64,000 nucleotides of DNA. Origin: Nitrosopumilus sp. Its GTDB lineage: Archaea > Thermoproteota > Nitrososphaeria > Nitrososphaerales > Nitrosopumilaceae. This document shows positions 1-64,000 of the stretch, one piece after another. The position numbers were made by a program, and so were the translations under genes. Each line of letters starts with the position of its first letter. Position 1 is the first letter of the stretch. The stretch is from positions 1,440,001-1,504,000 of the forward strand of contig OZ244732.1 in assembly GCA_965219345.1 (NCBI GenBank). Reading direction: 5' to 3'. The notes beneath the pieces were generated by a model. It was not told where the DNA came from. It made no database searches and worked only from the letters and a program-made list of their open reading frames with translations.

Positions 1-654
1 ACTCTAAAGTCAAATCTCTTCTGAAAAAGATGCGTTCTGACAATCATTCTTTGTATTTGGTTTCCGGAAGATCACTTACAAGAATAATGGCAGATATGAA
101 AATTTTAGAGCATGTAGAAGATTATGCAATAGCTGAAAACGGGGGAATAATTCTGCGAGGATTTGCACCAAATACAGAACAAAGATTAGGAGACAAAGAA
201 GAACCAAAAAAGGTATGGGACTCTACAAGATAATCATACCGATATAAAACAAGACAAATCTCAAGGAATACGATTAACTGAGATAATTATTCTCAAATCA
301 CCTACACTTACACAAAAAAATATGGAATATGTAATAACTAAAACAAACGCAGATGCTCAAGTTTTATCAAGTAAAACATCATATCATATTTCAAAAAAGG
401 GCATCGACAAAGGAGCTGCTATTGAAGAATTAGCCAATTATCTGAGTCTAGGTAATGAATTAACTGTGGCAGTAGGGGATAGCGAATTGGACATTCCCAT
501 GCTTGATGTAACTGATCTAGGTTTTGCCCCGCATAACGCATCATCTGAAATTAAGGCAATGACGAAAAAAAGACCCACAATAATGTCAAAGTCATGCCAT
601 GATGGCATAATAGAAATGTACAAAAATTTTTTTCTTAAAAGAAATGACTCCTAA
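1..654 (+). pseudogene. HAD-IIB phosphoglycolate-phosphatase-like hydrolase, frameshifted near 220; 5' end off-window
   Basis: Motifs LVSGRS and IAENGG (30-233), then GIDKGAAI and AVGDSELDIPML (322-654) in a different frame; the second frame is open from 190. Confidence 0.75.
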
Positions 655-962
655 AAAAGAAAAGAAAGAACTGGTTTTTGAGAAAGGTAATCTTCCAGAA
701 GGGTTTCAGGCACTCCCTCTTTCTTTATCTCTTCTTGAATGTCATTAAAGCTTGGCATCTCCTCAAGAGTTTGTGCTTAATCTCAAACAATTGACATCTA
801 TGTCTTCTTCGTCCTCGTCATGTCTTTGGCAAATCCTTGTGATATTTTGATAATTTTTCAGTTCAAACTCTTTCAATAATTCACGTACAGAAGAATCCAT
901 GATATAGATAAGGCAACAAGATACAATAAGAATCTTGTTGCAAATGTTGACTGGAAAAAAAA

Positions 963-1193
963 TTATTTTATTGACTCATTTATCAGATCATCCATAGAAT
1001 CATCCGTAAGGTATCCGTCAGGCAGTACTGCAGGCAGCAGACTGTTAGGACTGACACTATTATCGATAATGTAAATGGTTGCATGATCACGTGTCTCCAA
1101 ATCATTTATTTCCACGGTCTTTGTCTCGCTGAATTTCTTGACGGATCTGCGATTGTCGTCAAAATACATTATGCTCTTCATCTCAGTCCTCAC
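963..1193 (-). CDS. hypothetical protein
   Basis: 76-aa ORF, no recognisable motif. Confidence 0.35.
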   Translation of the reverse strand: MRTEMKSIMYFDDNRRSVKKFSETKTVEINDLETRDHATIYIIDNSVSPNSLLPAVLPDGYLTDDSMDDLINESIK

Positions 1194-1511
1194 CTAGTTT
1201 TTTTTATCTCTGACTCTTTTTCAGTAAACATTAGTTGTATGGCCTGTGTTTGATTTGATACAGGATCAAAACGAGGATTTTTAGGATTGATGAGAATATC
1301 TGAAAGAGATATGAATTTTCTAGAAAATTTTTTCATATTTTAAAAATAATTGTTGAATTTAAATCACTTTTGGTTCTTCCATACAAAATCTCCTCCGTCT
1401 ATTGTTGTCACTGTCAATATTTTTTCTGCCTAGATTCTGCTTCAAAACATCTAAACCTCTCAAAAATGTAACCAAGTACCAAATTAAATACCAGATCAGA
1501 TTATTCATGTC

Positions 1512-1928
1512 ATGTATGATATTTTTGAGGATGCCAAACGAATCAATTTTTTTGGCAAAATTTTAATAATTATTTCAAATAATAAAATTGTCTTTAAGGA
1601 TCTTAATGAGCCAAACACACATCATACAATTATGTTTTTAGACAATGGTGTGATTGACATTCATAAAACTAAGGAAGGAAAATTAAAGGAATATGAATCC
1701 ATATCACAATTTAATTTTGGAAATGTCATGAAAGAAATGCTAAATGTGTTTGATAATAAAGAAGAAAATATCTTTAATGATATGCTTCAAGAGTTAAAAC
1801 CGGTGAATTTTACTGAAAAAGAATTTGAAAACTACCATATTATTCTAAATAACACTAAGCAAGAATTTGCAAAAATTATTCAACATACTAAGAGAAAAAT
1901 AGCGATTCCTGAAGAAAGGCATTTCTGA
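1512..1928 (+). CDS. hypothetical protein, probably 3'-disrupted
   Basis: 138-aa ORF; coding-like sequence continues to about 2107 in another frame. Confidence 0.45.
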   Translation: MYDIFEDAKRINFFGKILIIISNNKIVFKDLNEPNTHHTIMFLDNGVIDIHKTKEGKLKEYESISQFNFGNVMKEMLNVFDNKEENIFNDMLQELKPVNFTEKEFENYHIILNNTKQEFAKIIQHTKRKIAIPEERHF

Positions 1929-2223
1929 AATTGACGAATCAAATGCATGGATAAAATGGAATATCAGGTTTGGTTTATGATGATGAAAAATTGATGGGGT
2001 GTATCATTGAGAATGAAGACAAACATGCATATTTTCCTTTGATGGCCTTGGAAAATTCAAACATGATGAAGGTGCTGGCTAAACTGATATCAGATAATTC
2101 TGCTTGATTCTGACTTCTTGCTCGCAAAATATGCACAAATGTCAATACTTGAGTAAAGTCATCTTTGATAATAAGGCCTCAGTAGAACCTCAGCGACTCC
2201 ACGTCCCTAAGAAAGGAAAGGTG

Positions 2224-2436
2224 TCAGACATGCCTTAGTTCCGACTCGCATCTTCTTATGTTCCTTTCAAGCTCTGATTTTTTGCGTTTAAGATGCTTTA
2301 GCTCCAGAGTTACCGCCTTTTTGCGCGATTGTGGATGCTTGATGTTGCCGCAAATGGCATCCGCTCTTTTTCCGTTCTCTTGATATCTATGATAATGATA
2401 TTCGTTGCCACAGACATTCATAATTATGATTGGCAT
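2224..2436 (-). CDS. small basic protein (YxYHRY..GK...ICG plus coiled coil), copy 1
   Basis: 70 aa; 68/70 identical copy at 8115-8327. Confidence 0.6.
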   Translation of the reverse strand: MPIIIMNVCGNEYHYHRYQENGKRADAICGNIKHPQSRKKAVTLELKHLKRKKSELERNIRRCESELRHV

Positions 2437-2586
2437 TATATGTTATCTCAAAGACCGGCCGAGGTCTCATTGATGCCTCCCTCTGTTTCTTCCATATCAA
2501 ATACAAGACCCGACAGTGTTGCAAACACCCCATGTCTTACACGTTCTGACAGTCCGAACCTCCTACGGTGTGATTTCAGGCTAGGG

Positions 2587-3966
2587 CTAGATACTGCAGG
2601 TTGCAGTCGTAGTTATGGTCTGCGTCAGCTGACCTGTAAAGTCTTGACTGATGTTATCAATTTGAACCTGCAGATATTGGAAAGCAAAATTGCCAGGTGG
2701 GAAAACATCTACCGCCCTACCGTCTGTTTCAGACATTGGGGTTCTGTTCTCGTATACATGGTTCGAACTATTAATACCGTACCTTGTCTGCCCTACATCC
2801 ATGATTGGCTCATCATTACTGTTCATCCAGTCAGTTGCAGATATGTCCACATAAATATAGGCAGTGCCAGTATTCTCAATTACCATTAACTTTGCATCCG
2901 AAGTATCTCCATATGCCAGACTGCCAAAGTCCAGATCACCGGATACGCTGGCCGAGCATACGGGAGCATCGGCGCCAGAGGCATCCAGCGTGACGTTAAT
3001 CATCTTTCTTGCAATCTCGTTTTGGGACTCTACGATGGCGCCATCTACAACGGTACCGTAGGGCAGGCCGACAGTCATATTGTATAAAAAGAAGTCGTCA
3101 CTAAACACGCCCCTGATGTTGTACTCGGTGCCGTATAATAAAAATGATAGATTATCCAGATTCCCATCCTGATCCTCGTTTAATGTTATGGGCAGTCCGC
3201 CATCTGTCGTCTCAGGAAGGTCAAGTCCGACTCTTGCATTACTTACAAAGGGCTCAAAGGAGGGAAATGGAAAGAGGAAATTCGGAGGTTGCTTACCATA
3301 CAGGTCTTCAGTTTCATAAAGCACGACTACGCCGGAACTGTTGGAGGACTTTGTAAAGTCATCCCTGAACGTTACGGATGGCTTTTCACCTACCGTAATC
3401 TCCACGGGTATGGTCTTGGTTGCCCCGGTAGTAGTACAGGTCGCATTCCCGGCATTACCGGTATAGGTGAACTCTTTTATGACAATGTCAAACGTATCGA
3501 TGCCCGTATATGTGGCACCGGGGATGTAGTCAAATTCGGCAAGCATTGTGGGGTCGTGGCCAAAGTCATTCGTATTACAGGTTATGGCAAGTCTAGTGCC
3601 ATTATTAAAATCGTACGGTTTTATGGGATCTCCGGATGCCACAAGACTGCCGCCCTCTTCAGTGGTCAGGGGGTCGGGAAACACGGCAATCCAGGGACTT
3701 CCAGTGACATTATAACCAATAGCATTATGAACAAGTCTAGATGAGTCTGGTAACGAGGATGGTGTGCTTAACAGTACTCTTGTCAGTTCCAAGTCATGGG
3801 CAATCGTACCATATCCGACATCGTATCTCAGTGTTGGAACAATATCCACAGTACCATCAGTGTCTGACTGGCCATACGCATAGTAGCCTCCTGCAGTCAT
3901 TGTTGCTGTTATCGCTACCGCCATCAGGATCGCCGCAACAGTGCCGTCTCTCTTCTTTAGTGCCAA
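2587..3966 (-). CDS. secreted/surface protein paralogue 1, C-terminal spore-coat-U/fimbrial-like beta domain
   Basis: Signal peptide MALKKRDG..AYG; Thr/Asp/Gly-rich; CSASVSGDLDFGSL motif and terminal Cys; paralogues at 8888 and 11442. Confidence 0.85.
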   Translation of the reverse strand: MALKKRDGTVAAILMAVAITATMTAGGYYAYGQSDTDGTVDIVPTLRYDVGYGTIAHDLELTRVLLSTPSSLPDSSRLVHNAIGYNVTGSPWIAVFPDPLTTEEGGSLVASGDPIKPYDFNNGTRLAITCNTNDFGHDPTMLAEFDYIPGATYTGIDTFDIVIKEFTYTGNAGNATCTTTGATKTIPVEITVGEKPSVTFRDDFTKSSNSSGVVVLYETEDLYGKQPPNFLFPFPSFEPFVSNARVGLDLPETTDGGLPITLNEDQDGNLDNLSFLLYGTEYNIRGVFSDDFFLYNMTVGLPYGTVVDGAIVESQNEIARKMINVTLDASGADAPVCSASVSGDLDFGSLAYGDTSDAKLMVIENTGTAYIYVDISATDWMNSNDEPIMDVGQTRYGINSSNHVYENRTPMSETDGRAVDVFPPGNFAFQYLQVQIDNISQDFTGQLTQTITTTATCSI

Positions 3967-3977
3967 TGACTGTATAC

Positions 3978-3998
3978 GGGGGGGGGGGGGGTAAATAA
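3978..3998 (-). promoter_or_regulatory. TATA-like TTATTTA followed by C14 tract
   Basis: G14 at 3978-3991 on +; 11 nt from tract to start codon; same layout at all three paralogues. Confidence 0.7.
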
Positions 3999-4012
3999 CT
4001 ATATCGAAGGGT

Positions 4013-4035
4013 GGTTCTGTTGCATCTTGGTGACC
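4013..4035 (+). mobile_element. orphan IS6-type terminal repeat
   Basis: GGTTCTGTTGCATCTTGGTGACC resembles IS6-family ends; same position relative to the paralogue as the IS6 end at 10318. Confidence 0.6.
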
Positions 4036-4104
4036 TAAAATAAAGGAACTGGTTATCGGTAGATAATTCTACTTGGAGACGGTGTTTGAGAGGTGGTGTA
4101 GTTT

Positions 4105-4747
4105 TTAATCTTCCAGCAAGTCTTTTCCTGCTAATAATTTACGTACAAATGGACCGCCGGTCCAGCTATCTCTGACTTGATAATTAACATTATAAGCCTC
4201 AGCAATATTTTCCAACTGCCCGTCTGTAAAATCAGAATATGCAGATAGTTCACGTGATATTGTATTAGCTTCACTAAATGAACCTGCATACCTAAGTTCT
4301 AAAATTATTTCATCGATTTCTCTAAGAGTTCCGTCTACAACACGTCTGAATAATTCTGAAAGTCGTATTGTTTCTTTATCAATATTTTTAATGTTAAATT
4401 TGGAACTTTGGTATTTGGACATGAATCCATAAGGCATTGTGCCGTCAATTGAGATTGGGAAAATTTTCTTTTTAAGATATATGGCAATTCCTACCTCTTG
4501 ATTTGTATAATCCGCATTTCGGAATTTAGATGATAAAAGAACTACAAACAATTCACATTCTTCTATTCTTTTTTTTTAGTGTGTCTTCCCAATCAGAACC
4601 AGTTTCAATATCCCTATGTGCTAGAAATATATCAAAATGACTTTCTTTCAACTTTTTTGCAATACTCTCAGCAGTGATTTTATCCTCATCTGCATGACTT
4701 AAAAATGTAAGAATCCGTGTCATTGTTGATTTGTAATTAACTACCAT
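4105..4747 (-). pseudogene. TIR-domain protein, frameshifted in an A9 tract
   Basis: FLSHADED, FLAHRDIETGSDW, then FVVLLS and YTNQEVGIA; removing one base from the T9 run at 4569-4577 joins the ORFs (LKKRIEECELFVVLLS). Confidence 0.85.
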
Positions 4748-4789
4748 ATCAGTGTTAGTTCGATCTCAGTTCTATGTTTTCAAAACAAG

Positions 4790-4836
4790 GGTTCTGGTAG
4801 AAAATGGTGATCTGATCACTGTTTTGCACCAGAACC
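4790..4836. mobile_element. 47-bp palindromic mini-element made of two IS6-like ends
   Basis: GGTTCTGGTAGAAAATGGTGATC-T-GATCACTGTTTTGCACCAGAACC, arms match 19/23. Confidence 0.7.
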
Positions 4837-4975
4837 GAAATATGTAGTATAGTTGCACCAGATCAAGAAGCATTTGCAATTTTAGGATTCCCATTAGTAT
4901 TTCAATTTGAATTTCACTAAACAATTCCCACATGTCACCTTTGTGATACACATTACTAAAGAGAAATATTTTTGA

Positions 4976-5254
4976 TTAATTAGAGTCGTTTTGATAAGAT
5001 GCTTCTATGCATATCAAAAATATTTTTTGTTCATCATGATCTACATGATACGTCAAAGGAAAAGGTTTGCTCTCAACTTCTGAACTCTCATATTCATCTA
5101 TGATATCATATTCAGGTTTTGAATCCAAATCAAGAACATTTCTGAGAAATCTCATTGATTGTAAAACATAGGTTTGTTTTGTCTCATCTAAATTCAAAAA
5201 TTGTATGAAAAAAGTTTTAGTGATTAAAAGCTTCCACAATTTGTCCTGCTCCAT
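4976..5254 (-). CDS. RelE/ParE-like toxin (putative)
   Basis: 92 aa; WKLLITKTFFIQFLNLD start and YHVDHDEQKIFLICI end typical of the RelE fold. Confidence 0.5.
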   Translation of the reverse strand: MEQDKLWKLLITKTFFIQFLNLDETKQTYVLQSMRFLRNVLDLDSKPEYDIIDEYESSEVESKPFPLTYHVDHDEQKIFLICIEASYQNDSN

Positions 5255-5393
5255 TTAAAAAAGACATGCCTTCCAGTATTGTTCCCTCAAACGCAAAATC
5301 TACATTTCCTTTTTCCAAGTCTTCTTTAAATTGACTGATCTGTTGCATCTGCTTTTTTGTAAAACAGAATGGTGAAAATTGTGTGGTTTGCAT
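5217..5393 (-). CDS. putative antitoxin (58 aa, not in ORF track)
   Basis: MQTTQFSPF...KEDLEKGNVDF; lies upstream of and overlaps the RelE-like ORF. Confidence 0.4.
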   Translation of the reverse strand: MQTTQFSPFCFTKKQMQQISQFKEDLEKGNVDFAFEGTILEGMSFLNGAGQIVEAFNH

Positions 5394-5538
5394 GATAACT
5401 GAGATGCTAAGTTGATATTAAAAGTTTTACTATCCATATATGACCACATAATGAATAAAATTTGTCATTTTCTCTTTTGATAAGATTTCAAGCCAATATG
5501 ACTGATGTAATCATGTATTACATTCCTTTTTTACTGTA

Positions 5539-7061
5539 TCAGAATATCTTGACAGGCATCGGATTATCTAAGTTAATGTGTGGATGGATTTTGTCAACAA
5601 GTAATGCCACAGCGTATTTGAGACAGCGATCGGCATCATCTTTTGTTACTTGCTTCCCATTATGGTAGAACTTGTTACGCTTTCTTTTCAGATCAATTAA
5701 AAGATCCTAAGAATCTTCATCAATTTTATCTTGAAGACTAAGAACTTCCAAGACATAGTCAATCGTCCATTGGGTGGGATTGTTTAGTTTGGATAAGCGC
5801 TCATGATCAATATCTTTCTGGGAGAGTAACGTGTGCCAAAGATCAGAGTAGTGTCTTTCTATCACACTCCAACCTAGGATAAAAGATGGAGCAAACTCTG
5901 AGTTGACAAGATGAGTCAGTCCATCATTGAGCAATCTCATGTCTTCTGATAATTTTTCATGTACAAGTAATTTTTCAGTGTTTGACAGAATTTTCTGCAT
6001 GGTCTCTAATTTCATCTCGGTTTTTGTAACGAACCTGTTGTGTTTGAAATTAAAGGAGTCCTCAATGAGATGTGCTCGTCTAGTTTCAGAATTCCATTGC
6101 ATGTCAGTTATAGTCAAATTTTGTTTGTCATAATTGGCCATAACCAATTCATGCTCACGAACAGCATGCAGAGAAAATCCATAAAATGCCCAAATGACAT
6201 TATCAGGTTTAGAATTTTTAATGCATCTTCTTTACTTCTGCTTTCAACAAAGATAAACCCATCCTTGTTGACGATGATTTGATTATTGCCAATCATTCTG
6301 TCAAATACTTTAGAATTAATCAAACGATTGAATGTGTTGTGGACCAATTCCCCTATACTACGCTTTTGTTCTGCACCTATTACAATTGGAGGAAACAAAT
6401 GCACTCCAAATCCCGCATATCTGTAATTTGCAAGTGATGATGGTTGTTGCAATATTGATGTTCTATCTTGTTTGCCCTTGGCTTCTTGTTTGATTTTTTG
6501 AATTGTCTTGTTAATTTCTTGTATGTGATCAATCTCTCCAATATTTCCTGCATGAATCCCGGTCCAGGTATCTTCAAGTGCCATCCCAATTAATGCATGA
6601 TGATCTCTTCTTTGTGGCATAAAGGCATCGCTCTTGATCATCTCAATAAATTTGGAAATCTCTGAGGCCATTTTCTCCCCCAATGTATTGAATTGCTCAT
6701 ATTCTGCTGGCAGTTTCTGCTTGGTTTTTCGTATCCATCTTTTATCTTCCAGTATTGTAACCACTTTGGAATAAAATTCATGTCGTTTGTATGGTCCATT
6801 TACTGTGATTTCCTTGTCCGGCCTGTCGTTAAAATTAGATTGTATTATTAGTTGGTAATCCGGATCAGCAATCCAAAAAATTTCAATCTGGCATGGGTTT
6901 AAAAAATTATTTGTGTTGTTCACACCTTTTTTTTCATCGGCAGATAATTTTTCGTATTCTTCTCGAAAATAGTCAATATAGTTTAGATACCATTGTGTTA
7001 ACGATTCTCGTTTACTGGTTTGTTCCAACATACGGCTTAGATATGTTGGATATATTAACAC
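5539..7061 (-). pseudogene. HEPN-domain (ApeA-like) RNase with a frameshift and an in-frame stop
   Basis: ORFs 6114-7061 and 5707-6147; reading through TAG at 5707 gives DLLIDLKRKRNKFYHNG (HEPN RxxxxH) to a stop at 5539; SFILGWSVIE helix. Confidence 0.75.
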
Positions 7062-7182
7062 AGATAATTTCTTACATTGATCGAAACGAGGAAAAATCTC
7101 CCATTAACTTAAATTCCGTTGAATCATGAAAATAGTGAAGAATTTCATAGTAAGGATTTTCTAATCTGAAACCTAAACATGC

Positions 7183-7662
7183 ATGATGGAAGTCATTCTG
7201 ATGATTGGAATTCAAGGTAGTGGAAAGACAATGCTTACCCAAATTGCATTTCCAAACCATCGCCATATATCCTTAGATAAAATCAAAGAATTTTCATCAA
7301 GGAAAAAACATGATCTGTTAAAACAATACACAATAAGTAATGCACAACTGTTGCATGATCAACGTTTGAGCAAAGAAAGAAAAATTGAATATGTTATAAT
7401 AGATAACTGCCTAAAAAATGGCAAAAATGTTGTTGTTGATGATACTAATGTTACAAAACATATACGTAAACACCATATTCATCTTGCTCAAAAATATGAT
7501 GCTACAGTAAACGCAATATTTTTTCAGAACATCCAAAAAGCGTATGAGCAAAACAGAAATCGCAAGAAACCATTGGATAAAAAAATATTGGATAAATTTC
7601 ATAGTGATTTAGAAATTCCCCACATGGAAGAAGGATTTGGATTTATCCAAGTCATGTGTTGA
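7183..7662 (+). CDS. AAA_33 / polynucleotide-kinase-like P-loop kinase
   Basis: GIQGSGKT, VVVDDTN, NRNR motifs. Confidence 0.85.
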   Translation: MMEVILMIGIQGSGKTMLTQIAFPNHRHISLDKIKEFSSRKKHDLLKQYTISNAQLLHDQRLSKERKIEYVIIDNCLKNGKNVVVDDTNVTKHIRKHHIHLAQKYDATVNAIFFQNIQKAYEQNRNRKKPLDKKILDKFHSDLEIPHMEEGFGFIQVMC

Positions 7663-7773
7663 TATTCTAACGTAGCAATACAACACCTGAATGTAGTACT
7701 AATTTAAAATGATAGAAAATGATATCAATGTATAACAACAGAATGATCTAAAATATTTATAATAAAAACCAAT

Positions 7774-8069
7774 GTATGAATTCACCCATCCCTTATATCA
7801 GTCGGGTAACCTCCTCTTCTGCCACGCTCTTGCCGTGATTCTGCCATGTTAGGACACAGCTTACAAAATCTTCAAGGCGCTTTATGGCCTTGCTGCCGCC
7901 CTTGGTCTGCCGCTTATCTTCTGGAACACCACTAGATAACGCAGTGCCCTCTCCGATGCATTGTTAGTCGGCTCCATCCCCAGATACCCCACAAACGTGT
8001 ACAGGTTCTCTGCGGCGTTCTCAAGGGTCGTGCCAAATCCGATACCGAGATTCTTGTATTCCCACATGG
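7774..8069 (-). mobile_element. IS66 transposase C-terminal remnant with terminal GTA end
   Basis: PTNNASERALR motif; GTATGAATTCACCC at 7774. Confidence 0.8.
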
Positions 8070-8114
8070 TCAGTAGAACCTCAGCGACTCCACGTCCCTA
8101 AGAAAGGAAAGGCG

Positions 8115-8327
8115 TCAGACATGCCTTAGTTCCAACTCGCATCTTCTTATGTTCCTTTCAAGCTCTGATTTTTTGCGTTTAAGATGCTTTAGCTCCAGAG
8201 TTACCGCCTTTTTGCGCGATTGTGGATGCTTGATGTTGCCGCAAATGGCATCCGCTCTTTTTCCATTCTCTTGATATCTATGATAATAGTATTCGTTGCC
8301 ACAGACATTCATAATTATGATTGGCAT
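8115..8327 (-). CDS. small basic protein, copy 2
   Basis: Duplicate of 2224-2436. Confidence 0.6.
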   Translation of the reverse strand: MPIIIMNVCGNEYYYHRYQENGKRADAICGNIKHPQSRKKAVTLELKHLKRKKSELERNIRRCELELRHV

Positions 8328-8838
8328 TATATGTTATCTCAAAGGGTTCTGTGTAACCTTCGGGTGTTATTCTGTAGCCTTGTTTAGTGAGACATAAAAG
8401 CGCAACGGGGACTCGGTCTGACATTCAACCTTCTTGCAAGTTCTCATACTATGATCTAGACCTTTCGGAATTTGGTTCTGTCAGGTTGTCGAGGGGGACA
8501 AGTCAGGACTGGTTTCTCCATTCATCCTTGTCCAAAGCCGTCATCTGTTTAGAAGATACATTCCCACTTGGTGAAGGCAACATAGCTAGCTTCTTCAAGT
8601 GGGATAGAGTCACAAGCATTGCAAGTCAGCAATCCATGCCAATAGTCTTTGATGCCGGGAATCCCCGCTGCGGCCTTCATCCAATGGAAAATCACCACTG
8701 TACCGTGTGGCAGCAGCAGCAGCAACAGCAGCAGTAGCGAAGGCCGATACATAATGATGCCAGAGACAATGGCTACGCAGCCGGCATCCCTTTTAATTCA
8801 CAATGACGGATTTTTACAAAATAAATAAGAAAGGCTAG

Positions 8839-8934
8839 GGACAGAACACAGATACAGTCACAGTCTGTGGATGACAGCCAATGAGTGCTACTGCAGCAGA
8901 TAAGGACAGGACACAGATATAGTCACAGTCTGTG
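8839..8934. repeat. 31-bp direct repeat with 34-bp spacer
   Basis: GGACAG(A/G)ACACAGATA(C/T)AGTCACAGTCTGTG at 8839-8869 and 8904-8934. Confidence 0.9.
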
Positions 8935-10270
8935 TAATCTGACCTGTAAAGTCTGGACTGATGTCGCCACCAATTTGAACTTGCAGCCAGTTGACATTTT
9001 CCCCGTCAGGAGGGATAAAAGCGGTAAACACTCTGTCTGTTTCAGATATTAAGTGTATATTCTCGTATGCAATGCGCCGGTCATCAGAGTACCTTGTCTG
9101 CCCCACATCCATGATTGGGGTACCATGACTGTCCAGCCAGTCAGTGCCAGATATTGACATACCACCATAAGTAGTGCCAGTATTCTTGGTTGCAAGTCTC
9201 TTTTTATCCGAAATATCGCCATATGCCAGACTGCCAAAGTCCAGATCAGCGGATACCCTGACTGAGCATATAGGAACATCAGTAGCGCCAGAGGCATCCA
9301 GCGTGACGTCAATTGTTTTTGATGCAATCTCGTTTAGGGACCCTACGATAGTGCCGTTTGCAGCAACGGTACCGTAAGGCAGACTGGCAGTCGCATTGTA
9401 TGAAAAAGAGTCATTACTAAACACGCCTCTGATGACATAATATTTGGTACCATTTTCCAAGGTTACGGGAGTTATGACTGATCCGTCATCTGTCGTCTCA
9501 GGAAGGTCAAGTCCGACTATTGCATTACTTACAGGGAGATCAAAGGAGGGAAATGGAACCGCGAAGTCGAAGAAGCCATCACCGGGAGGTTGCAAACCAA
9601 TCAGGTCATCATCACGGTCAAGCACGACTACGCCGGAACTGTTGGAGAACTTTGTAAAGTCATCCCTGAACGTTACGGATGGCTTTTCACCTACCGTAAT
9701 CTCCACGGGTATGGTCTTGGTTGCCCCGGTAGTAGTACAGGTCGCATTCCCGGCATTACCGGTATAGGTGAACTCTTTTATGACAATGTCAAACGTATCG
9801 ATGCCCGTATATGTAGCACCGGGGATGTAGTCAAATTCGGCAAGCATTGTGGGGTCGTGGCCAAAGTCATCCGTAGCACAGGTTATGGCAGGTACCTGAT
9901 TGCCAAGATCATGATAGTCGTATGGTAATATGGGATCTCCGGATGCCACAAGGCTGCCGCCCTCTTCAGTGGTCAGGGGGTCGGGAAACACGGCAATCCA
10001 GGGATTGTCACTGCCGGGTTGTCTAAGGTTGATGGCATTATGATATGTGGGATGAACACGATCCTCTGTTACCAGGGACAGATCATGGGCAATCGTACCA
10101 TATCCGACATCGTATCTCAGTGTTGGAAGAATCTCCACGTCAGCATCATTGACTGACTGGCCATACGCATGGCCTGCAGTCACTGCTACTGCTGCTACTG
10201 CTGCTACCACTGTTATCGCTGCAGCCATCAGGATCGCCGCAACAGTGCCGTCCCTCTTCTTTAGTGTCAC
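8888..10270 (-). CDS. secreted/surface protein paralogue 2
   Basis: 460 aa; signal peptide; shares long identical blocks with 2587-3966. Confidence 0.85.
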   Translation of the reverse strand: MTLKKRDGTVAAILMAAAITVVAAVAAVAVTAGHAYGQSVNDADVEILPTLRYDVGYGTIAHDLSLVTEDRVHPTYHNAINLRQPGSDNPWIAVFPDPLTTEEGGSLVASGDPILPYDYHDLGNQVPAITCATDDFGHDPTMLAEFDYIPGATYTGIDTFDIVIKEFTYTGNAGNATCTTTGATKTIPVEITVGEKPSVTFRDDFTKFSNSSGVVVLDRDDDLIGLQPPGDGFFDFAVPFPSFDLPVSNAIVGLDLPETTDDGSVITPVTLENGTKYYVIRGVFSNDSFSYNATASLPYGTVAANGTIVGSLNEIASKTIDVTLDASGATDVPICSVRVSADLDFGSLAYGDISDKKRLATKNTGTTYGGMSISGTDWLDSHGTPIMDVGQTRYSDDRRIAYENIHLISETDRVFTAFIPPDGENVNWLQVQIGGDISPDFTGQITQTVTISVSCPYLLQ

Positions 10271-10281
10271 TGACTGTATAC

Positions 10282-10303
10282 GGGGGGGGGGGGGGGTAAA
10301 TAA
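10282..10303 (-). promoter_or_regulatory. TATA-like TTATTTA followed by C15 tract
   Basis: G15 at 10282-10296. Confidence 0.7.
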
Positions 10304-10376
10304 CTATATCGGAGGGTGGTTCTGTGTAATCTTCGGGACTTGAGAAATATGGAAAAATGATTTTTTTGATCAATTT

Positions 10377-10619
10377 TTAGATTTGTCTTACATCATAAAG
10401 ATCAAATGTAATATTTTTAGTTCCTAAAACAGCTTGAAACACAATGTTATCGTCTACAGCTATTTGCATTACATTGTCTGTTAGAAAACCACCGCCTAAT
10501 TCTTGTACTTCTAAATTGATTTGTCTAAAATGAGCAATCATATTGTTTATGTTGCCTTGTATAACTGGATGTAGAGGAGAAAAGAGAGCATTGTATCTTT
10601 CCGTAAATCTGTCAACCAT
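10377..10619 (-). CDS. hypothetical passenger protein inside the IS6 element
   Basis: 80-aa ORF divergent from the transposase. Confidence 0.45.
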   Translation of the reverse strand: MVDRFTERYNALFSPLHPVIQGNINNMIAHFRQINLEVQELGGGFLTDNVMQIAVDDNIVFQAVLGTKNITFDLYDVRQI

Positions 10620-10625
10620 TATGAG

Positions 10626-11252
10626 ATGATGGGAATTGATGTATCTTTTAAAACCATATACAACTGGGTATCAAAGTGCTCTGAAATGACCTCGATCTAT
10701 CTCAATGGCATAGTTCCAAGAACTAAAGGTCTAATGTTCAGGGCAGATGAGGTATGGATTAAAGTAAATGGCAAACAATGTTATCTGTTTGCTGGTATGG
10801 ATGATGATTCTAGATTTTGGCTAGCTTCTGATGTTGCAGATAACAAGTTTCATCACAATGCAGACAGCCTCTTAGAATTCACAAAAAGACAGGCTGGAAA
10901 ATCACCTAGAAATTTTGTTACTGACGGTCTACCAGCATACATGAAATCATCAAAGAAAATATTTGGAAAAAAGACAAATCACATCAGACATATTCACATC
11001 CAAAAAGATGTGAACAACAACAAGATGGAGCGTTTAAACGGAGAGATCAGAGACCGAGAGAAAGCCTTTAGGGGTCTCAAAAGAATAGACACGCCAGTAA
11101 TTGAAGGCATGAAAGTGTATTACAATTTCACAAAAAAACATGGAGCTTTGAAAGGCAAGACACCAGCTCAAGCCTCACTAATTGAAGTGGACGGTAAGAA
11201 CAAATGGAAGACGATCATACAAAATGCCTCACTAAACAAGGCTACTGAATGA
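10626..11252 (+). CDS. IS6-family DDE transposase, N-terminally truncated
   Basis: TIYNWV, RADEVWIKVNG, FVTDG, NNNKMERLNG motifs. Confidence 0.9.
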   Translation: MMGIDVSFKTIYNWVSKCSEMTSIYLNGIVPRTKGLMFRADEVWIKVNGKQCYLFAGMDDDSRFWLASDVADNKFHHNADSLLEFTKRQAGKSPRNFVTDGLPAYMKSSKKIFGKKTNHIRHIHIQKDVNNNKMERLNGEIRDREKAFRGLKRIDTPVIEGMKVYYNFTKKHGALKGKTPAQASLIEVDGKNKWKTIIQNASLNKATE

Positions 11253-11441
11253 ATCCTTAGAAGATCCATATTTCTCAAGTCCCGAAGATTACACAGAACC
11301 TCTCAAAGACCGGCCGAGGTCTCATTGATGCCTCCCTCTGTTTCTTCCATATCAAATACAAGACCCGACAGTGTTGCAAACACCCCATGTCTTACACGTT
11401 CTGACAGTCCGAACCTCCTACGGTGTGATTTCAGGCTAGGG

Positions 11442-12821
11442 CTAGATACTGCAGGTTGCAGTCGTAGTTATGGTCTGCGTCAGCTGACCTGTAAAGGTAT
11501 TAGAGATCTCACCAATTTTAACCTGCAGATATTGGAAAAATAAATTAAAGCCAGGTGACAAATTATCTGCAAAATCAGCGTCAATTTCAGACATTGGGAT
11601 TTTGTCCTCGTATGCAAAGTTTACAATATGAGAGTACCTTGTCTGCCCTACATCCATGATTGGCTCATCATTACTGTTCATCCAGTCAGTTGCAGATACG
11701 TCCACATCAACAACACCGGTGCCAGTATTGTTTATTTGAAGTGGCTTTGCATCCGAAGTATCGCCATATGCCAGGCTGCCAAAGTCCAGATCACCGGATA
11801 CGCTGGCCGAGCATACTGGAACATCGGCGCCAGAGGCATCCAGCGTGACGTTAATCATCTTTCTTGCAATCTCGTTTTGGGACTCTACGATGACGCCATC
11901 TACAACGGTACCGTAGGGCAGGCCGACAGTCATATTGTATAAAAAGAAGTCGTTACTAAACACGCCCCTGATGTTGTACTCGGTGCCATATAATGCAAAT
12001 GATGTATTATCCAGATTCCCATCCTGATCCGCGTTTAATGTTATGGGCAGTCCGCTATCTGTCGTCTCAGGAAGGTCAAGTCCGACTCTTGCATTACTTA
12101 CAAAGGGCTCAAAGGAGGGAAATGGAAAGGAGAAATTCGGAGGTTGCTTACCATACAGGTCTTCAATTTTATAAAGCACGACTACGCCGGAACTGTTGGA
12201 GAACTTTGTAAAGTCATCCCTGAACGTTACGGATGGCTTTTCACCTACCGTAATATCTACGGGTATGGTTCTAGTTTCTCCGGTAACAAGACAGGCCGCA
12301 GATCTGGCATCACCGGTATAGGTGAACTCTTTTATGACAATGTCAAACGTATCGGTACCGGTATACGTGGCACCAGGGATGTAGTCAAACTCTGCAAGCA
12401 TTGTGGGGTCGTGGCCAAAGTCGTTCGTATCACAGGTTATGGCAAGTCTAGTGCCATTATTAAAATCGTACGGTCTCATAGGTTCTCCGGATGCCACAAG
12501 ACTGCCGCCCTGTATGGTATTCAAAGAGTCAGGAAACACGGCAATCCAGGGACTTCCAGTGACATTATAACCAATAGCATTATGAACAAGTCTAGATTGG
12601 TCTGGTAACGTGGATGGTGTGCTTAACAGTACTCTTGTCAGTTCCAAGTCATGGGCAATCGTACCATATTCGACATCGTATCTCAGCGTTGGAACAACCA
12701 CCACATCGGCATCGGTGCCTGACTGGCCATACGCATAGTAGCCTCCTGCAGTCATTGTTGCTGTTATCGCTACCGCCATCAGGATCGCCGCAACAGTGCC
12801 GTCTCTCTTCTTTAGTGTCAC
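11442..12821 (-). CDS. secreted/surface protein paralogue 3
   Basis: 459 aa; closely similar to 2587-3966 with clustered variable patches. Confidence 0.85.
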   Translation of the reverse strand: MTLKKRDGTVAAILMAVAITATMTAGGYYAYGQSGTDADVVVVPTLRYDVEYGTIAHDLELTRVLLSTPSTLPDQSRLVHNAIGYNVTGSPWIAVFPDSLNTIQGGSLVASGEPMRPYDFNNGTRLAITCDTNDFGHDPTMLAEFDYIPGATYTGTDTFDIVIKEFTYTGDARSAACLVTGETRTIPVDITVGEKPSVTFRDDFTKFSNSSGVVVLYKIEDLYGKQPPNFSFPFPSFEPFVSNARVGLDLPETTDSGLPITLNADQDGNLDNTSFALYGTEYNIRGVFSNDFFLYNMTVGLPYGTVVDGVIVESQNEIARKMINVTLDASGADVPVCSASVSGDLDFGSLAYGDTSDAKPLQINNTGTGVVDVDVSATDWMNSNDEPIMDVGQTRYSHIVNFAYEDKIPMSEIDADFADNLSPGFNLFFQYLQVKIGEISNTFTGQLTQTITTTATCSI

Positions 12822-12832
12822 TGACTGTATAC

Positions 12833-12851
12833 GGGGGGGGGGGGTAAATAA
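12833..12851 (-). promoter_or_regulatory. TATA-like TTATTTA followed by C12 tract
   Basis: G12 at 12833-12844. Confidence 0.7.
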
Positions 12852-12884
12852 CTATATCGATCAAGGGTTATGTAACGTTATCGA

Positions 12885-13212
12885 TACCTAGCAAGAGTGG
12901 GTCTTGCCGTTAAGGGTGCAAAACCTGAAGAAGTTGGACGTGGTGATGTAATTTCTGCAGAGGGAATGGTAGATATCAAAACAGAGATTGAACTTGATTT
13001 TCAAGAGTCCATTTTACAAGAGTGAAATTGCAGAAAATCGAGGCTGTTTGGTCAATATAGGATTACAAGTTAAAGCTGCAAAATTCTCATCAATCTCTCT
13101 ACTAAAACTAACATTTGAAAAACCAATTGTATGTAAAAAAGGTCAAATTGCGGTAATCCTAAAACCCGAATCTACAACGATTAGAATTCTTGGAAGCGAT
13201 TCAATCCAATAG
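12885..13212 (+). pseudogene. 3' remnant of an EF-Tu/SelB-like translation factor domain protein
   Basis: SRVGLAVKGAKPEEVGRGDVI, then frameshift into SPFYKSEI...RILGS; 5' part replaced by accessory DNA. Confidence 0.7.
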
Positions 13213-13248
13213 ACTAATTTAATAAAATCAAAAATAGTTTCTAAATAC

Positions 13249-13368
13249 ATGGAGCCAGTACGTGCTTGTCCTATTTGTCCTGAATGTGGTTCAAAGGGAT
13301 TTGTTAGATTACCTGGTGATAGAGTATCTGTAAAATGTCGTTCTTGCAATAAAATAATCGAAATCTAA
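13249..13368 (+). CDS. small zinc-finger protein (39 aa)
   Basis: MEPVRACPICPECGSKG...CRSCNKIIEI. Confidence 0.6.
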   Translation: MEPVRACPICPECGSKGFVRLPGDRVSVKCRSCNKIIEI

Positions 13369-13406
13369 ATTCCATAGTTAATATTTGCATTATTCTTGCC
13401 AAAGTT

Positions 13407-14405
13407 ATGGCAAAAACATGGAAAGATAACGATATCAGTCTTGACCCAATTAAGGATCAAACTATTGCTGTAATTGGTTATGGAATTCAAGGTGATGCAC
13501 AAGCTAACAACATAAAAGACTCTGGTCTGAATGTAATAATTGGTCTTAAAGAAGGCGGTAACAGCTGGAAAAAGGCAGAAGCTGATGGTCACAAAGTGAT
13601 GTCAGTTGCAGATGCGACAAAACAAGCAGACATTATTCACATACTGATTCCAGATATGATTCAAGGTCAAGTATACAAAGATGAAATCGGACCAAATCTT
13701 TCTGAAGGAAAAACATTGTCATTTTCTCATGCAGCTGCAATCTATTGGAAATGGATTGAGGCACCAAGCAATGTTGATCTTATTATGGCTGCTCCAAAGG
13801 GACCTGGCTCCAAAGTTCGAGAAACATATCTTGGTAATTTTGGAATTCCATCTATTGTTGCAGTTGAGCAAGACTTTACAGGAAAAGCCTGGGATAGAAC
13901 ATTAGGAATTGCAAAAGCAATCGGAAGTGCTAGAGCCGGATTAATTAAAACTACATTCAAAGAAGAAGTGGAAACTGATTGGTTTGGTGAGCAAGCAGAC
14001 CTGTGTGGCGGTGCAGCTTCTATGGTGACTAATGCATTTGAAACTCTAGTTGAAGCAGGATATCAACCAGAAATTGCTTACTTTGAAGTTTTACATGAAC
14101 TCAAACTCATTGTAGATATGATTCAGAGATATGGAATCAATGGAATGTGGAGACGTGTTAGTGAAACTGCAAGATATGGTGGTCTAACTCGCGGACCAAT
14201 GGTAATGGACTCTGCAAGCAAAGAAAAAATGAAAAATGTTCTTACTATGATTCAAGATGGTACATTCAACAAAGAGTGGATTTCTGAATATCAGAAAAGT
14301 GGTAAAGACGCATTTGACAAATATATGAAACAATATGACGAACACCAAATTGAAAAAGTCGGTAAAGAAATGCGTAAAATGATGTGGCCTGATTCTACAG
14401 AATAA
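13407..14405 (+). CDS. ilvC: ketol-acid reductoisomerase
   Basis: IGYGIQG, APKGPG, ETDWFGEQADLCGG, SETARYG. Confidence 0.97.
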   Translation: MAKTWKDNDISLDPIKDQTIAVIGYGIQGDAQANNIKDSGLNVIIGLKEGGNSWKKAEADGHKVMSVADATKQADIIHILIPDMIQGQVYKDEIGPNLSEGKTLSFSHAAAIYWKWIEAPSNVDLIMAAPKGPGSKVRETYLGNFGIPSIVAVEQDFTGKAWDRTLGIAKAIGSARAGLIKTTFKEEVETDWFGEQADLCGGAASMVTNAFETLVEAGYQPEIAYFEVLHELKLIVDMIQRYGINGMWRRVSETARYGGLTRGPMVMDSASKEKMKNVLTMIQDGTFNKEWISEYQKSGKDAFDKYMKQYDEHQIEKVGKEMRKMMWPDSTE

Positions 14406-14412
14406 TCTTTTC

Positions 14413-14835
14413 TTATATTTTTCTTAATTTAGAAACGCCAATGGTAATATGATCAATGATTGTTGGTAGTGGTGTACCTGGACCAAACACATGATTCATT
14501 CCTGATTTGATCAAATCTTTGTGATCAATATCTGGAATTACTCCTCCCCCGACAATAAGAACATCGTTGATTCCTTTCTTTTTTATTGCTTTTACTACTC
14601 TGGGAAAAAGTGTTCCATGTGCGCCGTTAAGCAAACTCATTGCAACTGCATCAACATCTTCGTCTTCTGCAATCTGTGCAATTCTTTCTGGAGTTGCAAA
14701 AAGTCCTGAATAAATTACCTCCATCCCTGCATCTCTAAATGCTCTACATAACACTAGGGCTCCTCTATCGTGACCATCAAGACCTAGTTTGGCAACTAAA
14801 ATTTTGATGCTTCGTGATGCAGTCTTTTGCTTCAT
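14413..14835 (-). CDS. methylmalonyl-CoA mutase cobalamin-binding subunit
   Basis: GLDGHDRG B12-binding motif, GGGVIP. Confidence 0.95.
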   Translation of the reverse strand: MKQKTASRSIKILVAKLGLDGHDRGALVLCRAFRDAGMEVIYSGLFATPERIAQIAEDEDVDAVAMSLLNGAHGTLFPRVVKAIKKKGINDVLIVGGGVIPDIDHKDLIKSGMNHVFGPGTPLPTIIDHITIGVSKLRKI

Positions 14836-14951
14836 AATTGTAATTGAATATTATGTATTTTAAAACTTTATTTGATTTTCCAATTTGTAGCAATAATCTA
14901 TTATTTCAAAAATAGAAAATCTACTTAAAGCGTAACTAAAGTACCTCAGAC

Positions 14952-17453
14952 GTGGATACTACTCCAATTAATTATGAATTAACTTTTGAGCCTGATCTTA
15001 AAAAATTTACCTTTAATGGAACAGAATTAATTTCAGTAGTTTGCAAAAAACCTACCAATATAATTACAATGCATTGCGCTGAATTAAAGATAAAATCATG
15101 TAAAGTGAAATCTACAGGAAAACTCATCAAATCTACTCTAAAAACAAATGAGAAAAAAGAAGAATTACAAATCAAACTAGGTTCAAAAATTAAAGGCAAA
15201 GCAACAATCAACTTGGAGTTTCAAGGAATTTTAAATGACAGACTGCTTGGATTTTATCGTAGTCAGTACAAACAAGGTGGAAAAACAAAGTATCTTGCTA
15301 CAACACAATTTGAGGCAGCAGATGCCAGACGTGCATTTCCTTGTTGGGATGAACCCCAAACAAAGGCAACATTTGAAATTTCAATTATTACAGAGAACAA
15401 ATACACTGCAATTTCAAATATGCCAATAAAGTCAAAGAAAAAAATTGGAAGTAAAACTATTTACAAATTTTACAAGACTCCGACAGTTTCAACCTATTTG
15501 ATCTATCTTGGTGTTGGTGAATTTGAATATCTAACTGGTAAGGCTGGTAAAATCCAGATTAGAGTAATAACTACTAAAGGAAATAAATCAAAAGGCAAAT
15601 TCTCATTAGAATTAGGTAAAAAACTTCTTACATCTTACGAAAAATATTTTGGAATAAAATATCCTTTACCCAAACTTGACTTGATTGCAATTCCCGACTT
15701 TGCAGCTGGTGCAATGGAAAATTGGGGTGCAATAACTTTTAGAGAAACCATTCTACTTTATGATCCAAAAACATCATCCACTAGAACCAAACAATTCATT
15801 GCTGAAGTAATCTCCCATGAGATTGCACATATGTGGTTTGGAAATCTAGTTACAATGAAATGGTGGAATGATTTGTGGCTAAATGAAAGCTTTGCAACTT
15901 TTATGGCGACAAAGTTTGTTGATAAATTCTATCCTGAATGGGATTTGTGGAATCAGTTTGTTGAGGATGCCATGAATACTGCAATGGGTCTTGATTCTTT
16001 AAAGACAACACATCCAATTGATGTTAAAGTAAACTCTCCAGCTGAAGTTCGAGAAATCTTTGATGCTATTTCTTATGATAAGGGTGGGTGTGTATTGAGA
16101 ATGCTTGAGCATTATGTGGGTGAACCAAACTTCCGCAAAGGACTCAAAAAATATCTCTCTGATTTCAAATACAAAAATGCTGAAGGTGTAGATTTGTGGA
16201 ATGCAATTGGCAAAGCATCAAGGATGCCTGTTACTTCTATGATAAATACATGGCTCAAACAACCCGGGTTTCCATTAGTTGAGATTAACCAGGATGGTAA
16301 TACATTGAAACTCAAACAAAAGAGATACCTACTTGAATCTGATAAAAAATTCAGTAAAGGTCTATGGTCTATCCCCTTATCACTAGGTCTGGAAAGTGAA
16401 ATTTCTAAAAAATTATTTTCAAAAAAATCAATGTCAATAAAAATTCCAAATAATACAATAGGCTTTGTTGCAAACTATGGACGACAAGGATTTTATCGTG
16501 TAAAGTATGATAAAGGAATTTTACTTGATTTGAAAATGTTAGTGGATGAAAAACGTATTCCTGCCATTGATAGATGGGCAATTCAAAATGATTTATTTTC
16601 ACTTTGTGTTTCAGGTGATGAAGATGTAAGAAATTACCTTGACTTTTCTGATGCATATTTTGATGAAGACAGATATCTTGCATCAGTTAATGTGGCACAC
16701 AATTTAGCTTCGTTGTACTTTCGTGCATTTAATGAAAAATTTGTAGAAGAAATTCGTGGATATGCGGTAAATTATTTTAGAAAAATTTTATTTAATGTGG
16801 GATGGGACTCTAAAAAATCGGACAAACATACTGATGCACTACTTCGTTCATTTGCAATCTTTACATTGGGAAAAATGGATGATGAAGACGTTACAGAAGA
16901 GGCACTTGGACGATATAAAAAATTCTTAAAATCTCCTAGTTCTTTATCGCCAGATTTAGTAGAACCTATATGCTCAATTGCAGCATGGAATGGAAATGCA
17001 AAAACTCATGCTGAACTAACAAAACTATACAAAAATGCAAAAACCATGGAAGAAAAACTTCGTTTCTTAGGTGCAATGTGTGGGTTTAAAGATACAAAAT
17101 TACTCTTAAAATCCCTTAACTTTTCTCAAACATCTGATGTTCGTTCTCAAAATATGCAGTTACCGATTATGAAAGTTGCTGCAAATCCGTATGGTGATAA
17201 AGTATTGTGGTCGTGGTTAAAGAAAAATTGGAAAAAATTAAACAAAAAAGTTGGACATGGAAACCCATTGTTTAATCGAATTGTAGCTAGTATCACTTCT
17301 GTAGCTGATGATTCTATGGAAAAAGAAATAATACGATTTTTCAAAAAGAATCCAACTCCTGGTACGGAACGAACTCAAACTCAAACCCTTGAAAGAATAC
17401 GAATAAACTCAAAATTCCTTAGAAGTATGAGAAAAGAGTTCAAAGATGTCTAG
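14952..17453 (+). CDS. M1 family aminopeptidase
   Basis: GAMENWG, HEIAH..W..LWLNE, YDKG. Confidence 0.96.
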   Translation: MDTTPINYELTFEPDLKKFTFNGTELISVVCKKPTNIITMHCAELKIKSCKVKSTGKLIKSTLKTNEKKEELQIKLGSKIKGKATINLEFQGILNDRLLGFYRSQYKQGGKTKYLATTQFEAADARRAFPCWDEPQTKATFEISIITENKYTAISNMPIKSKKKIGSKTIYKFYKTPTVSTYLIYLGVGEFEYLTGKAGKIQIRVITTKGNKSKGKFSLELGKKLLTSYEKYFGIKYPLPKLDLIAIPDFAAGAMENWGAITFRETILLYDPKTSSTRTKQFIAEVISHEIAHMWFGNLVTMKWWNDLWLNESFATFMATKFVDKFYPEWDLWNQFVEDAMNTAMGLDSLKTTHPIDVKVNSPAEVREIFDAISYDKGGCVLRMLEHYVGEPNFRKGLKKYLSDFKYKNAEGVDLWNAIGKASRMPVTSMINTWLKQPGFPLVEINQDGNTLKLKQKRYLLESDKKFSKGLWSIPLSLGLESEISKKLFSKKSMSIKIPNNTIGFVANYGRQGFYRVKYDKGILLDLKMLVDEKRIPAIDRWAIQNDLFSLCVSGDEDVRNYLDFSDAYFDEDRYLASVNVAHNLASLYFRAFNEKFVEEIRGYAVNYFRKILFNVGWDSKKSDKHTDALLRSFAIFTLGKMDDEDVTEEALGRYKKFLKSPSSLSPDLVEPICSIAAWNGNAKTHAELTKLYKNAKTMEEKLRFLGAMCGFKDTKLLLKSLNFSQTSDVRSQNMQLPIMKVAANPYGDKVLWSWLKKNWKKLNKKVGHGNPLFNRIVASITSVADDSMEKEIIRFFKKNPTPGTERTQTQTLERIRINSKFLRSMRKEFKDV

Positions 17454-17853
17454 AAGAATCTGGGCTCCTATCTTTCTTGGTATAATCACTGTTTTAGCTA
17501 TAATCTTTCTAGCAGGTGGTGGAACTGATGACAAAGATATTCTTCGTCAAACATTTCAGATAGATGCAGTATACTATGATTCAGGTTATGTTGAGATTTC
17601 TTATTTTGATAAATCTGATAAAACAAACTCTATTGTTATGGAAATTCTTGGAATGGAGGAATCTTTTCAAAGAACGTTTTCTGACTCTGAGTTTATTGAA
17701 ATTGTTCCATTTTCAAATATACCAAAATATGGTTGGCCAATTCATCCCATAGTTTTGGAGATTGATCATAAAGAGTTTGGTCACATTCAACTAAAAACTG
17801 AAATTCGTCCACTTGGTGAACCTGTTCCCCATGTAATCTATTCTAGACCGTAG
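17446..17853 (+). CDS. membrane-anchored hypothetical protein
   Basis: N-terminal hydrophobic segment; overlaps the end of the peptidase gene. Confidence 0.75.
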   Translation: MSRRIWAPIFLGIITVLAIIFLAGGGTDDKDILRQTFQIDAVYYDSGYVEISYFDKSDKTNSIVMEILGMEESFQRTFSDSEFIEIVPFSNIPKYGWPIHPIVLEIDHKEFGHIQLKTEIRPLGEPVPHVIYSRP

Positions 17854-17897
17854 ATCGAACACAAGATTTTATTGCACCTCTGAAAACTTACTGTATA

Positions 17898-18815
17898 TTG
17901 GATTTACTTGTGGATCTAAAAAAAGGGAAACGTAGTGCAATTGCAAAAGCAATCTCTATAGTTGAAAATAACCCAAAAGAAGCAAAAAAACTCGTAAAGA
18001 AAATTTTTAAAGATTCTGGCAACTCTACTGTGATAGGAATTACCGGACCTGCAGGTTCTGGAAAAAGTTCTTTGATTAACAAAACTGTAATTGCTATGAA
18101 AAAATTAGGCACAAAACCAGCTGTATTGGCAATTGATCCAACTAGTCATATTACTGGCGGTGCTATATTGGGAGATAGAGTTAGAATGACTGAATCTACT
18201 GATTCGGGTACATACATTCGAAGTATTGCATCACGTGGAGCATCTGGTGCCATTTCCAATTCACTGCGAAACAGTATTCGCATTTTAGAATACTCTGGGT
18301 TTGATCCAATAATTATTGAAAGTGTTGGAGCTGGACAAACTGAAGTTGAAATTTCAAACATTGCAGACATTACAGTTGTAGTCTTTAATCCTAACACTGG
18401 TGATAGTATTCAAACAATCAAAGCTGGTCTGACTGAAATTGGTGATATATATCTTGTAAACAAAAGTGATCTTAGTGGGACAAACCAACTATTTGATGCA
18501 GTATTGGACTATATTGGAGGTACAGAACGAAATCCAATAATTTCAAAAACATCTGTAAAAAAGAATTCTGGAATTACAGTATTCGCAAAGACTCTCAAAG
18601 ACATGATGAAATCCAAAAAGAAATTCAAGCAAGATAAAAACCAAGAACGACTTGAAGCAGAATTAAAAGATATTGTCTTAAATAACTTTAAAGAAAAGAT
18701 TGATGGCATGCTGGATTCTGATAAAATATTTTCAAAATATCTTAAAAAATTACAATCTAAAAATATTGATCCTTTTGAAGCTGGAGATAAAATTACAAAA
18801 TCTTTGTTAAAGTGA
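17898..18815 (+). CDS. meaB: methylmalonyl-CoA mutase-associated GTPase
   Basis: GPAGSGKS, IDPTS, GAILGDRVRM, ESVGAGQ, NKSD. Confidence 0.95.
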   Translation: MDLLVDLKKGKRSAIAKAISIVENNPKEAKKLVKKIFKDSGNSTVIGITGPAGSGKSSLINKTVIAMKKLGTKPAVLAIDPTSHITGGAILGDRVRMTESTDSGTYIRSIASRGASGAISNSLRNSIRILEYSGFDPIIIESVGAGQTEVEISNIADITVVVFNPNTGDSIQTIKAGLTEIGDIYLVNKSDLSGTNQLFDAVLDYIGGTERNPIISKTSVKKNSGITVFAKTLKDMMKSKKKFKQDKNQERLEAELKDIVLNNFKEKIDGMLDSDKIFSKYLKKLQSKNIDPFEAGDKITKSLLK

Positions 18816-18819
18816 TAAT

Positions 18820-20412
18820 ATGGTAACAAAAAAATCAAAACCACCTGAAAAGAAAATATTTACAGACTCTACTTTTCTAGTAAAGAGAATCTACCAAAAA
18901 TCTTCTAAAAAGAGACCGACAGAAGATGCAGGAACATATCCGTTCACAAGAGGAATTCATCCTGGGATGTTTCGTGAAAGATATTGGACCATGCGACAGT
19001 ACTCTGGATTTGGTGATGCAAAACTCACCAATGAACGATTCAAATTCATGCTCGAAAAGGGTCAAACAGGTCTTAGCATGGCATTTGATTTGCCAACTCA
19101 AATTGGTTATGATTCAGATTCACCACAAGCGGAAGGTGAAGTAGGAAAAGTCGGCGTCTCCATCACCTCAATTAAAGATATGATGACTGCCTTTGATGGT
19201 ATTCCACTTGGAAAGGTTAGCTCTTCGATGACAATCAACTCTACTGCATCAACACTTCTTGCATACTATATCGCAGTTGGCGAATCTCAGGGATTCAAAA
19301 GTCATGAACTTCGTGGTACCACTCAAAATGATATTTTAAAAGAATACATTGCAAGAAATACCTACATCTATCCTCCTCAACCATCAATGCGATTAATTGG
19401 TGACATGATAGAGTACTGTGCAGAAAAAGTACCATCTTGGTATCCTGTTTCAATATCTGGCTATCACATGAGAGAAGCTGGCTGTACTGCAACACAAGAA
19501 GTTGCATTTACATTGGCAAATGCTATTGCATATATCCAAACTTGTTTGGATAAGGGGTTAAATATTGATGATTTTGCACCCCGTCTTTCATTCTTCTTTT
19601 GTTGCACTATTGAATTCTTTGAAGAAGTTGCAAAGTTCAGAGTTGCACGTAAAGTTTACGCTAAAATCATGAAAGAAATGTTTCATGCAAAAAATCCACG
19701 TTCACTACAATTGAAATTTCATACTCAAACTAGTGGTGAATCACTAACTGCTCAACAACCAAATAACAACATTGTTCGTGTTGCAATTCAAACTATGGCA
19801 GCAGTTGCTGGAGGTACTCAATCCCTTCACACAAATTCTAGAGATGAGGCCCTTGCTCTTCCTACACAAGAATCTGCAAAAATTGCTCTTAGAACCCAGC
19901 AAATTGTAGCACATGAAAGTGGCATTACAAAGACTGCGGATCCATTGGCAGGTTCTTACTATCTAGAAGAACTTTGTGATCAAATTGAGGACGGTGTATG
20001 GAAGTATCTCAAAAAAATTCAAAAAATGGGTGGCTCTGTTAAAGCAATCGAGAAAGGATTCTTCCAATCAGAAATCAGACAAAATGCCTATCGTCTAAAA
20101 AAAGAAGTGGATGATGGTGGGAGAGTTCTAGTTGGTGTAAACAAGTACTCTGAAGAAGAAGAACAACCAGACTTGCTTCGAGTTGGTGACGAAGTTGAGA
20201 TTCAGCAGAAAAAGGCTCTCAAAAAATTACGTGTATCTAGAGACAAAAAGAAATGGGAAAAAGCACTTTCTGCAATGAAAAGTGCTGCAGAGACAGAAGA
20301 AAATCTTATCCCTTACATTGTTACAGCTGCAAAAGCATTTGCCACAACTGGTGAAATCAGCAATACATTCAGAGAAGTATTTGGCGAGTATCGTCCTAAA
20401 GAAGTCTTTTGA
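18820..20412 (+). CDS. methylmalonyl-CoA mutase large subunit
   Basis: PFTRG, WTMRQYSGFG, GTTQNDILKE, SLHTNSRDE. Confidence 0.96.
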   Translation: MVTKKSKPPEKKIFTDSTFLVKRIYQKSSKKRPTEDAGTYPFTRGIHPGMFRERYWTMRQYSGFGDAKLTNERFKFMLEKGQTGLSMAFDLPTQIGYDSDSPQAEGEVGKVGVSITSIKDMMTAFDGIPLGKVSSSMTINSTASTLLAYYIAVGESQGFKSHELRGTTQNDILKEYIARNTYIYPPQPSMRLIGDMIEYCAEKVPSWYPVSISGYHMREAGCTATQEVAFTLANAIAYIQTCLDKGLNIDDFAPRLSFFFCCTIEFFEEVAKFRVARKVYAKIMKEMFHAKNPRSLQLKFHTQTSGESLTAQQPNNNIVRVAIQTMAAVAGGTQSLHTNSRDEALALPTQESAKIALRTQQIVAHESGITKTADPLAGSYYLEELCDQIEDGVWKYLKKIQKMGGSVKAIEKGFFQSEIRQNAYRLKKEVDDGGRVLVGVNKYSEEEEQPDLLRVGDEVEIQQKKALKKLRVSRDKKKWEKALSAMKSAAETEENLIPYIVTAAKAFATTGEISNTFREVFGEYRPKEVF

Positions 20413-20575
20413 TCTTAAAGTAAAATTCCTATTGAACAAATTTGGAGCATCATTTTAGTACTATAAGAACATATGAAATATGATAAATAAAATCTATAAA
20501 TGTTCTAGTTGTTCTGAGAAATTTCCCGTAAAGGAATTAGAACATCAGTTTATAGATTATCATATGTGGAATTAA

Positions 20576-21898
20576 CTATAGAGCTTTCATGTGTTTGAAT
20601 AGAGCATAAATTATCACCATAAATGATAATGGCTCTATTGAATTACTAGGTGGCAGGAACGCCAGAATGATGTCTCCCCCGTATGACTCTACGAACTTGA
20701 TGACGTCTCCTGATGCATCATCGTAAAATAAGGCGTATTCAGAGATTATGACTTCGCCTCCTTTTGCCATGCCCCATATTAATACGGTATATGCCCCTGA
20801 ACCATGCTCTGAGAGTATGGTCGAGATGTCAGATGTCACGCTCAGGTTATTTTGGGATGACTCCCATCTGTCGGCAACGAGGAACGGGACTGTCCATACA
20901 GACGTGTTGTCTGTCCTCTGGCTGTTCTTCAGGGCCTGTCGGTGAGCCGCAATCGAGTCCTCGACGGATTTAGGCTCTGGGGTGTCGGGGGAGACATGGT
21001 ATGGATCTGGGCATTTTGAGGAGGAGCGTTCCTGATACGAGTCGTCACTGTAGTATGAACCCGGAGGAGGAGGGGACACTATTGCAGCTACCGGAAATCC
21101 GTAATCATAGCAGTAGGTGTTGGCAAGTTGGCCCTGTGTGAGTCCGTGTGGGGGTGGGTCATACAGTATCTGTACCGAAGAATCACCCGAAATCATGGCG
21201 CCGTTTTTTGTGGTGACAGAAAAGGATAGAATTTCATCGTCTATGGACGGCTTTTTGGAAAATAGCACGTAATCGTACTCAAAATGCTGGACCACCATCA
21301 TGTTATAATCGTTCCATGCCAAGCCGATGTTTACCCAAGAATGATGCGGATCAAGAATGTTATCACGGTGTCCAAGGCTTGACATGAGATCTGCCATGGA
21401 CTCTGACACTACTGCCTTGGGCTGTGTGGTGGCATAGTTGTCCCACGGCTTTATGCAGTAGTTTAGTCCGGAGATGTTTTCCGCGTTGTACTGGTAACCC
21501 CCAGCAAGCGAGTATCTCATGTAAGGTTTGAGGCCGTTAGTACCCCAATGCGCAGAGGAGCAGCTTCCAAGCATGTCGTTTGCGTGGGACTGCGCTGCCG
21601 TGTTTTTTCCAAGTTTGAGGGGTTCAAGCCCAACTGCGGCGCGTTCTGCATTGATTAGATCTAGCATGTCCGTCCTTAATTCAGCAACACTGACTGCCGC
21701 ATGGAGTGATTTGTCTTCTACGGATTCATATGTCCCACGTGCCGGTTCTAACGGTTCTGACAGCGACCAGTTGTTATATGTAAATATGCCGATGGTCAAA
21801 ATAGAAATGGTTGCCAAAGCTACAATGGTAGCCATTCTACGGCCTCTTCTGTGGGGTCTGCCATGTTTTTTGTATCGATACGGCTTGTATTGTCTCAT
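20576..21898 (-). CDS. membrane-anchored CAP (SCP) domain protein
   Basis: LINAER, AQSHANDM, AENI, SLGHRDNILDP. Confidence 0.9.
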   Translation of the reverse strand: MRQYKPYRYKKHGRPHRRGRRMATIVALATISILTIGIFTYNNWSLSEPLEPARGTYESVEDKSLHAAVSVAELRTDMLDLINAERAAVGLEPLKLGKNTAAQSHANDMLGSCSSAHWGTNGLKPYMRYSLAGGYQYNAENISGLNYCIKPWDNYATTQPKAVVSESMADLMSSLGHRDNILDPHHSWVNIGLAWNDYNMMVVQHFEYDYVLFSKKPSIDDEILSFSVTTKNGAMISGDSSVQILYDPPPHGLTQGQLANTYCYDYGFPVAAIVSPPPPGSYYSDDSYQERSSSKCPDPYHVSPDTPEPKSVEDSIAAHRQALKNSQRTDNTSVWTVPFLVADRWESSQNNLSVTSDISTILSEHGSGAYTVLIWGMAKGGEVIISEYALFYDDASGDVIKFVESYGGDIILAFLPPSNSIEPLSFMVIIYALFKHMKAL

Positions 21899-22685
21899 TT
21901 TGGCTCAGCATACAGGTTTCTAGGCCGTACTGTTGTGACGCCATGCCCTACCAGATACGTGAAAACTGGTGCTTTATTATAATACAAAACCAGCTCTGGA
22001 GTGATATCGTCATGTTCTAGTTCGGACGATTTAAGACGCTTGTTTATTGTCTTGAATGTATCTCCTGTGCGGCCAATCGCTAGAGTTATGTGAAACTTGA
22101 AACCGTTCTTGCTATCACGATCGTATTGCGTTGCTTGGGAGTGTAACAACAGCAACTGTGTAATGTCGTACCTTAACTGTTTTAGCAATTCGTTAGGTTT
22201 TACTTTGGCAAATATGATGCCACTGCCCTGCTTGAACCATTTGAGCCATCCACTTTGGTCAAAAGATGAAAACCCCCCCCCGTTGAAAATCTTGCTTCCG
22301 GGTATTTTTTGCTCATGGTTATTATCGTGCTTATTAGTTGCTGTCTTCTCATGCGCGTTGAGAATGGACCGAACAGGGTTATGTGTGGGAAACGTCTTCG
22401 CCTGTCAAAACCATGCTGAACATCGTTCATATAATTCCATACATCTGACCGCAGGTCACCACGCAGTCTAATACCAATTAGCCATGGTGTCCGTGATTTT
22501 ATTGTTCGTGCTGGCCTAGATCTCATCTGGTTAGGATTTCGCCTTCTAGGGTTCTTAGTCTGTGTATTTCTCTGCCTCCTGCCTGCTTTGCCATGTGCTT
22601 CTGATCGACTTTGCCAAGTTTTACGCTGTGTTTTTGCTTGCCGGTTTGTTTCATCATAAATCCGGCGTTGTTCCTGCCTGGTCAT
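21895..22685 (-). pseudogene. 2H phosphoesterase (2'-5' RNA ligase family), frameshifted in a G9 tract
   Basis: Two HITL motifs in different frames; C9 at 22273-22281; one added G gives TGGGFSSFDQ...NELLKQLR. Confidence 0.8.
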
Positions 22686-22725
22686 CGTATTCTAGTTTAT
22701 TAGTATTACGTCCATGTTTTTCAAC

Positions 22726-23915
22726 TGTGGGATCCTGAAAGTAGTATACCCCCTATCTGACATCGTATTCCTCTCCCGTTTGTTCGTCAATAACTGTTTG
22801 TCCTGGGGATGGCATCTTTCTGGTGAATGCCCGCGCCGGTGTCTCTAGGTTGTCCAGATCAAGTGACATGTGTGGCCGGTCGTGGTTGAACCATTCCACA
22901 AACCGCTCCACGGGATCCGTCTTTGGTTTCGTGTTGAACGGTCCGCCCACACGGTCCGTCTCGGATCCTGCTGAACGCACCGTTCTGTAGGCCGACTCCT
23001 CCTCGAAGAGGTGCAGTTTGCGCTGGAGTTCACCGTGAACCCTCTCGAGCTTGCCGTTTGTCTGCGGGTGTCTTACACGCGCCAGGATCTGCCTGATGCC
23101 CAGCGACACCAGCTCCCGCTCAAATTCGGAGGCGCCTTTCTTCTTGTACTGCCCCTCGTTGGCGTAGAACTGGCTGCCGTGGTCAGTCAGAATGGACGCG
23201 GGTTTGCCGTGCGCCTCCATTGCTGCCCTGAGAACCTCGATTGCGTGCCTGGAGGTGGCCTGATCAAAGACGCCGTATCCGACAATAAACCTGGAGGCGT
23301 CATCCAGATAGGCGATAAACCACCTTCCGTCATCCAGCTGCTTGTAGTCTGTGTGCCACATCGAGTTGGAGTAGGTGCGCTCAAAGCGGATCCACTTGCG
23401 CCTCTTGCTCTTCTTGGGCTGCCTTGCCGACAGGTTGTTGTCCCTCATTATGCCGTGTACGGCATTGTGAGGGATATGTATTCCCTCTTCCTCCTCGATC
23501 AGTCGCTCCGTGCGGACGGCCCCCTGGCGGTGCCTGCAGTGTGCAGAGAGGACCGCAGTGTTCCCTGCGACCCGGAAGACCATTCTCGGGCCTGCCCATG
23601 CTAGCCGGGTAGACTATCCTGTCAGGTTCCACACCCTTGTACCTGGCCCACAGTTTCTTTACCCAGATCTCGGAGATGCCCATGGTATCTGCAATCTGTC
23701 TGTTGGTCGTTTTGCCGGCCTTCTTCTGCAGGATTATCCACTTTACCTTTGACTCGTCAAGTTTTCTCATGACCCTGATGCGGCGCCTTCCGATATGTCT
23801 CCACCTCTGTGTGCGCTTTAGGAACCCACGCACCATCATCTCAATTCTGCGTCTTGCTTCAGTCAGTATGCGTCCCTCCTATTTTGAGGGGGTATACTAC
23901 TTTCTGGACTATACA
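22726..23915 (-). mobile_element. IS481-family element with frameshifted transposase
   Basis: TGT...ACA ends; TIR core GAAAGTAGTATACCCCCT; 15-bp TSD TCCATGTTTTTCAAC at 22711-22725 and 23916-23930; WHTD, LTDHGSQF, NGKLER. Confidence 0.93.
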
Positions 23916-24127
23916 TCCATGTTTTTCAACATATCGTGACTTGTGTTTAGTAGAAATTTGCTTAAAACGCTTGGTTTTGTCTTGGACGTTACGTCTATTC
24001 TCTTTGGCATGTTTCAATTTTTTCCTGTTTTTCTGATATGAGTTGGTTTTGGGTATGTCTTGCTCATAGGCAGGTACCAGAGCAGGATTGATGAGGCATA
24101 AGTGTAAGGGCGACCTTGGATGCTGTC

Positions 24128-24258
24128 GGATCAGAAATTTGAACAGCAGGGTCGCCAGCTCACTTTCGGACGGCAGGGCGATACAGGTCACTACCTTTGG
24201 ACAGCTAGGGATCAGTAATTTGAACAGCAGGGTCGCCGACTCACTTTCGGACGGCAGG
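24128..24258. repeat. 50-bp direct repeat with 31-bp spacer beside an IS6-like end
   Basis: 24128-24177 vs 24209-24258 (3 mismatches); the same words recur in the end-like sequence at 24296-24365. Confidence 0.85.
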
Positions 24259-24724
24259 ACAGGATCTTGGGTTTTGGTGAAAATGCACAGAGTCGAATCC
24301 GGAGAAGATCTTAAAACACACTTTCGGACGGCAGACACCGGAGATCACCTAATTTGAACAGAGCCTCAATTTTGGTGATCCAGTATTCCAAAATCGTGTG
24401 TCTAATCTATCTATTCCTAACACTAGGCAGGTTAGCAGAGTCAATTTACCTACCTGTATTTTGAGTACTTTGAGGATGGAACTACCAGGCAGAAGTACTG
24501 CGGGCCGGAAGGAACCAAGAAAGCTAAGCATCTCACGATTTTGGAATATAGTTTGAACATAAATAGCGATTCTGCAAGAATATAGAGTGGAAGCAGAAAC
24601 TGAGAGTTCGGATTGCATATTTAAAAAAATACATAGATGGTAGAAATCAAAGTCAAAAGAGGAAAGAAGCAGCATCATAAATCTTGTCGTTACGCTATAC
24701 TCCATACCTGCCGTAGGCATACTC

Positions 24725-25033
24725 TTGCTGCTGTTCCTGACTGGAAACCTCACCGATGATAAGAATGCATTCTCATGGAAGAATTTGTGGTCTTTTGCAA
24801 GTTTCTTTTATTGGGCAGAAATATCTGAGCATTATAAGTCTAGTTCTAGATCTGATATTGGATTTTTAAAAAATCTATTCCACCATAATGGGGGATATCA
24901 CTACATTCATCGTATGTATCCGACAATTCCTTGGTACAAGTTGCGAGAAGCTCATAAATCATTAACTCCAGATGATACTGATATCTCAACTGGATTTATT
25001 GATACATATCGTCAAATGAAGAAAAATCAATAG
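24725..25033 (+). pseudogene. fatty acid desaturase C-terminal fragment
   Basis: SEHY and HHNGGYHYIHRMYPTIPWYKL (degenerate third His box). Confidence 0.7.
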
Positions 25034-25088
25034 CATATTTTTAAAAAATTAATCAATTTAAAATAGGCATAAAGTTATCCTATTTTAG

Positions 25089-25484
25089 ATGAAAATTGAT
25101 CATATTGCAATTGCAGTGAATGATGTAGAGGAATCCGCCAAAATATACCAACAAGCACTAGGTGTTGATAGTGTAGAATTTGAAACAGTAAAAACTGAAG
25201 GTGTCAAAGTTGCAATCCTTCATTTAGAAAATGGGCGAATCGAATTAATGCAGCCAACAAATGATACTAGTCCAATCAAAAAATTCTTGGAGAAAAAAGG
25301 ACAAGGCCTACATCATCTAGCGTTAGAGACTGATAACATTGAAGGTGAAGTAGAACGAATGGAAGGTTGTGGAATACAGTTCTTAGGTAAAATACGACCT
25401 GGTTCTGCAGGAACTAAAGTTACTTTTATTCACCCAAAATCCCTTTACGGTGTATTGACAGAGCTTTGCTCTCATCCTAAATAA
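25089..25484 (+). CDS. mce: methylmalonyl-CoA epimerase
   Basis: IDHIAIAV, GLHHLAL, FIHPKS..GVLTEL. Confidence 0.95.
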   Translation: MKIDHIAIAVNDVEESAKIYQQALGVDSVEFETVKTEGVKVAILHLENGRIELMQPTNDTSPIKKFLEKKGQGLHHLALETDNIEGEVERMEGCGIQFLGKIRPGSAGTKVTFIHPKSLYGVLTELCSHPK

Positions 25485-26042
25485 TTATTCCATCATCTTC
25501 AAAGTATCAGAAGCTGTGATGATTCCTACAATTTTTGATTTCTTTGAAACCAGAATACACTTTGAATATCTGATTAAAGGTACAAGAACATTTGCTGGAG
25601 TATCATAGTCTACTATTGGTGGAACAGGATCCATTGTATCGGCAAGTTTAGCTTTTTTCAATTCTATCTCTCCTATGTCTGCTAGGTGTTTTACAATCCC
25701 TTCTTCAGATATTACCCCAACAATCTCCGAATTACTAAAAACAGGAATCTGGCTGATTGATAATTGATGCATCTTTTTGATTGCATCATGAAGTGTATTT
25801 ATTGGCTTTAGTTTTACAATATCTTTACTACAAAAATCACCAGCAGTATGAGAAGATGACTCTCCTTCTAGTTTTGCAAGATTCTCAAAAATTTTCTTTG
25901 CTGTCTCATAACTAGGTTGACTTCTTCCAGATTCTATCTGGTTAATCATTGAGGTACTAATCCCTGTCATAGTGGCAAGTTTTTTCTGAGTGATGCCTAT
26001 TTTCTGTCTTATCTGCTTGATAGAGTCTATTCTAGGTAACAA
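25485..26042 (-). CDS. XRE-HTH plus CBS transcriptional regulator
   Basis: TQKKLA..INQIESGR; CBS pair ending GIITASD. Confidence 0.92.
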   Translation of the reverse strand: MLPRIDSIKQIRQKIGITQKKLATMTGISTSMINQIESGRSQPSYETAKKIFENLAKLEGESSSHTAGDFCSKDIVKLKPINTLHDAIKKMHQLSISQIPVFSNSEIVGVISEEGIVKHLADIGEIELKKAKLADTMDPVPPIVDYDTPANVLVPLIRYSKCILVSKKSKIVGIITASDTLKMME

Positions 26043-26079
26043 TTCGTTTAGAAATAGTTCTAATTGGTTTTAAAATGTA

Positions 26080-28761
26080 TTATTTTTTCTTTGATCTTGT
26101 CTTTTTTGGTTGTTCAATTGCTGCTTGGGCTGCTGCAACAATTGCAATTGGAATTCTATGTGGTGATGCACTTACATAACTAAGACCTTCGCCATGGCAG
26201 AACTTTATAGAGTTTGGGTCTCCACCGTGTTCTCCACATATTCCAATCTCCATGTTTGGTCTAACTTTACGTCCCATGCCAATACCAATTTTCATTAAAC
26301 TGCCAACCCCATTCACATCAATTGACTGGAATGGATTTCTTTCAAGCAACTCTTTTTCCATATATTCTGGAAGAAATTTTCCTTCAACATCTTCTCTACT
26401 GAAACTAAATGTTCCCTGCGTCAAGTCATTTGTACCAAAACTAAAGAATTCAGCCGTATCTACAAGCTCATTTGCAGTCAATGCTGCTCTCACTACTTCG
26501 ATCATAGTTCCAAAGTTAGCTGCTAATTTCATTTTGTGTTTGGTTTCCATCTCTTTTTTGATGGAATCATAAATTTTCTTGATGTGATTTAATTCAGCAA
26601 TACTACTAATTTGTGGAATCATAATTTGTGGATGAGCTTTTACTTTCTTCTTTGTTAATTCCACTAGTGCTTCAAAGACTGCACGAATTTGCATCTCATA
26701 AATTTCTGGATATGTAATTCCAACCCTTACTCCTCTATGCCCCATCATTGGATTAACTTCTGCAAGTTCTCTTGCTCTTTTTAGAATAATCTTTGCTTCT
26801 TTAATCTCACTTGTTGCTTTCTTTAATTCTAATTTGTGAATCTTTTCTGCCAGTTCTTCTGGATTTGGTAAGAATTCATGTAATGGTGGATCTAGTAATC
26901 TGATTGTAACCTCATACCCTTCCATTTCCTTTAAAATTTCAATAAAGTCGCTCTTTTGTAGCTGGCCTAATTTTTTGAGAACTTTAGTTCGCTCCTCTAT
27001 GTTTTCGGCCATTATCATATCCACAAACAAACCAATTCTATCACTTCCATTGAACATTCTCTCTGTTCTGCACAGGCCAATTCCTTGACCTCCAAACTTT
27101 CTTCCAAGTTTTGCACCTTCTGGTGTATCTGCATTTGCTCTAATTCCTATCTTCTTTGCTTTTTGTGCCCATTCTAAAATTTGTGTAAAGTCTGAAGTGA
27201 TTTTGGGTTCTATAGTTGGAATATCTCCCATGTACACAATACCTGAACTACCATCAATTGTGATAGCATCTCCCTCTCGAACTATTTTCCCGTTGGCACT
27301 ACACTGTTTATTTTCATAATCAAATTTCAAATCAGCACATCCGACAATACATGGCTTCCCCATTCCCCTAGCAACAACTGCAGCATGAGATGTTTTACCT
27401 CCTCTACTGGTTAGAATTCCTACCGATTCAAAGAATGCCGGAACGTCTTCAGGCTTTGTCTCTTCTCTAATTAGAATTACATTAGCGCCATTCTCTCCCA
27501 TCGCAGTTGCTCTTTTAACATCAAATACAGCAATTCCACTTGCTGCACCTGGAGACGCTGCAATTCCTTTTGCTATCTGTGTATAATTCTTGACGGCTTT
27601 AGGATCCATTGTTTTGTGAAGTAATTGCTCTAGTTGTTCAGCCTGAAGTCTTGTTAATGCATGGTTTTTGTTAATTAATTTTTCTTTAACCATATCAACT
27701 GATGTCTTTACCATAGCTACTGCATTCATCTTTGCATTTCTTGTTTGAAGTAAATAGAATTTTCCTTCTTCAATTGTAAATTCGATATCTTGTGGTTCTT
27801 TGTAGTGTTTTTCTAGTCTTTCACATGTCTCTGCTAATTGCTTGTATGATTCTGGGAGTTCTTTTTTCATTCCATCTACTTGTTTTCCTGTTCTCACACC
27901 CGCAACTACATCTTCACCTTGGGCATTAACTAAATATTCACCATAAATATGACGTGTTCCATCTTCTGGACTTCTTGTGAATACAACACCTGTTGCACTA
28001 CTATCTCCCATATTTCCAAATATCATGGACACAATATTTACTGCAGTGCCATCGGCAATATCTTTTGTAATGTTGTTTTTCTCTCTGTACACTATTGCTC
28101 TTTCTCCCATCCAACTTCCAAACACTGCTTTAATTGCAAGCTCGACTTGTTCTGTAGGATCTGTTGGAAATTTTTTCCCTGTATGCTTATCACAAATTTT
28201 CTTGTATTGTTCTACTATTGCTTCTAGAGATTTTTCGTTTAAATCACTGTCCATCTCTACATTTTGTCTCTTCTTTGCAGCATCTAAGACCTCATCAAAT
28301 CTCTTATCATCTACTCCGAACACAACTTTTCCAAACAGCTGAATGAATCTTCTATAGGAATCCCATGCAAATCTTGAATTACTGCTCTTTTCAGCTAGTC
28401 CAATTACTGTCTGATCATTTAGTCCCAAATTCAAGATGGTATCCATCATCCCAGGCATAGAAATTGCTGCACCTGATCTTACTGACACTAGTAAAGGATT
28501 TGATTTAGAGTTCCATTTTTTCCCTGTCTTTCTTTCAATTTTAGCAATATTCTTTTTTACATCTGCCATGAGTGTTTTTGGCAGTTCATTGTTATTTTCA
28601 TAATATTTTTTGCAAACTTCAGTTGTAATTGTAAATCCGGGCGGTACTGGCAACTTTAGTCTAGTCATCTCACACAGGCCAGCTCCTTTTCCACCTAGGA
28701 GTTTCTTGTTTTTACCGTCTCCCTCATCATAAAAGTAAACTAGTTTCATTTTTACAATCAA
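26080..28761 (-). CDS. ppdK: pyruvate phosphate dikinase
   Basis: LLGGKG, SVRSGA, GGKTSHAAVVAR, GLCRTE, SFGTNDL. Confidence 0.97.
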   Translation of the reverse strand: MIVKMKLVYFYDEGDGKNKKLLGGKGAGLCEMTRLKLPVPPGFTITTEVCKKYYENNNELPKTLMADVKKNIAKIERKTGKKWNSKSNPLLVSVRSGAAISMPGMMDTILNLGLNDQTVIGLAEKSSNSRFAWDSYRRFIQLFGKVVFGVDDKRFDEVLDAAKKRQNVEMDSDLNEKSLEAIVEQYKKICDKHTGKKFPTDPTEQVELAIKAVFGSWMGERAIVYREKNNITKDIADGTAVNIVSMIFGNMGDSSATGVVFTRSPEDGTRHIYGEYLVNAQGEDVVAGVRTGKQVDGMKKELPESYKQLAETCERLEKHYKEPQDIEFTIEEGKFYLLQTRNAKMNAVAMVKTSVDMVKEKLINKNHALTRLQAEQLEQLLHKTMDPKAVKNYTQIAKGIAASPGAASGIAVFDVKRATAMGENGANVILIREETKPEDVPAFFESVGILTSRGGKTSHAAVVARGMGKPCIVGCADLKFDYENKQCSANGKIVREGDAITIDGSSGIVYMGDIPTIEPKITSDFTQILEWAQKAKKIGIRANADTPEGAKLGRKFGGQGIGLCRTERMFNGSDRIGLFVDMIMAENIEERTKVLKKLGQLQKSDFIEILKEMEGYEVTIRLLDPPLHEFLPNPEELAEKIHKLELKKATSEIKEAKIILKRARELAEVNPMMGHRGVRVGITYPEIYEMQIRAVFEALVELTKKKVKAHPQIMIPQISSIAELNHIKKIYDSIKKEMETKHKMKLAANFGTMIEVVRAALTANELVDTAEFFSFGTNDLTQGTFSFSREDVEGKFLPEYMEKELLERNPFQSIDVNGVGSLMKIGIGMGRKVRPNMEIGICGEHGGDPNSIKFCHGEGLSYVSASPHRIPIAIVAAAQAAIEQPKKTRSKKK

Positions 28762-28781
28762 CCAATCCCAAAAAGGGGGTA

Positions 28782-29459
28782 TTAAACCATTGACTTTGCA
28801 AATTCAGTTATTACCTTGTTCCAGTCCTTTGCTTTGATAATTCCGCTTGCAACAAGAATTCCTTTAGAGCCTAACTCTATTGCTTTTGTTACGTCTTCTC
28901 CAGAAACAATTCCTGCACCACAAAGTAGCTTGGTATTGTTTTTTGCACTCTTTACTGCCTCTGCAGCTTTTGTAATTAATCTAGGTTTTTCTTTAGAAAC
29001 TGCCTTTCCTGAACCAATTAGTTCCGGTGGCTCTATTGCAATATAATTTGGATTGAGTTTTGCATATTTTCTTGCTTCTGATACATTCTTGACACATAAT
29101 ACTGAAATCATTTTTAGTTTTTTTAATTTTAAAACAAGTTTCGCAATTTCTTTGCTTGAAATTCTATGTTCACTATGATTGATTAATGATCCTTTTACTT
29201 TTGATTTTTTTAGTAATTCTGGAATTACAAAACCTGTGGTACTTCCTACTTTAGAATTATCAATATGTTGAGCTAAAATTGGAATTGAACTATTTGCAAC
29301 TAATGCAATGAGATGTTGCGGTGGCGCAATTGCAATTTTTACTTTGAATTTTTTAGATACTTTTTCTGCTATTTTTACAAATTTTATGATTTTGTCTCCT
29401 GAAATCTCTTCATAATTTTTACAATTTATCACAAACATCTTCTTTGAACCTTTTTTCAT
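28782..29459 (-). CDS. tpiA: archaeal triosephosphate isomerase
   Basis: INCKNY, AQH, INHSEHR, EPPELIG. Confidence 0.95.
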   Translation of the reverse strand: MKKGSKKMFVINCKNYEEISGDKIIKFVKIAEKVSKKFKVKIAIAPPQHLIALVANSSIPILAQHIDNSKVGSTTGFVIPELLKKSKVKGSLINHSEHRISSKEIAKLVLKLKKLKMISVLCVKNVSEARKYAKLNPNYIAIEPPELIGSGKAVSKEKPRLITKAAEAVKSAKNNTKLLCGAGIVSGEDVTKAIELGSKGILVASGIIKAKDWNKVITEFAKSMV

Positions 29460-29765
29460 TTATTTAATCTTTGATTGGGCTTGGGTTGTTTTTGATATCT
29501 TATCATATCTTTTCTTCATTGCTAGAACTATCATCATCAGAACTATTGCTGCAAGATTTGTGCCCATGATAAACACATCTGATACTATGATTCCATAAAT
29601 TAACCACAAAATTGCCCCAGCAGAGATAAAGATCATTAGAAATTTTGAAACGTCTTTGAGACTCTTTGTTTTGTATCCTTTGTAAATTTGTTCTACCCAT
29701 CCAATAAGAATCAAAATTCCCGCTACAGTTCCAAGTAAAGTCAGTAGAACTCCATCAATTTCCAT
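29460..29765 (-). CDS. SemiSWEET/PQ-loop-type transporter
   Basis: Three transmembrane segments; KTKSLKDVS, WLIYG. Confidence 0.8.
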   Translation of the reverse strand: MEIDGVLLTLLGTVAGILILIGWVEQIYKGYKTKSLKDVSKFLMIFISAGAILWLIYGIIVSDVFIMGTNLAAIVLMMIVLAMKKRYDKISKTTQAQSKIK

Positions 29766-29773
29766 ACTTTACA

Positions 29774-32332
29774 CTAACTCCAAAAGAATTCGTCTAAGCC
29801 TGTTTGTTTTGGCTTTCCCAAAATTGTATCAAAGTCCAAGTCCATAGATGAAGTTATCTGCTCTAGTGTTGATTCCAAAAACTCCATGTACTTTTTAGAA
29901 TCAATCTCTTCTTTTTTTGCCATCTCTGCTGGCTTTACTCCTGGTTTATTTAGAATTTTGATATATGAAATAATATCTCCTTTCTTAACTTCTCTAATTG
30001 TTTCTAACTGCTTTGCCGCTCTAATGTGTTGAGGAATTGTCTTTGTATATTCAGATACAGCTTTGTTAAGCATTATATTGAATGTTAGATCTTCTATTGG
30101 TATTTCTTTTGCTTCTACTTTTTTACCACAGATTGCAATCTTATCTGAGATTTCTGTTTTTGCATTATTGAAATCCTCCATTGTTTGAACTTTGGATAGC
30201 ACATCAAGCAAGTCATAAAACAATTTTTTGATAAATGGTGGGGTGTGTGACTTTTTCCCCGTAAGTCCTTTAACATCTACTTTTCCTTCCTTTGTTACGC
30301 CAAGATAGTTTTTCTTCCTATTGCTTAATACACAATACCTGTATGTTTTTTCAATCTCTAAATCTACTCCGTGGTCTTTCTTTGCCTGCACTATTACTTG
30401 TTGAATCTGTTCTTTAGTTGGTTTTTTGATAAATAACGAATCTGTATCTCCATACAGAACTTCAATTCCTGTTTCCTCACATTTTTTGATTGTCTCTAAA
30501 ATTGTATGTCTACCAATTGCAGTTGTTGCCTCTGCTGCTGGAAGAAAATATAATGGAAAAATCTCTGCGCCCATAACCCCATAACTTGCATTTAGAATCA
30601 CCTTGAGTGCTTGGCTTACTACTGTATATTGCTGTCTTTGTTCCTCAGTTAATGTCTCTTTTTTGGACAGACTCTTGTAGTAATTTACTCGCAAGTCCCT
30701 TAGTGAACCAATAATCATTGATGTTAGTCCATTTTTCTTTGAGCATGCCCAATGATTTGTTTGTGGAATTGTATTTTTCTTACATTCCTCATGAGAGCAT
30801 CTTACTGTTTCATATGATATGTTTCTAACTTTGATAATGCTTGGATACAGACTTGCAAAATCCATTACAACTACGTCAAAATGAATTCCTTCCTTGGGTT
30901 CAATGACAAGTCCTCCTCTGAATTTTTTATCTTTTATTACTGCGTCTGATAGAACTCCTTCAGATCTTCTTTCAAGCTCTTCTCTTTTTGGAATTAAACA
31001 ATTTCTTTTTCTGTGTTCATAATACAACAAACTTCTAATCCATTGTGATACCCCCATTCTTGCAATATCATCAATTGGCATTCTTCCAATCCTTGCAATA
31101 ATCACAAGCAAGTCCATTAACACATTATTATTGAAACTTGTAAGCTCGTATGTCAGAAGAGCATCATTATAACAATAATTTGCAGTTTGGTAGAGGGTTA
31201 ACTGATCAAATTCTAATCCATAATCAACCTTCTCTTTACCAAGCAAAGCCTTTGAAACACTATTTAGCGAAAAGTTTGTGTATTTTTGACTGAATGCATA
31301 GATTTGAAATGAACGATTTGAAAAAGTTCTATACAAATCAATATGAACTCCTTTTTTTAGCGTCGCAGAATTTCTCATCATATAAAGTGGGTTATTTACA
31401 TTTTTGATTCCAAGTCTCTCTGCTCTGTTGTAAAGATATGGCAAATCAAATTCATCTCCATTATATGTGACAACAAATGGAAACTCTTGGATAATATCAA
31501 ATGCATCTTGTATCATCTCTTTTTCTTTATCTAAATCATAGAGTGTAATCTTGATATTTTGACCTAATTCGTTTGTTCCTTCTTCTGTTCCCTCTGTTTT
31601 GAGCACAAAAATCTGGTCAAACTCATCAGAACCTTTGAGTCCAATTGCAGTTACTTTTTTCTCTGCAATTTTAGGATCTGGAATCCTTCCAACTTCTGCT
31701 TCTACTTCAATGTCAACACTAAGTCTTTTTATTTTTGGAATTGGTTGGTTTAGTAAATCGGCCCACTCAGAAACAAATTTCTTGAATTGTTCGGCATCAA
31801 CCATACTTTCGCTATCTACTTTATCCCACAACAAACTCTTCAATGCAAGTTTAACTTCATCAGAAATTTCTAAATCATGTTGTTTTATTTTTCCATCTTT
31901 AACTTCATAATATTTTCCAACGATTAATTTTCTGTCATAAAGATAGTTTTCATAATATTTGATGTCAGATTCCCAAGTTTCAATTATGTTTCTAATACTT
32001 TTGTCACCTACAGTTCCTCCAATTGCCAAAGGGTCTGCTACTGTAATTTTTGACATGTCTATTTCTTTATCTTTTATCAAATCATATCGTTGAACAGTTT
32101 TGATTTCAAGAACATCGTCTCTTTCTTGAAGAAAATCTAATTCCTCTGGTGCTAGTCTTGAATAGCAATAAGGCTTGTGACCTGTTTCGTCCCTCCACAA
32201 AAAGAGTTTCTGTGATTTTGGTTCATAGAATTTTAAAACAGCAGATTTTGAAATGTTTTCATATGTAGCTGATACCAACATCGATGGTGGCATTGATTCA
32301 ATTTTTTCAGTCTCTGTTGCATTTACTTGCAT
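29774..32332 (-). CDS. polB: family B DNA polymerase
   Basis: DIE, YNGDEFD, DFASLYPS, KVILNASYG, YGDTDS. Confidence 0.97.
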   Translation of the reverse strand: MQVNATETEKIESMPPSMLVSATYENISKSAVLKFYEPKSQKLFLWRDETGHKPYCYSRLAPEELDFLQERDDVLEIKTVQRYDLIKDKEIDMSKITVADPLAIGGTVGDKSIRNIIETWESDIKYYENYLYDRKLIVGKYYEVKDGKIKQHDLEISDEVKLALKSLLWDKVDSESMVDAEQFKKFVSEWADLLNQPIPKIKRLSVDIEVEAEVGRIPDPKIAEKKVTAIGLKGSDEFDQIFVLKTEGTEEGTNELGQNIKITLYDLDKEKEMIQDAFDIIQEFPFVVTYNGDEFDLPYLYNRAERLGIKNVNNPLYMMRNSATLKKGVHIDLYRTFSNRSFQIYAFSQKYTNFSLNSVSKALLGKEKVDYGLEFDQLTLYQTANYCYNDALLTYELTSFNNNVLMDLLVIIARIGRMPIDDIARMGVSQWIRSLLYYEHRKRNCLIPKREELERRSEGVLSDAVIKDKKFRGGLVIEPKEGIHFDVVVMDFASLYPSIIKVRNISYETVRCSHEECKKNTIPQTNHWACSKKNGLTSMIIGSLRDLRVNYYKSLSKKETLTEEQRQQYTVVSQALKVILNASYGVMGAEIFPLYFLPAAEATTAIGRHTILETIKKCEETGIEVLYGDTDSLFIKKPTKEQIQQVIVQAKKDHGVDLEIEKTYRYCVLSNRKKNYLGVTKEGKVDVKGLTGKKSHTPPFIKKLFYDLLDVLSKVQTMEDFNNAKTEISDKIAICGKKVEAKEIPIEDLTFNIMLNKAVSEYTKTIPQHIRAAKQLETIREVKKGDIISYIKILNKPGVKPAEMAKKEEIDSKKYMEFLESTLEQITSSMDLDFDTILGKPKQTGLDEFFWS

Positions 32333-32336
32333 TTTC

Positions 32337-32864
32337 TCACACAGAACTTTCGTACTTGCTGGCTAGTTCTTTTGCCCATTTTGCTATTTTGTTTTTATCT
32401 AGTTGAATCACTTCTACATTTGCCTCTTTTATCAAGTCAAAATCAGTTTCTGGATAAGAGTCAAGACAAACAAATTTTCTAATTCCGACTGTTATCGCCA
32501 TTTTAGTACATTCTAGGCATGGAACGAATGTTGTATACAGTATTACTCCATCTGATCCTGCCTCAATTCCTAAAATTGCGCAATGCATTATTGCATTTGC
32601 TTCTGCATGATTACAAAGACATCTGCCAAGTGACGCCCCTGATTCTATTTTTCCTTCCATTCTAAGTTGACACCGCTTACAACCCCCTTCAAAACAATTT
32701 TTGATTCCAGGAGGAGTCCCATTATATCCTGTTGCTAACTGTCTATGATTTCTAACAATTACCGCACCAACTTGTCTTGTCATGCAGTTTGATCGCAGCT
32801 TTGCCAACTCTGCTTGCAGCATAAAGTATTCGTCCCAATTTGGTCTATCAAAAGAACTATTCAC
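32337..32864 (-). CDS. dCMP deaminase
   Basis: TGYNG, HAEANA, PCLEC. Confidence 0.93.
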   Translation of the reverse strand: MNSSFDRPNWDEYFMLQAELAKLRSNCMTRQVGAVIVRNHRQLATGYNGTPPGIKNCFEGGCKRCQLRMEGKIESGASLGRCLCNHAEANAIMHCAILGIEAGSDGVILYTTFVPCLECTKMAITVGIRKFVCLDSYPETDFDLIKEANVEVIQLDKNKIAKWAKELASKYESSV

Positions 32865-33004
32865 ATAAATCCTGTTTGTCTGCTCAATATATGGTTCGCG
32901 TTAGTTGGATTTTTGTTATTTCATGGATGTTGATAATTGAGTAATGGATAGCATTTTGCTATACAAAAGCATAAAATCAATAAATTCTGATTTTTCTTTG
33001 TAGA

Positions 33005-34513
33005 ATGACTCAATACATTGAAAAAAAATATGTTCAAAAAAACTCTATAGAAAAACGAGATTATCAGGTAAATCTTGCAAATCAGGCAATTGATGAAAAT
33101 TGTATTGTGGTCTTACCTACTGGTCTTGGAAAGACTGCTATCGCACTAAATGTAATTGCAGAATATCTGTCAAAAGGAACAGGCGAAGCATTGTTTTTGG
33201 CTCCAACCAGAGTTTTGGTAAATCAACATTATGAATTCCTTAAAGCGAATCTCACTTTAGATGATATTTCATTAATTACAGGTGAAGATCCTATTCAAAA
33301 ACGAACTAAACTTTGGAGTAATAGTGTAATTTGTGCAACTCCTGAAATTACCAAAAATGATTTGGATAGACAAATTGTATCTCCAGAACAATTCAATCTT
33401 GTAGTCTTTGATGAAGTGCATAGAACTGTTGGTGATTATGCTTATTCGGGAATTGCAGAACGATTTGAGAATTATTCTGCTAGACTCATTGGAATGACTG
33501 CAACTCTTCCAAGTGAAAAAGAAAAAGCAACTGAGATTCTAACAAGGCTTAGAATTTCGAGTATAGCCGAAAGAACAGAAGATAGCCCTGACGTAAAACC
33601 CTACATCCAAGAAACCAATACTGAATGGATTAACGTAGAACTTCCACCGGAATTAAAATCGATTCAGACATTATTGAAGTTAGCATTAGATAAAAGATAT
33701 GATTTACTAAGAAAAAATGGCATTCGTCTGGCCGAACAAAAATCTCTTTCTGCCCTGCTTAGAATCAGGATGTTCGTATTAAATCGGAATAGACGTTCTG
33801 CAAAACCTCTCTTCACAGCTATTAGAATTCATTATGCATTAAACATACTTGAAGCTCACGGAATTACTCCATTTCTAAAATTTTGTGAACGTGCACGGAA
33901 AAAAAAGGGTGCAGGAGTCAAAGAACTTTTTGAGATTGATCCTAATTTTACCAGGGCAGTACATCTTGCCAAAGAAGCTCAATCACGAGGAATTGAACAT
34001 TCAAAGATTCCCAAACTAAAAGAAATTCTTGAATCTGTTCCCGGTAAAGCTTTGATTTTTACGAGTTATCGAGACTCTGTTGACTTAATTTTCAATAAAC
34101 TAACAGAGATGGGTGTTTCTACAGGAATTCTAATTGGCAAAGCTGGCGAAACTGGACTAAAACAAAAAGAGCAGATTGAAGCTGTGCAAAAATTTAGGGA
34201 TGGTGTTTTTCAAGTACTAGTTGCGACACGTGTTGGCGAAGAAGGATTAGATATTGCTGAAGTAAACCAAGTAATTTTTTATGACAATGTACCAAGCTCC
34301 ATTCGATTTATACAAAGAAGGGGAAGAACTGGACGAAAAGACACTGGTAAATTGGTCGTACTTATTGCCAAAAATACTATTGATGAGAGATACTATTGGA
34401 TAGGAAAAAGAAAGATGTCATCTGCTAAATCAATGGGTGAAAATATGGCCAAAGTTTTGGAGAAAAATCAAGGAATTGAATCCGAAAAAACAGGACTAGA
34501 TGCTTTTCTTTAA
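33005..34513 (+). CDS. Hef/ERCC4-like DEAH helicase (no nuclease domain)
   Basis: LPTGLGKT, DEVH, TAT, QRRGRTGR. Confidence 0.92.
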   Translation: MTQYIEKKYVQKNSIEKRDYQVNLANQAIDENCIVVLPTGLGKTAIALNVIAEYLSKGTGEALFLAPTRVLVNQHYEFLKANLTLDDISLITGEDPIQKRTKLWSNSVICATPEITKNDLDRQIVSPEQFNLVVFDEVHRTVGDYAYSGIAERFENYSARLIGMTATLPSEKEKATEILTRLRISSIAERTEDSPDVKPYIQETNTEWINVELPPELKSIQTLLKLALDKRYDLLRKNGIRLAEQKSLSALLRIRMFVLNRNRRSAKPLFTAIRIHYALNILEAHGITPFLKFCERARKKKGAGVKELFEIDPNFTRAVHLAKEAQSRGIEHSKIPKLKEILESVPGKALIFTSYRDSVDLIFNKLTEMGVSTGILIGKAGETGLKQKEQIEAVQKFRDGVFQVLVATRVGEEGLDIAEVNQVIFYDNVPSSIRFIQRRGRTGRKDTGKLVVLIAKNTIDERYYWIGKRKMSSAKSMGENMAKVLEKNQGIESEKTGLDAFL

Positions 34514-34520
34514 AATAAAA

Positions 34521-34799
34521 TTATCCTAATCTTTTGATGATGTGATACCCAAATTCTGATTTAACTGGTTCTGAAACTTCGCCAACTCCTAGCTTAAATG
34601 CAACTTCTTCAAATGGCTTTACCATCATGCCTTTTGTAAAATAGCCTAAATTCCCATCTTTTTTTGCACTACCTGAATCAATTGACAACTCTTTTGCCAA
34701 TTTTCCAAATTTTTCACCTTTTTGGAGCCTCTCTATAATGACAAGTGATTCACTTTGTTTTGTAACAAGAATATGAGAGCATTTAATCTTGACAGGCAA
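34521..34799 (-). CDS. parvulin-type peptidyl-prolyl isomerase
   Basis: CSHILV, GNLG, MVKPFE, FGYHII. Confidence 0.93.
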
Positions 34800-34845
34800 T
34801 ATAGTTTAAGATTTTTTTCTGTTTCTTAATTGTTTTCTTTGAATT

Positions 34846-35127
34846 TTATTCACTGAATATCCGTTCTCTAATCTCTGGTATGTGTTTGTATATGATGTCT
34901 CTGACTTTGATTTGGTCTTCTGCAGTTGGCATTTCTTTTTGTGCACTAAGAATTGCACCGCTCATACCAAGTGCCATTCCTATAACAATCCCAAATACAA
35001 ATTCTTTAGGATTCTCCACTTTGAATGTCTCTTTGCTTTCTTTAATTTCTTCTAGATAAGATGGAATTGTTGCTACATCTCCATTGATAGTTTGAATTAT
35101 TATCTCCTCTAATTGTCCTTCACCCAT
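34846..35127 (-). CDS. hypothetical protein
   Basis: Likely start MGEGQLEE; core-like composition. Confidence 0.7.
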   Translation of the reverse strand: MGEGQLEEIIIQTINGDVATIPSYLEEIKESKETFKVENPKEFVFGIVIGMALGMSGAILSAQKEMPTAEDQIKVRDIIYKHIPEIRERIFSE

Positions 35128-35199
35128 GTGCGCCTTTCTGAGATAATTCTTAATAAATTTGTGCCTAAGATTTTTAATCAAGACTTTATGAGTAGATAC

Positions 35200-35598
35200 A
35201 TGTTCATGTTCTTCACAGCAAATGAGGCAAATGAGGCATTACCTGATGTGATAAAAAAATTCGTGTATTCTCTGGCTAAAAAAAATGAAGTAACAAAACT
35301 AGAACAACAATTACAAATGAGTCTATCTACTAATTCTTTTGAAGAATATGTAACTTTAAAACAAAAACTAAATTCTGCAATAACTGAATTCTATAAATCA
35401 GTTGAAATCTTAGAAAATACTGGAGTAGTAGTTAAAAGCATTGAGCAAGGCTTGCTTGATTTTCCTTCAAAGAGATTCAATGAGGAAGTTTGGCTATGCT
35501 GGAAATATGGGGAGACTGAAATAAAGTTCTGGCATGAAAAAGATTCTGGTTTTATGGGCCGAAAGCCCATAGAAGTAAGTGATGAATCATTAGTTTAA
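35200..35598 (+). CDS. DUF2203 family protein
   Basis: FTANEANEALP, GLLDFP, LCWKYGE, WH...GFMGR. Confidence 0.88.
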   Translation: MFMFFTANEANEALPDVIKKFVYSLAKKNEVTKLEQQLQMSLSTNSFEEYVTLKQKLNSAITEFYKSVEILENTGVVVKSIEQGLLDFPSKRFNEEVWLCWKYGETEIKFWHEKDSGFMGRKPIEVSDESLV

Positions 35599-35823
35599 TT
35601 TTTCAACAAAGTTTTTGACATCCAGAGTCTTGAGTGGTTTTGAAGAATCCCATAGAAATGAGCATAAAGTGAAGACATTGTCTATCATTTCTATCGAGTT
35701 TGTGCATATTGAAAAATCTGAATTAGGCCCTAAATGCTGAAAAGATATAGCAGAGTCAGACATTATCATTTTTTTATCTTTTTGCATAACTATCCTTCCT
35801 TTTGATGGAAGTTTACCAATGAT

Positions 35824-36072
35824 ATGGGTAGTTATTATTGGGTTCGGAATCAATATTATATCCAAGATCAATCAGATGTGCATAGTTTGGACCTTCAAAG
35901 ATTCTACAATATATCATGTTATACATATGGATTTGATAAAGACTACAATCAAGATCTCATAATAGATGGATGGTTACCTCTCAATAGATCTTCCAGCTGT
36001 GAATATGAATTTGATCGTCTTCTTTATGGTTTTTCAAATATTTTTGAGAATTATCTAATAACTGATATGTAA
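35824..36072 (+). pseudogene. DUF4344-like metallopeptidase C-terminal fragment
   Basis: DVHSLDLQRFYNISCYTYG. Confidence 0.55.
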
Positions 36073-36129
36073 TCTATCGACACTTTCCAAGTAGAATTAT
36101 CTACTGCAAACTTACCAGTTCCTTAATGG

Positions 36130-36613
36130 AACTTCATTAATAATCAATACCGCTTCATCTCAAGCTCAATTACAAATCTTTACTGGTGGTTTATCTGATG
36201 AGATTCGAGCAGATGAACCCATTGAATTTAAATTATTTGTAGATGATGAAAATGCAGAATCCGTATCAGGCGCATCTCTTAAAATAATTCCTAATGATGA
36301 TGTATTGATAACTCCAGATATTATTCAAACAAGTTCTGATGGTCGCGCAACTATTAGTTTAACTGCATTTGAGGGACCACTGGTTTCTTTTGATATTATT
36401 GCAACTGCTGAAGGATATGCAGAAGGTAAGGGTGCATTTACTGTAAATGTTGATGCTCCAGAAAGAATATTTGGTGCTATTAATTTAGAATTGCCTGAAT
36501 GGATAATCTATATTGTAATTGGTGTAATTTTGATGGTCGGAGTTGTGATACTTGTGTTCTTAAGGAAATCAAAAGCTGATTTAGAAGAAGAATAGGAAGA
36601 GGAAGAGATTTAA
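36130..36613 (+). pseudogene. C-terminal remnant of a membrane-anchored surface protein
   Basis: Ig-like segment, transmembrane helix, acidic tail with internal stop (EEE*EEEEI). Confidence 0.55.
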
Positions 36614-36617
36614 TTTT

Positions 36618-36827
36618 CTATTTTTTATCTACTCTTTTCTTGTCTCTACAAATCCCACAAAGATAATTTCTCTTAAATCTCTCTAATTCTGTTTTGAATT
36701 CTTCCGTTTGAGAATATTTTTCTCCCGCCTTCAACCCTCCTGGTACTTTTTTACCGCAACAAGTACAATTAATTTCGACATTAAATTTTACCTTCTTTTC
36801 GTTTTCTAAAATTTTGCCAATTATCAT
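36618..36827 (-). CDS. small zinc-binding protein
   Basis: CTCC...CGIC. Confidence 0.7.
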   Translation of the reverse strand: MIIGKILENEKKVKFNVEINCTCCGKKVPGGLKAGEKYSQTEEFKTELERFKRNYLCGICRDKKRVDKK

Positions 36828-36898
36828 AGGTACGTTTCATTTAGTTCTGATATAAACAATGGCCTGAAGCCAAAACTCATGAATATTATACTAAAAAA

Positions 36899-37798
36899 TT
36901 GATACTCTTTTTGATGCTCTCAGTTTGGTTTCGGGTGATTCGAGTAAGATTTCTTCTTGCGTCTGTAATTGCAGTTTCTGTTGGTTTGGCACTTAATTGG
37001 CAGCAAAATTTCTCAATAGATCCACTTGATGCAATTTTGATATTTGCTGGAGTGATGGCACTTCATGCAAGTGTAGATCTACTAAATGATTTCTGGGATT
37101 TCAAAAGAGGAATTGACACAAAAACTATTCGAACTAAGATGAGTGGCGGAACTGGTGTATTGCCAGAAGGATTACTCAAACCGTCTTCTGTGTATCGTGC
37201 AGGAATTGGATTCTTAATAATCGGCTCACTAATTGGAATCTATTTTGTAGTCACAGATGGTATTATTGTTGGAATAATTCTGGGATTTGCAATTTTATCT
37301 ATCTATTTTTATTCAACAAAAATTGTTGACTCTGGTTTAGGTGAATTTTTTGTTGCGGTAAAAGGTTCCATGATTGTAGTAGGTGCTTATTTTATTCAAT
37401 CGGGAGAAATCACTATGGAATCAATTCTTGCCGGAATTGTTGTTGGAGTTTTATCTTCACTGGTACTTTTTATTGCTTCATTTCCTGATCATGATGCTGA
37501 CAAGTCAAAAGGTCGAAAATCTTTGGTTATTTCAGTTGGAAAAGAAAAAGCTACAAAACTTTTTTGGATTTTCCCACTGGTGTCGTATTTTGCAATAATA
37601 ATTGGTGTGTCTGCAAACTTATTTCCTCTGTTGTCTTTGATTACTCTTCTCAGCATTCCATTGATGATAAGATCTGGATTAGGGTTAAGGAAAAATTTTG
37701 ACTCCATTGAGAATTTAGTTCCATTCATGTCTTCAACTTTGATGTTCAGTAGAGTTACTGGAGCTTTATTTGTTGTTAGTTTTTTGATTGTACTGTAA
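36899..37798 (+). CDS. UbiA/MenA-family prenyltransferase
   Basis: NDFWDFKRGID, PDHDADKSKGR; multiple transmembrane helices. Confidence 0.92.
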   Translation: MILFLMLSVWFRVIRVRFLLASVIAVSVGLALNWQQNFSIDPLDAILIFAGVMALHASVDLLNDFWDFKRGIDTKTIRTKMSGGTGVLPEGLLKPSSVYRAGIGFLIIGSLIGIYFVVTDGIIVGIILGFAILSIYFYSTKIVDSGLGEFFVAVKGSMIVVGAYFIQSGEITMESILAGIVVGVLSSLVLFIASFPDHDADKSKGRKSLVISVGKEKATKLFWIFPLVSYFAIIIGVSANLFPLLSLITLLSIPLMIRSGLGLRKNFDSIENLVPFMSSTLMFSRVTGALFVVSFLIVL

Positions 37799-37824
37799 GA
37801 CTTTAAACATAAATTTAGCAATTT

Positions 37825-38937
37825 ATGAGAATTTGTATGATTTCTGGCTTTGCAACTTCTGAAGGAACCAAAAAATTTGCTCAAAACTCAGGTGTAAATC
37901 AAGCCAATTTCAAAGAATTTGAAAAACTTACTCTCTCCAATGTGGGAATTGGGACCTATCTTGGTGATCCGGATACTAAAACCGATGAATTAGTAACAAA
38001 TGCTGTAAAACAATCCATTCTTTCTGGAATCAATGTTATAGACACTGCAATAAATTATAGATCTCAAAAAGCAGAACGTTCTGTTGGAAAAGCCATTTCA
38101 GAATTAGTTCAAGAAGAAAAAATTTCACGTGATCAATTATTTCTTAGTACTAAAAACGGATATGTAACAAATGATGCCGATGTTCAGTTAGGTTTTTGGG
38201 AATACGTCAAAGAAGAATATTCTCAAAAAGGCATCATCAAAGAAGGTGATGTTACCTCTGGGTATCATTGCATGACTCCTACTTACCTTTCTGATCAACT
38301 AGATCGTAGTTTGAAAAACTTGGGGTTAGATTGTGTTGATTTGATGTATCTTCATAATGCAGTAGAAGGACAAATCAAAGACGTTTCCAAGGAACAGTTC
38401 TTAACGAATCTGAAATCTGTTTTTGAATTATATGAACAAAAACGTGATGAAGGAAAAATTAAATTTTATGGAATGGCAACTTGGGAATGTTTTAGAGTTC
38501 CAAATGACAATCCTCAATATTTATCCCTTGAGGACACAGTTAACATGGCCAAAAAAATTGGAGGAGACGATCATGGGTTCAGATTTATTCAATTACCCTT
38601 TAACATGAATTATGATCAAGCACTGCTTGGAAAAACACAATTACTTGCAAACAAAAATGTTTCTGTATTGGAAACAGCTGTAACATTAGGAATCGGTGTG
38701 TTTACTAGCGTTCCATTTATGCAAGGACGTTTGTTAGCACCGGGTGTAATGCCTGAATTCAATGAATTAAAACCTTCTTTGCGTGCTTTGCAGTTTATCC
38801 GTTCATCTCCCGGAGTGTTATCGCCTTTGGTTGGACAGAAGTCTTCTGAACACGTCACTGAAAATCTGGAGATCATGAAAATTCCTCCTATACCTGAAGA
38901 TGAATTTCTAGCACTAGTCAAGAAACTAACTTCTTGA
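37825..38937 (+). CDS. aldo/keto reductase
   Basis: IDTAINY, STKNG, DLMYLHN, IQLPFN. Confidence 0.92.
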   Translation: MRICMISGFATSEGTKKFAQNSGVNQANFKEFEKLTLSNVGIGTYLGDPDTKTDELVTNAVKQSILSGINVIDTAINYRSQKAERSVGKAISELVQEEKISRDQLFLSTKNGYVTNDADVQLGFWEYVKEEYSQKGIIKEGDVTSGYHCMTPTYLSDQLDRSLKNLGLDCVDLMYLHNAVEGQIKDVSKEQFLTNLKSVFELYEQKRDEGKIKFYGMATWECFRVPNDNPQYLSLEDTVNMAKKIGGDDHGFRFIQLPFNMNYDQALLGKTQLLANKNVSVLETAVTLGIGVFTSVPFMQGRLLAPGVMPEFNELKPSLRALQFIRSSPGVLSPLVGQKSSEHVTENLEIMKIPPIPEDEFLALVKKLTS

Positions 38938-39004
38938 AGATTTTATTCTCAAATTAAAAACTTTGTAGAACGATTAAATGAGAGATTCATAGGATGGGAA
39001 TTAA

Positions 39005-39370
39005 ATGCCTAGTAAAATTTACGATTATACCAAAGTCTGTGATTCTGTTTTAGCAATTGATTCTAAAATTAGATTTGCAGGTGTAATTAATGAGCGTGGT
39101 AGATTAGTCGCAGGTGGTATGAGAGCAAATGTTGAACCATTGGAAAGTGAAAAAGATGACGAAATGATTTTCATGGAACTTGCATTACGTGTTAAAATGA
39201 GACAAGAATTTGACAAACAACTTGGTTGTGTAAATTTTGCTATGGCCTCACGCGAACGTGTGCTTGCAATCAGTGTGCCTCTAGGTGAGGATGTTTTGTA
39301 TATCGTATCTGAACCTGATACTGATTATAGCGTTATTCCAAAAAAAATTCTTGAAATAATCAATCCTTAG
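39005..39370 (+). CDS. thaumarchaeal roadblock-like (DUF6659-type) protein
   Basis: IRFAGVINERGRLVAGG motif. Confidence 0.75.
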   Translation: MPSKIYDYTKVCDSVLAIDSKIRFAGVINERGRLVAGGMRANVEPLESEKDDEMIFMELALRVKMRQEFDKQLGCVNFAMASRERVLAISVPLGEDVLYIVSEPDTDYSVIPKKILEIINP

Positions 39371-39414
39371 ACTTTATTCTTAATCTATAAATAGAATTCA
39401 CATATGAAAAATTT

Positions 39415-39561
39415 GTGCCAGTTGATCCAGTTTGTGGAATTGAGCTTGATGAAGATATAGCATTACTTCATGAACATGGTGGGAAAAAATTCTATTTCTG
39501 CTGTAACGGATGTAGGAAAATTTTTGTCAAAAAACCTCGTAAATACAAAAATAATGTTTAG
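39415..39561 (+). CDS. YHS-domain protein (48 aa, not in ORF track)
   Basis: PVDPVCG...KFYFCCNGC. Confidence 0.85.
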   Translation: MPVDPVCGIELDEDIALLHEHGGKKFYFCCNGCRKIFVKKPRKYKNNV

Positions 39562-40514
39562 ATGGGAAAGGCTCCACACATTCTACAAAATTTTGAATTT
39601 TCGACTTTATGTTTACAATACGGGCAAGTATTCTCCGCTTTACTATCAACAGGAGAACCAAATAATTTCTTAAAAATTTCATAATAATGCATGGATTCTC
39701 TGCTTCTGATGATCACTTCATCCTCTTTCTCAGTGATTAGTTTTTTTTCAACAAATACTTCTTCGTTAATTATCGAATTAAACAAATTTGTCAGTCCGGC
39801 GGTTCCTGCACCCTCTTCCATCGGTGATTTTTCTCTCCATGCAACTTGGTGTGGAATATATTTTTCAAATGTCTTTCGTAGAATCCATTTACCTTGTCTT
39901 TTCTCCTTTTCATCTCTAACTTTCAGATTTGCTGGAATTTTTTCAGCCAGTTTTAGAACTGATTTATTTAGAAAAGGTGATTCAATGCTTATTCCCAACG
40001 CTTTACCAATTTTTTGTGTTGGGAAATGCATTATTGAGCAAATTCTCTTGATCTCTTCTTCTAATTCCTCTTTTGGCTTGTTTATTAGAAAATTATATCC
40101 TGCAAATAACTCGTCTGCCCCATCCCCTGTGATGATTGATTTTTCACCATTATCCTTTGCCCATTTTATTGCCAAATACATCACAACATTATTACGAATT
40201 TCAATATCGTTGAAATTCCTTAAAATCTTAATCGTATCCTCTATTGCTTCAAGAATTATAGCAGTTTTGACGTTGTAAATTGATAAAGGTAATTGCATTT
40301 CTTTTGAAACCATTTGACAATAAGTTAGATCTGTTGAAACAAAATCTTCAGTAATAATTGCAACGGTATTTGGTTTTCTTTGTTTTAGAAAATATGCAAT
40401 GATAGAACTATCTAACCCTCCAGATAATGAAATCAAATTTGATTCACAAGAATTGCAGGATTCTTCTAAAATTTTGTAAAGGTTTTTGGAAGCTTTATCC
40501 AATGAGAAATACAT
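39558..40514 (-). CDS. asparagine synthase C-terminal-domain protein
   Basis: LSGGLDSS, TGDGADELFAGY; start uncertain. Confidence 0.88.
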   Translation of the reverse strand: MYFSLDKASKNLYKILEESCNSCESNLISLSGGLDSSIIAYFLKQRKPNTVAIITEDFVSTDLTYCQMVSKEMQLPLSIYNVKTAIILEAIEDTIKILRNFNDIEIRNNVVMYLAIKWAKDNGEKSIITGDGADELFAGYNFLINKPKEELEEEIKRICSIMHFPTQKIGKALGISIESPFLNKSVLKLAEKIPANLKVRDEKEKRQGKWILRKTFEKYIPHQVAWREKSPMEEGAGTAGLTNLFNSIINEEVFVEKKLITEKEDEVIIRSRESMHYYEIFKKLFGSPVDSKAENTCPYCKHKVENSKFCRMCGAFPI

Positions 40515-40612
40515 GTGCTGGAAATTAAAATAGCTATGCCTAATGATCTTCCTTTGAATAATTATGCCTTTTATTGCAAACTTTAAATCCTTTATAGAAT
40601 TCTTGAGAATTA

Positions 40613-41029
40613 ATGCTATTACCTGCTGAAATCGAATCAAAAACTCTAATCCCTGCATTGAGAGCAATTCTTGCAAAAAAACTTGCAGAGGATCATAACA
40701 TTAGAGAAGACGAAATTTCTAAAATGCTTGGAGTTACTCAAGCTGCAGTTAGCAATTATATTCGTGGAACAAGAGGTGATCCCTCTTTGATTGCAAAACT
40801 TTTAGCAGAAAAACAAGTTGCAATTATGATAGATGAATTAAGTGATAGCCTTTCATCAGACATGGCATACACTCCATCTAATCTTTCAAAATTCATTGGG
40901 CTTTGTAATTATATCAAATCTAGCTTGTTGATATGTGAGATACATCACAATCTAGAATCAAACATAGATGAACAAGTATGCAAAGAATGTGAAAATATGC
41001 TTCTTAAAGGTCCTGGTAGTATTTACTAG
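40613..41029 (+). CDS. HTH transcriptional regulator
   Basis: LGVTQAAVSNYIRGTRG. Confidence 0.88.
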   Translation: MLLPAEIESKTLIPALRAILAKKLAEDHNIREDEISKMLGVTQAAVSNYIRGTRGDPSLIAKLLAEKQVAIMIDELSDSLSSDMAYTPSNLSKFIGLCNYIKSSLLICEIHHNLESNIDEQVCKECENMLLKGPGSIY

Positions 41030-41340
41030 ATTTTATTTAAAATAATCTCAACAGTTGATGTCATACTGCCAATACCTGCAGCTGATTCTGTATCTACAGT
41101 AATTTTTTTAACTTTAGAATTTCCTTTCATCATTTTTTCTGTAATTATGTTTGCAACTGCCACTGCATTTGGGATTGAATTTCCCTTTGCTTTAAGAATA
41201 ACTTGATTTTTACTTCCTAGTACAGATAAAACGTCGACAGCCAGTAACATTACTGGATCATTTCCAATATTTATGATGGCATCGTCAGACTTTTTGGTCT
41301 GCTCCTGACCATACTGTTCATTTAACTCGTCCATGAGCAT
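41026..41340 (-). CDS. Alba-like nucleic-acid-binding protein
   Basis: VILKAKGNSIPNAVAVA, STVEIIL. Confidence 0.8.
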   Translation of the reverse strand: MLMDELNEQYGQEQTKKSDDAIINIGNDPVMLLAVDVLSVLGSKNQVILKAKGNSIPNAVAVANIITEKMMKGNSKVKKITVDTESAAGIGSMTSTVEIILNKI

Positions 41341-41391
41341 TACTTAGCAATCAGCAATTTTTTGTTCTTTTAAGTTTTATCGACCATTGAT

Positions 41392-41883
41392 TCATTTTTC
41401 AAAATAATCAATTGGTATATTCTGGAAATCTCCATTTGGAAGTACTCTTCTGATCGTAATTGGTATTACTCTTTGTTCGAGTTCTTCCATTGAAATATCC
41501 AGCGAAATTCTTGCAGTTTTTGGAATTGGAATAAATGGTGGTGCTCCTAGAGACAACTGCAATGCTCTTGCGCCCATAATTCTTGCCTTTTCAAATCTTG
41601 TCAATGTTGGTGGCCCAATTGTGATTTTATTTTTTTCGCAAGGAATCTCTGCTGGGTCATGATCTTCTACCCTCTCAATAACTTCTCTATTTTCAATTTC
41701 TTTGATTTTGCTTTCAAGACTTTCTTGTTGTTTTTCAGTTAACGGCTCAACTAGATCTTTTCTATCAATTAATTTTCGATAAGTTTCTAGTGCCTTGTTT
41801 AATCCAGCATTTTCTTCTACTTCTGAATCAACAACTTCAGTTTCTGGAACTTCAACCAATTCAGTTTCTTTAGCTTTAGACAA
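41392..41883 (-). CDS. rpoK: RNA polymerase subunit K (Rpo6)
   Basis: LTRFEKARIMGARALQLSLGAP. Confidence 0.95.
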   Translation of the reverse strand: MSKAKETELVEVPETEVVDSEVEENAGLNKALETYRKLIDRKDLVEPLTEKQQESLESKIKEIENREVIERVEDHDPAEIPCEKNKITIGPPTLTRFEKARIMGARALQLSLGAPPFIPIPKTARISLDISMEELEQRVIPITIRRVLPNGDFQNIPIDYFEK

Positions 41884-42058
41884 GTAACGGAATTTTCTTA
41901 AAACGTTATTTAACTGCTCGTTTCAATAATTTTCATTTATTAAAATTATATATTTTATGCCTAGATTTACATGCTCTTCAAAGAATTAACCTCTTTACAC
42001 TATTCAATATACGGGTTCGGTTCAAATTACTGTAAACTCGAGACATGATTAAATTTTT

Positions 42059-42301
42059 ATGCCCTCTATTAAAAATGACTACATGACAAAATGCCATTAC
42101 TGTACAGCTATATTAAACAAAAGAACATCAGGTTCTGAAACGTATTGTATTGATTGTGCAAAATCTAGATTTGGTTACATAAACAAAATCAAGAGATCTG
42201 GTTTTAGACATTCGACAAACACCCAGACAGAAAGTGTGTTATTAGAAGAAATTTCAGAAAAAATTCAGGGTAAAAAATCATGGACTTTGAAAGAAAGTTG
42301 A
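42059..42301 (+). CDS. small Cys-motif hypothetical protein
   Basis: CHYC...CIDC. Confidence 0.45.
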   Translation: MPSIKNDYMTKCHYCTAILNKRTSGSETYCIDCAKSRFGYINKIKRSGFRHSTNTQTESVLLEEISEKIQGKKSWTLKES

Positions 42302-42462
42302 GTTGTCAAAAGAATTTTAAATTTTAGGTTTTAGGCTTTGGTCACATCGGAGATTGGATTATAATCTTCTCCATGTTAACTGTCAGTACTTTTGATGAGA
42401 CTGATGAGTTAACAAAACACTAAAACAAAAACTAAAAAACAGGCAGAAACCCATTCTTTGAC

Positions 42463-42699
42463 ATGAGAAAAAACCCACACCCAACATATGCCAAGATAGT
42501 CAGGGCGGTAAAATCAAGGAAGCTAAAAGAGCCGTTTTATCCAAATGACCTGGTAAAGGCGTGCCGCATTTCTGCAAGTGCCGCATCAAGGTATCCTTCC
42601 AGATACCGAAGGGGCAATCCGCAGAAAAAGCCAGTCTACTTTGTAAGGTCCAATGACGGCCGGTACAGGCTGGCCAGGCCATTCAAGTATGGCATGTGA
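42463..42699 (+). CDS. small basic hypothetical protein, possibly winged-helix
   Basis: 78 aa, Arg/Lys-rich. Confidence 0.5.
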   Translation: MRKNPHPTYAKIVRAVKSRKLKEPFYPNDLVKACRISASAASRYPSRYRRGNPQKKPVYFVRSNDGRYRLARPFKYGM

Positions 42700-42756
42700 T
42701 GCCGTTTTTGCGTCCTAAACCCGGGACATTTGGGTTAGTGTTGCGCTGTACATCTT

Positions 42757-42856
42757 GGGGTTTTCAGTGCCGTTACATTCGGGGTTTTCAGTGCCGTTAC
42801 ATTCGGGGTTTTCAGTGCCGTTACATTCGGGGTTTTCAGTGCCGTTACACTCGGGG
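42757..42856. repeat. tandem 24-bp repeat x4
   Basis: GGGGTTTTCAGTGCCGTTACATTC three times exact, fourth with one mismatch. Confidence 0.95.
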
Positions 42857-43310
42857 TCTGGTGTCACGTATGGAGATAGGCATTTTATGAAATTAGAGAC
42901 GATAGTGATTCCCAACTTGTTGACACAACTCAGTTTGAAGTCCGGATATTGGCAAGTCGGGAATCTTATCTGAATATGAACAGCTTTGCCAGTAATCTTA
43001 TCTTTGGTTTTCTCCATGCACTCATCAATAAAGGATTCTACAATATCCATTCCAGTTCCGGTTGTTCCACTAATTGCACAAATGGTACCAGGCCGTGTGC
43101 GGTAATAGTGCCATGCAGTAAATCATGCTCCTTTAGGCACATACAGTTAAAATGATAATCTTTCTGATCCATGTCTTTTAATTTTTCATTCTCTTTTTGG
43201 CGTGGAATCGTTGTTTGATTTCTTGATGCCTTATGACAATCAAGTAGAATTTCTAAACTGATCTGCTTGTCATTCAATAATGAAGGCAATTATTTCTTAT
43301 TCATAAATAC

Positions 43311-43603
43311 GGTTCCGGCAAATTCTGGTGATTTACACCATAAATCATCAGACATGGTTCTTCTCCGAAGTTTACTGCAACCGCATCATACCAACGTTCA
43401 GAAAATAAATCATCAGACATGGTTCTTCCCCGAACCGCTCTTTGAAATCCTGGGATAACCAGTACCTGTAACTTTCTCGAAATATCCATCACAACCCTGC
43501 TGTGATAACTCCCTTTGAGCCATCACATAAACTTGGCACAAAACTGCAAAGTGCAATTCAGAGAAGATCCATATTTCACTCATCACCAGAATTTGCCAGA
43601 TCC
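43311..43603. mobile_element. IS6-related MITE (293 bp)
   Basis: Ends GGTTCCGGCAAATTCTGGTGAT / ATCACCAGAATTTGCCAGATCC (20/22); subterminal AGAAGATCCATATTTC shared with the IS6 right end; related end at 62271-62321. Confidence 0.8.
43340..43434. repeat. 30-bp direct repeat with 35-bp spacer
   Basis: ATAAATCATCAGACATGGTTCTTC(T/C)CCGAA at 43340-43369 and 43405-43434. Confidence 0.9.
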
Positions 43604-43611
43604 TCCTAAAA

Positions 43612-44997
43612 TTGAACACTCATTTTGACCGCTATTCTTTTATCCGGCTATGTAATCGTAGATTATTGAATTTTAGCAATAAACTGACAATTCCAGTCAT
43701 TGTGGTTGCAGCATTGGTTCTGTTGGGGCTGGCAGCTTTGTCCATGGTGGTCATGCCGTACTCTGCAACTGACAGCCCGCAGACTGAGCCTGCGGCAACT
43801 CTATACGACCCCGCTGTTTCAGTTTCAGACATCAAGACAAATTCTGGCAACATGACAGAACATGCTGCAATTCCCAAAGACATTGTCACGGGCAACAACG
43901 ACTTTGCAGTAGACTTTTACAGGCAGATATCAGACAACGACAACAACATCTTCTTCTCACCTACAAGCATGTACATGGCATTCTCCATGCTATACGAGGG
44001 AGCGCGTGAAAATACGGCACAGCAGATTCAGCAGGTCTTCGGATTTGATCCCAACGAGGCCCTGCGTCACAACGCCACTGCGCACATAATGGCATCTGTC
44101 AATCAGGACGACCCGCATGTAACGCTTAACCTGGCAAATGCCATCTGGATTGCCGACTGGTTTGCCCCGTACGACTCATACACTGACATAATACGCAACA
44201 CATACCTTGCAAGTGCGGAAAAGGTCGATTTTATGGATAAGAATGACGGCATAAAGAGGATAAACAAATGGGCATCAGAGAACACTCAGGGCAAGATTGA
44301 CAAAGTAATCATAAAAAAAGATGTCAACAAGGACACCGCAATGGTGATCAACAGCGCCATATACTTCAAGGGAACGTGGCTGACGCAGTTTCCTGCAGAG
44401 GACACAAAGAAATCCGACTTTTACGGTAACGGTGCTGAGAGTACAAGCACAGACTTTATGAACGTGCATAACATGTTTGACTATTCCAGCATGGATGGTG
44501 TCCAGGTGCTCAGGATGCCGTACGACGGGGGCCGACTCTCGATGCTGATCCTGCTGCCGCACGACGCAGACGGGATACGGCAGCTTGAAGAGACTCTATC
44601 AGCAGGGCAGATAGAGCGATGGATGGCAGGCCTGAGAAACCAGGAAGTCACAGTGTCGGTTCCAAAGTTTGAGACCCGTGTAAATTATAAACTGAATGAG
44701 TTACTCATTGCCATGGGCATGGAAGACGCCTTTAACCCACGCAGTGCCAACCTGACTGGCATAGCAAAGGTGGAACCGGACAGAAATCTGTACGTTGACA
44801 AGGCATCTCAGGACGCATACGTAAAGGTAAACGAGGAGGGAACAGAGGCCGCAGCTGTGACTACCATAGTGGTTATAGCAGAGAGTCTGCCACCCCCACC
44901 ACCAAGATTTATCGCAGATCATCCATTCATCTTTATCATACAGGACGATGAGAACGGCACCATCCTGTTCATGGGAAGGGTGTCAGACCCGTCATAG
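43612..44997 (+). CDS. secreted or membrane-anchored serpin
   Basis: NIFFSP, IYFKGTW, NEEGTEAAA hinge, FIADHPFIF; true start probably near 43667. Confidence 0.96.
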   Translation: MNTHFDRYSFIRLCNRRLLNFSNKLTIPVIVVAALVLLGLAALSMVVMPYSATDSPQTEPAATLYDPAVSVSDIKTNSGNMTEHAAIPKDIVTGNNDFAVDFYRQISDNDNNIFFSPTSMYMAFSMLYEGARENTAQQIQQVFGFDPNEALRHNATAHIMASVNQDDPHVTLNLANAIWIADWFAPYDSYTDIIRNTYLASAEKVDFMDKNDGIKRINKWASENTQGKIDKVIIKKDVNKDTAMVINSAIYFKGTWLTQFPAEDTKKSDFYGNGAESTSTDFMNVHNMFDYSSMDGVQVLRMPYDGGRLSMLILLPHDADGIRQLEETLSAGQIERWMAGLRNQEVTVSVPKFETRVNYKLNELLIAMGMEDAFNPRSANLTGIAKVEPDRNLYVDKASQDAYVKVNEEGTEAAAVTTIVVIAESLPPPPPRFIADHPFIFIIQDDENGTILFMGRVSDPS

Positions 44998-45336
44998 GCG
45001 GGCCCATCCATTAGTTAGTGGCTCGTGTAAGTACATGCACAATTTGGATTGTGGTGCATATTCTCTACTACTCCATTGGCTTTGTACCATTCAATCTGTT
45101 CAGTCTGTGATTGACAGGCCGCCATTTTTGTGGATCTAGGTAATCCTTGTATCTTCATAGGATCTGGTTCTCCCTGAAAAATGTCGGGAGCTTTAATTTT
45201 GAGACTTTTGTATCTATTTCTAACTCGGGTTCTCCCATACGAAATCGTCTCTTATCTACTGCGGGCCATTCTCAGTGTGCTTTGCTGAATCAGGACATCT
45301 CTGATTTGTCTTGCATCTTCTTATACTTTCTTTGCG

Positions 45337-46362
45337 TCAGCTCATGATTCTGTGTGCGGTATTTTCCATGTTTGTTAGCATGTACCAGATTATCTCAAGC
45401 ATCTGCCTTGCAGCAGCTGCTATCCTTGCCTTTTGTTTTCCTCTCCTTTTTGCAATTCTCAAGTAAAATGATTCCATCCTTGGATCAAATCGTATCGTAG
45501 TATTTGCAGCCTCTACCTTGCATTGCGCAACCATGCAGAACCCCGTTTTGTTATTCCGCCTCCTTTTTGTGTCTTCCCCACTGTCCCTGTGCGATGGTGC
45601 AAGTCCCGCATATGAGACGAGTTTCTCTGCTGTTGCAAATCTGTTAATGTCAGCTATCTCTGAGATTATTGTCAGTGCCGTGACATAGCTTATTCCAGGG
45701 ATTGTCATGACTAACCTTGTTCTTTCATCCTCGTTGCTAATTGTAGCAATTTTTGTCTCAAATGTGCCAATCTGTTTTTGATTCATATTGATATTTTCAA
45801 GATATGCATCCATTGCCATCCTGTCAACTTCGGTCAGATTGATTTCATGCAGCCATCCGTTCCTTTCTGTGAGAAGGTCTTTATTGTCGGTTGGGTGTAA
45901 TCGTATTTTGCAAGTATTGCATAAATCATGTTTTTGTGTTTTGAGACACTTTGTACACGATTCAGTCTTGTTCTTACCAGACCGCAGATCCCGGTAGTAT
46001 TTTTCTGGCACAAATGACTCATACACCATCATGTCCGATCTTAGCAGGTCCGCCAATACGTCTGAATCAAGCTTGTCGTTTTTGAGTTTTGCCTGTGCTA
46101 TTATCTTGGTCTTTGCAGGGTGTGCAAGAACGGTGTCAATGCCGTTATCCTCTAATGTGTCATGCAGTCTAATCCAATAGTTGGCAGTTGATTCACACGC
46201 AGCCTGTATGTCTTTACCATATGTCTTTTTGATGTGTTTGATAAAACCCATCATTCCATGTGTGGTGTTCTCAAAGCTTGACTGTTCTAGCTTTTTTCTA
46301 GTATCTTTTTTTATTGTTGCAACGCAGTTTTTCTTATGAACGTCAATTCCTATGCTGATCAT
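45337..46362 (-). mobile_element. IS110-family recombinase, degenerate
   Basis: IGIDVHK, CEST, KNDKLD, YAGLAP..RDSG; internal compensating frameshifts; Shine-Dalgarno AAAGGAGGTG upstream. Confidence 0.88.
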
Positions 46363-46728
46363 GTTATCACCTCCTTTCTGATCAAATTGCCTGATAAAGC
46401 GGAATGCTCCCATTCACCATCATCATCTGTGTGTGGTATTTTGTTTTCCGCTCACTTTGAGTCAGTCTGTCAAACGCCCTTGTACATGACAGTAACCCTT
46501 CGACTCTCAGGCCCAATAGTAACAATACATCACAGGATATAGAAAAGATTTCGCATAACGTCTGTCAACTTGATGAGGTTTGACCGGGATTTTTCTCGGT
46601 GTCAACTTGCCACAAATAAAATAAAATTGTATCTTGTATTTCAACATCAGTCATTGTGCTTTTAACCAATGGTACTCAAATGATACTATTCTTAGATAGT
46701 CTTCAAGTATCGTGGTTTTGGGAATAGT

Positions 46729-47145
46729 GTGTCCAAAGCAGAATCGGGAATCATTGCACTTTGTGGAGATTCACCACGTATGAGAATGATTGAATTTTTC
46801 ATGCAATTCCCAAAAAATGAATTTACTGTGCCTGAATTAATTGAGGGAATTGGTATGAGTAAAACTACTGCGTTCAAAGAAGTTTACAAACTAAAACACA
46901 ATGATATGGTTAAACAGTCAGGAAACATTGGAAAATCCCCCACATACAAAATCAATCTAAACAGTCCAATAGTGTACTCTATGCAAAAATTAGTTAGTCA
47001 CAGAAGTAAAAAAATTGCAGACTCACAACCGCTGAGAACACACAGAGTCTTACTTAGACAACGCATAGAATCATTGTACAACAGAGAGTTAATGTTGAAA
47101 AATGAACTCAAAATAGTACGTACCAGAATTAAAGATAGAACATAA
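46729..47145 (+). CDS. winged-helix DNA-binding protein
   Basis: SPRMRMIEFF, FTVPEL..GMSKTTAF, IGKSPTYKIN. Confidence 0.8.
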   Translation: MSKAESGIIALCGDSPRMRMIEFFMQFPKNEFTVPELIEGIGMSKTTAFKEVYKLKHNDMVKQSGNIGKSPTYKINLNSPIVYSMQKLVSHRSKKIADSQPLRTHRVLLRQRIESLYNRELMLKNELKIVRTRIKDRT

Positions 47146-47278
47146 ACACATGCACAAAGACAAAATACTCGAAATATATCATGATGAGTGCCTGAATCCC
47201 CACGAGAGTGGGAGAACCTTGGAATCATGATATGCGGACACCGAAATTATAATCTTGGTAACGAGCAATATGACAAAG

Positions 47279-47634
47279 GGTTCTGTGTAATCTTCGGTAC
47301 TTGAGAAATATGGATCTTCTAAGGATTCATTCAGTAGTCTTGTTTAGTGAGGCATTTTGTATGATCGTCTTCCATTTGTTCTTACCGTCTACTTCAATTA
47401 GTGAGGCTTGAGCAGGGGTCTTGCCTTTCTTTAACTCAATTTTATTTTTGGATTCTGTTGCAACCCCAACACTATCGTATCCACGATATTCCATTCTTTT
47501 TAATCCCTTTACAATGATGGGCGCGGCAATCTTCTTTCCGTAGTAACCAATAATTGAACACATAGCTATCCTCCTTGATATTTTGGGGTTATTTACTGAT
47601 AAGCCTATTTTTTTGATTCTTCTGTTGAAGAACC
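47279..47634 (-). mobile_element. IS6 right-end fragment fused to the 5' end of glmS
   Basis: 47279-47429 matches the reverse complement of about 11150-11300; 47430-47563 encodes [23 protein letters not shown]; possible second end AGAACC at 47629-47634. Confidence 0.85.
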
Positions 47635-47749
47635 TTGCATGGGGACTGAGCTGCCGTACCGCGTCTTGGCCTGCAACTGCTGCCACAGGGCCCGTGTGAT
47701 TCCTTGTGTTGTTTTGCTGATGATTTCCATGAGTCCTGTCAGCTGGAAT

Positions 47750-47823
47750 TTTATATATATGAGCATTAACTACCATTTTTTGTGAGCATCAACAGAATAA
47801 CGGGGGGGGGGGGGTGTGTGTGA
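47750..47823 (+). promoter_or_regulatory. TATA box, candidate leaderless GTG and G13 slippage tract
   Basis: TTTATATA at 47750, GTG at 47782, G13 at 47802-47814, in-frame TGA at 47821. Confidence 0.7.
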
Positions 47824-50800
47824 AAATAAAGAGATGGAGAGAATTTCCTTTGTTATTTTAATTTCCACGCTGATGTTGGCCTCTTTGTCCATTGTTCCGG
47901 CACATGCGGCGGAGCACCCGACAATCATCGCAGCTTCTGTGACCTCGGCTACCAGCATAGTCCTGACGTACAGCGAGAACGTTGACGTCAACGCCACGGA
48001 CGGCGCAGGATTTGGCCTCTCTGACGGGGGAAAAGTGACGGCAAACACCGATCCCGCGGGTTCGGGCAACACCATAACCCTTACGGTCTCCGGCATTACC
48101 AACACATCCGATACTCCGGATGTGACTTATATCGAATCTGATGGCACCGTGGCAGACGGCGCATCAAACCCGGCAGCGAGCCAGATCTTTACCGGCACAG
48201 TAGATGATGCGCCGCCAACCGTGTCCTCCATTGCAACTTCCAGTGCATCGACAATTGATATCGTACTGTCCGAGAACGTCACAGTAAACGGTGCGGCACC
48301 AGGAGACTTTGTGCTGTCTGGCACCATATCCACAGACCCGACCGTGACTGGAATCACGGCCGCTGCAGACACGGTCACCCTTTCCCTTAACGATACGCTT
48401 GATGGCGATGATGTCATCAGACTGGCATACACCAGAACCATGAGCAGCATAGATGACATTTCTCTCACGTCCTTTGTCGACTCTTTCTCAGTGAAGGCAA
48501 TAGAAGACGAAGATCCGCGAAGCCTGGCCTTCTCTGGTGACGGATATAAGATATTTATTTTGGATGGTATTGCCGATGCCGTACACGAGTACACGCTAAC
48601 CGCCCCATTTGACATATCCAATGCCGCCCCTGTCAGCTCTTTCTCAGTGGCATCAGAAGACGAAGATCCGCGAGGCCTGGCCTTCTCTGGCGACGGAACA
48701 AAGATGTTTGTCGTGGGTACTTTTGACGATGGTGATGTACACGAGTACGCGCTAGCCGTCCCCTTTAACATATCCGATGCCACCTCTGCCAATTCCTTCT
48801 CAACGAGATCACAAGACTCATACCCGCGAAGCCTGGCCTTCTCTGGCGACGGAACAAAGATGTTTGTCGTAGATAGTATTGGTAAGGACGTAAACGAGTA
48901 CACGCTAACCGCCCCATTTGACATATCCAATGCCACCTTTGTCGACTCTTTCTCACTGGTGCCATCAAACGTAACATTCCCACAGGGTTTGACCTTCTCT
49001 AATGACGGAACAAGGATGTTTGTTGTAGATAGTAATAGTAACGATGTACACGAGTACGCGCTAACCGCCCCCTTTGACGTATCGACCGCCACCTTTGTCG
49101 ACTCTTTCTCACTGGTGCCATCAAACATAGCATTCCCACAGGGTTTGACCTTCTCTAATGACGGAACAAGGATGTTTGTTACGGATTTTGATACCTCTGA
49201 CGTATACGAGTACGCGTTATCAAAGCCATTTACGCTATTCCCGCAGCCAAACTCCCTTGACAGCTTTGTGACAACCCTGGTCACAAACAACATTGTTCCG
49301 CCAACAATCACCGCGGCTGCCGTGACTTCCCTTACCGAGATAGTCCTGACGTACAGCGAGAACGTTGACGTCACAACCACAAACGGCGAAGGATTCACCC
49401 TATCTGTCGGAACGGTGACGGCAAACACCGATCCCGCGGGTTCGGACGACACCATAACCCTTACCGTCTCTGGCATCACAACATCCGATGCTCCAGTTAT
49501 AACTTACATCGCTCCACCTGGCACCGTGGTTGACGCGGAATCAAACCCGGCAGCAGACCAGACCTTTACCGGTACAACCGATGACGCGCCGCCAATCGTG
49601 TTCTCCATTGCAACTTCCAACATGTCGGCAATTGACATCGTGCTGTCCGAAGACGTCACAGTCAGCTCCGTGGCACCGGAAGACTTTGTGCTGTCCAGCA
49701 CCATATCCACAGACCCTACCGTGACCGGAATCACGGCCCTTAACGACACGGTCACCCTTTCCCTTAACGACACGCTTGCCCATAATGATGTCATCAGCCT
49801 GGCATACAACAAAGCCACGGGCAGCATAGATGACATTCTTGCTCCTCCGTCCTTTGTCGGCTCTTTCTCGGTGGCTTCACAAGACAACACTCCGACAGGC
49901 CTGGCCTTCTCTGATGACGGAACAAAGATGTTTGTCGTAGGTCTTACCGGCACTGACATAAACGAGTACGCGCTAACCGCCCCATTTGACATATCCAATG
50001 CCGACTTTGTCGACTCTTTCTCAGTAGGCTCACAAGAGGCATTCCCGGCAGACCTGGCCTTCTCTGCTAACGGAACAAAGATGTTTGTCATAGGTCTTGC
50101 CGGCAATGACATAAACAAGTACACGCTAACCGCCCCATTTGACGTATCCACTGCCTCCTTTGTCGACTCTTTCCAAGTATCTCAAACGGATATATCCCCG
50201 CGGAGCCTGGCCTTCTCCAACGACGGAACAAAGATGTTTGTTCTGGATATTTTCGGCGGTGACAGTTACGTAAACGAGTACACGCTAAATGGCCCCTTTG
50301 ACGTATCCACTTCCTCCTTTGTCGACTCTTTCTCAGTGGCATCACACGCACCATCCCCGCAGGGTCTGGCTTTCTCTGATGACGGAACCAAGATGTTTGT
50401 TTCGTCTTCTGACAACGATGCCGTAATCAAGTACGCATTAACCGCCCCCTTTGACGTGTCCACTGCCTCCTTTGTCGACTCTTTCTCCGTGTCATCACAG
50501 GGATTCGCCCTGACAGCCCTGGCCTTCTCTGATGACGGAACAAGGATGTTTGTTCTGGAAAATGACAGCAATGCCGTATACGAGTACGCGCTGTCAGAGC
50601 CATTTACGCTATTCCCGCAGCCAAACTCGCTTGCCAGCTTTGCGGCAATGTCGGTCACAAACAACATTGTACCGCTAGACACCGTTCCACCAACAATCAC
50701 CGCGGCTGCCGTGACCTCCCTTACCGAGATAGTCCTGACGTACAGCGAGGACATAGACGTCACAACCACAAACGGCGCGGGATTCACCCTATCTGTCGGA

Positions 50801-53800
50801 ACGGTGTCGGCAACCTCTGATCCCGCGGGTTCGGACGACACCATAACCCTTACCGTCTCTGGCATCACAACATCCGATACTCCAAACGTGACTTACACCG
50901 CATCCGACGGCTCCGTAGCAGACAGCGCATTAAACCAGGCAGCGAGCCAGACCTTTACCGGCACAACCGATAACGCGCCGCCAACCGTGCTCTCCATTGT
51001 AACTAACGACACATCAACAATTAACATCGTGCTGTCCGAAAACGTCACAATAAACGGTGCGGCACCGGAAGACTTTGCGCTGTCCAGCACCATATCCACA
51101 GACCCGGCCGTGACCGGAATCACCGCTGTTACAAACAACACGGTAGCCCTTGCCCTTGACGATACGCTTGACAGCAATGATGTCATCCTACTGGCATACA
51201 CCAAGACCACGGGCAGCATAGATGACATCCCTCTTCCGCCCCTTGACGGCTCCTTCCCAGTAGATATGCAAGACTCGGAATCAACTGGCCTGGCCTTCTC
51301 TAATGACGGAACAAGGATGTTTGTAGTGAGTACTGGTAGTGATAGCGATAACGATGCCGTACACCAGTACACACTAACCGCCGCCTTTGACGTGTCCACT
51401 GCTACCTTTGTCGACTCTTTCTCAGTAGGTTCACAAGACACATTCCCGTCAGGCCTGGCCTTCTCTGGTGACGGAACAAAGATGTTTGTTGTGGGTAGTT
51501 TCGACAATAACATAAACGAGTACACACTAACCACCGCCTTTGACGTGTCCACTGCCACCTCTGCCAACTCCTTCTCAGTATCCTCACAAGACATACTCCC
51601 GCTAGACATGGCCTTCTCTGCTGACGGAACAAAGATGTTTGTCTTGGGCGATGCTGGCGATGACATAAACGAGTACACGCTATCCGCCCCCTTTGACGTA
51701 TCGAATGTCGCCGGCACATCGGATGTCACCTTTGTCGACTCTTTCCCAGTGGCATCACAAGACAGATCCACGCAGGGCCTAACCTTCTCTGCTGACGGAA
51801 CGAGGATGTTTGTAGTGGGTAGTATCAACGGTGCCGTATACGGGTACGCACTAACCGCCGCCTTTGACGTGTCCACCGCCACCTTTGTCGACTCTTTCTC
51901 AGTGACATCACAAGACAGATTCCCGCGGGGCCTGGCCTTCTCTGCTGACGGAACGAGGATATTTGTCTTGGGTAGTGACAGCAAGAACGTACACCAGTAC
52001 GCGCTATCTGAACCATTTACGCTATTCCAACAGCCAAACTCCCTTGCCAGCTTTGCGGCAATGTCAGTCACAAACAACATTCCATCAGACACCACCCCGC
52101 CAACAATCACCGCAGCTGCCGTGACCTCCCTTACCGAGATAACCCTGACGTACAGCGAGAACATAGACGTCACAACCACAAACGGCGAAGGATTTACCCT
52201 ATCTGTCGGACAAGTGACGGCAAATACTGATCCCGACAATTCGGACGACACCATAACCCTTACCATCTCCGGCATCACCGCATCCGATGCTCCAGACGTG
52301 ATTTACACCGAGTCTGATGGCTCCGTGACAGACGGCGCATCAAACCCTGCAGCGAGCCAGACCTTTACCGGCACCACCCCGCTGCCGGATACTATTCCAC
52401 CAACAATCACCGCAGCTGCCGTGACCTCCCTTACCGAGATACTCCTGACGTACAGCGAGAACATAGACGTCACAACCACAAACGGCGAAGGATTCATCCT
52501 ATTTGTCGAAGGAACGGTGTCGGCAAACTCTGATCCCGACAATTCGGGCAACACCATAACACTTACCGTCTCCGGCATCACCGCATCCGATGCTCCAAAC
52601 GTGATTTACACCGAATCTGATGGCTCCGTGACAGACGGCGCATCAAACCCGGCAGCGAGCCAGACCTTTACCGGCACCACCCCGCTGCCGGACACCGTTC
52701 CACCAACAATCACCGCAGCTGCCGTGACCTCGGCTACCAGCATAACCCTGACGTACAGCGAGAACATAGACGTCACAACCACAAACGGCCAAGGATTCTC
52801 CCTCTCCGTCGGACAGGTGACGACAAACACCGATCCCGCCGGTTCGGCAGACACCATAACCCTTACGGTCTCCGGCATCCCCTCTACCTCTCATAGACCG
52901 GATGTGACTTACGCCGCATCTGATGGCACCGTGACAGACAGCGCGTCAAACCCGGCAGCAAGCCAGACCTTTACCGGCACAGTAGATGATGCGCCGCCAA
53001 CCGTGTCTTCCATCGAAACTTCCAGCACATCAACAAATGCAATTGATGTCGTGCTGTCCGAAGACGTTACAGTCAACTCTGTAGAATCCAGGGACTTTGT
53101 ACTGTCTGGCACCATATCCACAAACCCGGCCTTGACCGCAGTCACGGTAGCTGCCGACACGCTCACCCTTCACCTTAACGCTGCGCTTGCTCATGATGAT
53201 GTCATCAATCTGGCATACACCAAAACCACGGGCAGCATAGATGACATTGCTCTCCCGTCCTTTGTCGACTCTTTCCCAGTGGCTTCACGGGATACATTCC
53301 CGTCAGGCCTGGCCTTCTCCAACGACGGAACAAAGATGTTTGTCGCAGGTGATAGCACCGATTCCGTACACCAGCACGTGCTGTCCGCCCCCTTTGACGT
53401 ATCCACTTCCAACTTTGTCCGCTCTTTCTCAATAAACGCACAAAGCACATCCCCGCAGGGTCTGGCCTTCTCCAACGACGGAACAAAGATGTTTGTCACA
53501 GATAGTTTCAAAAGTACCGTAAACGAGTACACGCTGTCCGCCCCCTTTAACATATCCAATGCCACCTTTGTCCAATCTACCTCCCTGGCTCTAAATGCTT
53601 TACAGCCACACGGTCTGGCCTTCTCTACTAACGGAACACTGATGTTTGTCGCAAGTGATTTCAACGATAGCGTATACAATTACTTGCTGTCCACCCCCTT
53701 TGATCTGTCGTCTTACATCCCTATCGACTCTTTCTCAGTGGCATCACAAGATGTAGATCCACGGCACCTGGCCTTCTCCAACGACGGAACAAAGATGTTT

Positions 53801-56800
53801 GTCACAGGTGATGCTAGCGATAGCGTACACGAGTACACACTATCCCGCCCCTTTGACACACTCACTGCCGACTTTGACAGCTCCTTCTCCGTGTTCTCAC
53901 AGGATACATCCCCGACAGGCCTGGCCTTCTCCAATGACGGAATAAGGATGTTTGTCGTGGGTGATTTCGGCAATGACATAAACGAGTACATACTGCCAAA
54001 GCCATTTGCGCTATTCCCACAGCCAAACTCCCTTGCCAGCTTTGCGGCAACCTTGGTCACAAACAACGTTGCACCGACACCGCCACCCGATGACATTGAT
54101 CCCTCGATAGATACCACCCTGCCAACAATCACCGCAGCTGCCGTGACCTCCCTTACCGAGATACTCCTGACGTACAGCGAGGACATAGACGTCACAACCA
54201 CGGACGGCGAAGGATTCGCCCTTTCCACCGGAACGGTGCATGCAAACACCGATCCCGCCGGTACGGCAGACACCATAACACTTACCGTCTCCGGCATTAC
54301 CGCATCCGATGCTCCAGACGTGATTTACACCGAGTCTGATGGCAACGTGGAAGATACCGCGTCAAACGAGGCAGCGAGCCAGACCTTTACCGGCACCACC
54401 CAGCTGCCGGACACTATTCCACCAACAATCACCGCAGCTTCCGTGACCTCGGCTACCAGCATAACCCTGACGTACAGCGAGAACATAGACGTCACAACCA
54501 CAAACGGCGCGGGATTCTCCCTTTCCACCGGGCAAGTGTCGGCAAACACCGATCCCGCCGGTTCGGACGACACCATAACCCTTACCGTCTCTGGCATCAC
54601 AACATCCGATGCTCCAGCTATAACTTACATCGCTCCACCTGGCACCGTGGTTGACGCGGAATCAAACCCGGCAGCAGACCAGACCTTTACCGGCACAACC
54701 GATGACGCGCCTCCAACCGTGTCCTCCATTGCAACTGCCAGCACATCAACAATTAACATCGTGCTGTCCGAAAACGTCACAATAAACGGTGCGGCACCGG
54801 AAGACTTTGTGCTGTCCAGCACCATATCCACAGACCCGGCCGTGACCGGAATCACCGCTGTTACAAACAACACGGTAGCCCTTGCCCTTGACGATACGCT
54901 TGACAGCAATGATGCCATCCTCCTGGCATACACCAAGACCACGGGCAGCATAGATGACATCCCTCTTCCGCCCCTTCTCAGCTCCTTCCCAGTAGGTATA
55001 CAAGGCTCGGGATCAAACGGCATGGCCTTCTCTAATGACGGAACAAGGATGTTTGTAGTGAGTAGTGGTAGTGGTAGCGATAACGATGCCGTACACCAGT
55101 ACACACTAACCGCCCCCTTTGACGTATCCACTGCCACCTTTGTCGACTCTTTCTCAGTGGCATCACAAGACACAGTACCGCAAGGCCTGGCCTTCTCTGG
55201 TGACGGAACAAAGATGTTTGTTGTGGGTGGTTTCGACAATAACATAAACGAGTACACACTATCCGCCGCCTTTGACGTGTCCACTGCCACCTCTGCCAAC
55301 TCCTTCTCAGTGGCATCACAAGACACAGCCCCGCTAGACATGGCCTTCTCTGCTGACGGAACAAAGATGTTTGTCTTGGGCGGTGCTGGCGATGCCGTAT
55401 ACGAGTACACGCTAACCGCCCCCTTTGACGTATCGAATGTCGCCGGCACATCAGATGTCACCTTTGTCGACTCTTTCCCAGTGGCATCAGAAGACACAGC
55501 CCCGACAGGCCTGGCCTTCTCTGGTAACGGAACTAGGATGTTCGTTGTAGGTAATTTTAACGATGCCGTATACGAGTACGCACTAACCGCCCCCTTTGAC
55601 GTGTCCACTGCCACCTCTGCCAACTCCTTCTCAGTATCCTCACAGGACCAATCCCCGACAGGCCTGGCCCTCTCTGCTGACGGAACGAGGATATTTGTCT
55701 TGGGTGATAACAGCGAGAACGTACACCAGTACGCGCTATCTGAACCATTTACGTTATTCCTACAGCCAAACTCCCTTGCCAGCTTTGCGGCAATGTCAGT
55801 CACAAACAACATTGCATCACCACCCGCTGAAATTGATCCCTCGATAGATACCACCCCACCAACAATCATCGCAGCTGCCGTGACCTCCCTTACCGAGATA
55901 CTCCTGACGTACAGCGAGGACATAGACGTCACAACCACGGACGGCACGGGATTCGCCCTCTCCGTCGGAACGGTGCATGCAAACACCGATCCCGCCGGTT
56001 CGAACGACACCATAACCCTTACCGTCTCCGGCATCGCCGCATCCTATACTCCAGCTATAAGTTATACCACATCTGATGGCACCGTGACAGATACCGCGTC
56101 AAACCAGGCAGCAAACCAGGTCTTTGCCGGCACCACCCCGCTACCCGATACCACCCCACCAACAATCACCGCAGCTGCCGTGACCTCGGCTACCAGCATA
56201 GTCCTGACGTACAGCGAGAACATAGACGTCACAACTACAGACGGCGAAGGATTCGCCCTCTCTGATGGAGGAACGGTGTCGGCAAACTCTGATCCCGCCA
56301 GTACGGACGACACCATAACCCTTACCGTCTCTGGCATCACAGCATCCGATGCTCCAAACGTGATTTACACCGAGTCTGATGGCTCCGTGACAGACAGCGC
56401 ATCAAACCCGGCAGCGAACCAGACCTTTACCGGCACCACCCCGCTGCCGGACACCGTTCCACCGGAAATCACCGCAGCTGCCGTGACCTCGGCTATCAGC
56501 ATAGTCCTGACGTACAGCGAGAACATAGACGTCAGCACCACAAACGGCCAAGGATTCTCCCTCTCCGTCGGACAGGTGACGACAAACACCGATCCCGCCG
56601 GTTCGGCAGACACCATAACCCTTACGGTCTCCGGCATCCCCTCTACCTCTCATAGACCGGATGTGACTTACGCCGCATCTGATGGCACCGTGACAGACAG
56701 CGCGTCAAACCCGGCAGCAAGCCAGACCTTTACCGGCACAACCGATGACGCGCCGCCAACGGTATCTTCCATCGAAACTTCCAGCACATCAACAAATGCA

Positions 56801-59800
56801 ATTGACGTCGTGCTGTCCGAAAACGTTACAATAAACGGTGCGACACCGGAAGACTTTGCGCTGTCCGGCACCCTATCCACATACCAGCGCGTGACCGGAA
56901 TCACGGCCCTTGCCGACACGGTAACCCTTACCCTCAATGATACGCTTGACAGTGATGATGTCATCAGCCTGGCATACACCAAAGGCACTGGCAGCATAGA
57001 TGACATTTCTCTCACGTCCTTTGTTGATTCTTTCTCAACAGTTTTCCAAGATATATCCCCACAGGGTTTGGCATTCTCTGGTGACGGAACAAAGATGTTT
57101 GTCGCAGGTGGTGATACCGATACCGTATACGAGTACGCACTAGCTGTCCCCTTTGACGTGTCCACTGTCCGCTACAATGGCAACTCCTTCTCAGTGGCTT
57201 CACAGGACACATCCCCACAGGGTTTGGCCTTCTCTAATGACGGTACCAGGATGTTTGTCGCAGGTAATTTCGGCAATGACGTAAACGAGTACACGCTAAC
57301 CGCCCCCTTTGACGTGTCCACTGTCACCTTTGTCGACTCTTTCTCAGTGGCTTCACAAGACGAATCCCCACAGGGTTTGGCCTTCTCCAATGACGGTACT
57401 AGGATGTTTGTCGCAGGTCGCGTTAGCAATGCCGTATACGAGTACGCGCTGACCGCCCCCTTTGACGTGTCCACTGCCAGCTATGGCAGCTCCTTCCCAG
57501 TAGGTTCACAGGACACATCCCCACAGGGCCTGGCCTTCTCCAACGACGGAACAAGGATGTTTGTCGCAGGTGATATTGGCAATGACGTAAACGAGTACAC
57601 ACTAACCTCCCCCTTTGACGTATCCACTGCCACCTTTGTCGACTTTTTCTCACTGGCGACATCAAGCGCATCATCCCCGCAGGGTTTGGCCTTCTCCAAT
57701 GACGGTACCAGGATGTTTGTTGCGGATTTTGATACCTTTGGCGTACACGAGTACGCGCTGTCAAAGCCATTTGCGCTATTCCCACAGCCAAACTCGCTTG
57801 CCAGCTTTGCGGCAACCTTGGTCACAAACAACATTGCATCACCACCCGCTGAAATTGATCCCTCGATAGATACCACCCCACCAACAATCACCGCAGCTGC
57901 CGTGACCTCCCTTACCGAGATACTCCTGACATACAGCGAGAACATAGACGTCACAACCACGGACGGCACGGGATTCGCCCTTTCCACCGGAACGGTGCAT
58001 GCAAACACCGATCCCGCCAGTACGGCAGACACCATAACCCTTACCGTCTCCGGCATCGCCGCATCCGATACTCCAGCTATAAGTTATACCACATCTGATG
58101 GCACCGTGACAGATACCGCGTCAAACCAGGCAGCAAACCAGGTCTTTGCCGGCACCACGGCGCTGCCGGACACCATTCCGCCAACAATCACCGCAGCTGC
58201 CGTGACCTCCCTTACCGAGATACTCCTGACGTACAGCGAGAACATAGACGTCACAACCACGGACGGCGCAGGATTCACCCTCTCTGACGGAGGAACGGTG
58301 TCGGCAAACTCTGATCCCGCCAGTACGGACGACACCATAACCCTTACCGTCTCTGGTATCACCACAGCATCCGATGCTCCAAACGTGATTTACACCGAGT
58401 CTGATGGCTCCGTGACAGATACCGCGTCAAACCCGGCAGCAAACCAGACCTTTACCGGCACCACCCCGCTGCCGGACACTGTTCCACCGGAGATCACCGC
58501 AGCTGCCGTGACCTCGGCTACCAGCATAGTCCTGACGTACAGCGAGAACATAGACGTCACAACCACAGACGGCGCAGGATTCACCCTCTCTGACGGACAA
58601 GTGACGGCAAACACCGATCCCGCCGGTTCGGACGACACCATAACGCTTGCCGTCTCCGGCATCACAGCATTCGATGCTCCAAACGTGATTTACACCGAGT
58701 CTGATGGCTCCGTGACAGATACCGCGTCAAACCAGGCCGAAGACCAGACCTTTGCCGGCACCACGGCGCCGCCGGACACTATTCCACCAACAATCACCGC
58801 AGCTGCCGTGACCTCCCTTACCGAGATACTCCTGACATACAGCGAGAACATTGACGTCAGCACCACGAACGGCGCAGGATTCGCCCTCTCTGACGGAGGA
58901 ACAGTGTCGGCAAACACCGATCCCGACAATTCGGGCAACACCATAATCCTTACCGTCTCTGGCATCACCACAGCTGATACTCCAGCCATAACCTACACCG
59001 CTCCACCTGGCACCGTGGTTGACAACGCGTCAAACCCGGCAGCAGACCAGACCTTTGCCGGCACCACCCCGCTACCCGATACTATTCCACCAAGAATCAC
59101 CGCAGCTGCCGTGACCTCCCTTACCGAGATACTCCTGACGTACAGCGAGAACATTGACGTCACAGCCACGAACGGCGCAGGATTCGCCCTCTCTGACGGA
59201 GGAACAGTGTCGGCAAACACCGATCCCGACAATTCGGGCAACACCATAATCCTTACCGTCTCTGGCATCACCACAGCTGATACTCCAGCCATAACCTACA
59301 CCGCTCCACCTGGCACCGTGGTTGACAACGCGTCAAACCCGGCAGCAGACCAGACCTTTGCCGGCACCACCCCGCTACCCGATACTATTCCACCAAGAAT
59401 CACCGCAGCTGCCGTGACCTCCCTTACCGAGATACTCCTGACATACAGCGAGAACATAGACGTCACAGCCACGAACGGCGAAGGATTCGCCCTCTCTGAC
59501 GGAGGAACAGTGTCGGCAAACACCGATCCCGCCGGTACGGGCAACACCATAATCCTTACCGTCTCTGGTATCACCACAGCATCCGATGCTCCAAACGTGA
59601 TTTACACCGAGTCTGACGGCACCGTGACAGATACCGCGTCAAACCCTGCAGCGAGCCAGACCTTTGCCGGCACCACCCCGCTACCCGATACTATTCCACC
59701 AACAATCACCGCAGCTGCCGTGACCTCCCTTACCGAGATAGTCCTGACGTACAGCGAGAACATAGACGTCACAGCCACAAACGGCCAAGGATTCGCCCTC

Positions 59801-62056
59801 TCTGACGAAGGAACGGTGTCGGCAAACACCGATCCCGACAATTCGGGCAACACCATAATCCTTACCGTCTCCGGCATTACCGACACATCCGATGCTCCAA
59901 ACGTGATTTACACCGAGTCTGACGGCACCGTGACAGATACCGCATCAAACCCTGCAGCGAGCCAGACCTTTACCGGCACCACCCCGCTGCCGGACACTAT
60001 TCCACCAACAATCACTGCGGCTTCTATGACCTCGGCTACCAACATGACCCTGACATACAGCGAGAACATAGACGTCACAACCACGAACGGCGCAGGATTC
60101 GCCCTCTCTGACGGAGGAACAGTGTCGGCAAACACCGATCCCGACAATTCGGGCAACACCATAATCCTTACCGTCTCCGGCATTACCGACACATCCGATA
60201 CTCCAGCCATCACCTATACCGCTCCACCTGGCACCGTGGTTGACAACGCGTCAAACCAGGCAGCAAACCAGACCTTTACCGGTACAACCGATAACGCGCC
60301 GCCAACCGTATCCTCCATTGCAACTGCCGGCACATCAACAATTGATATCGTGCTGTCCGAAGACGTCACAATAAACGGTGCGGCACCCGAAGACTTTGCG
60401 CTGTCCGGCACCATATCCACGGACCCAGTCGTAACCGGAATCACCGCCATTGCCGCCGCTGCTGCCAACACGGTCACCCTTGCCCTTGACGATACGCTTG
60501 ATCATGACGATGTCATCCTCCTGGCATACACCAAGACCACGGGCAGCATAGATGACATTCCTGCCGCTTCTGTCATCCTTGACACCTCCTTCTCCGTGTC
60601 CTCACAGAGCGACTTCCCGACAGGCCTAACCTTCTCTGCCAACGGAACAAAGATGTTTGTTCTAAGTGATGGTGACGATGCCGTATACGAGTACGCGCTA
60701 ACCGCCCCCTTCGACGTGTCTTCCGCCACCTTTACCAGATCTGACGTGTCTTCCGCCACCTTTACCAACTCTTCCTCAATGCCACAGGACACACTCCCGA
60801 CAGGCCTAACCTTCTCTGCCAACGGAACAAGGATGTTTGTCGTAGGTGATAGTCAAAACGTAATCGAGTACACGCTAACCGCCCCCTTTGACCTGTCTGC
60901 TGCTGTCACCTTTGCCAGCTTCTTCTCAGTGGCATCGCAAGTACAATCCCCGACAGGCCTAACCTTCTCTGCCAACGGAACAAAGATGTTTGTCGTGGAT
61001 GACAATGACGATGCCGTATACGAGTACACATTAACCGCCCCCTTTGACGTATCCACTGCCGTCCCTGCCGGCTCCTTCTCCATATCCTCACAGGACACAT
61101 TGCCATTTGGCATAACCTTCTCCGATGACGGTACCAGGATGTTTGTCGTAGGTAATTCTAACGGCAAGGTAAACGAGTACGCATTAACCACCGCCTTTGC
61201 CGTATCCACTGCCTCCTTTGCCGGCTCTTTTTCAACAGTTCCACAAGAGACGTTCCCATATGACCTGGCCTTCTCCGGTGACGGTACCACGATGTTCGTC
61301 GTAGGCATTAATAGCGATGCCGTATACCAGTACGCGCTGCCCGAACCGTTTACGCTATTCCCACAGCCAAACTCGCTTGCCAGCTTTGCGGCAGCCCCAG
61401 TCACAAACAACAACATTGCACCGCCCGTTGCGGATGATACGGAGGAACCAGAACCTGAACCGGAAAGAAAGCCCGAAAAGAGTGGTAGAGGCGGTGGTGG
61501 CGGCGGCCGTACCGGCGTCAGTCCAGCCGGAGGAGGAGAACCCCTGTCCAACATTGAGCTTTACGGCGTTTCATGGAACTGTGAGACGGGCCTAATCAGA
61601 ATAATAACCGGTGATGACTCGCCTACGCTGTCGGTATCCGTCAGAACCTCCATTGGCGGCCTGGCCGAGGCCAGCCTGTCCGATGAAAGAATACCCGGCA
61701 GCAAGGTATTCACATCCCATATGGGGCCTTCCGAGACATACCTTGGCATACTGCTGGTGGACATAGCGGGACGGGACAGCAACATTAGAAACGAAAGCAT
61801 CAGCATAAAACAGTGCGTTGGCGAGAAGACATATGATGGTGATGGTGATGGTGATGGTGATGGTGATGGTGACGCATCCGATACGCCAAAAAAGTCCCAG
61901 TCCAGTAGTAGCAGCAGCAGCGCATCCAAAGGCGACATGGAATGCAAGCCGGGCTTTACGCTGGTCAAGAACCTGAGAGATGATCTTGCCTGCCTCCTTG
62001 ACCGCTCGGTACAGCCGCTGATGGAGCGCGGCTGGGTAGAATCAATAGTCGGATAA
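47816..62056 (+). CDS. giant repetitive surface protein/adhesin (Ig/SwmB-like repeats and seven beta-propeller modules)
   Basis: 4746 aa; signal peptide MERISF..PAHA; about 19 PTITAAAVTS repeats; 7 x 5 blades with GLAFSxDGTKMFV; C-terminal C..G..L...AC...LMERGW motif. Confidence 0.93.
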   Translation: MCENKEMERISFVILISTLMLASLSIVPAHAAEHPTIIAASVTSATSIVLTYSENVDVNATDGAGFGLSDGGKVTANTDPAGSGNTITLTVSGITNTSDTPDVTYIESDGTVADGASNPAASQIFTGTVDDAPPTVSSIATSSASTIDIVLSENVTVNGAAPGDFVLSGTISTDPTVTGITAAADTVTLSLNDTLDGDDVIRLAYTRTMSSIDDISLTSFVDSFSVKAIEDEDPRSLAFSGDGYKIFILDGIADAVHEYTLTAPFDISNAAPVSSFSVASEDEDPRGLAFSGDGTKMFVVGTFDDGDVHEYALAVPFNISDATSANSFSTRSQDSYPRSLAFSGDGTKMFVVDSIGKDVNEYTLTAPFDISNATFVDSFSLVPSNVTFPQGLTFSNDGTRMFVVDSNSNDVHEYALTAPFDVSTATFVDSFSLVPSNIAFPQGLTFSNDGTRMFVTDFDTSDVYEYALSKPFTLFPQPNSLDSFVTTLVTNNIVPPTITAAAVTSLTEIVLTYSENVDVTTTNGEGFTLSVGTVTANTDPAGSDDTITLTVSGITTSDAPVITYIAPPGTVVDAESNPAADQTFTGTTDDAPPIVFSIATSNMSAIDIVLSEDVTVSSVAPEDFVLSSTISTDPTVTGITALNDTVTLSLNDTLAHNDVISLAYNKATGSIDDILAPPSFVGSFSVASQDNTPTGLAFSDDGTKMFVVGLTGTDINEYALTAPFDISNADFVDSFSVGSQEAFPADLAFSANGTKMFVIGLAGNDINKYTLTAPFDVSTASFVDSFQVSQTDISPRSLAFSNDGTKMFVLDIFGGDSYVNEYTLNGPFDVSTSSFVDSFSVASHAPSPQGLAFSDDGTKMFVSSSDNDAVIKYALTAPFDVSTASFVDSFSVSSQGFALTALAFSDDGTRMFVLENDSNAVYEYALSEPFTLFPQPNSLASFAAMSVTNNIVPLDTVPPTITAAAVTSLTEIVLTYSEDIDVTTTNGAGFTLSVGTVSATSDPAGSDDTITLTVSGITTSDTPNVTYTASDGSVADSALNQAASQTFTGTTDNAPPTVLSIVTNDTSTINIVLSENVTINGAAPEDFALSSTISTDPAVTGITAVTNNTVALALDDTLDSNDVILLAYTKTTGSIDDIPLPPLDGSFPVDMQDSESTGLAFSNDGTRMFVVSTGSDSDNDAVHQYTLTAAFDVSTATFVDSFSVGSQDTFPSGLAFSGDGTKMFVVGSFDNNINEYTLTTAFDVSTATSANSFSVSSQDILPLDMAFSADGTKMFVLGDAGDDINEYTLSAPFDVSNVAGTSDVTFVDSFPVASQDRSTQGLTFSADGTRMFVVGSINGAVYGYALTAAFDVSTATFVDSFSVTSQDRFPRGLAFSADGTRIFVLGSDSKNVHQYALSEPFTLFQQPNSLASFAAMSVTNNIPSDTTPPTITAAAVTSLTEITLTYSENIDVTTTNGEGFTLSVGQVTANTDPDNSDDTITLTISGITASDAPDVIYTESDGSVTDGASNPAASQTFTGTTPLPDTIPPTITAAAVTSLTEILLTYSENIDVTTTNGEGFILFVEGTVSANSDPDNSGNTITLTVSGITASDAPNVIYTESDGSVTDGASNPAASQTFTGTTPLPDTVPPTITAAAVTSATSITLTYSENIDVTTTNGQGFSLSVGQVTTNTDPAGSADTITLTVSGIPSTSHRPDVTYAASDGTVTDSASNPAASQTFTGTVDDAPPTVSSIETSSTSTNAIDVVLSEDVTVNSVESRDFVLSGTISTNPALTAVTVAADTLTLHLNAALAHDDVINLAYTKTTGSIDDIALPSFVDSFPVASRDTFPSGLAFSNDGTKMFVAGDSTDSVHQHVLSAPFDVSTSNFVRSFSINAQSTSPQGLAFSNDGTKMFVTDSFKSTVNEYTLSAPFNISNATFVQSTSLALNALQPHGLAFSTNGTLMFVASDFNDSVYNYLLSTPFDLSSYIPIDSFSVASQDVDPRHLAFSNDGTKMFVTGDASDSVHEYTLSRPFDTLTADFDSSFSVFSQDTSPTGLAFSNDGIRMFVVGDFGNDINEYILPKPFALFPQPNSLASFAATLVTNNVAPTPPPDDIDPSIDTTLPTITAAAVTSLTEILLTYSEDIDVTTTDGEGFALSTGTVHANTDPAGTADTITLTVSGITASDAPDVIYTESDGNVEDTASNEAASQTFTGTTQLPDTIPPTITAASVTSATSITLTYSENIDVTTTNGAGFSLSTGQVSANTDPAGSDDTITLTVSGITTSDAPAITYIAPPGTVVDAESNPAADQTFTGTTDDAPPTVSSIATASTSTINIVLSENVTINGAAPEDFVLSSTISTDPAVTGITAVTNNTVALALDDTLDSNDAILLAYTKTTGSIDDIPLPPLLSSFPVGIQGSGSNGMAFSNDGTRMFVVSSGSGSDNDAVHQYTLTAPFDVSTATFVDSFSVASQDTVPQGLAFSGDGTKMFVVGGFDNNINEYTLSAAFDVSTATSANSFSVASQDTAPLDMAFSADGTKMFVLGGAGDAVYEYTLTAPFDVSNVAGTSDVTFVDSFPVASEDTAPTGLAFSGNGTRMFVVGNFNDAVYEYALTAPFDVSTATSANSFSVSSQDQSPTGLALSADGTRIFVLGDNSENVHQYALSEPFTLFLQPNSLASFAAMSVTNNIASPPAEIDPSIDTTPPTIIAAAVTSLTEILLTYSEDIDVTTTDGTGFALSVGTVHANTDPAGSNDTITLTVSGIAASYTPAISYTTSDGTVTDTASNQAANQVFAGTTPLPDTTPPTITAAAVTSATSIVLTYSENIDVTTTDGEGFALSDGGTVSANSDPASTDDTITLTVSGITASDAPNVIYTESDGSVTDSASNPAANQTFTGTTPLPDTVPPEITAAAVTSAISIVLTYSENIDVSTTNGQGFSLSVGQVTTNTDPAGSADTITLTVSGIPSTSHRPDVTYAASDGTVTDSASNPAASQTFTGTTDDAPPTVSSIETSSTSTNAIDVVLSENVTINGATPEDFALSGTLSTYQRVTGITALADTVTLTLNDTLDSDDVISLAYTKGTGSIDDISLTSFVDSFSTVFQDISPQGLAFSGDGTKMFVAGGDTDTVYEYALAVPFDVSTVRYNGNSFSVASQDTSPQGLAFSNDGTRMFVAGNFGNDVNEYTLTAPFDVSTVTFVDSFSVASQDESPQGLAFSNDGTRMFVAGRVSNAVYEYALTAPFDVSTASYGSSFPVGSQDTSPQGLAFSNDGTRMFVAGDIGNDVNEYTLTSPFDVSTATFVDFFSLATSSASSPQGLAFSNDGTRMFVADFDTFGVHEYALSKPFALFPQPNSLASFAATLVTNNIASPPAEIDPSIDTTPPTITAAAVTSLTEILLTYSENIDVTTTDGTGFALSTGTVHANTDPASTADTITLTVSGIAASDTPAISYTTSDGTVTDTASNQAANQVFAGTTALPDTIPPTITAAAVTSLTEILLTYSENIDVTTTDGAGFTLSDGGTVSANSDPASTDDTITLTVSGITTASDAPNVIYTESDGSVTDTASNPAANQTFTGTTPLPDTVPPEITAAAVTSATSIVLTYSENIDVTTTDGAGFTLSDGQVTANTDPAGSDDTITLAVSGITAFDAPNVIYTESDGSVTDTASNQAEDQTFAGTTAPPDTIPPTITAAAVTSLTEILLTYSENIDVSTTNGAGFALSDGGTVSANTDPDNSGNTIILTVSGITTADTPAITYTAPPGTVVDNASNPAADQTFAGTTPLPDTIPPRITAAAVTSLTEILLTYSENIDVTATNGAGFALSDGGTVSANTDPDNSGNTIILTVSGITTADTPAITYTAPPGTVVDNASNPAADQTFAGTTPLPDTIPPRITAAAVTSLTEILLTYSENIDVTATNGEGFALSDGGTVSANTDPAGTGNTIILTVSGITTASDAPNVIYTESDGTVTDTASNPAASQTFAGTTPLPDTIPPTITAAAVTSLTEIVLTYSENIDVTATNGQGFALSDEGTVSANTDPDNSGNTIILTVSGITDTSDAPNVIYTESDGTVTDTASNPAASQTFTGTTPLPDTIPPTITAASMTSATNMTLTYSENIDVTTTNGAGFALSDGGTVSANTDPDNSGNTIILTVSGITDTSDTPAITYTAPPGTVVDNASNQAANQTFTGTTDNAPPTVSSIATAGTSTIDIVLSEDVTINGAAPEDFALSGTISTDPVVTGITAIAAAAANTVTLALDDTLDHDDVILLAYTKTTGSIDDIPAASVILDTSFSVSSQSDFPTGLTFSANGTKMFVLSDGDDAVYEYALTAPFDVSSATFTRSDVSSATFTNSSSMPQDTLPTGLTFSANGTRMFVVGDSQNVIEYTLTAPFDLSAAVTFASFFSVASQVQSPTGLTFSANGTKMFVVDDNDDAVYEYTLTAPFDVSTAVPAGSFSISSQDTLPFGITFSDDGTRMFVVGNSNGKVNEYALTTAFAVSTASFAGSFSTVPQETFPYDLAFSGDGTTMFVVGINSDAVYQYALPEPFTLFPQPNSLASFAAAPVTNNNIAPPVADDTEEPEPEPERKPEKSGRGGGGGGRTGVSPAGGGEPLSNIELYGVSWNCETGLIRIITGDDSPTLSVSVRTSIGGLAEASLSDERIPGSKVFTSHMGPSETYLGILLVDIAGRDSNIRNESISIKQCVGEKTYDGDGDGDGDGDGDASDTPKKSQSSSSSSSASKGDMECKPGFTLVKNLRDDLACLLDRSVQPLMERGWVESIVG
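61834..61872 (+). repeat. (GATGGT)n microsatellite encoding poly(Asp-Gly)
   Basis: GATGGT x6 followed by GAC. Confidence 0.9.
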
Positions 62057-62149
62057 CACGTGTGTACGGTAGTGAGGCAAAGCCGCAATCGCGCTTGCCT
62101 GTATGGTTACGTCACGCATGACCCTGTCTTTGGTCTAGTAGTCTCATCG

Positions 62150-62321
62150 GGTTCTGGTAAAAAACGGTGATCAAGATCACCAAAAATTAACAGCAGGGTT
62201 ATGACAGATAATTTCAAGAAAATTACCATGTACTAATTATCCTAGGATTTCAAAGAGCGATTCGGAGAGAGGATCCATATCTGATGATTTATGGTGCAGA
62301 TCACCAGAATTTACTAGAATC
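62150..62321. mobile_element. cluster of IS6-like ends / MITE remnant
   Basis: GGTTCTGGTAAAAAACGGTGATC at 62150; 62271-62321 resembles the reverse complement of 43311-43362. Confidence 0.7.
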
Positions 62322-62535
62322 GGTGTTGCCGTTGTTGCAGAAATTATTCTTGTATCTGACATTTTTGTCCTGATTGAGAAGATGGTTTTTTCTTAAAAAG
62401 TCAAAATAATTGAGAATTAGTGTTATGTTGCGTTAGTGGAGCTTGACTCATAATTTTTACACTAGAAAGTTGGCGTGAGTTTTCGACAAATCAAAATAGA
62501 TGTAAAGATAGGGTGGTAGATAAAAAGTTAGGTGA

Positions 62536-63509
62536 TTATCGATCATTCACCACCAGTACATAATCAGGCAATAATGAGAAAGTATCTTCATCTCTATTGT
62601 TGTATCTCCATGCCATCTCCTTGATGTACAACAGAAACTTTTCAGAACTGACACCGTGATGCTTTGCCATTCTCTCTTTTGCAAAACTCCAAAAATCCTC
62701 AGTTCCGTTGATGCAGACATCGCCTTTTCCAAACATCCTACCGTGATCAGCTGACAAATGACGATAACCATGGAACATCAACGAATCATGATCTTTCCAC
62801 CTGTCTGTATACGCAATGCCTCCTTTCCTTACTTTCTTGACGGTTCCGGCAAGAAGTGTACTGACTTTCACATCTGTGACAATCTCAACGTGAACCTTTC
62901 CCTTTCTCTCCAAAATTCCAAATACAATTGTCCTGTTTTTGGCACCGCGTCCGCGATTTCCCTTTCCTTTGCCTCCAAAATACGCCTCATCAGCCTCAAT
63001 TTTGCCCTTTGGTTTCCTGTCTGACCTTGCAAGATGGCATGATATGGAGTGGTGCATACAGTCAAATGCATTTAGTGCGGTAGGATGACTGACATCTGCT
63101 TCCCTTGCTGCACGCAGGATGAAAACCAGGTAACGAAATCTGTCCTCTTCGTAGGATGACTGACATCTGCTTCCCTTGCTGCACGTCTTGCACTAATCCT
63201 AGGATCAAAGAGTTTGGTTAGAATCAACCATTTTGTAAAACCAATATTGATTGTATCCAACCATGTTCCGCCAAACGGCCTGTAATCTATTTTACAATCT
63301 TTGCACCTTAACTTTCCTCTTAATATGATGTAATACTTTTTGGAACCGCATGAGGTACGATGAACTGTATTTTTCTTTTGGAATTCCTTACAGGGAAATT
63401 CCAATGCGGCTGATTTGTTGTAAGTTATTTTGGATAGTTCAATCAGGTTGATTGTTTTTCCTAATAATTGTGTGAAATCAGTTGGCGGTAACAGGTTTAC
63501 AATCACCAA
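62536..63509 (-). mobile_element. IS1595-family transposase split by a 71-bp duplication-insertion
   Basis: Degenerate Zn ribbon, EADEAYFGG, YTD, INGTEDFWS, EMAWRYN; deleting 63115-63185 fuses the two ORFs. Confidence 0.9.
63080..63185. repeat. perfect 35-bp direct repeat with 36-bp spacer
   Basis: GTAGGATGACTGACATCTGCTTCCCTTGCTGCACG at 63080-63114 and 63151-63185. Confidence 0.97.
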
Positions 63510-63521
63510 AAAGAAAAAAAA

Positions 63522-63980
63522 TTAATTGAATGACCGGAGCTCGGATTTGAGCGAGTCTACGTCATAGGATGATTTCACATAGCTGTTTGCTGCAATCCCA
63601 TCCTTGATTTTGTAGACACCAGACTCAATTCCAGTGAGGTAGTAATTGTCCTTGTAGATACTATCAGTATCCTTTGACAAAAAGACAATGACCTCGTCTC
63701 TTTTATTCAATTCTGTGTCGTGCATCGACTCTTGGCTGATGTTGTTGTAGGTTCCACCATCTACAACAAACTCCATGGTTTTAGAGTATTGGCCTTTGAG
63801 TGATTCACTTTGGTGTAGTTCCCATACAGTATACACTGAGGGAAACGCCACGTTTCCACTAACCTCCCATTCAACATATGACCTGCTGTCTCCGAGGGTT
63901 CCATGTGCTACCAATATGCTTCGATCTACCAGATCTTCGTTACCGTAAACGGGGGAGTATGCTTCGGTAACTATGCTCAT
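63522..63980 (-). CDS. hypothetical protein, probably exported; may start beyond the window
   Basis: 152-aa ORF; DEVIVFL and GVYKIKDG pattern. Confidence 0.65.
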   Translation of the reverse strand: MSIVTEAYSPVYGNEDLVDRSILVAHGTLGDSRSYVEWEVSGNVAFPSVYTVWELHQSESLKGQYSKTMEFVVDGGTYNNISQESMHDTELNKRDEVIVFLSKDTDSIYKDNYYLTGIESGVYKIKDGIAANSYVKSSYDVDSLKSELRSFN

Positions 63981-64000
63981 GGGTATGATTCCTCCAAAAT

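Follow-up and report, generated by a model that had tools for sequence, protein, structure and literature searches.

What process can duplicate a piece of local sequence once and lodge, between the two copies, a short stretch of DNA unrelated to it? The question is raised by a 64,000-nucleotide stretch of a Nitrosopumilus genome (the window in what follows), where an initial annotation had pointed out three repeat-insert-repeat units and had proposed that an integrase writes spacer-sized DNA into sites that are not CRISPR arrays. The three units are indeed present, with the positions and sizes first described, and an independent scan of the window recovers exactly these three and no others. 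The only other short-range pair in the window, at 24128-24258, is not of this kind, since its copies measure 50 nt and its period, 81, is divisible by 3. The features are the following.

8839..8869, no strand: locus 1, first target copy, 31 nt, with 2 mismatches against the second copy
8870..8903, no strand: locus 1, spacer-like insert, 34 nt
8904..8934, no strand: locus 1, second target copy; the empty-site paralogue at C1:~333000 has a single copy and lacks the insert
8888..10270, minus strand: host of locus 1, a 460-aa open frame belonging to a multi-copy gene family, with no Pfam match
43340..43369, no strand: locus 2, first target copy, 30 nt, with 1 mismatch against the second copy
43370..43404, no strand: locus 2, insert, 35 nt
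43405..43434, no strand: locus 2, second target copy, within a short multi-copy element located upstream of a serpin gene
63080..63114, no strand: locus 3, first target copy, 35 nt, the two copies being identical
63115..63150, no strand: locus 3, insert, 36 nt
63151..63185, no strand: locus 3, second target copy; 3 paralogous IS copies have a single target copy and lack the insert
62536..63509, minus strand: host of locus 3, an IS1595-type transposase gene split into frames 63072-63509 and 62536-63057

The duplicated pieces belong to their hosts, as had been claimed: paralogues in the genome hold the repeat in a single copy, free of insert, and empty paralogues without gaps exist for all three loci (those of locus 2 lie at C1:~1823230, ~951400 and ~907160). 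The view that all three sit in mobile elements is mostly right. It holds for the transposase gene of locus 3, where deletion in silico of 71 bp yields an open frame of 304 aa and where the C-terminal piece of the split gene carries PF12762 (E 3.9e-29), and for the short element of locus 2; locus 1 occupies the final codons of its 460-aa frame, a gene with paralogues, and alters its C-terminus. Elsewhere in the genome, the unit at C1:1339320 is an exact addition of 73 bp (37 + 36) that splits a phosphate-type ABC permease gene. This gene is uninterrupted in 3 aligned relatives, which supply the empty sites, and in the BLAST table many further relatives match it as two pieces with one target copy in common. 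As judged from such sequence comparisons, the units at sites with a paralogous or orthologous empty counterpart are derived insertions. The idea that mobile elements are mutated in this way fits the transposase split by locus 3, and the range of targets is wider, since it includes the permease, and several units disrupt cellular genes.

Are these three units isolated accidents? A scan of the whole 1.9-Mb genome brought to light 37 independent solitary units. The count starts from 42 candidates, from which items 0, 30 and 39 were removed as tandem repeats and item 6 as doubtful (a 25-nt repeat within a repetitive gene); items 7 and 1 were merged, as were items 41 and 31, the insert being identical within each pair, and one further unit was added. 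Other repeats were set aside: at C1:451555 and C1:464948 the repeats measure 35 nt and their spacers 102 nt, at C1:604221 a pair of 32 nt encloses an insert of 104 nt, and further repeats, of 72 and 153 nt, are protein-coding. Five block-shuffled genomes gave not a single pair in any of the five runs (period 60-80, repeat of at least 24 nt), which excludes chance. The sizes, far from being broadly spread, form a sharp peak, with 27 solitary pairs at a period of 70-74 and only 5 solitary pairs outside periods 60-79 whose period is not a multiple of 3. Two classes can be told apart. The first, with 30 units including locus 3, has a duplication of about 36 nt (apparent length 36-38 nt in 25 units and 32-35 nt in 5), an insert of 32-41 nt and a period of 68-76. 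The second, with 7 units including loci 1 and 2, has a duplication of about 30 nt, inserts of 34-39 nt and, in every case, a period of 64-67. None of this makes a canonical array: each unit consists of two copies of its own local sequence, and a repeat is common to two units only where the host element was itself duplicated.

It might be argued that such structures were created by the assembly or the sequencing, the genome being a two-contig assembly, judged here at the assembly level. We give this reading practically no credence. Contigs from three runs of one study (X1-X3, which may include the source sample) end exactly at the units of an 18.5-kb stretch named L052, as a 36-nt repeat would make 31-mer assemblies do; similar units are found in four other genomes; and we know of no platform whose error pattern would combine exact distant sources of the insert with an exact duplication of the target. 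The same stretch, which holds four units, served for a population check in which contigs of four runs were placed on it. No join omitting 71-74 nt is listed among these contigs, which end at the units, and, since rare alleles are invisible in contigs, they say nothing for or against polymorphism. A skip of 100 nt at L052:1113-1215 was considered as an empty allele and rejected, judged by eye, as it carries 28-29 other letters, like the empty paralogous IS copies.

The dimensions of the units become meaningful once they are compared with the CRISPR-Cas system that resides in the genome. In the resident array, 163 spacers, 150 of them 35-40 nt long, separate 164 repeats of 36 nt, and the mode of its period, 72-74, equals the peak period of the solitary units; a duplication of about 36 nt and inserts of 32-41 nt thus fit the repeat and the spacers of the array. 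A Cas1 was also there to be found. An intact Cas4/Cas1 fusion (561 aa, no stops, 754 bits against NF049935, Cas4g/Cas1g) is followed by a Cas2 of 95 aa with a Pfam Cas2 match, both directly upstream of the array, and csb2 (cas5-6), cas7g, cas8g/csx17 and cas3g are located downstream of it. The system belongs to type I-G: the NCBIfam families NF049935, TIGR02165, TIGR02570, TIGR04113 and TIGR02621 are all matched over their cut-offs. Only two Cas1 matches exist in the genome, this fusion and an 83-aa fragment. There is accordingly no need for the casposons that had been brought up: the genome has no casposase and no third Cas1 homologue. Casposons span kilobases, end in terminal inverted repeats and generate short duplications of about 14-15 bp, whereas the payloads are here of 32-41 nt and the duplications of 30-36 nt. 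What is shared with them is that a Cas1-family integrase (the casposase, a Cas1 homologue; PMC7786333) produces a target-site duplication.

Where does the inserted DNA come from? No source is found for the three inserts of the window. That of locus 1 has no other match in the genome and no exact match in viral_contigs; that of locus 2, also devoid of an exact match in viral_contigs, is present at C1:1826968-1827002 in another copy of its host element; that of locus 3 is absent from the rest of the genome, has no exact match in viral_contigs and none in metagenome_contigs, and was not recovered from 150 further genomes of the genus even when as many as 3 mismatches were allowed. Over the whole genome, 7 of the 37 inserts are full-length copies, over 32-39 nt, of distant chromosomal sequence in core genes (6 exact, 1 with a single mismatch). 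No such self match is seen among the 163 spacers of the array (Fisher p = 4.5e-6). The GC content of the inserts (0.424) is close to that of the array spacers (0.420), against 0.36 for the genome. A PAM was looked for: none emerges clearly from the 7 usable cases, with a TT-containing flank in only 3-4 of the 7 self-derived protospacers.

These observations bear on an origin that would owe nothing to Cas proteins, through replication slippage, template switching, the joining of ends with filler DNA, or the footprints or target duplications of a transposable element. Repair can indeed yield direct repeats around short filler DNA, and a number of the units are inside mobile elements or close to them. 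Yet the sizes cluster tightly around those of the resident array, and templating from adjacent DNA, which the initial annotation held would tell against an integrase, is not seen, all seven traceable sources being far off on the chromosome and copied over exactly 32-39 nt. Nor do the inserts behave as copies of one element, as would be expected from a transposon or MITE inserting with target-site duplication: apart from two pairs copied together with their host element, BLAST against the genome finds no similarity among the 39 inserts retained when the three tandem repeats are taken off the 42 candidates, and the inserts share no terminal repeats with one another. We know of no transposon that makes target duplications of 30-36 bp around a payload of 35 bp. 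The 680 kb sampled from two relatives without Cas1 match hold 0-1 candidates. An origin of this kind is therefore extremely improbable.

We consider it very probable, on evidence that is comparative throughout, that the units are scars left when CRISPR spacers were integrated at sites that are not CRISPR. The original proposal of an integrase writing spacer-sized DNA outside arrays is supported by the size peak, the intact Cas1, the distant sources of the inserts and a new array in a relative. Direct observation covers the geometry, the match in size, the presence of cas genes and of empty sites, the remote sources of seven inserts and the occurrence of units in relatives; that Cas4/1-Cas2 is the catalyst we infer from them. 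The scenario would run as follows. A Cas1-Cas2 integrase, here the type I-G Cas4/Cas1 fusion with its Cas2, loaded with a DNA fragment of the size of a spacer, would attack both strands of an ordinary chromosomal site, with nicks about one repeat-length apart, as the presumed chemistry of staggered cuts implies. Repair of the gaps would then duplicate the stretch between the nicks, leaving local sequence, a 32-41-nt insert and local sequence again. Locus 3 and 29 other units have the geometry expected of the resident type I-G module (about 36 nt, period 68-76). Against this reading speak the duplications that fall short of 36 nt (in 5 of the 30 units here and in 5 of 7 in the relative G009), the weakness of the PAM, and the units seen in relatives that have no intact type I-G cas4/1. 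The units would survive where the harm is small, at the ends of genes, in mobile elements or in dispensable genes, and self-derived inserts would be tolerated, since the 'repeats' newly formed around them are no CRISPR repeats and presumably give rise to no guide RNA.

The choice of the sites is less easily read. Ectopic targets have a weak motif in common (11.98 bits of total information, against 7.77 +/- 0.43 in 20 control sets). The resident repeat scores at the 91st percentile of this motif, which is not significant, so that a likeness of the targets to the resident repeat is not shown; upstream of the targets no informative column is found that would evoke a leader. Two hot-spot targets were each used twice, once with a duplication of 36 nt and once with one of 30/31 nt, at overlapping positions, and high-GC stretches (GC of at least 0.42), which make up 11.4% of the genome, hold 19 of the 37 units (p = 3e-9). 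Such preferences, together with the five-repeat array found at a non-CRISPR site in a relative, and the high-GC DNA being probably foreign, might suggest that the units are no accidents and that selection maintains them as functional mini-CRISPR loci, which mobile elements might carry, for instance, as expressed guides or decoys. We find this very improbable: the 'repeat' differs from unit to unit and is not shown to resemble the resident repeat, which a processing enzyme should need, genes of the cell are broken by several units, seven inserts would target core genes of the host, and the units that lie within duplicated elements are seen to decay by point mutation.

Comparison with relatives is instructive, bearing in mind that the genomes compared are few, partly sampled and mutually related. 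The first 380 kb of G009, a type I-G genome with a 36-nt repeat, contain 7 units of period 71-75 and 1 of period 66. They also contain an array in which 4 different spacers separate five repeats, the repeat being an unrelated 36-nt sequence that is not CRISPR; in this relative, the seeding of new arrays that the initial annotation had suggested is witnessed. G014, likewise of type I-G, has 3 units in 380 kb. Two genomes that lack an intact type I-G cas4/1 and have kept relics of the system, G017 and G018, show 2-3 units per 400 kb. The two genomes without Cas1 match, G002 and G010, gave 1 candidate in 380 kb and none in 300 kb, respectively.

There remains the smaller class, with its duplication of about 30 nt. 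Arrays with 30-nt repeats and a period of 65-68 exist in G009 and G017. The Cas1 fragment of the present genome is 57-62% identical to the second Cas1 of these two relatives and 30% identical to the type I-G Cas1, and one 30-nt repeat lies directly beside it. Loci 1 and 2, with the 5 other units of their class, are most probably the work of another adaptation module, whose repeat is 30 nt long and which this genome has since lost while relatives still carry it; two different adaptation modules are probably involved. G017 possesses the 30-nt system and lacks an intact type I-G. Its 400-kb sample has no unit of period 64-68, a result that is uninformative, as about 1.5 units would be expected there at the density of the present genome; a single unit of this period is present 4.7 kb away from the array, outside the sample. 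With the sample empty, what ties the 30-nt class to the 30-nt system is the geometry and the relic. The competing view is that a single integrase, the Cas4/1-Cas2 of the resident type I-G system, is responsible for the 30-nt class as well, and with it for loci 1 and 2, through a ruler that becomes imprecise at sites deprived of repeat signals; a second system would then be superfluous. The stagger is certainly variable, as the true duplication is of 32-33 nt in 5 of 7 units of G009 despite its 36-nt resident repeat; each of the two hot spots took one duplication of either length; and the empty sample of G017 may be read in the same direction. However, the short-duplication units of G009 keep a period of 71-73, with inserts of 38-40 nt, whereas the second class here keeps to its shorter period, with inserts of 34-39 nt, throughout. 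This period is that of the 30-nt arrays of G009 and G017, and the relic in the present genome is of exactly the 30-nt system. We therefore regard a single integrase as unlikely, though as a competitor to be taken seriously.

How far is such behaviour already known? Off-target integration and 'neo-CRISPR' arrays were, according to papers that cite the work, demonstrated in E. coli overproducing the type I-E Cas1-Cas2 (Nivala, Shipman and Church 2018, Nat Microbiol), and one citing preprint qualifies natural evidence as only 'circumstantial', in two other species. As reported there, the events resemble those discussed here, spacer-sized DNA being integrated outside the array with a duplication of the length of a repeat, at a site which, when reused, can start an array. 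The present events differ in being natural and fixed rather than induced by overexpression, and in having as host an archaeon whose Cas4/Cas1 fusion is of type I-G; about 37 of them are counted in 1.9 Mb, with similar densities in two type I-G relatives; 19% of the inserts are self-derived, and a second size class hints at a lost system. The Cas4/1-Cas2 of Geobacter sulfurreducens, of type I-G (I-U) and of the same family (NF049935), acquires spacers that are mostly 36 bp long and in part chromosomal; of the unique ones, about 30% have no match in the plasmid and about half have a TTN PAM (PMC6547450). It inserts at the leader-proximal repeat of an array, whereas ordinary chromosomal sequence is the target here, with no detectable leader-like flank. 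In Streptococcus, 'ectopic spacer acquisition' similarly takes place away from the leader-proximal repeat, but at a genuine internal repeat within the array (PMC7999890), and not, as here, in unrelated sequence outside any array. Our literature searches retrieved no report of a natural genome with dozens of such events; the natural examples given by Nivala et al. may bear on this novelty. The mechanism is known from the experiments with E. coli, and its natural scale appears to be unreported in the literature searched.

We may go further, tentatively and at slightly less than even chances, and see off-target spacer integration as an ongoing, lineage-wide mutational force in Nitrosopumilus-like archaea, leaving tens of scars per genome, knocking out genes and mobile elements and giving birth naturally to new arrays, of which the one with five repeats in G009 may be an example. 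In a bolder version, the enrichment in high-GC foreign DNA would reflect targeting rather than tolerance, and integration would be a guide-independent way to disable invaders by insertion. If the scars are what we take them to be, CRISPR adaptation carries a measurable mutagenic cost, paid in split genes such as those of the ABC permease and the transposases; self-derived spacers would often be acquired and purged only where they can be expressed, as suggested by their distribution outside and inside the array; and new arrays could begin, in nature, at ordinary sequence. As scars outlast the system that wrote them, they could record CRISPR-Cas types that have since been lost. Should the lineage-wide reading be true, the genomes of these archaea would constitute a readable natural record both of the origins of arrays and of what adaptation costs its host.

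The three solitary units that the initial annotation had described in the window, each made of local sequence duplicated around a spacer-sized insert, are exactly where and as large as it had placed them, and our own scan of the genome recovered these three there and no further one:

Locus 1, window 8839-8934: 31-nt copies with 2 mismatches, 34-nt insert
Locus 2, window 43340-43434: 30-nt copies with 1 mismatch, 35-nt insert
Locus 3, window 63080-63185: identical 35-nt copies, 36-nt insert

Locus 3 splits an IS1595-type transposase gene of the minus strand into two frames, which become a single 304-aa frame when 71 bp are deleted in silico. Locus 1 occupies the final codons of a 460-aa gene that has paralogues and lacks a Pfam match, while locus 2 belongs to a short element, present in several copies, that lies upstream of a serpin gene (a 24-nt unit, in about 5 tandem copies, lies immediately upstream of the locus, at window 42733-42876). 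The units are insertions: empty sites exist for all three loci, genomic paralogues aligning gap-free over one target copy. Two targets were hit more than once: that of locus 1 independently in another paralogue, at C1:404166 on contig 1 (36 + 38 nt, a different insert, the target offset by a few bases), and that of locus 2 in another copy of its element, at C1:1824847 (36 + 32 nt). In a third copy of that element, at C1:1826944, the insert is identical to that of the window copy and must therefore have been inherited. Between loci 2 and 3, window 47816-62056 (+) is a 4746-aa open frame built of repeats of about 51 and 100 aa; similar giant repeat genes occur elsewhere in the genome, at several loci, and the ectopic insert at C1:333476 matches their repeats in part.

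The whole genome (1.91 Mb, two contigs, 36% G+C), in which the window occupies C1:1440001-1504000, was scanned for imperfect direct repeats of at least 22 nt at all offsets from 25 to 300, which yielded 1175 non-overlapping pairs falling into 188 clusters, 97 of them solitary. Of the solitary pairs whose repeats measure 24-45 nt, 27 show periods of 70-74, 8 of 65-69, 4 of 75-79 and 3 of 60-64; outside 60-79, all but 5 pairs have a period divisible by 3. Each of five block-shuffled genomes contained 0 pairs of period 60-80. The size distribution is thus peaked rather than broad, with its maximum where the start-to-start periods of the resident CRISPR array cluster (72-74), as befits the idea, put forward in the initial annotation, of a Cas1-Cas2-type integrase writing spacer-sized DNA into non-CRISPR sites. 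From the 42 candidates we removed 3 tandem repeats and a single pair that was doubtful, merged two same-insert pairs whose host element had been duplicated, and added one unit whose repeat-insert module was itself duplicated, leaving 37 independent units, each with its own repeat. A module at C1:1432749-1432926, where an IS240-type transposase frame begins, has three repeats and two identical inserts at period 73, and was evidently duplicated whole after integration. A 35-nt sequence present in 2-3 copies at intervals of about 102 nt (period 137) at two loci separated by 13 kb, C1:451555-451726 and C1:464948-465266, was set aside as lying outside the CRISPR-like size class. In a unit-bearing region, contigs from three sequencing runs of one study, which are blind to minor alleles, break at the units, and none of their listed joints removes a unit.

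A search of the genome for cas1 found the gene, with cas2, beside the array of a complete type I-G system (formerly I-U):

C1:1641728-1653821: CRISPR array, 164 repeats of 36 nt (one with a single mismatch), 163 spacers
Directly upstream of the array: Cas4/Cas1 fusion, 561 aa (NF049935, 754 bits), and Cas2
Downstream of the array, opposite strand: csb2, cas7g, cas8g/csx17 and cas3g

Spacers of 35-40 nt make up 150 of the 163. The majority of the units, 30 of 37, form a first class with periods of 68-76, in which the apparent duplication measures 36-38 nt in 25 of 30, as would be expected of an exact 36-nt duplication extended by chance matches at its edges. The two copies are identical in 19 of these and differ by 1-2 mismatches in 11, so that the events must differ in age. 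The closest relatives of the Cas4/1 protein (83-60% identical) belong to Nitrosopumilus or Nitrosopumilaceae MAGs, and the ribosomal proteins of this genome are archaeal, so that the organism is presumably a member of that group; other relatives of the protein, 50-57% identical, come from Caldilineaceae and Dehalococcoidia MAGs, a hint that the system has passed between distant lineages.

The inserts, for their part, look like spacers in their behaviour. BLAST against the genome found no similarity between inserts, the two inherited pairs excepted, and their G+C (0.424) is that of array spacers (0.420), in a genome at 0.36. A distant chromosomal source matches seven of the 37 over their full length of 32-39 nt (6 exactly, 1 with one mismatch), against 0 of 163 array spacers matching full length outside the array, where two partial hits of 18-19 nt were found (Fisher's exact p = 4.5e-6). 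Five of the seven sources fall within long open frames of ordinary G+C; judged by eye from the translations, one frame resembles a primase large subunit and another a NuoL-type membrane subunit. Of the remaining two sources, one has a 40-aa frame only and one a low-complexity frame. One of the source matches also settled the boundary of the unit at C1:429362 as 36 + 37, ruling out 33 + 40. Three of the seven sources fall within a single 52-kb stretch of ordinary core DNA, C1:523291-575179, which may be a hot spot of spacer capture. No clean PAM emerged at the seven sources, a TT-containing flank being present, on the side that the target orientation predicts, in 3-4 of them. For the type I-G model, Cas4/1-Cas2 of Geobacter sulfurreducens, PMC6547450 gives TTN at no more than about half of the unique spacers newly acquired, mostly 36-bp spacers, and about 30% that do not match the plasmid.

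A target motif, derived by expectation-maximisation over orientation and offset from 29 class-1 sites, is weak: 11.98 bits of total information, against 7.77 +/- 0.43 (maximum 8.94) in 20 control sets, with G at position 4 strongest and C or G preferred at position 36. Scored against this motif, the resident repeat reaches no more than the 91st percentile, and we thus do not claim that targets mimic it; nor were columns upstream of class-1 targets informative, so that a leader-like signal was not seen. Stretches of 2 kb with G+C of at least 0.42, 11.4% of the genome, hold 19 of the 37 units (p = 3e-9), reflecting either tolerance or preference, and we cannot say which. The studied window is largely DNA of this kind, which accounts for about 11% of 2-kb windows in this 36% genome; two relatives of the same genus, G002 and G018, have an overall G+C of 53-54%. 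Eleven of 37 periods are divisible by 3, and selection has therefore not kept the reading frame. Among the genes hit are those of IS1595 and IS240-type transposases, of an HNH and of an Mrr-type nuclease, of an Fn3/Ig surface protein and of an ABC permease, a UDP-glucose dehydrogenase-type gene and, at its first codons, the neighbouring ABC ATPase gene, several units being located at gene ends. At C1:1339320 a unit splits the single-copy permease gene, PF00528 being recognised on both pieces. Many relatives in the genus align to this region by BLAST as two pieces with one common target copy, alignment with three of them shows that the unit adds exactly 73 bp (37 + 36) to the gene of this genome, and translation gives open frames of 310 aa in two of the three, G056 and G063. 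Adjacent genes of this one ABC transporter operon carry two separate units 640 bp apart (C1:1339320-1340069), the second near the ATPase start.

Similar units occur in sampled stretches of related genomes:

G009, type I-G and a 30-nt-repeat system, 380 kb: seven units of period 71-75, one of period 66, one five-repeat array
G014, type I-G, 380 kb: three units
G017, type I-G fragment only, 400 kb: two clean and two doubtful units
G018, Cas1 fragment beside a six-repeat relic array, 400 kb: 2-3 units
G002, no Cas1 match, 380 kb: one candidate unit
G010, no Cas1 match, 300 kb: 0 units

The rise of the count with Cas status is suggestive, in genomes that are few, related and partly sampled. The five-repeat array of G009 (C1:238779-239206 of that genome) has five identical 36-nt repeats, unrelated to its CRISPR repeat, and four different 36-38-nt spacers; beside it is a further 36-nt duplication, which shares 11 nt with the last repeat and has a 38-nt insert between its copies. 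We take the array to be a new one that arose naturally.

The second class comprises seven units, loci 1 and 2 among them, with duplications of 27-32 nt and periods of 64-67, a period for which this genome has no CRISPR array. It does have, at one place, the relic of a second CRISPR-Cas system:

C1:1123019-1123277: Cas1 C-terminal fragment (83 aa, C1:1123019-1123234), followed closely by exactly one 30-nt repeat

The fragment is 57-62% identical to the second Cas1 of G009 and G017, and 30% to the type I-G Cas1; the single repeat is of the type found in the arrays that adjoin that second Cas1, with 30-nt repeats and periods of 65-68. The geometry of the second class being that of these arrays, and a relic being present here, the class fits a system that this genome has lost. 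These units may instead, though less probably, be the work of a sloppy type I-G ruler, and indeed, in the first 380 kb of G009, whose resident repeat is 36 nt, 5 of 7 solitary units have true duplications of only 32-33 nt, with 38-40-nt inserts; there, however, duplication and insert still add up to 71-73, unlike the second class. A 400-kb sample of G017 held no unit of this class, being too small at the expected density to weigh either way. On balance we favour, with some reserve, the lost 30-nt-repeat system as the author of loci 1 and 2.

The finding is real and, given the size match, the cas genes, the empty sites and the distant sources of inserts, ectopic spacer integration, as first proposed, is very likely the best explanation of the 37 units. 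The mechanism of off-target integration is already known: papers citing the original work attribute it, with 'neo-CRISPR' arrays, to E. coli overproducing Cas1-Cas2, and a citing preprint calls the natural evidence, from two other species, circumstantial. The 'ectopic acquisition' of streptococci (PMC7999890) takes place inside arrays, whereas the present units lie outside them, and a full-text search of the literature turned up no natural genome described as carrying such events in number. What is unusual here is the natural scale of the process, together with the self-derived inserts, the trace left by a lost system and, in the relative G009, a natural new array.

Follow-up and report, generated by a model that had tools for sequence, protein, structure and literature searches.

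A variable poly-G repeat probably decides whether ribosomes reach the true start of a giant secreted protein in a Nitrosopumilus-like archaeon

The window, the 64,000-nt stretch of DNA analysed here, belongs to a Nitrosopumilus-like ammonia oxidiser in which amoA is present; a methanogen had been considered as host, but McrA gave no match. The window carries a giant gene whose coordinates and modules are given in Table 1. The giant frame is open from just past a TAA at 47798-800, and its mechanical start, GTG 47816, gives 4746 aa. ATG 47834 lies in the same frame and opens MERISFVILISTLMLASLSIVPAHA. The signal peptide that begins at this ATG is complete and aligns end to end, from residue 1, with the signal peptides of the family at their start codons; by this alignment, ATG 47834 is homologous to the family start codon. 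The predicted cleavage site follows the A-x-A rule. A tblastn search with the C-terminal domain of ~175 aa gave six hits, with 81-100% identity. The signal peptide together with the Ig-like and beta-propeller repeats points to a surface or interaction determinant, presumably an adhesin.

Table 1. Features of the giant gene, its 5' end and the poly-C tracts in the window
Feature	Position	Strand	Details
Three poly-C tracts	3978-3991, 10282-10296, 12833-12844		GTG/TTG starts nearby
Truncated 5' part of glmS	47327..47563	-	in 3 of the 4 copies, duplicated jointly with the promoter cassette
Promoter TATA box of the giant gene, TTTATATATA	47750..47759	+	sequence and genome-wide TATA position profile
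Short upstream reading frame	47782..47823	+	predicted leaderless GTG 47782, 13 codons, stop TGA 47821-23
G13 homopolymer	47802-47814	+	sequence; run-length count
(TG)4 repeat	47815-47822	+	the next A completes the TGA stop
A-rich 10-nt spacer, upstream stop to ATG 47834	47824..47833	+	sequence
Giant ORF	47834..62056	+	4740 aa from ATG; repeated Ig-like (SWM_repeat, Big_5) and beta-propeller (SGL) modules
Predicted signal peptide	47834..47908	+	n-region MER, hydrophobic core, AHA then AEHP; hydropathy and family alignment
C-terminal domain	61529..62053	+	~175 aa; common to six secreted proteins of the genome

Upstream of the giant gene, an earlier note on this DNA had described a G13 tract, TTTATATA 32 nt before GTG 47782 and a stop at TGA 47821, and the sequence and its translation bear this out. 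TTTATATA occupies 47750-57. The start of the TATA element falls at -32 or -30 relative to GTG 47782, in agreement with the spacing of leaderless genes, in which the TATA box lies ~25-30 nt upstream. Across the genome, the TATA 8-mer is most frequent at -30 relative to start codons, with 36 hits where the background is ~4 per position, and each of the six family representatives listed starts at a GTG and has its TATA element between about -32 and -22. GTG 47782 is predicted from this geometry to be a leaderless start, with transcription beginning at ~47780-47782. The block that is conserved in all four genomic copies opens ~14 nt upstream of the TATA box, at ~47736. Two other promoter assignments were rejected: AGAATAAC, directly 5' of the tract, has five mismatches to the consensus of a second TATA box, and the divergent glmS fragment, which the TATA box at 47750 might have driven, lies ~190 nt off, with a GGAGG of its own placed 8 nt upstream of the ATG. 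No Shine-Dalgarno (SD) motif complementary to the 16S 3' end was found in the spacer before ATG 47834, the closest being GUGA at -14 to -11, and SD-led initiation at this ATG was rejected as the main route since this 4-mer is the sole motif. A structural RNA switch was also dropped, as folding of 47782-47900 was not above that of shuffles (z = -0.92).

The G13 tract is an uninterrupted repeat well beyond chance length, as expected of a contingency locus. The window contains ten matches to G12, from four tracts, whereas 0.00 were expected (100 shuffles); G runs of 6-11 nt are lacking in the window, and there is one run each of 12, 13, 14 and 15 nt. GTG 47782 and ATG 47834 are 52 nt apart, so that one G less or two extra would fuse the short frame with the giant frame. 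The fused frame is open, and the prediction of the earlier note that G12 or G15 would run into the giant ORF is correct. By frame arithmetic, changes in the repeat length of the G13(TG)4 cassette give three different translational outcomes.

The same 5' cassette stands before five giant genes, four in the genome of the window and one in another species (G326). The flanks are near-identical, with ~99% identity among the five copies, and the repeats vary over G11-14 and (TG)2-5: G13(TG)4 in the window, G11(TG)5, G14(TG)5, G14(TG)4 and, in G326, G11(TG)2. The five cassettes thus show five G/TG combinations in constant flanks, the pattern of varying repeat length expected of contingency loci. Contigs of public sequencing runs add further lengths. 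One G less was seen in run X2 (depth 80.7 of 508.6) and two more in run X1 (13.5 of 656), both absent from every assembled copy; these contigs break at the tract and are not assignable to a single copy of the four, and runs X5 and X6 lack coverage of the tract. A full-length glmS adjoins the cassette copy at C1:201 kb. Searches for further copies yielded little. Scanning for the upstream flank with G8 gave 0 loci in metagenome contigs and 0 in genome contigs, the downstream flank gave 0 and 1, respectively (the G326 contig), a DNA search of 200 other genomes of the family gave one weak 28-nt match and nothing more, and protein database searches at near and longer lengths added no N-termini of the type seen in the window. 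In the database, the paralogue at 908 kb is annotated from a GTG within the TG repeat. Gene callers mis-start the giant genes of the cassette type.

Four of the five cassette loci, with four different G/TG combinations and total repeat lengths of 15, 21 or 24 nt (0 mod 3), share the TGA that closes the short frame 10 nt ahead of the ATG. In the fifth, with a length of 22 nt (1 mod 3), the short frame overlaps the AUG; the sole locus with a frame that reads past, at C1:92 kb, is also the sole giant gene with internal frame breaks. The other three giant genes of the genome are intact, carry the C-terminal domain and have ORFs of 1801-5203 aa. Fusion of the GTG to the giant ORF occurs in none of the five. 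The earlier note had taken fusion to GTG 47782 as the ON state and G13 as OFF, and this assignment is not supported, with no fused cassette and with most short frames closing just before an ATG that opens a complete, family-aligned signal peptide. The probability that at least four of five loci share any one frame is 0.14, for five related loci. Because the cassettes are ~99% identical, retention of the ATG is weak evidence for selection.

Homologous giant genes carry tracts in three species. The tracts sit at the 5' ends of genes for secreted proteins, and at two different positions among homologous genes. In the sister species G233, G11 or G12 lies within the signal-peptide codons of ten homologous giant genes. 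Seven of these are in frame, against one third expected (p = 0.02), and the three out-of-frame loci have no alternative start. A secreted family of G195 in which fusion is also obligatory is in frame at three of five loci, and a sulfotransferase of the same genome (L154) reads MRYFRKTGGGG..., that is, a leaderless start, a few codons, the G tract and an obligatory remainder. Pooling the obligatory-fusion families of G233 and G195 gives 10 of 15 loci in frame, compared with 0 of 5 fused cassettes (Fisher one-sided p = 0.016, for loci that are not independent). The same comparison with eight other in-gene tracts of the window's genome, six of which lie in intact frames, gives p = 0.03.

The variable repeats in near-identical flanks and the in-frame tracts in signal-peptide codons of G233 lend good support to a switch on a leaderless mRNA that is driven by slippage and depends on the reading frame. 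Tract length would then probably decide whether ribosomes get to the true start of the giant protein. The contingency-locus reading of the earlier note is sound in this respect: the giant gene for a secreted protein has at its 5' end a repeat that varies in length, the TATA spacing is that of leaderless starts, and G233 has tracts in signal-peptide codons, of which 7 of 10 are in frame and 3 of 10 out. The ON and OFF states it assigned are the part that is not supported.

We tentatively favour, while holding it to be somewhat short of probable, a mechanism in which the repeat-bearing leaderless upstream ORF gates re-initiation at ATG 47834. G13(TG)4 would be a slippage-prone repeat inside a very short frame that starts at the 5'-terminal GUG 47782 of a leaderless mRNA, and the same mRNA would carry the giant gene with its own start, ATG 47834. 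Replication slippage, in a cell without known mismatch repair, would alter G(n) and (TG)(m) and thereby change the frame of ribosomes loading at the 5' end, giving three states. In the assembled state, with a total repeat length of 0 mod 3, ribosomes would stop at the UGA 10 nt before AUG 47834 and could re-initiate there, and the gene would be expressible. At 1 mod 3, they would continue beyond the AUG to a stop ~25 nt into the gene, occluding the AUG (OFF). At 2 mod 3, they would read straight into the giant ORF and produce a protein with a longer signal-peptide n-region. We infer initiation at GUG 47782, re-initiation at AUG 47834 and the states that are ON from the arrangement of these elements.

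Re-initiation is expected when the upstream stop lies within ~15 nt of the main start, and the gap is 10 nt in four of the five loci. In Haloferax, re-initiation was reported to keep 40-60% efficiency at 13-14 nt and to be lost at 22-23 nt (PMC10666635), and 118 transcripts with native leaderless GUG starts were described (PMC4983044). The re-initiation data would carry over by analogy, as they come from a haloarchaeon and not from Nitrososphaeria. Against re-initiation, GUG on leaderless mRNA was poorly used in reporter tests, at 2.6% of AUG (PMC4983044). Long homopolymers may also be miscounted by 1 nt in the assemblies, but in the control families most loci are in frame, which argues against a systematic error. 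Furthermore, the obligatory-fusion design found elsewhere in the genus, as in L154 of G195, fits a different explanation.

In this explanation, which is that of the earlier note, comes close behind re-initiation and which we regard as rather unlikely taken by itself, the giant protein starts solely at leaderless GTG 47782 and the tract lies in an extended n-region of the signal peptide. Only lengths of 2 mod 3 (the G12/G15 type) would be ON and G13 would be OFF, as in a pilC/Opa-type switch. The leaderless geometry of GTG 47782 and the open fused frame suit it, and so does the presence of the same design in the G233 giant genes, the G195 secreted family and the G195 sulfotransferase. Of the two lengths that the public runs add, G12 and G15, each would be a fused allele when combined with (TG)4, and families of alternative adhesins, such as Opa, are often mostly OFF. 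However, the deficit of fused cassettes, against both the obligatory-fusion loci and the other in-gene tracts, speaks against it, as does a complete canonical signal peptide at an ATG homologous to the family start. The fused n-region would hold an acidic ENKE stretch with no net positive charge, and three giant ORFs would have stayed intact though all were silent. A repeat between the only usable start and the mature protein, the mark of pilC and Opa, is found in the G233 homologues and not in the window.

A less probable alternative still, to which we give a small share, is that GUG 47782 is unused and that ribosomes initiate internally at ATG 47834, independently of an SD motif, on an untranslated leader in which tract length tunes expression irrespective of frame or has little effect. 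The homologous start at ATG 47834 would be explained, and the frame bias among the five loci is not statistically significant. Several routes could be imagined: pairing with a C/U-rich small RNA as for tlpB and RepG of H. pylori, an SD-like GGGGGUG decoy at varying distance, a G-quadruplex, or polymerase pausing. A 5'-UTR G-repeat switch has been reported in a bacterium (PMC8295292), and the 3' end of the tract with UG mimics the SD core read by the 16S tail, at a distance from the AUG that (TG)n sets at 13-19 nt. On the other hand, RNA structure was not significant, a decoy requires only ~5 Gs and would leave G11-14 unexplained, poly-C on the coding strand of other loci speaks against a shared principle based on an RNA G-quadruplex, and in other families, as in the sister species, a tract of the same kind works through the reading frame.

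The genome as a whole has the same kind of tracts. Its G/C run lengths are bimodal, with 66, 15, 4 and 2 runs of 6, 7, 8 and 9 nt and then 31 runs of 10-15 nt. Genes with tracts encode surface proteins, glycosyltransferases, a sulfotransferase, an O-acyltransferase, DNA methylases and transposases, classes that phase variation typically affects. MutS_V, MutL and NucS_C had no match in this 99.5% complete genome, and MutS was not found in 41 of 41 genus genomes searched. That the tract has no function, being a neutral product of slippage or a homopolymer-calling artefact, is very unlikely: missing MutS would let repeats drift, homopolymers of >10 nt are error-prone in long reads and the public-run lengths come from contigs, but the bimodal lengths, the siting at 5' ends of secreted-protein genes, the gene classes, the in-frame excess in G233 and the lack of G/C runs of 11 nt or more in 21 of 40 other genus genomes that are likewise without MutS all point the other way.

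Simple-repeat phase variation is a textbook strategy of host-adapted bacteria. In Neisseria, the repeats of pilC and opa lie in signal-peptide codons. These slippage repeats of adhesin genes, poly-G of 9-20 nt in pilC and pentamers in opa, act by phase variation of the coding region (PMC5953494). The cassettes resemble them in having a slippage-prone repeat near the 5' end of adhesin-type genes and several paralogues with similar 5' ends, each of which would switch alone, and the G233 homologues match the design exactly. The cassettes differ from them in the archaeal host, the TATA promoter and the leaderless GUG start in place of an SD-led start; in the window the repeat is also followed by a signal peptide that is complete and could be started on its own, and the G and TG repeats would act jointly. 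The phasomes of Campylobacter, Helicobacter, Haemophilus and Neisseria share bimodal homopolymers, similar gene classes and a lack of detected mismatch-repair genes with this genome, whose host, however, is an ammonia-oxidising archaeon and not a pathogenic or commensal bacterium. A 2025 review describes multi-locus phase-variable genomes as apparently restricted to pathogens and places archaeal surveys in future work (PMC11868660). We found no report for ammonia-oxidising archaea in the literature, and the supplementary tables of two repeat surveys (PMC2831843, PMC3315296) may list archaeal genomes with such tracts. The genome of the window shows the complete signature of phase variation, from bimodal homopolymers and no known mismatch-repair genes to tracts in surface, glycan, methylase and transposase genes. 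For a nitrifier lineage of global importance, it offers a specific case in which stochastic variation of the cell surface can be tested, and this variation may be linked to interactions with hosts, viruses or particles.

Termination-reinitiation coupling in Haloferax volcanii and E. coli is the nearest known parallel to the proposed gate, and the stop 10 nt before the AUG lies inside its permissive range as reported (PMC10666635). The known upstream partner is a full gene, usually with an overlap of 1-4 nt, whereas here it would be a leaderless frame of 10-14 codons whose stop is set by a hypermutable repeat; we did not find this combination of a leaderless mini-frame and a repeat-set stop described in the literature. 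In H. pylori, the variable G-repeat within the leader of the tlpB mRNA sets expression level through the small RNA RepG (PMC8295292), which differs in acting by length and not by frame and in depending on a small-RNA partner. Cassette loci are a natural experiment on how leaderless translation meets upstream frames, and their ON/OFF states are unreadable from consensus assemblies.

Besides the G13 cassette, the window holds three poly-C tracts, the other three of its four long tracts, which the earlier note had regarded as a parallel in three paralogues. This parallel fails, as the tracts belong to an unrelated family of ~460-aa proteins and lie upstream of start codons, at a position that is not homologous. 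With a TATA-like element on one side and the start codon on the other, they have the place of a promoter spacer, unlike the G13 cassette. A variable poly-C in the promoter of Neisseria opc has been described (PMC3960869), and the poly-C tracts of the window resemble it in lying inside a promoter. The bacterial tract alters the -35/-10 geometry, whereas the poly-C of the window separates a TATA-like element from a leaderless start codon, and its length would move the 5' end of the transcript relative to that codon. Neither such a shift of the mRNA 5' end nor a three-state gate by a mini-ORF was found described in the literature. It is conceivable, if on balance doubtful, that some Nitrosopumilus lineages possess a full bacterial-style set of contingency loci that works through leaderless mechanisms: a mini-ORF repeat as a three-state gate (re-initiate, occlude or fuse) for giant surface proteins, and poly-C between TATA and start, through which the 5' end of the mRNA would come to lie on the start codon or away from it.

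Long G runs in the window are not due to chance: ten G12 matches come from four tracts, against 0.00 expected from 100 shuffles, and runs of 6-11 nt are absent within the window. The earlier note had described a motif 32 nt before GTG 47782, a G13 tract and a stop at 47821 at the start of the giant gene, and the sequence bears this layout out. Its statement that G12 or G15 enters the giant ORF agrees with the distance between GTG 47782 and ATG 47834, which is 52 nt, so that either length would fuse both frames. The peptide opening at ATG 47834, MERISFVILISTLMLASLSIVPAHA, has a hydrophobic core of the Sec signal-peptide type by hydropathy, with a predicted cleavage site. It aligns from residue 1 with the family signal peptides from their start codons, which makes ATG 47834 the family start by position and the preceding 52 nt an added element. 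No SD motif precedes ATG 47834, where only GUGA occurs at -14 to -11; the 16S tail of the genome ends ...GGATCACCTCC. A scan of 1472 ORFs of the window's genome (at most one mismatch) revealed a sharp peak of the TATA 8-mer 30 nt before the first candidate start (-30), with 36 matches vs ~4 per position elsewhere. This geometry was found for ATG (76/804), GTG (12/236) and TTG (30/432) against a background of 0.95%, and leaderless mRNAs therefore appear to be common in this genome. GTG 47782 fits the leaderless spacing, and the starts of homologous genes do as well: GTG 1012381 of the genome's fifth, tract-less giant gene (N-terminus VNINYKN...) and, from the sister species (G233), those of four representative giant genes.

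Given the family-start ATG, the repeat variation and the frame pattern at the cassettes, we interpret the element as a leaderless mini-ORF whose hypermutable repeat would gate access to ATG 47834. A stop 10 nt upstream of ATG 47834 would permit re-initiation there, a frame reading past the AUG would block it, and a fused frame would extend the precursor at its N-terminus. In Haloferax, re-initiation reaches 40-60% across 13-14 nt but is absent at 22-23 nt (PMC10666635), and native leaderless GUG starts occur, engineered ones being weak (PMC4983044); by analogy, the distances in the cassette are plausible. The short frame ends at a common TGA, 10 nt 5' of the ATG, at four of the five cassette loci, and this TGA is reached by four different G/TG combinations (21, 21, 24 and 15 nt). 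The chance of at least 4/5 loci sharing some frame is 0.14. At the remaining locus (22 nt), the frame passes the ATG, and its TAA begins 25 nt inside the gene. This locus, the 92-kb copy, is also alone among the giant genes in having internal frame breaks (at least two, near 77523 and near 76300-76613); the genome's other three giant genes with the cassette have an intact ORF and keep the shared C-terminal domain. A close rival is the model of the earlier note, in which product is made only when the frame of GTG 47782 enters the giant ORF and G13 is OFF. It remains close because other genes of the genus have the same arrangement with fusion as a requirement. A leader effect independent of frame is less likely. 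Fusion was seen at 0/5 cassette loci, which are few and mutually related, vs 10/15 loci in frame in obligatory-fusion families (one-sided Fisher p = 0.016) and 6/8 intact among other in-gene tracts of the genome (p = 0.03).

Positions of the features (window numbering; C1, a contig of the window's genome)
Feature	Position	Strand	Basis or detail
TATA element, TTTATATA	47750-57	+	sequence
GTG, predicted leaderless start of short frame	47782	+	sequence; putative TSS
TAA closing giant frame just 5' of tract	47798-800	+	translation
G13 tract	47802-47814	+	sequence
(TG)4 repeat	47815-22	+	sequence
GTG, mechanical start of giant frame (4746 aa)	47816	+	ORF call
TGA, stop of short frame, 13 codons from GTG 47782	47821-23	+	translation
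ATG in giant frame, opens MERISFVILISTLMLASLSIVPAHA, then AEHP	47834	+	translation
Giant gene copy	window gene	+	G13(TG)4
Giant gene copy	C1:77520-92297	-	G14(TG)4
Giant gene copy	C1:185983-201594	-	G11(TG)5
Giant gene copy	C1:908830-914235	+	G14(TG)5
Fifth cassette copy	14.5-kb contig of another genus species (G326, also L127)		G11(TG)2
C14 tract	3978-3991	-	ORF 2587-3966 (-)
C15 tract	10282-10296	-	ORF 8888-10270 (-)
C12 tract	12833-12844	-	ORF 11442-12821 (-)
G/C tracts, 10-12 nt, inside/beside MBOAT, sulfotransferase, GT2 x2, secreted beta-propeller, DNA methylases	C1:419354-420829, 434922-435818, 438846-439712, 458434-460761, 1607639-1608502, 746388, 1234620, 1725754
Serpin gene	43612-44997	+	Pfam E = 1e-117
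IS110-family transposase	45337-46413	-
Truncated 5' glmS copy	47327-47563	-
Intact glmS	C1:201644-203605
~175-aa C-terminal domain	61529-62053
TGATGG x 6.5, perfect repeat	61834-61872

Promoter, short frame, repeat and signal peptide are near-identical base for base in four giant genes of the genome. The G326 cassette has almost unchanged flanks; within its short frame a single base differs, AGC having become AGT, a synonymous change in that frame. The earlier note had named an invariant tract as one finding that would speak against a switch; the five cassettes differ in repeat, with near-identical flanks. The survey of homologous giant genes that it proposed finds G-tracts in the four copies here, in G326 and in G233. 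Contigs of two public sequencing runs (X1, X2) break at the tract and contain the forms expected from the paralogues. A -1G form has depth 80.7 of 508.6 in X2 (2 contigs) and a +2G form 13.5 of 656 in X1 (1 contig), as contig evidence that is spread over all paralogue loci together and may derive from the sample of origin. The -1G depth in X2 is about the share of one copy, and X1 does not list the form; this favours a real polymorphism over uniform stutter. That the tract is neutral, or an artefact of assemblies that may miscall long homopolymers, is also less likely. The 92-kb copy (C1:92379-92454) and its G326 counterpart (L126) carry a tandem duplicate of the promoter block's first 37 nt, including the TATA, which begins ~85 nt 5' of the functional block. 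A truncated glmS copy lies upstream of the window giant gene, and this fragment and the promoter cassette are duplicated together in 3/4 copies; intact glmS adjoins the giant gene at 201 kb.

Tracts also occur in other secreted families. Ten giant-gene 5' ends of G233 have a G11 or G12 run within the codons of the signal peptide, between hydrophobic core and A-Y-A cleavage motif and followed by variable GGT repeats. The repeat lies inside the cleaved part, and its length therefore leaves the mature protein unchanged. Seven of the ten loci are in frame, and the three out-of-frame ones have no alternative start. A secreted family of another genus genome (G195; L141, L148, L150-L153) starts at a leaderless ATG, and G11-14 then separates two hydrophobic segments that precede the mature protein, the second being a near-duplicate of the first without its own Met; 3/5 assessable loci are in frame, a sixth with unclear start being outside this count. 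IS5-like transposase genes (G233 L131, L133-L135, L137; C1:405776-405786) have G10-12 at a two-frame junction, the frames being joined in L134 (G12) but separate in L133 (G11), and transposase production itself may be phase-variable. In a nine-member secreted family of ~460 aa, without Pfam match, a C11-15 tract separates a TATA-like element from the GTG or TTG start, which lies 11 nt beyond the tract; the three window members share a conserved TATA-like GTTATTTA on the tract's far side. With tracts of 11-15 nt the TATA falls at -30 to -34, the optimum to the edge of leaderless spacing, and poly-C could be a promoter-spacer switch that changes where the mRNA begins with respect to its start codon.

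The window's genome (1.91 Mb, 2 contigs, 36% G+C) has archaeal amoA (E = 1e-117) and no match to McrA. Its G/C runs number 539, 66, 15, 4 and 2 for lengths 5-9, and 31 for lengths 10-15. Apart from those of the giant genes, its tracts are located within or next to an MBOAT acyltransferase, a sulfotransferase, two family-2 glycosyltransferases, a beta-propeller/CARDB secreted protein, DNA methylases and an IS5-like transposase; the MBOAT, sulfotransferase, GT2, beta-propeller and methylase classes are typical of bacterial phase variation. Two methylase-region tracts sit at frame junctions, and several tract-bearing genes cluster at C1 405-460 kb. Profile search gave no match for MutS_V, MutL or NucS_C in this genome, and MutS was not found in 41/41 genus genomes searched, this one included. 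Any G/C run of at least 11 occurs in only 19/40 other genus genomes (completeness >=95%), and the tract-rich ones are larger (1.9-2.4 Mb). The likeness to bacterial contingency loci drawn in the earlier note holds: the design matches Neisseria pilC and opa and the phasomes of Neisseria, Campylobacter and Helicobacter (PMC5953494, PMC11868660). Repeat-survey supplements aside, we found neither such a switch described for ammonia-oxidising archaea nor a multi-locus archaeal phasome in the literature; for archaea, one preprint cites a 1987 paper on simple repeats.

The giant protein is presumably an adhesin. Its ~175-aa C-terminal domain, for which Pfam gave no match, is found at the end of all five giant proteins and of one 775-aa tract-bearing protein and may serve as a module for anchoring or sorting at the cell surface. 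The TGATGG repeat, a further in-frame variable repeat, encodes (DG)n directly before this domain, with a poly-D run at the equivalent place in the 775-aa paralogue. The window also encodes methylmalonyl-CoA mutase, a family-B DNA polymerase, and, just 5' of the giant-gene locus, the serpin and the IS110 transposase. Genome-wide, long A/T runs comprise seven of A (A11-15) and five of T (T10-20, including one of 20).

Follow-up and report, generated by a model that had tools for sequence, protein, structure and literature searches.

Spacer-sized insertions within duplicated target sequences on a Nitrosopumilus chromosome: probable off-target integration by a type I-G CRISPR adaptation module

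Integration of spacers at sites other than the CRISPR array has been reported for the type I-E system of Escherichia coli, in which off-target events give rise to neo-CRISPR loci (Nivala, Shipman and Church, Nat Microbiol 2018, as described in papers that cite it). In the passages of those papers that deal with the subject, the events are said to fall elsewhere in the genome, where they may spawn new arrays, and to favour, in E. coli, sites near IHF-like motifs. Off-target integration in E. coli was shown with overproduced Cas1-Cas2; for natural genomes only circumstantial evidence, in two other species, is mentioned in the citing literature. Cas1-Cas2 of Pyrococcus furiosus also integrates off target in vitro, at a subset of repeat-like sites, with the spacing internal to the repeat setting the second cut (PMC6698737, from the passages available), and archaeal histones reduce off-target integration (PMC13748974, likewise in part). 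In the sections available for Methanosarcina barkeri, the type I-G Cas4/1-Cas2 integrates the non-PAM end first, to the leader side, and the PAM end to the spacer side after cleavage by Cas4 (PMC10504553). Ectopic spacer acquisition has been described, in the excerpts available, for arrays of Streptococcus thermophilus and S. mutans (PMC7999890, PMC5338259, PMC8265633).

The window considered here is the whole stretch of 64,000 nucleotides that was analysed from a Nitrosopumilus chromosome (G000:C1:1440001-1504000). In it the gene of an IS1595-family transposase is interrupted by a unit in which two copies of a 35 bp stretch of its own coding sequence stand on either side of a 36 bp insert. 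It is very probable, in our judgement, that this unit, at 63080-63185, is an off-target (ectopic) spacer integration by the type I-G Cas4/Cas1-Cas2 of the host, the catalysis by this enzyme being an inference. The proposal rests on the structure of the unit and the fact that its empty allele exists, on an intact integrase in the host with a 36 nt ruler, on the sister events elsewhere on the chromosome and the host-derived inserts found among these, and on the signature at the ends of the targets.

As far as the E. coli type I-E work is represented in the papers citing it, the likeness is that spacer-sized DNA lies at non-CRISPR chromosomal sites. Unlike that case, the present one arose naturally and is fixed in the genome of an archaeon, without overproduction of an integrase or a supply of oligonucleotides, and it would involve a type I-G Cas4/Cas1 fusion with a 36 nt ruler, at least 20 events, six inserts of host origin, and a signature that does not resemble the repeat ends. 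Both this case and that of P. furiosus, in the part of the latter available, concern archaeal integrases at non-CRISPR sites, there with plasmids in the test tube and here with inherited, gene-breaking chromosomal insertions. The M. barkeri type I-G proteins have the same architecture as those of this host, but the work on them concerns integration into the array, and the passages searched contain no mention of off-target events (PMC10504553). In the streptococci, judging from the excerpts of those papers, ectopic acquisition takes place away from the leader-proximal repeat but inside a true CRISPR repeat, whereas in the present case an unrelated stretch of coding DNA was hit. The literature searched, which excluded subscription journals and supplements, yielded no account of off-target spacer events occurring naturally across a genome. 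The kind of event is known from E. coli; a natural genome-wide case with an archaeal type I-G system and a second size class appears to be new.

The earlier note, made from the sequence alone, had described a perfect 35 bp duplication around a 36 bp insert, and this is borne out by a repeat finder, which gives a start-to-start spacing of 71 for the two copies (Table 1); the flanking bases beyond the copies mismatch at both sides, which sets the length of the duplication at exactly 35 bp. Its view of the repeat as a duplicated part of the coding sequence of an IS1595-type transposase also holds, the C-terminal ORF matching PF12762 at 3.9e-29 (102 bits against a cut-off of 27). When one 35 bp copy and the 36 bp insert are removed in silico, the two ORFs are joined as the note had claimed, in a single open frame of 304 aa, and the sequence across the joint reads as it was given there. 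The unit represents a net gain of 71 bp, by which the frame is shifted and the transposase split in two; the N-terminal ORF continues through one copy of the repeat, is out of frame over the insert and the other copy, and then meets a stop. In a third-order Markov shuffle of the chromosome the number of exact 20-mer direct repeats at distances of 30-200 is 0, and the structure at 63080-63185 is thus not attributable to chance. Nor does it meet the criteria for a genuine CRISPR array, being two copies of transposase coding sequence with one insert only. Neither strand of the 35-mer folds to any notable extent (z +0.5 and +0.7). As for the limits of the IS element, homology with the paralogues starts sharply near 62531 and the BLAST match to them stops near 63509; a 7 nt inverted match at the ends has been seen by eye only.

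Table 1. Positions in the window of the interrupted transposase gene and of the unit within it.
Feature	Positions	Strand	Remarks
First copy of duplicated 35 bp target	63080..63114		Transposase coding sequence; begins GTAG (+ strand), CGTG (- strand)
36 bp insert	63115..63150		Read as an ectopically integrated spacer; single occurrence in the genome
Second copy of duplicated 35 bp target	63151..63185		100% identical to the first
Transposase N-terminal fragment	63072..63509	-	145 aa; no Pfam hit of its own
Transposase C-terminal fragment	62536..63057	-	173 aa; DDE_Tnp_IS1595 domain
IS1595-family element	62531..63506	-	Limits approximate; about 905 bp without the 71 bp insertion

It had been suggested that other IS1595 copies be compared for the empty allele, and this allele is indeed present in them. 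There are four copies of the IS on C1, 83-94% identical, the three others lying near 788.7, 1592.7, and 1662.0 kb, with a PF12762-type transposase score of 3.2e-25 for a paralogue. In alignment, all three of these paralogues have the 35-mer once and no insert, with an overlap between the two pieces of the BLAST match to the interrupted copy that equals the repeat in length. IS copies of congeners (G009, G015, G048 with two copies, and G051) likewise lack the insert and give an overlap of 33-37 nt. Between the two copies of the repeat there is no difference, against 83-94% identity among the IS paralogues, and the event is on this ground inferred to be recent. Empty sites are not confined to the transposase gene. 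The site at C1:1504869, 1.7 kb from it, is free of insert in the orthologue in G018, and for five further sites there are insert-free, single-copy paralogues.

Reads lacking the insertion would, according to the earlier note, refute its reading. Contigs of four public runs, built from 31-letter words, were compared with the window over 62700-63500. In runs X1 and X4, which belong to one study, a 96 nt piece spans 63085-63180 without differences and at a depth like that of the flanks. In run X6, from another study, a 151 nt piece spans 63131-63281, again without differences; it takes in the final 20 nt of the insert together with the second copy and the flank. In run X5, 63105-63320 is without coverage. 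Since insert and repeat are found in contigs from the runs of two studies, the structure is not an artefact of this one assembly, although one of the public runs may be the source of the assembly itself. The insertion is to that extent confirmed, but the contigs are blind to a coexisting empty allele, the repeat being 35 nt long and the empty allele containing no new 31-letter word. No joint was reported for the four runs, which for this reason carries no weight, and a mixed population is not excluded.

The genome is of 1.91 Mb in two contigs, with 36% GC and ribosomal proteins of archaeal type. Its sole array, at C1:1641728-1653821, has 164 repeats of 36 nt, of which 163 are identical, with spacers of 35-40 nt in 150 of the 163 cases and a period of 71-76. 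The remark in the earlier note that the sizes of the unit are typical of CRISPR can accordingly be sharpened, as they fit the array of the host itself. Upstream of the array there are open frames for a Cas4/Cas1 fusion (561 aa; 754 bits against a cut-off of 560) and for Cas2 (95 aa), and downstream, on the other strand, for Csb2, Csb1/Cas7g, Cas8g1/Csx17 (563 bits), and Cas3g (732 bits). All six proteins (Cas4g/Cas1g, Cas2, Csb2, Csb1/Cas7g, Cas8g1/Csx17, and Cas3g) exceed their NCBIfam cut-offs, and the system is, as predicted from its genes, a complete one of type I-G. The Cas4g/Cas1g protein is the only full-length Cas1 of the genome. The CRISPR repeat folds into a hairpin with a 7 bp stem (z -3.4), and its variants in congeners preserve the stem through paired changes.

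No protospacers of the array spacers were found in phage records for the whole array; a PAM could not be derived and the stray spacers could not be oriented. Short matches of the array queries in congeners were considered as protospacers and rejected, these being solitary or foreign copies of the repeat. The congener G017 has, at C1:1535280-1535480, a solitary 36 nt type I-G repeat with one mismatch and no array within 201 nt. In the congener G160 there is, at C1:2066080-2066280, an array with a different repeat, of 29-30 nt, in which one spacer consists of a piece of the type I-G repeat and adjoining bases; there, one CRISPR system has taken up a spacer from the array of another. The second contig of the present genome, C2 (41,585 bp), has the GC of the chromosome, and matches no array spacer or stray insert over more than 14 nt.

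The whole genome was scanned for isolated exact direct repeats of at least 24 nt with a period of 30-200 and with nothing similar within 400 bp. There are 39 such repeats on C1, 23 of them with a period of 70-76, and in 20 of the latter the repeat is 33-38 nt long (36 in nine, 37 in four, 38 in three, 35 in two, and 33 in two) and the insert 32-40 nt. The repeats of 37-38 are explained by chance identity of one or two bases at the edges. In the case of C1:123645, for example, the true unit is 36 + 34, as shown by its host protospacer. In the three other units of period 70-76 the repeats reach 35-37 nt if one to three mismatches are allowed. All the inserts are distinct, the sole exception among 29 candidate units being one unit present in two paralogous loci.

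Frames are restored on removal of the unit at C1:1519410 (666 aa), 426365 (261 aa), 601718 (252 aa), and 123645 (199 aa), while many other stray units are in intergenic DNA or DNA with short frames. The period is divisible by three in only four of the 20 perfect units, and there is therefore no sign of selection for in-frame events. The sites are mildly clustered, six of 22 adjacent gaps being below 10 kb where 2.6 would be expected (P = 0.026), and the surroundings of the transposase site are rich in IS elements, transposases of the rve, IS240-like, and DDE_Tnp_1 kinds being found at distances of up to 15 kb. Both the clustering and the IS-rich setting probably reflect survival in dispensable DNA.

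A stray unit at C1:1638625-1638733 is about 0.9 kb upstream of the cas4/cas1 gene. The host protospacer of the stray insert at C1:915773, at C1:1636412-1636448, precedes the array by about 5 kb. Not only the targets of stray inserts but also their sources can be close to the CRISPR locus. The window also contains an open frame of 4746 aa (47816-62056) with many repeated modules, a repeat family to which the insert at C1:333443 has a match. A short way upstream of this frame (C1:1487735, which is window position 47735), and upstream of paralogous giant genes, there are further occurrences of the target hit by the stray unit at C1:92343. Other repeats in the window are a 50 nt direct repeat (94%) with a spacing of 81 at 24128-24258 and a 24 bp tandem of about five copies at 42733-42876.

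The targets have a signature in common. Of 46 ends, read on the attacked strand, 25 have G at +4 from the junction, where 18% would be expected (p = 3e-8). In units with a repeat of 35-36 it is present in 18 of 26 ends, and all 13 of these units have it on at least one end, five of them on both; for random 36-mers the probability of at least one such end is 0.33. The transposase site has G at +4 from both junctions. There are weaker trends for T at +2, for A at +6 and +7, and, on the outer side of the junction, for an adjacent G or C. Such a signature, with two-fold symmetry and fixed spacing, is in keeping with an enzyme that integrates by two equivalent active sites and has a ruler. The k-mer motif GTAGGA was also considered, being found at three of 56 ends against 0.07 expected, but it is lost on correction for about 5,000 words; of the end motifs, only the position-specific G at +4 is solid.

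Comparison of the target with the CRISPR repeat and leader of the host, another of the checks put forward at the outset, gives a divided answer. Over the targets as a whole there is a small excess, relative to random sites, of likeness to leader and repeat (mean 15.25 against 13.73 matched positions, P = 0.003), but the canonical CRISPR repeat has T at +4 on both strands, and G at +4 is absent from both of its ends. The G at +4 may be a preference intrinsic to the active site, expressed in the absence of contacts with leader and repeat.

The earlier note had called the 36 bp insert foreign. Foreign origin has not been demonstrated. In the genome the 36-mer has a single occurrence, with up to three mismatches allowed. 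A blastn search of the 36-mer, as the note had advised, found no match in 50,697 phage records, and exact scans, which miss diverged protospacers, found none in the viral, genome, and metagenome contig collections. Sister inserts, on the other hand, are in part copied from the host: six of the 23 core inserts match elsewhere on C1 over their full length, five exactly and one with one mismatch, and a seventh matches a repeated gene family. A foreign source for the 36-mer remains plausible, although unproven. None of the 163 array spacers has a full-length chromosomal match, the only two matches found being of 18-19 nt, and the difference between six of 23 and 0 of 163 is significant (Fisher P = 1.9e-6). 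Our inference is that host DNA is captured, and that it is purged from the working array by autoimmunity while it is tolerated at silent stray units. The GC is 0.423 for inserts and 0.420 for array spacers, with 0.36 for the genome. The six host protospacers have no consistent flanking motif; by eye, TT-N precedes three of the six in one orientation or the other.

Similar units are present in another genome with the same repeat. The congener G051 shares the repeat exactly (121 copies seen), and its one Cas1 is of type I-G; in the 1.109 Mb of it that were scanned, eight of 15 isolated repeats have a period of 70-76, and five of these have repeats of 33-39 nt. Clean 36 + 37 units are found at 148375 and 416383, while two of the five units form one paralogous family of unclear origin. 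In two Cas1-less congeners there is no isolated repeat of the strict class, out of 17 in 792 kb of G018 and out of three in 396 kb of G007. These controls are partial (0.79 and 0.40 Mb), and the GC of G018 is 54%. There are borderline cases: two units of G018 have a period of 71, with exact repeats of 28 nt and of 32 nt, and one of G007 has a period of 72, with a repeat of 29. These could be relics of a lost system or due to chance.

A second size class is made up of seven isolated repeats on C1 with a period of 63-69 and an exact repeat of 24-32 nt. The genome also contains a second Cas1, in the form of a 77 aa C-terminal fragment at C1:1123013-1123243 (PF01867, 1.1e-20). The identity of this fragment is 54% with a Cas1 of G160, and only 28% with the host Cas1g. 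The relative in G160 is about 12 kb from an array of period 66 with a repeat of 29-30 nt, and a solitary 29 nt repeat of the type found in that array, with two mismatches, follows within a few bases of the fragment in the present genome (region C1:1123013-1123277). Fragment and solitary repeat together are, on this sequence evidence, the remnant of a second, decayed CRISPR-Cas system, the relative of which in G160 is intact. Given this remnant, and the period of 66 in G160, the class of period 63-69 would fit a second adaptation module, now decayed, with a shorter ruler.

Two examples of this class are in the window. At 8836-8934 there are two 34 nt copies (91% alike) with a start-to-start spacing of 65 and an unrelated insert. 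The same target carries a perfect 36 + 38 unit at C1:404166, and is empty (single) in a third paralogue at C1:333045, so that it would have been hit twice, once by each size class. The repeated sequence contains a near-palindrome, and seems to be a target that is hit repeatedly. At 43340-43434 there are two 30 nt copies with one mismatch, a start-to-start spacing of 65, and an insert of 35 nt, in a target that spans the start of a multi-copy gene. There are about ten paralogous sites; the one at C1:1826938 has the same unit inverted, the one at C1:1824848 has a different insert at an overlapping position, with a period of 68, and several are single.

By off-target integration, the unit in the transposase gene would have arisen as follows. 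The type I-G Cas4/Cas1 fusion with Cas2 would capture a 36 bp prespacer and join each of its 3' ends to a different strand of the IS1595 transposase gene, at points 35 bp from one another, where the proper targets are the two ends of the first CRISPR repeat. The 35 bp between the points of attack would then be duplicated as the gaps were filled, leaving target copy, spacer, and target copy in that order. There is no hairpin in the duplicated sequence and no leader, from which it is inferred that the unit gives no working crRNA. Counted against this explanation are the length of the duplication, which is 35 and not 36 bp, with a range of 33-38 in the class, and the fact that no experiment ties the enzyme to these sites.

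Insertion by a different integrase, either that of the second, decayed adaptation module or a casposase-like Cas1, might be argued from the 77 aa Cas1 fragment, adjoining as it does a solitary repeat of another type, and from the end motif, which is unlike the I-G repeat ends. However, a repeat of 29-30 nt and a period of 66, as in the related system of G160, suit the 63-69 class and not the 35/36/71 geometry of the transposase unit. In addition, the second Cas1 is only a fragment, yet the transposase repeats are perfectly identical and the event therefore apparently recent, and G051, with a single Cas1 of type I-G, still has units of 36/37/73. Casposon target duplications are about 14-15 bp. 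We regard a different integrase as improbable.

A Cas-independent origin in repair, with a short tandem duplication and filler copied or captured during break repair or template switching, would agree with the six sister inserts that were copied from distant parts of the chromosome, since templated insertions can have such sources. Such repair would not be expected to give 20 units with a duplication of 33-38 bp and an insert of 32-40 bp at the period of the array, nor a second class matching the geometry of a second CRISPR system, nor a position-specific G at +4 on both ends, and units of the strict class are absent from both Cas1-less controls, as far as these were scanned; the case for repair is slighter still than that for another integrase. 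The situation of the site in an IS-rich stretch might lead one to think of a small mobile element that left a footprint or a target-site duplication, but the inserts of the 29 candidate units, apart from the paralogous copies, share no sequence, and similar units are found in G051. We know of no IS family with a target duplication of 35-38 bp. An artefact of assembly, which may be taken with this last alternative, is opposed by the agreement of the contigs from the runs of two studies, and the pair together can hardly be entertained. Off-target integration by the host type I-G module is the explanation retained.

If stray spacers are inserted on the chromosome, some might go on to form arrays. 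In a search for at least three evenly spaced copies outside the array, only tandem coding repeats and one 73 bp tandem of 2.4 copies, with identical inserts, were found, and the same scan gave no locus with two different stray spacers. The 73 bp tandem, at C1:1432749-1432926, is perfect and consists of a 32 nt repeat, a 41 nt insert, the repeat, the same insert, and the repeat again; it may be a stray unit that has been amplified by unequal recombination.

For annotation, insertions of 70-76 bp of this kind create pseudogenes, and CRISPR finders could call them tiny arrays. A wider proposal can be made, as a speculation that we hold to be possible but less likely than not, namely that in this archaeal lineage CRISPR adaptation modules are chronic, sequence-biased insertional mutagens of their own chromosome, that the stray units form an unselected archive of the DNA captured by the integrase, host-derived in about a quarter of the inserts but in none of the array spacers, in which the two classes represent two systems, one of them lost, and that a stray unit can begin to grow into an array, as at C1:1432749-1432926, where the origin of a CRISPR array would then be visible in nature. 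If off-target integration is the right reading of the units, the target preference and the ruler of the type I-G integrase could be read from natural events, and unselected and selected spacer repertoires could be compared, as in the six of 23 inserts against 0 of 163 spacers that are host-derived. It would also mean a hidden cost of adaptive immunity, in genes broken by stray spacers such as the transposase and the 666 aa frame at C1:1519410. Finally, stray integration would offer a way for new arrays to come into being.
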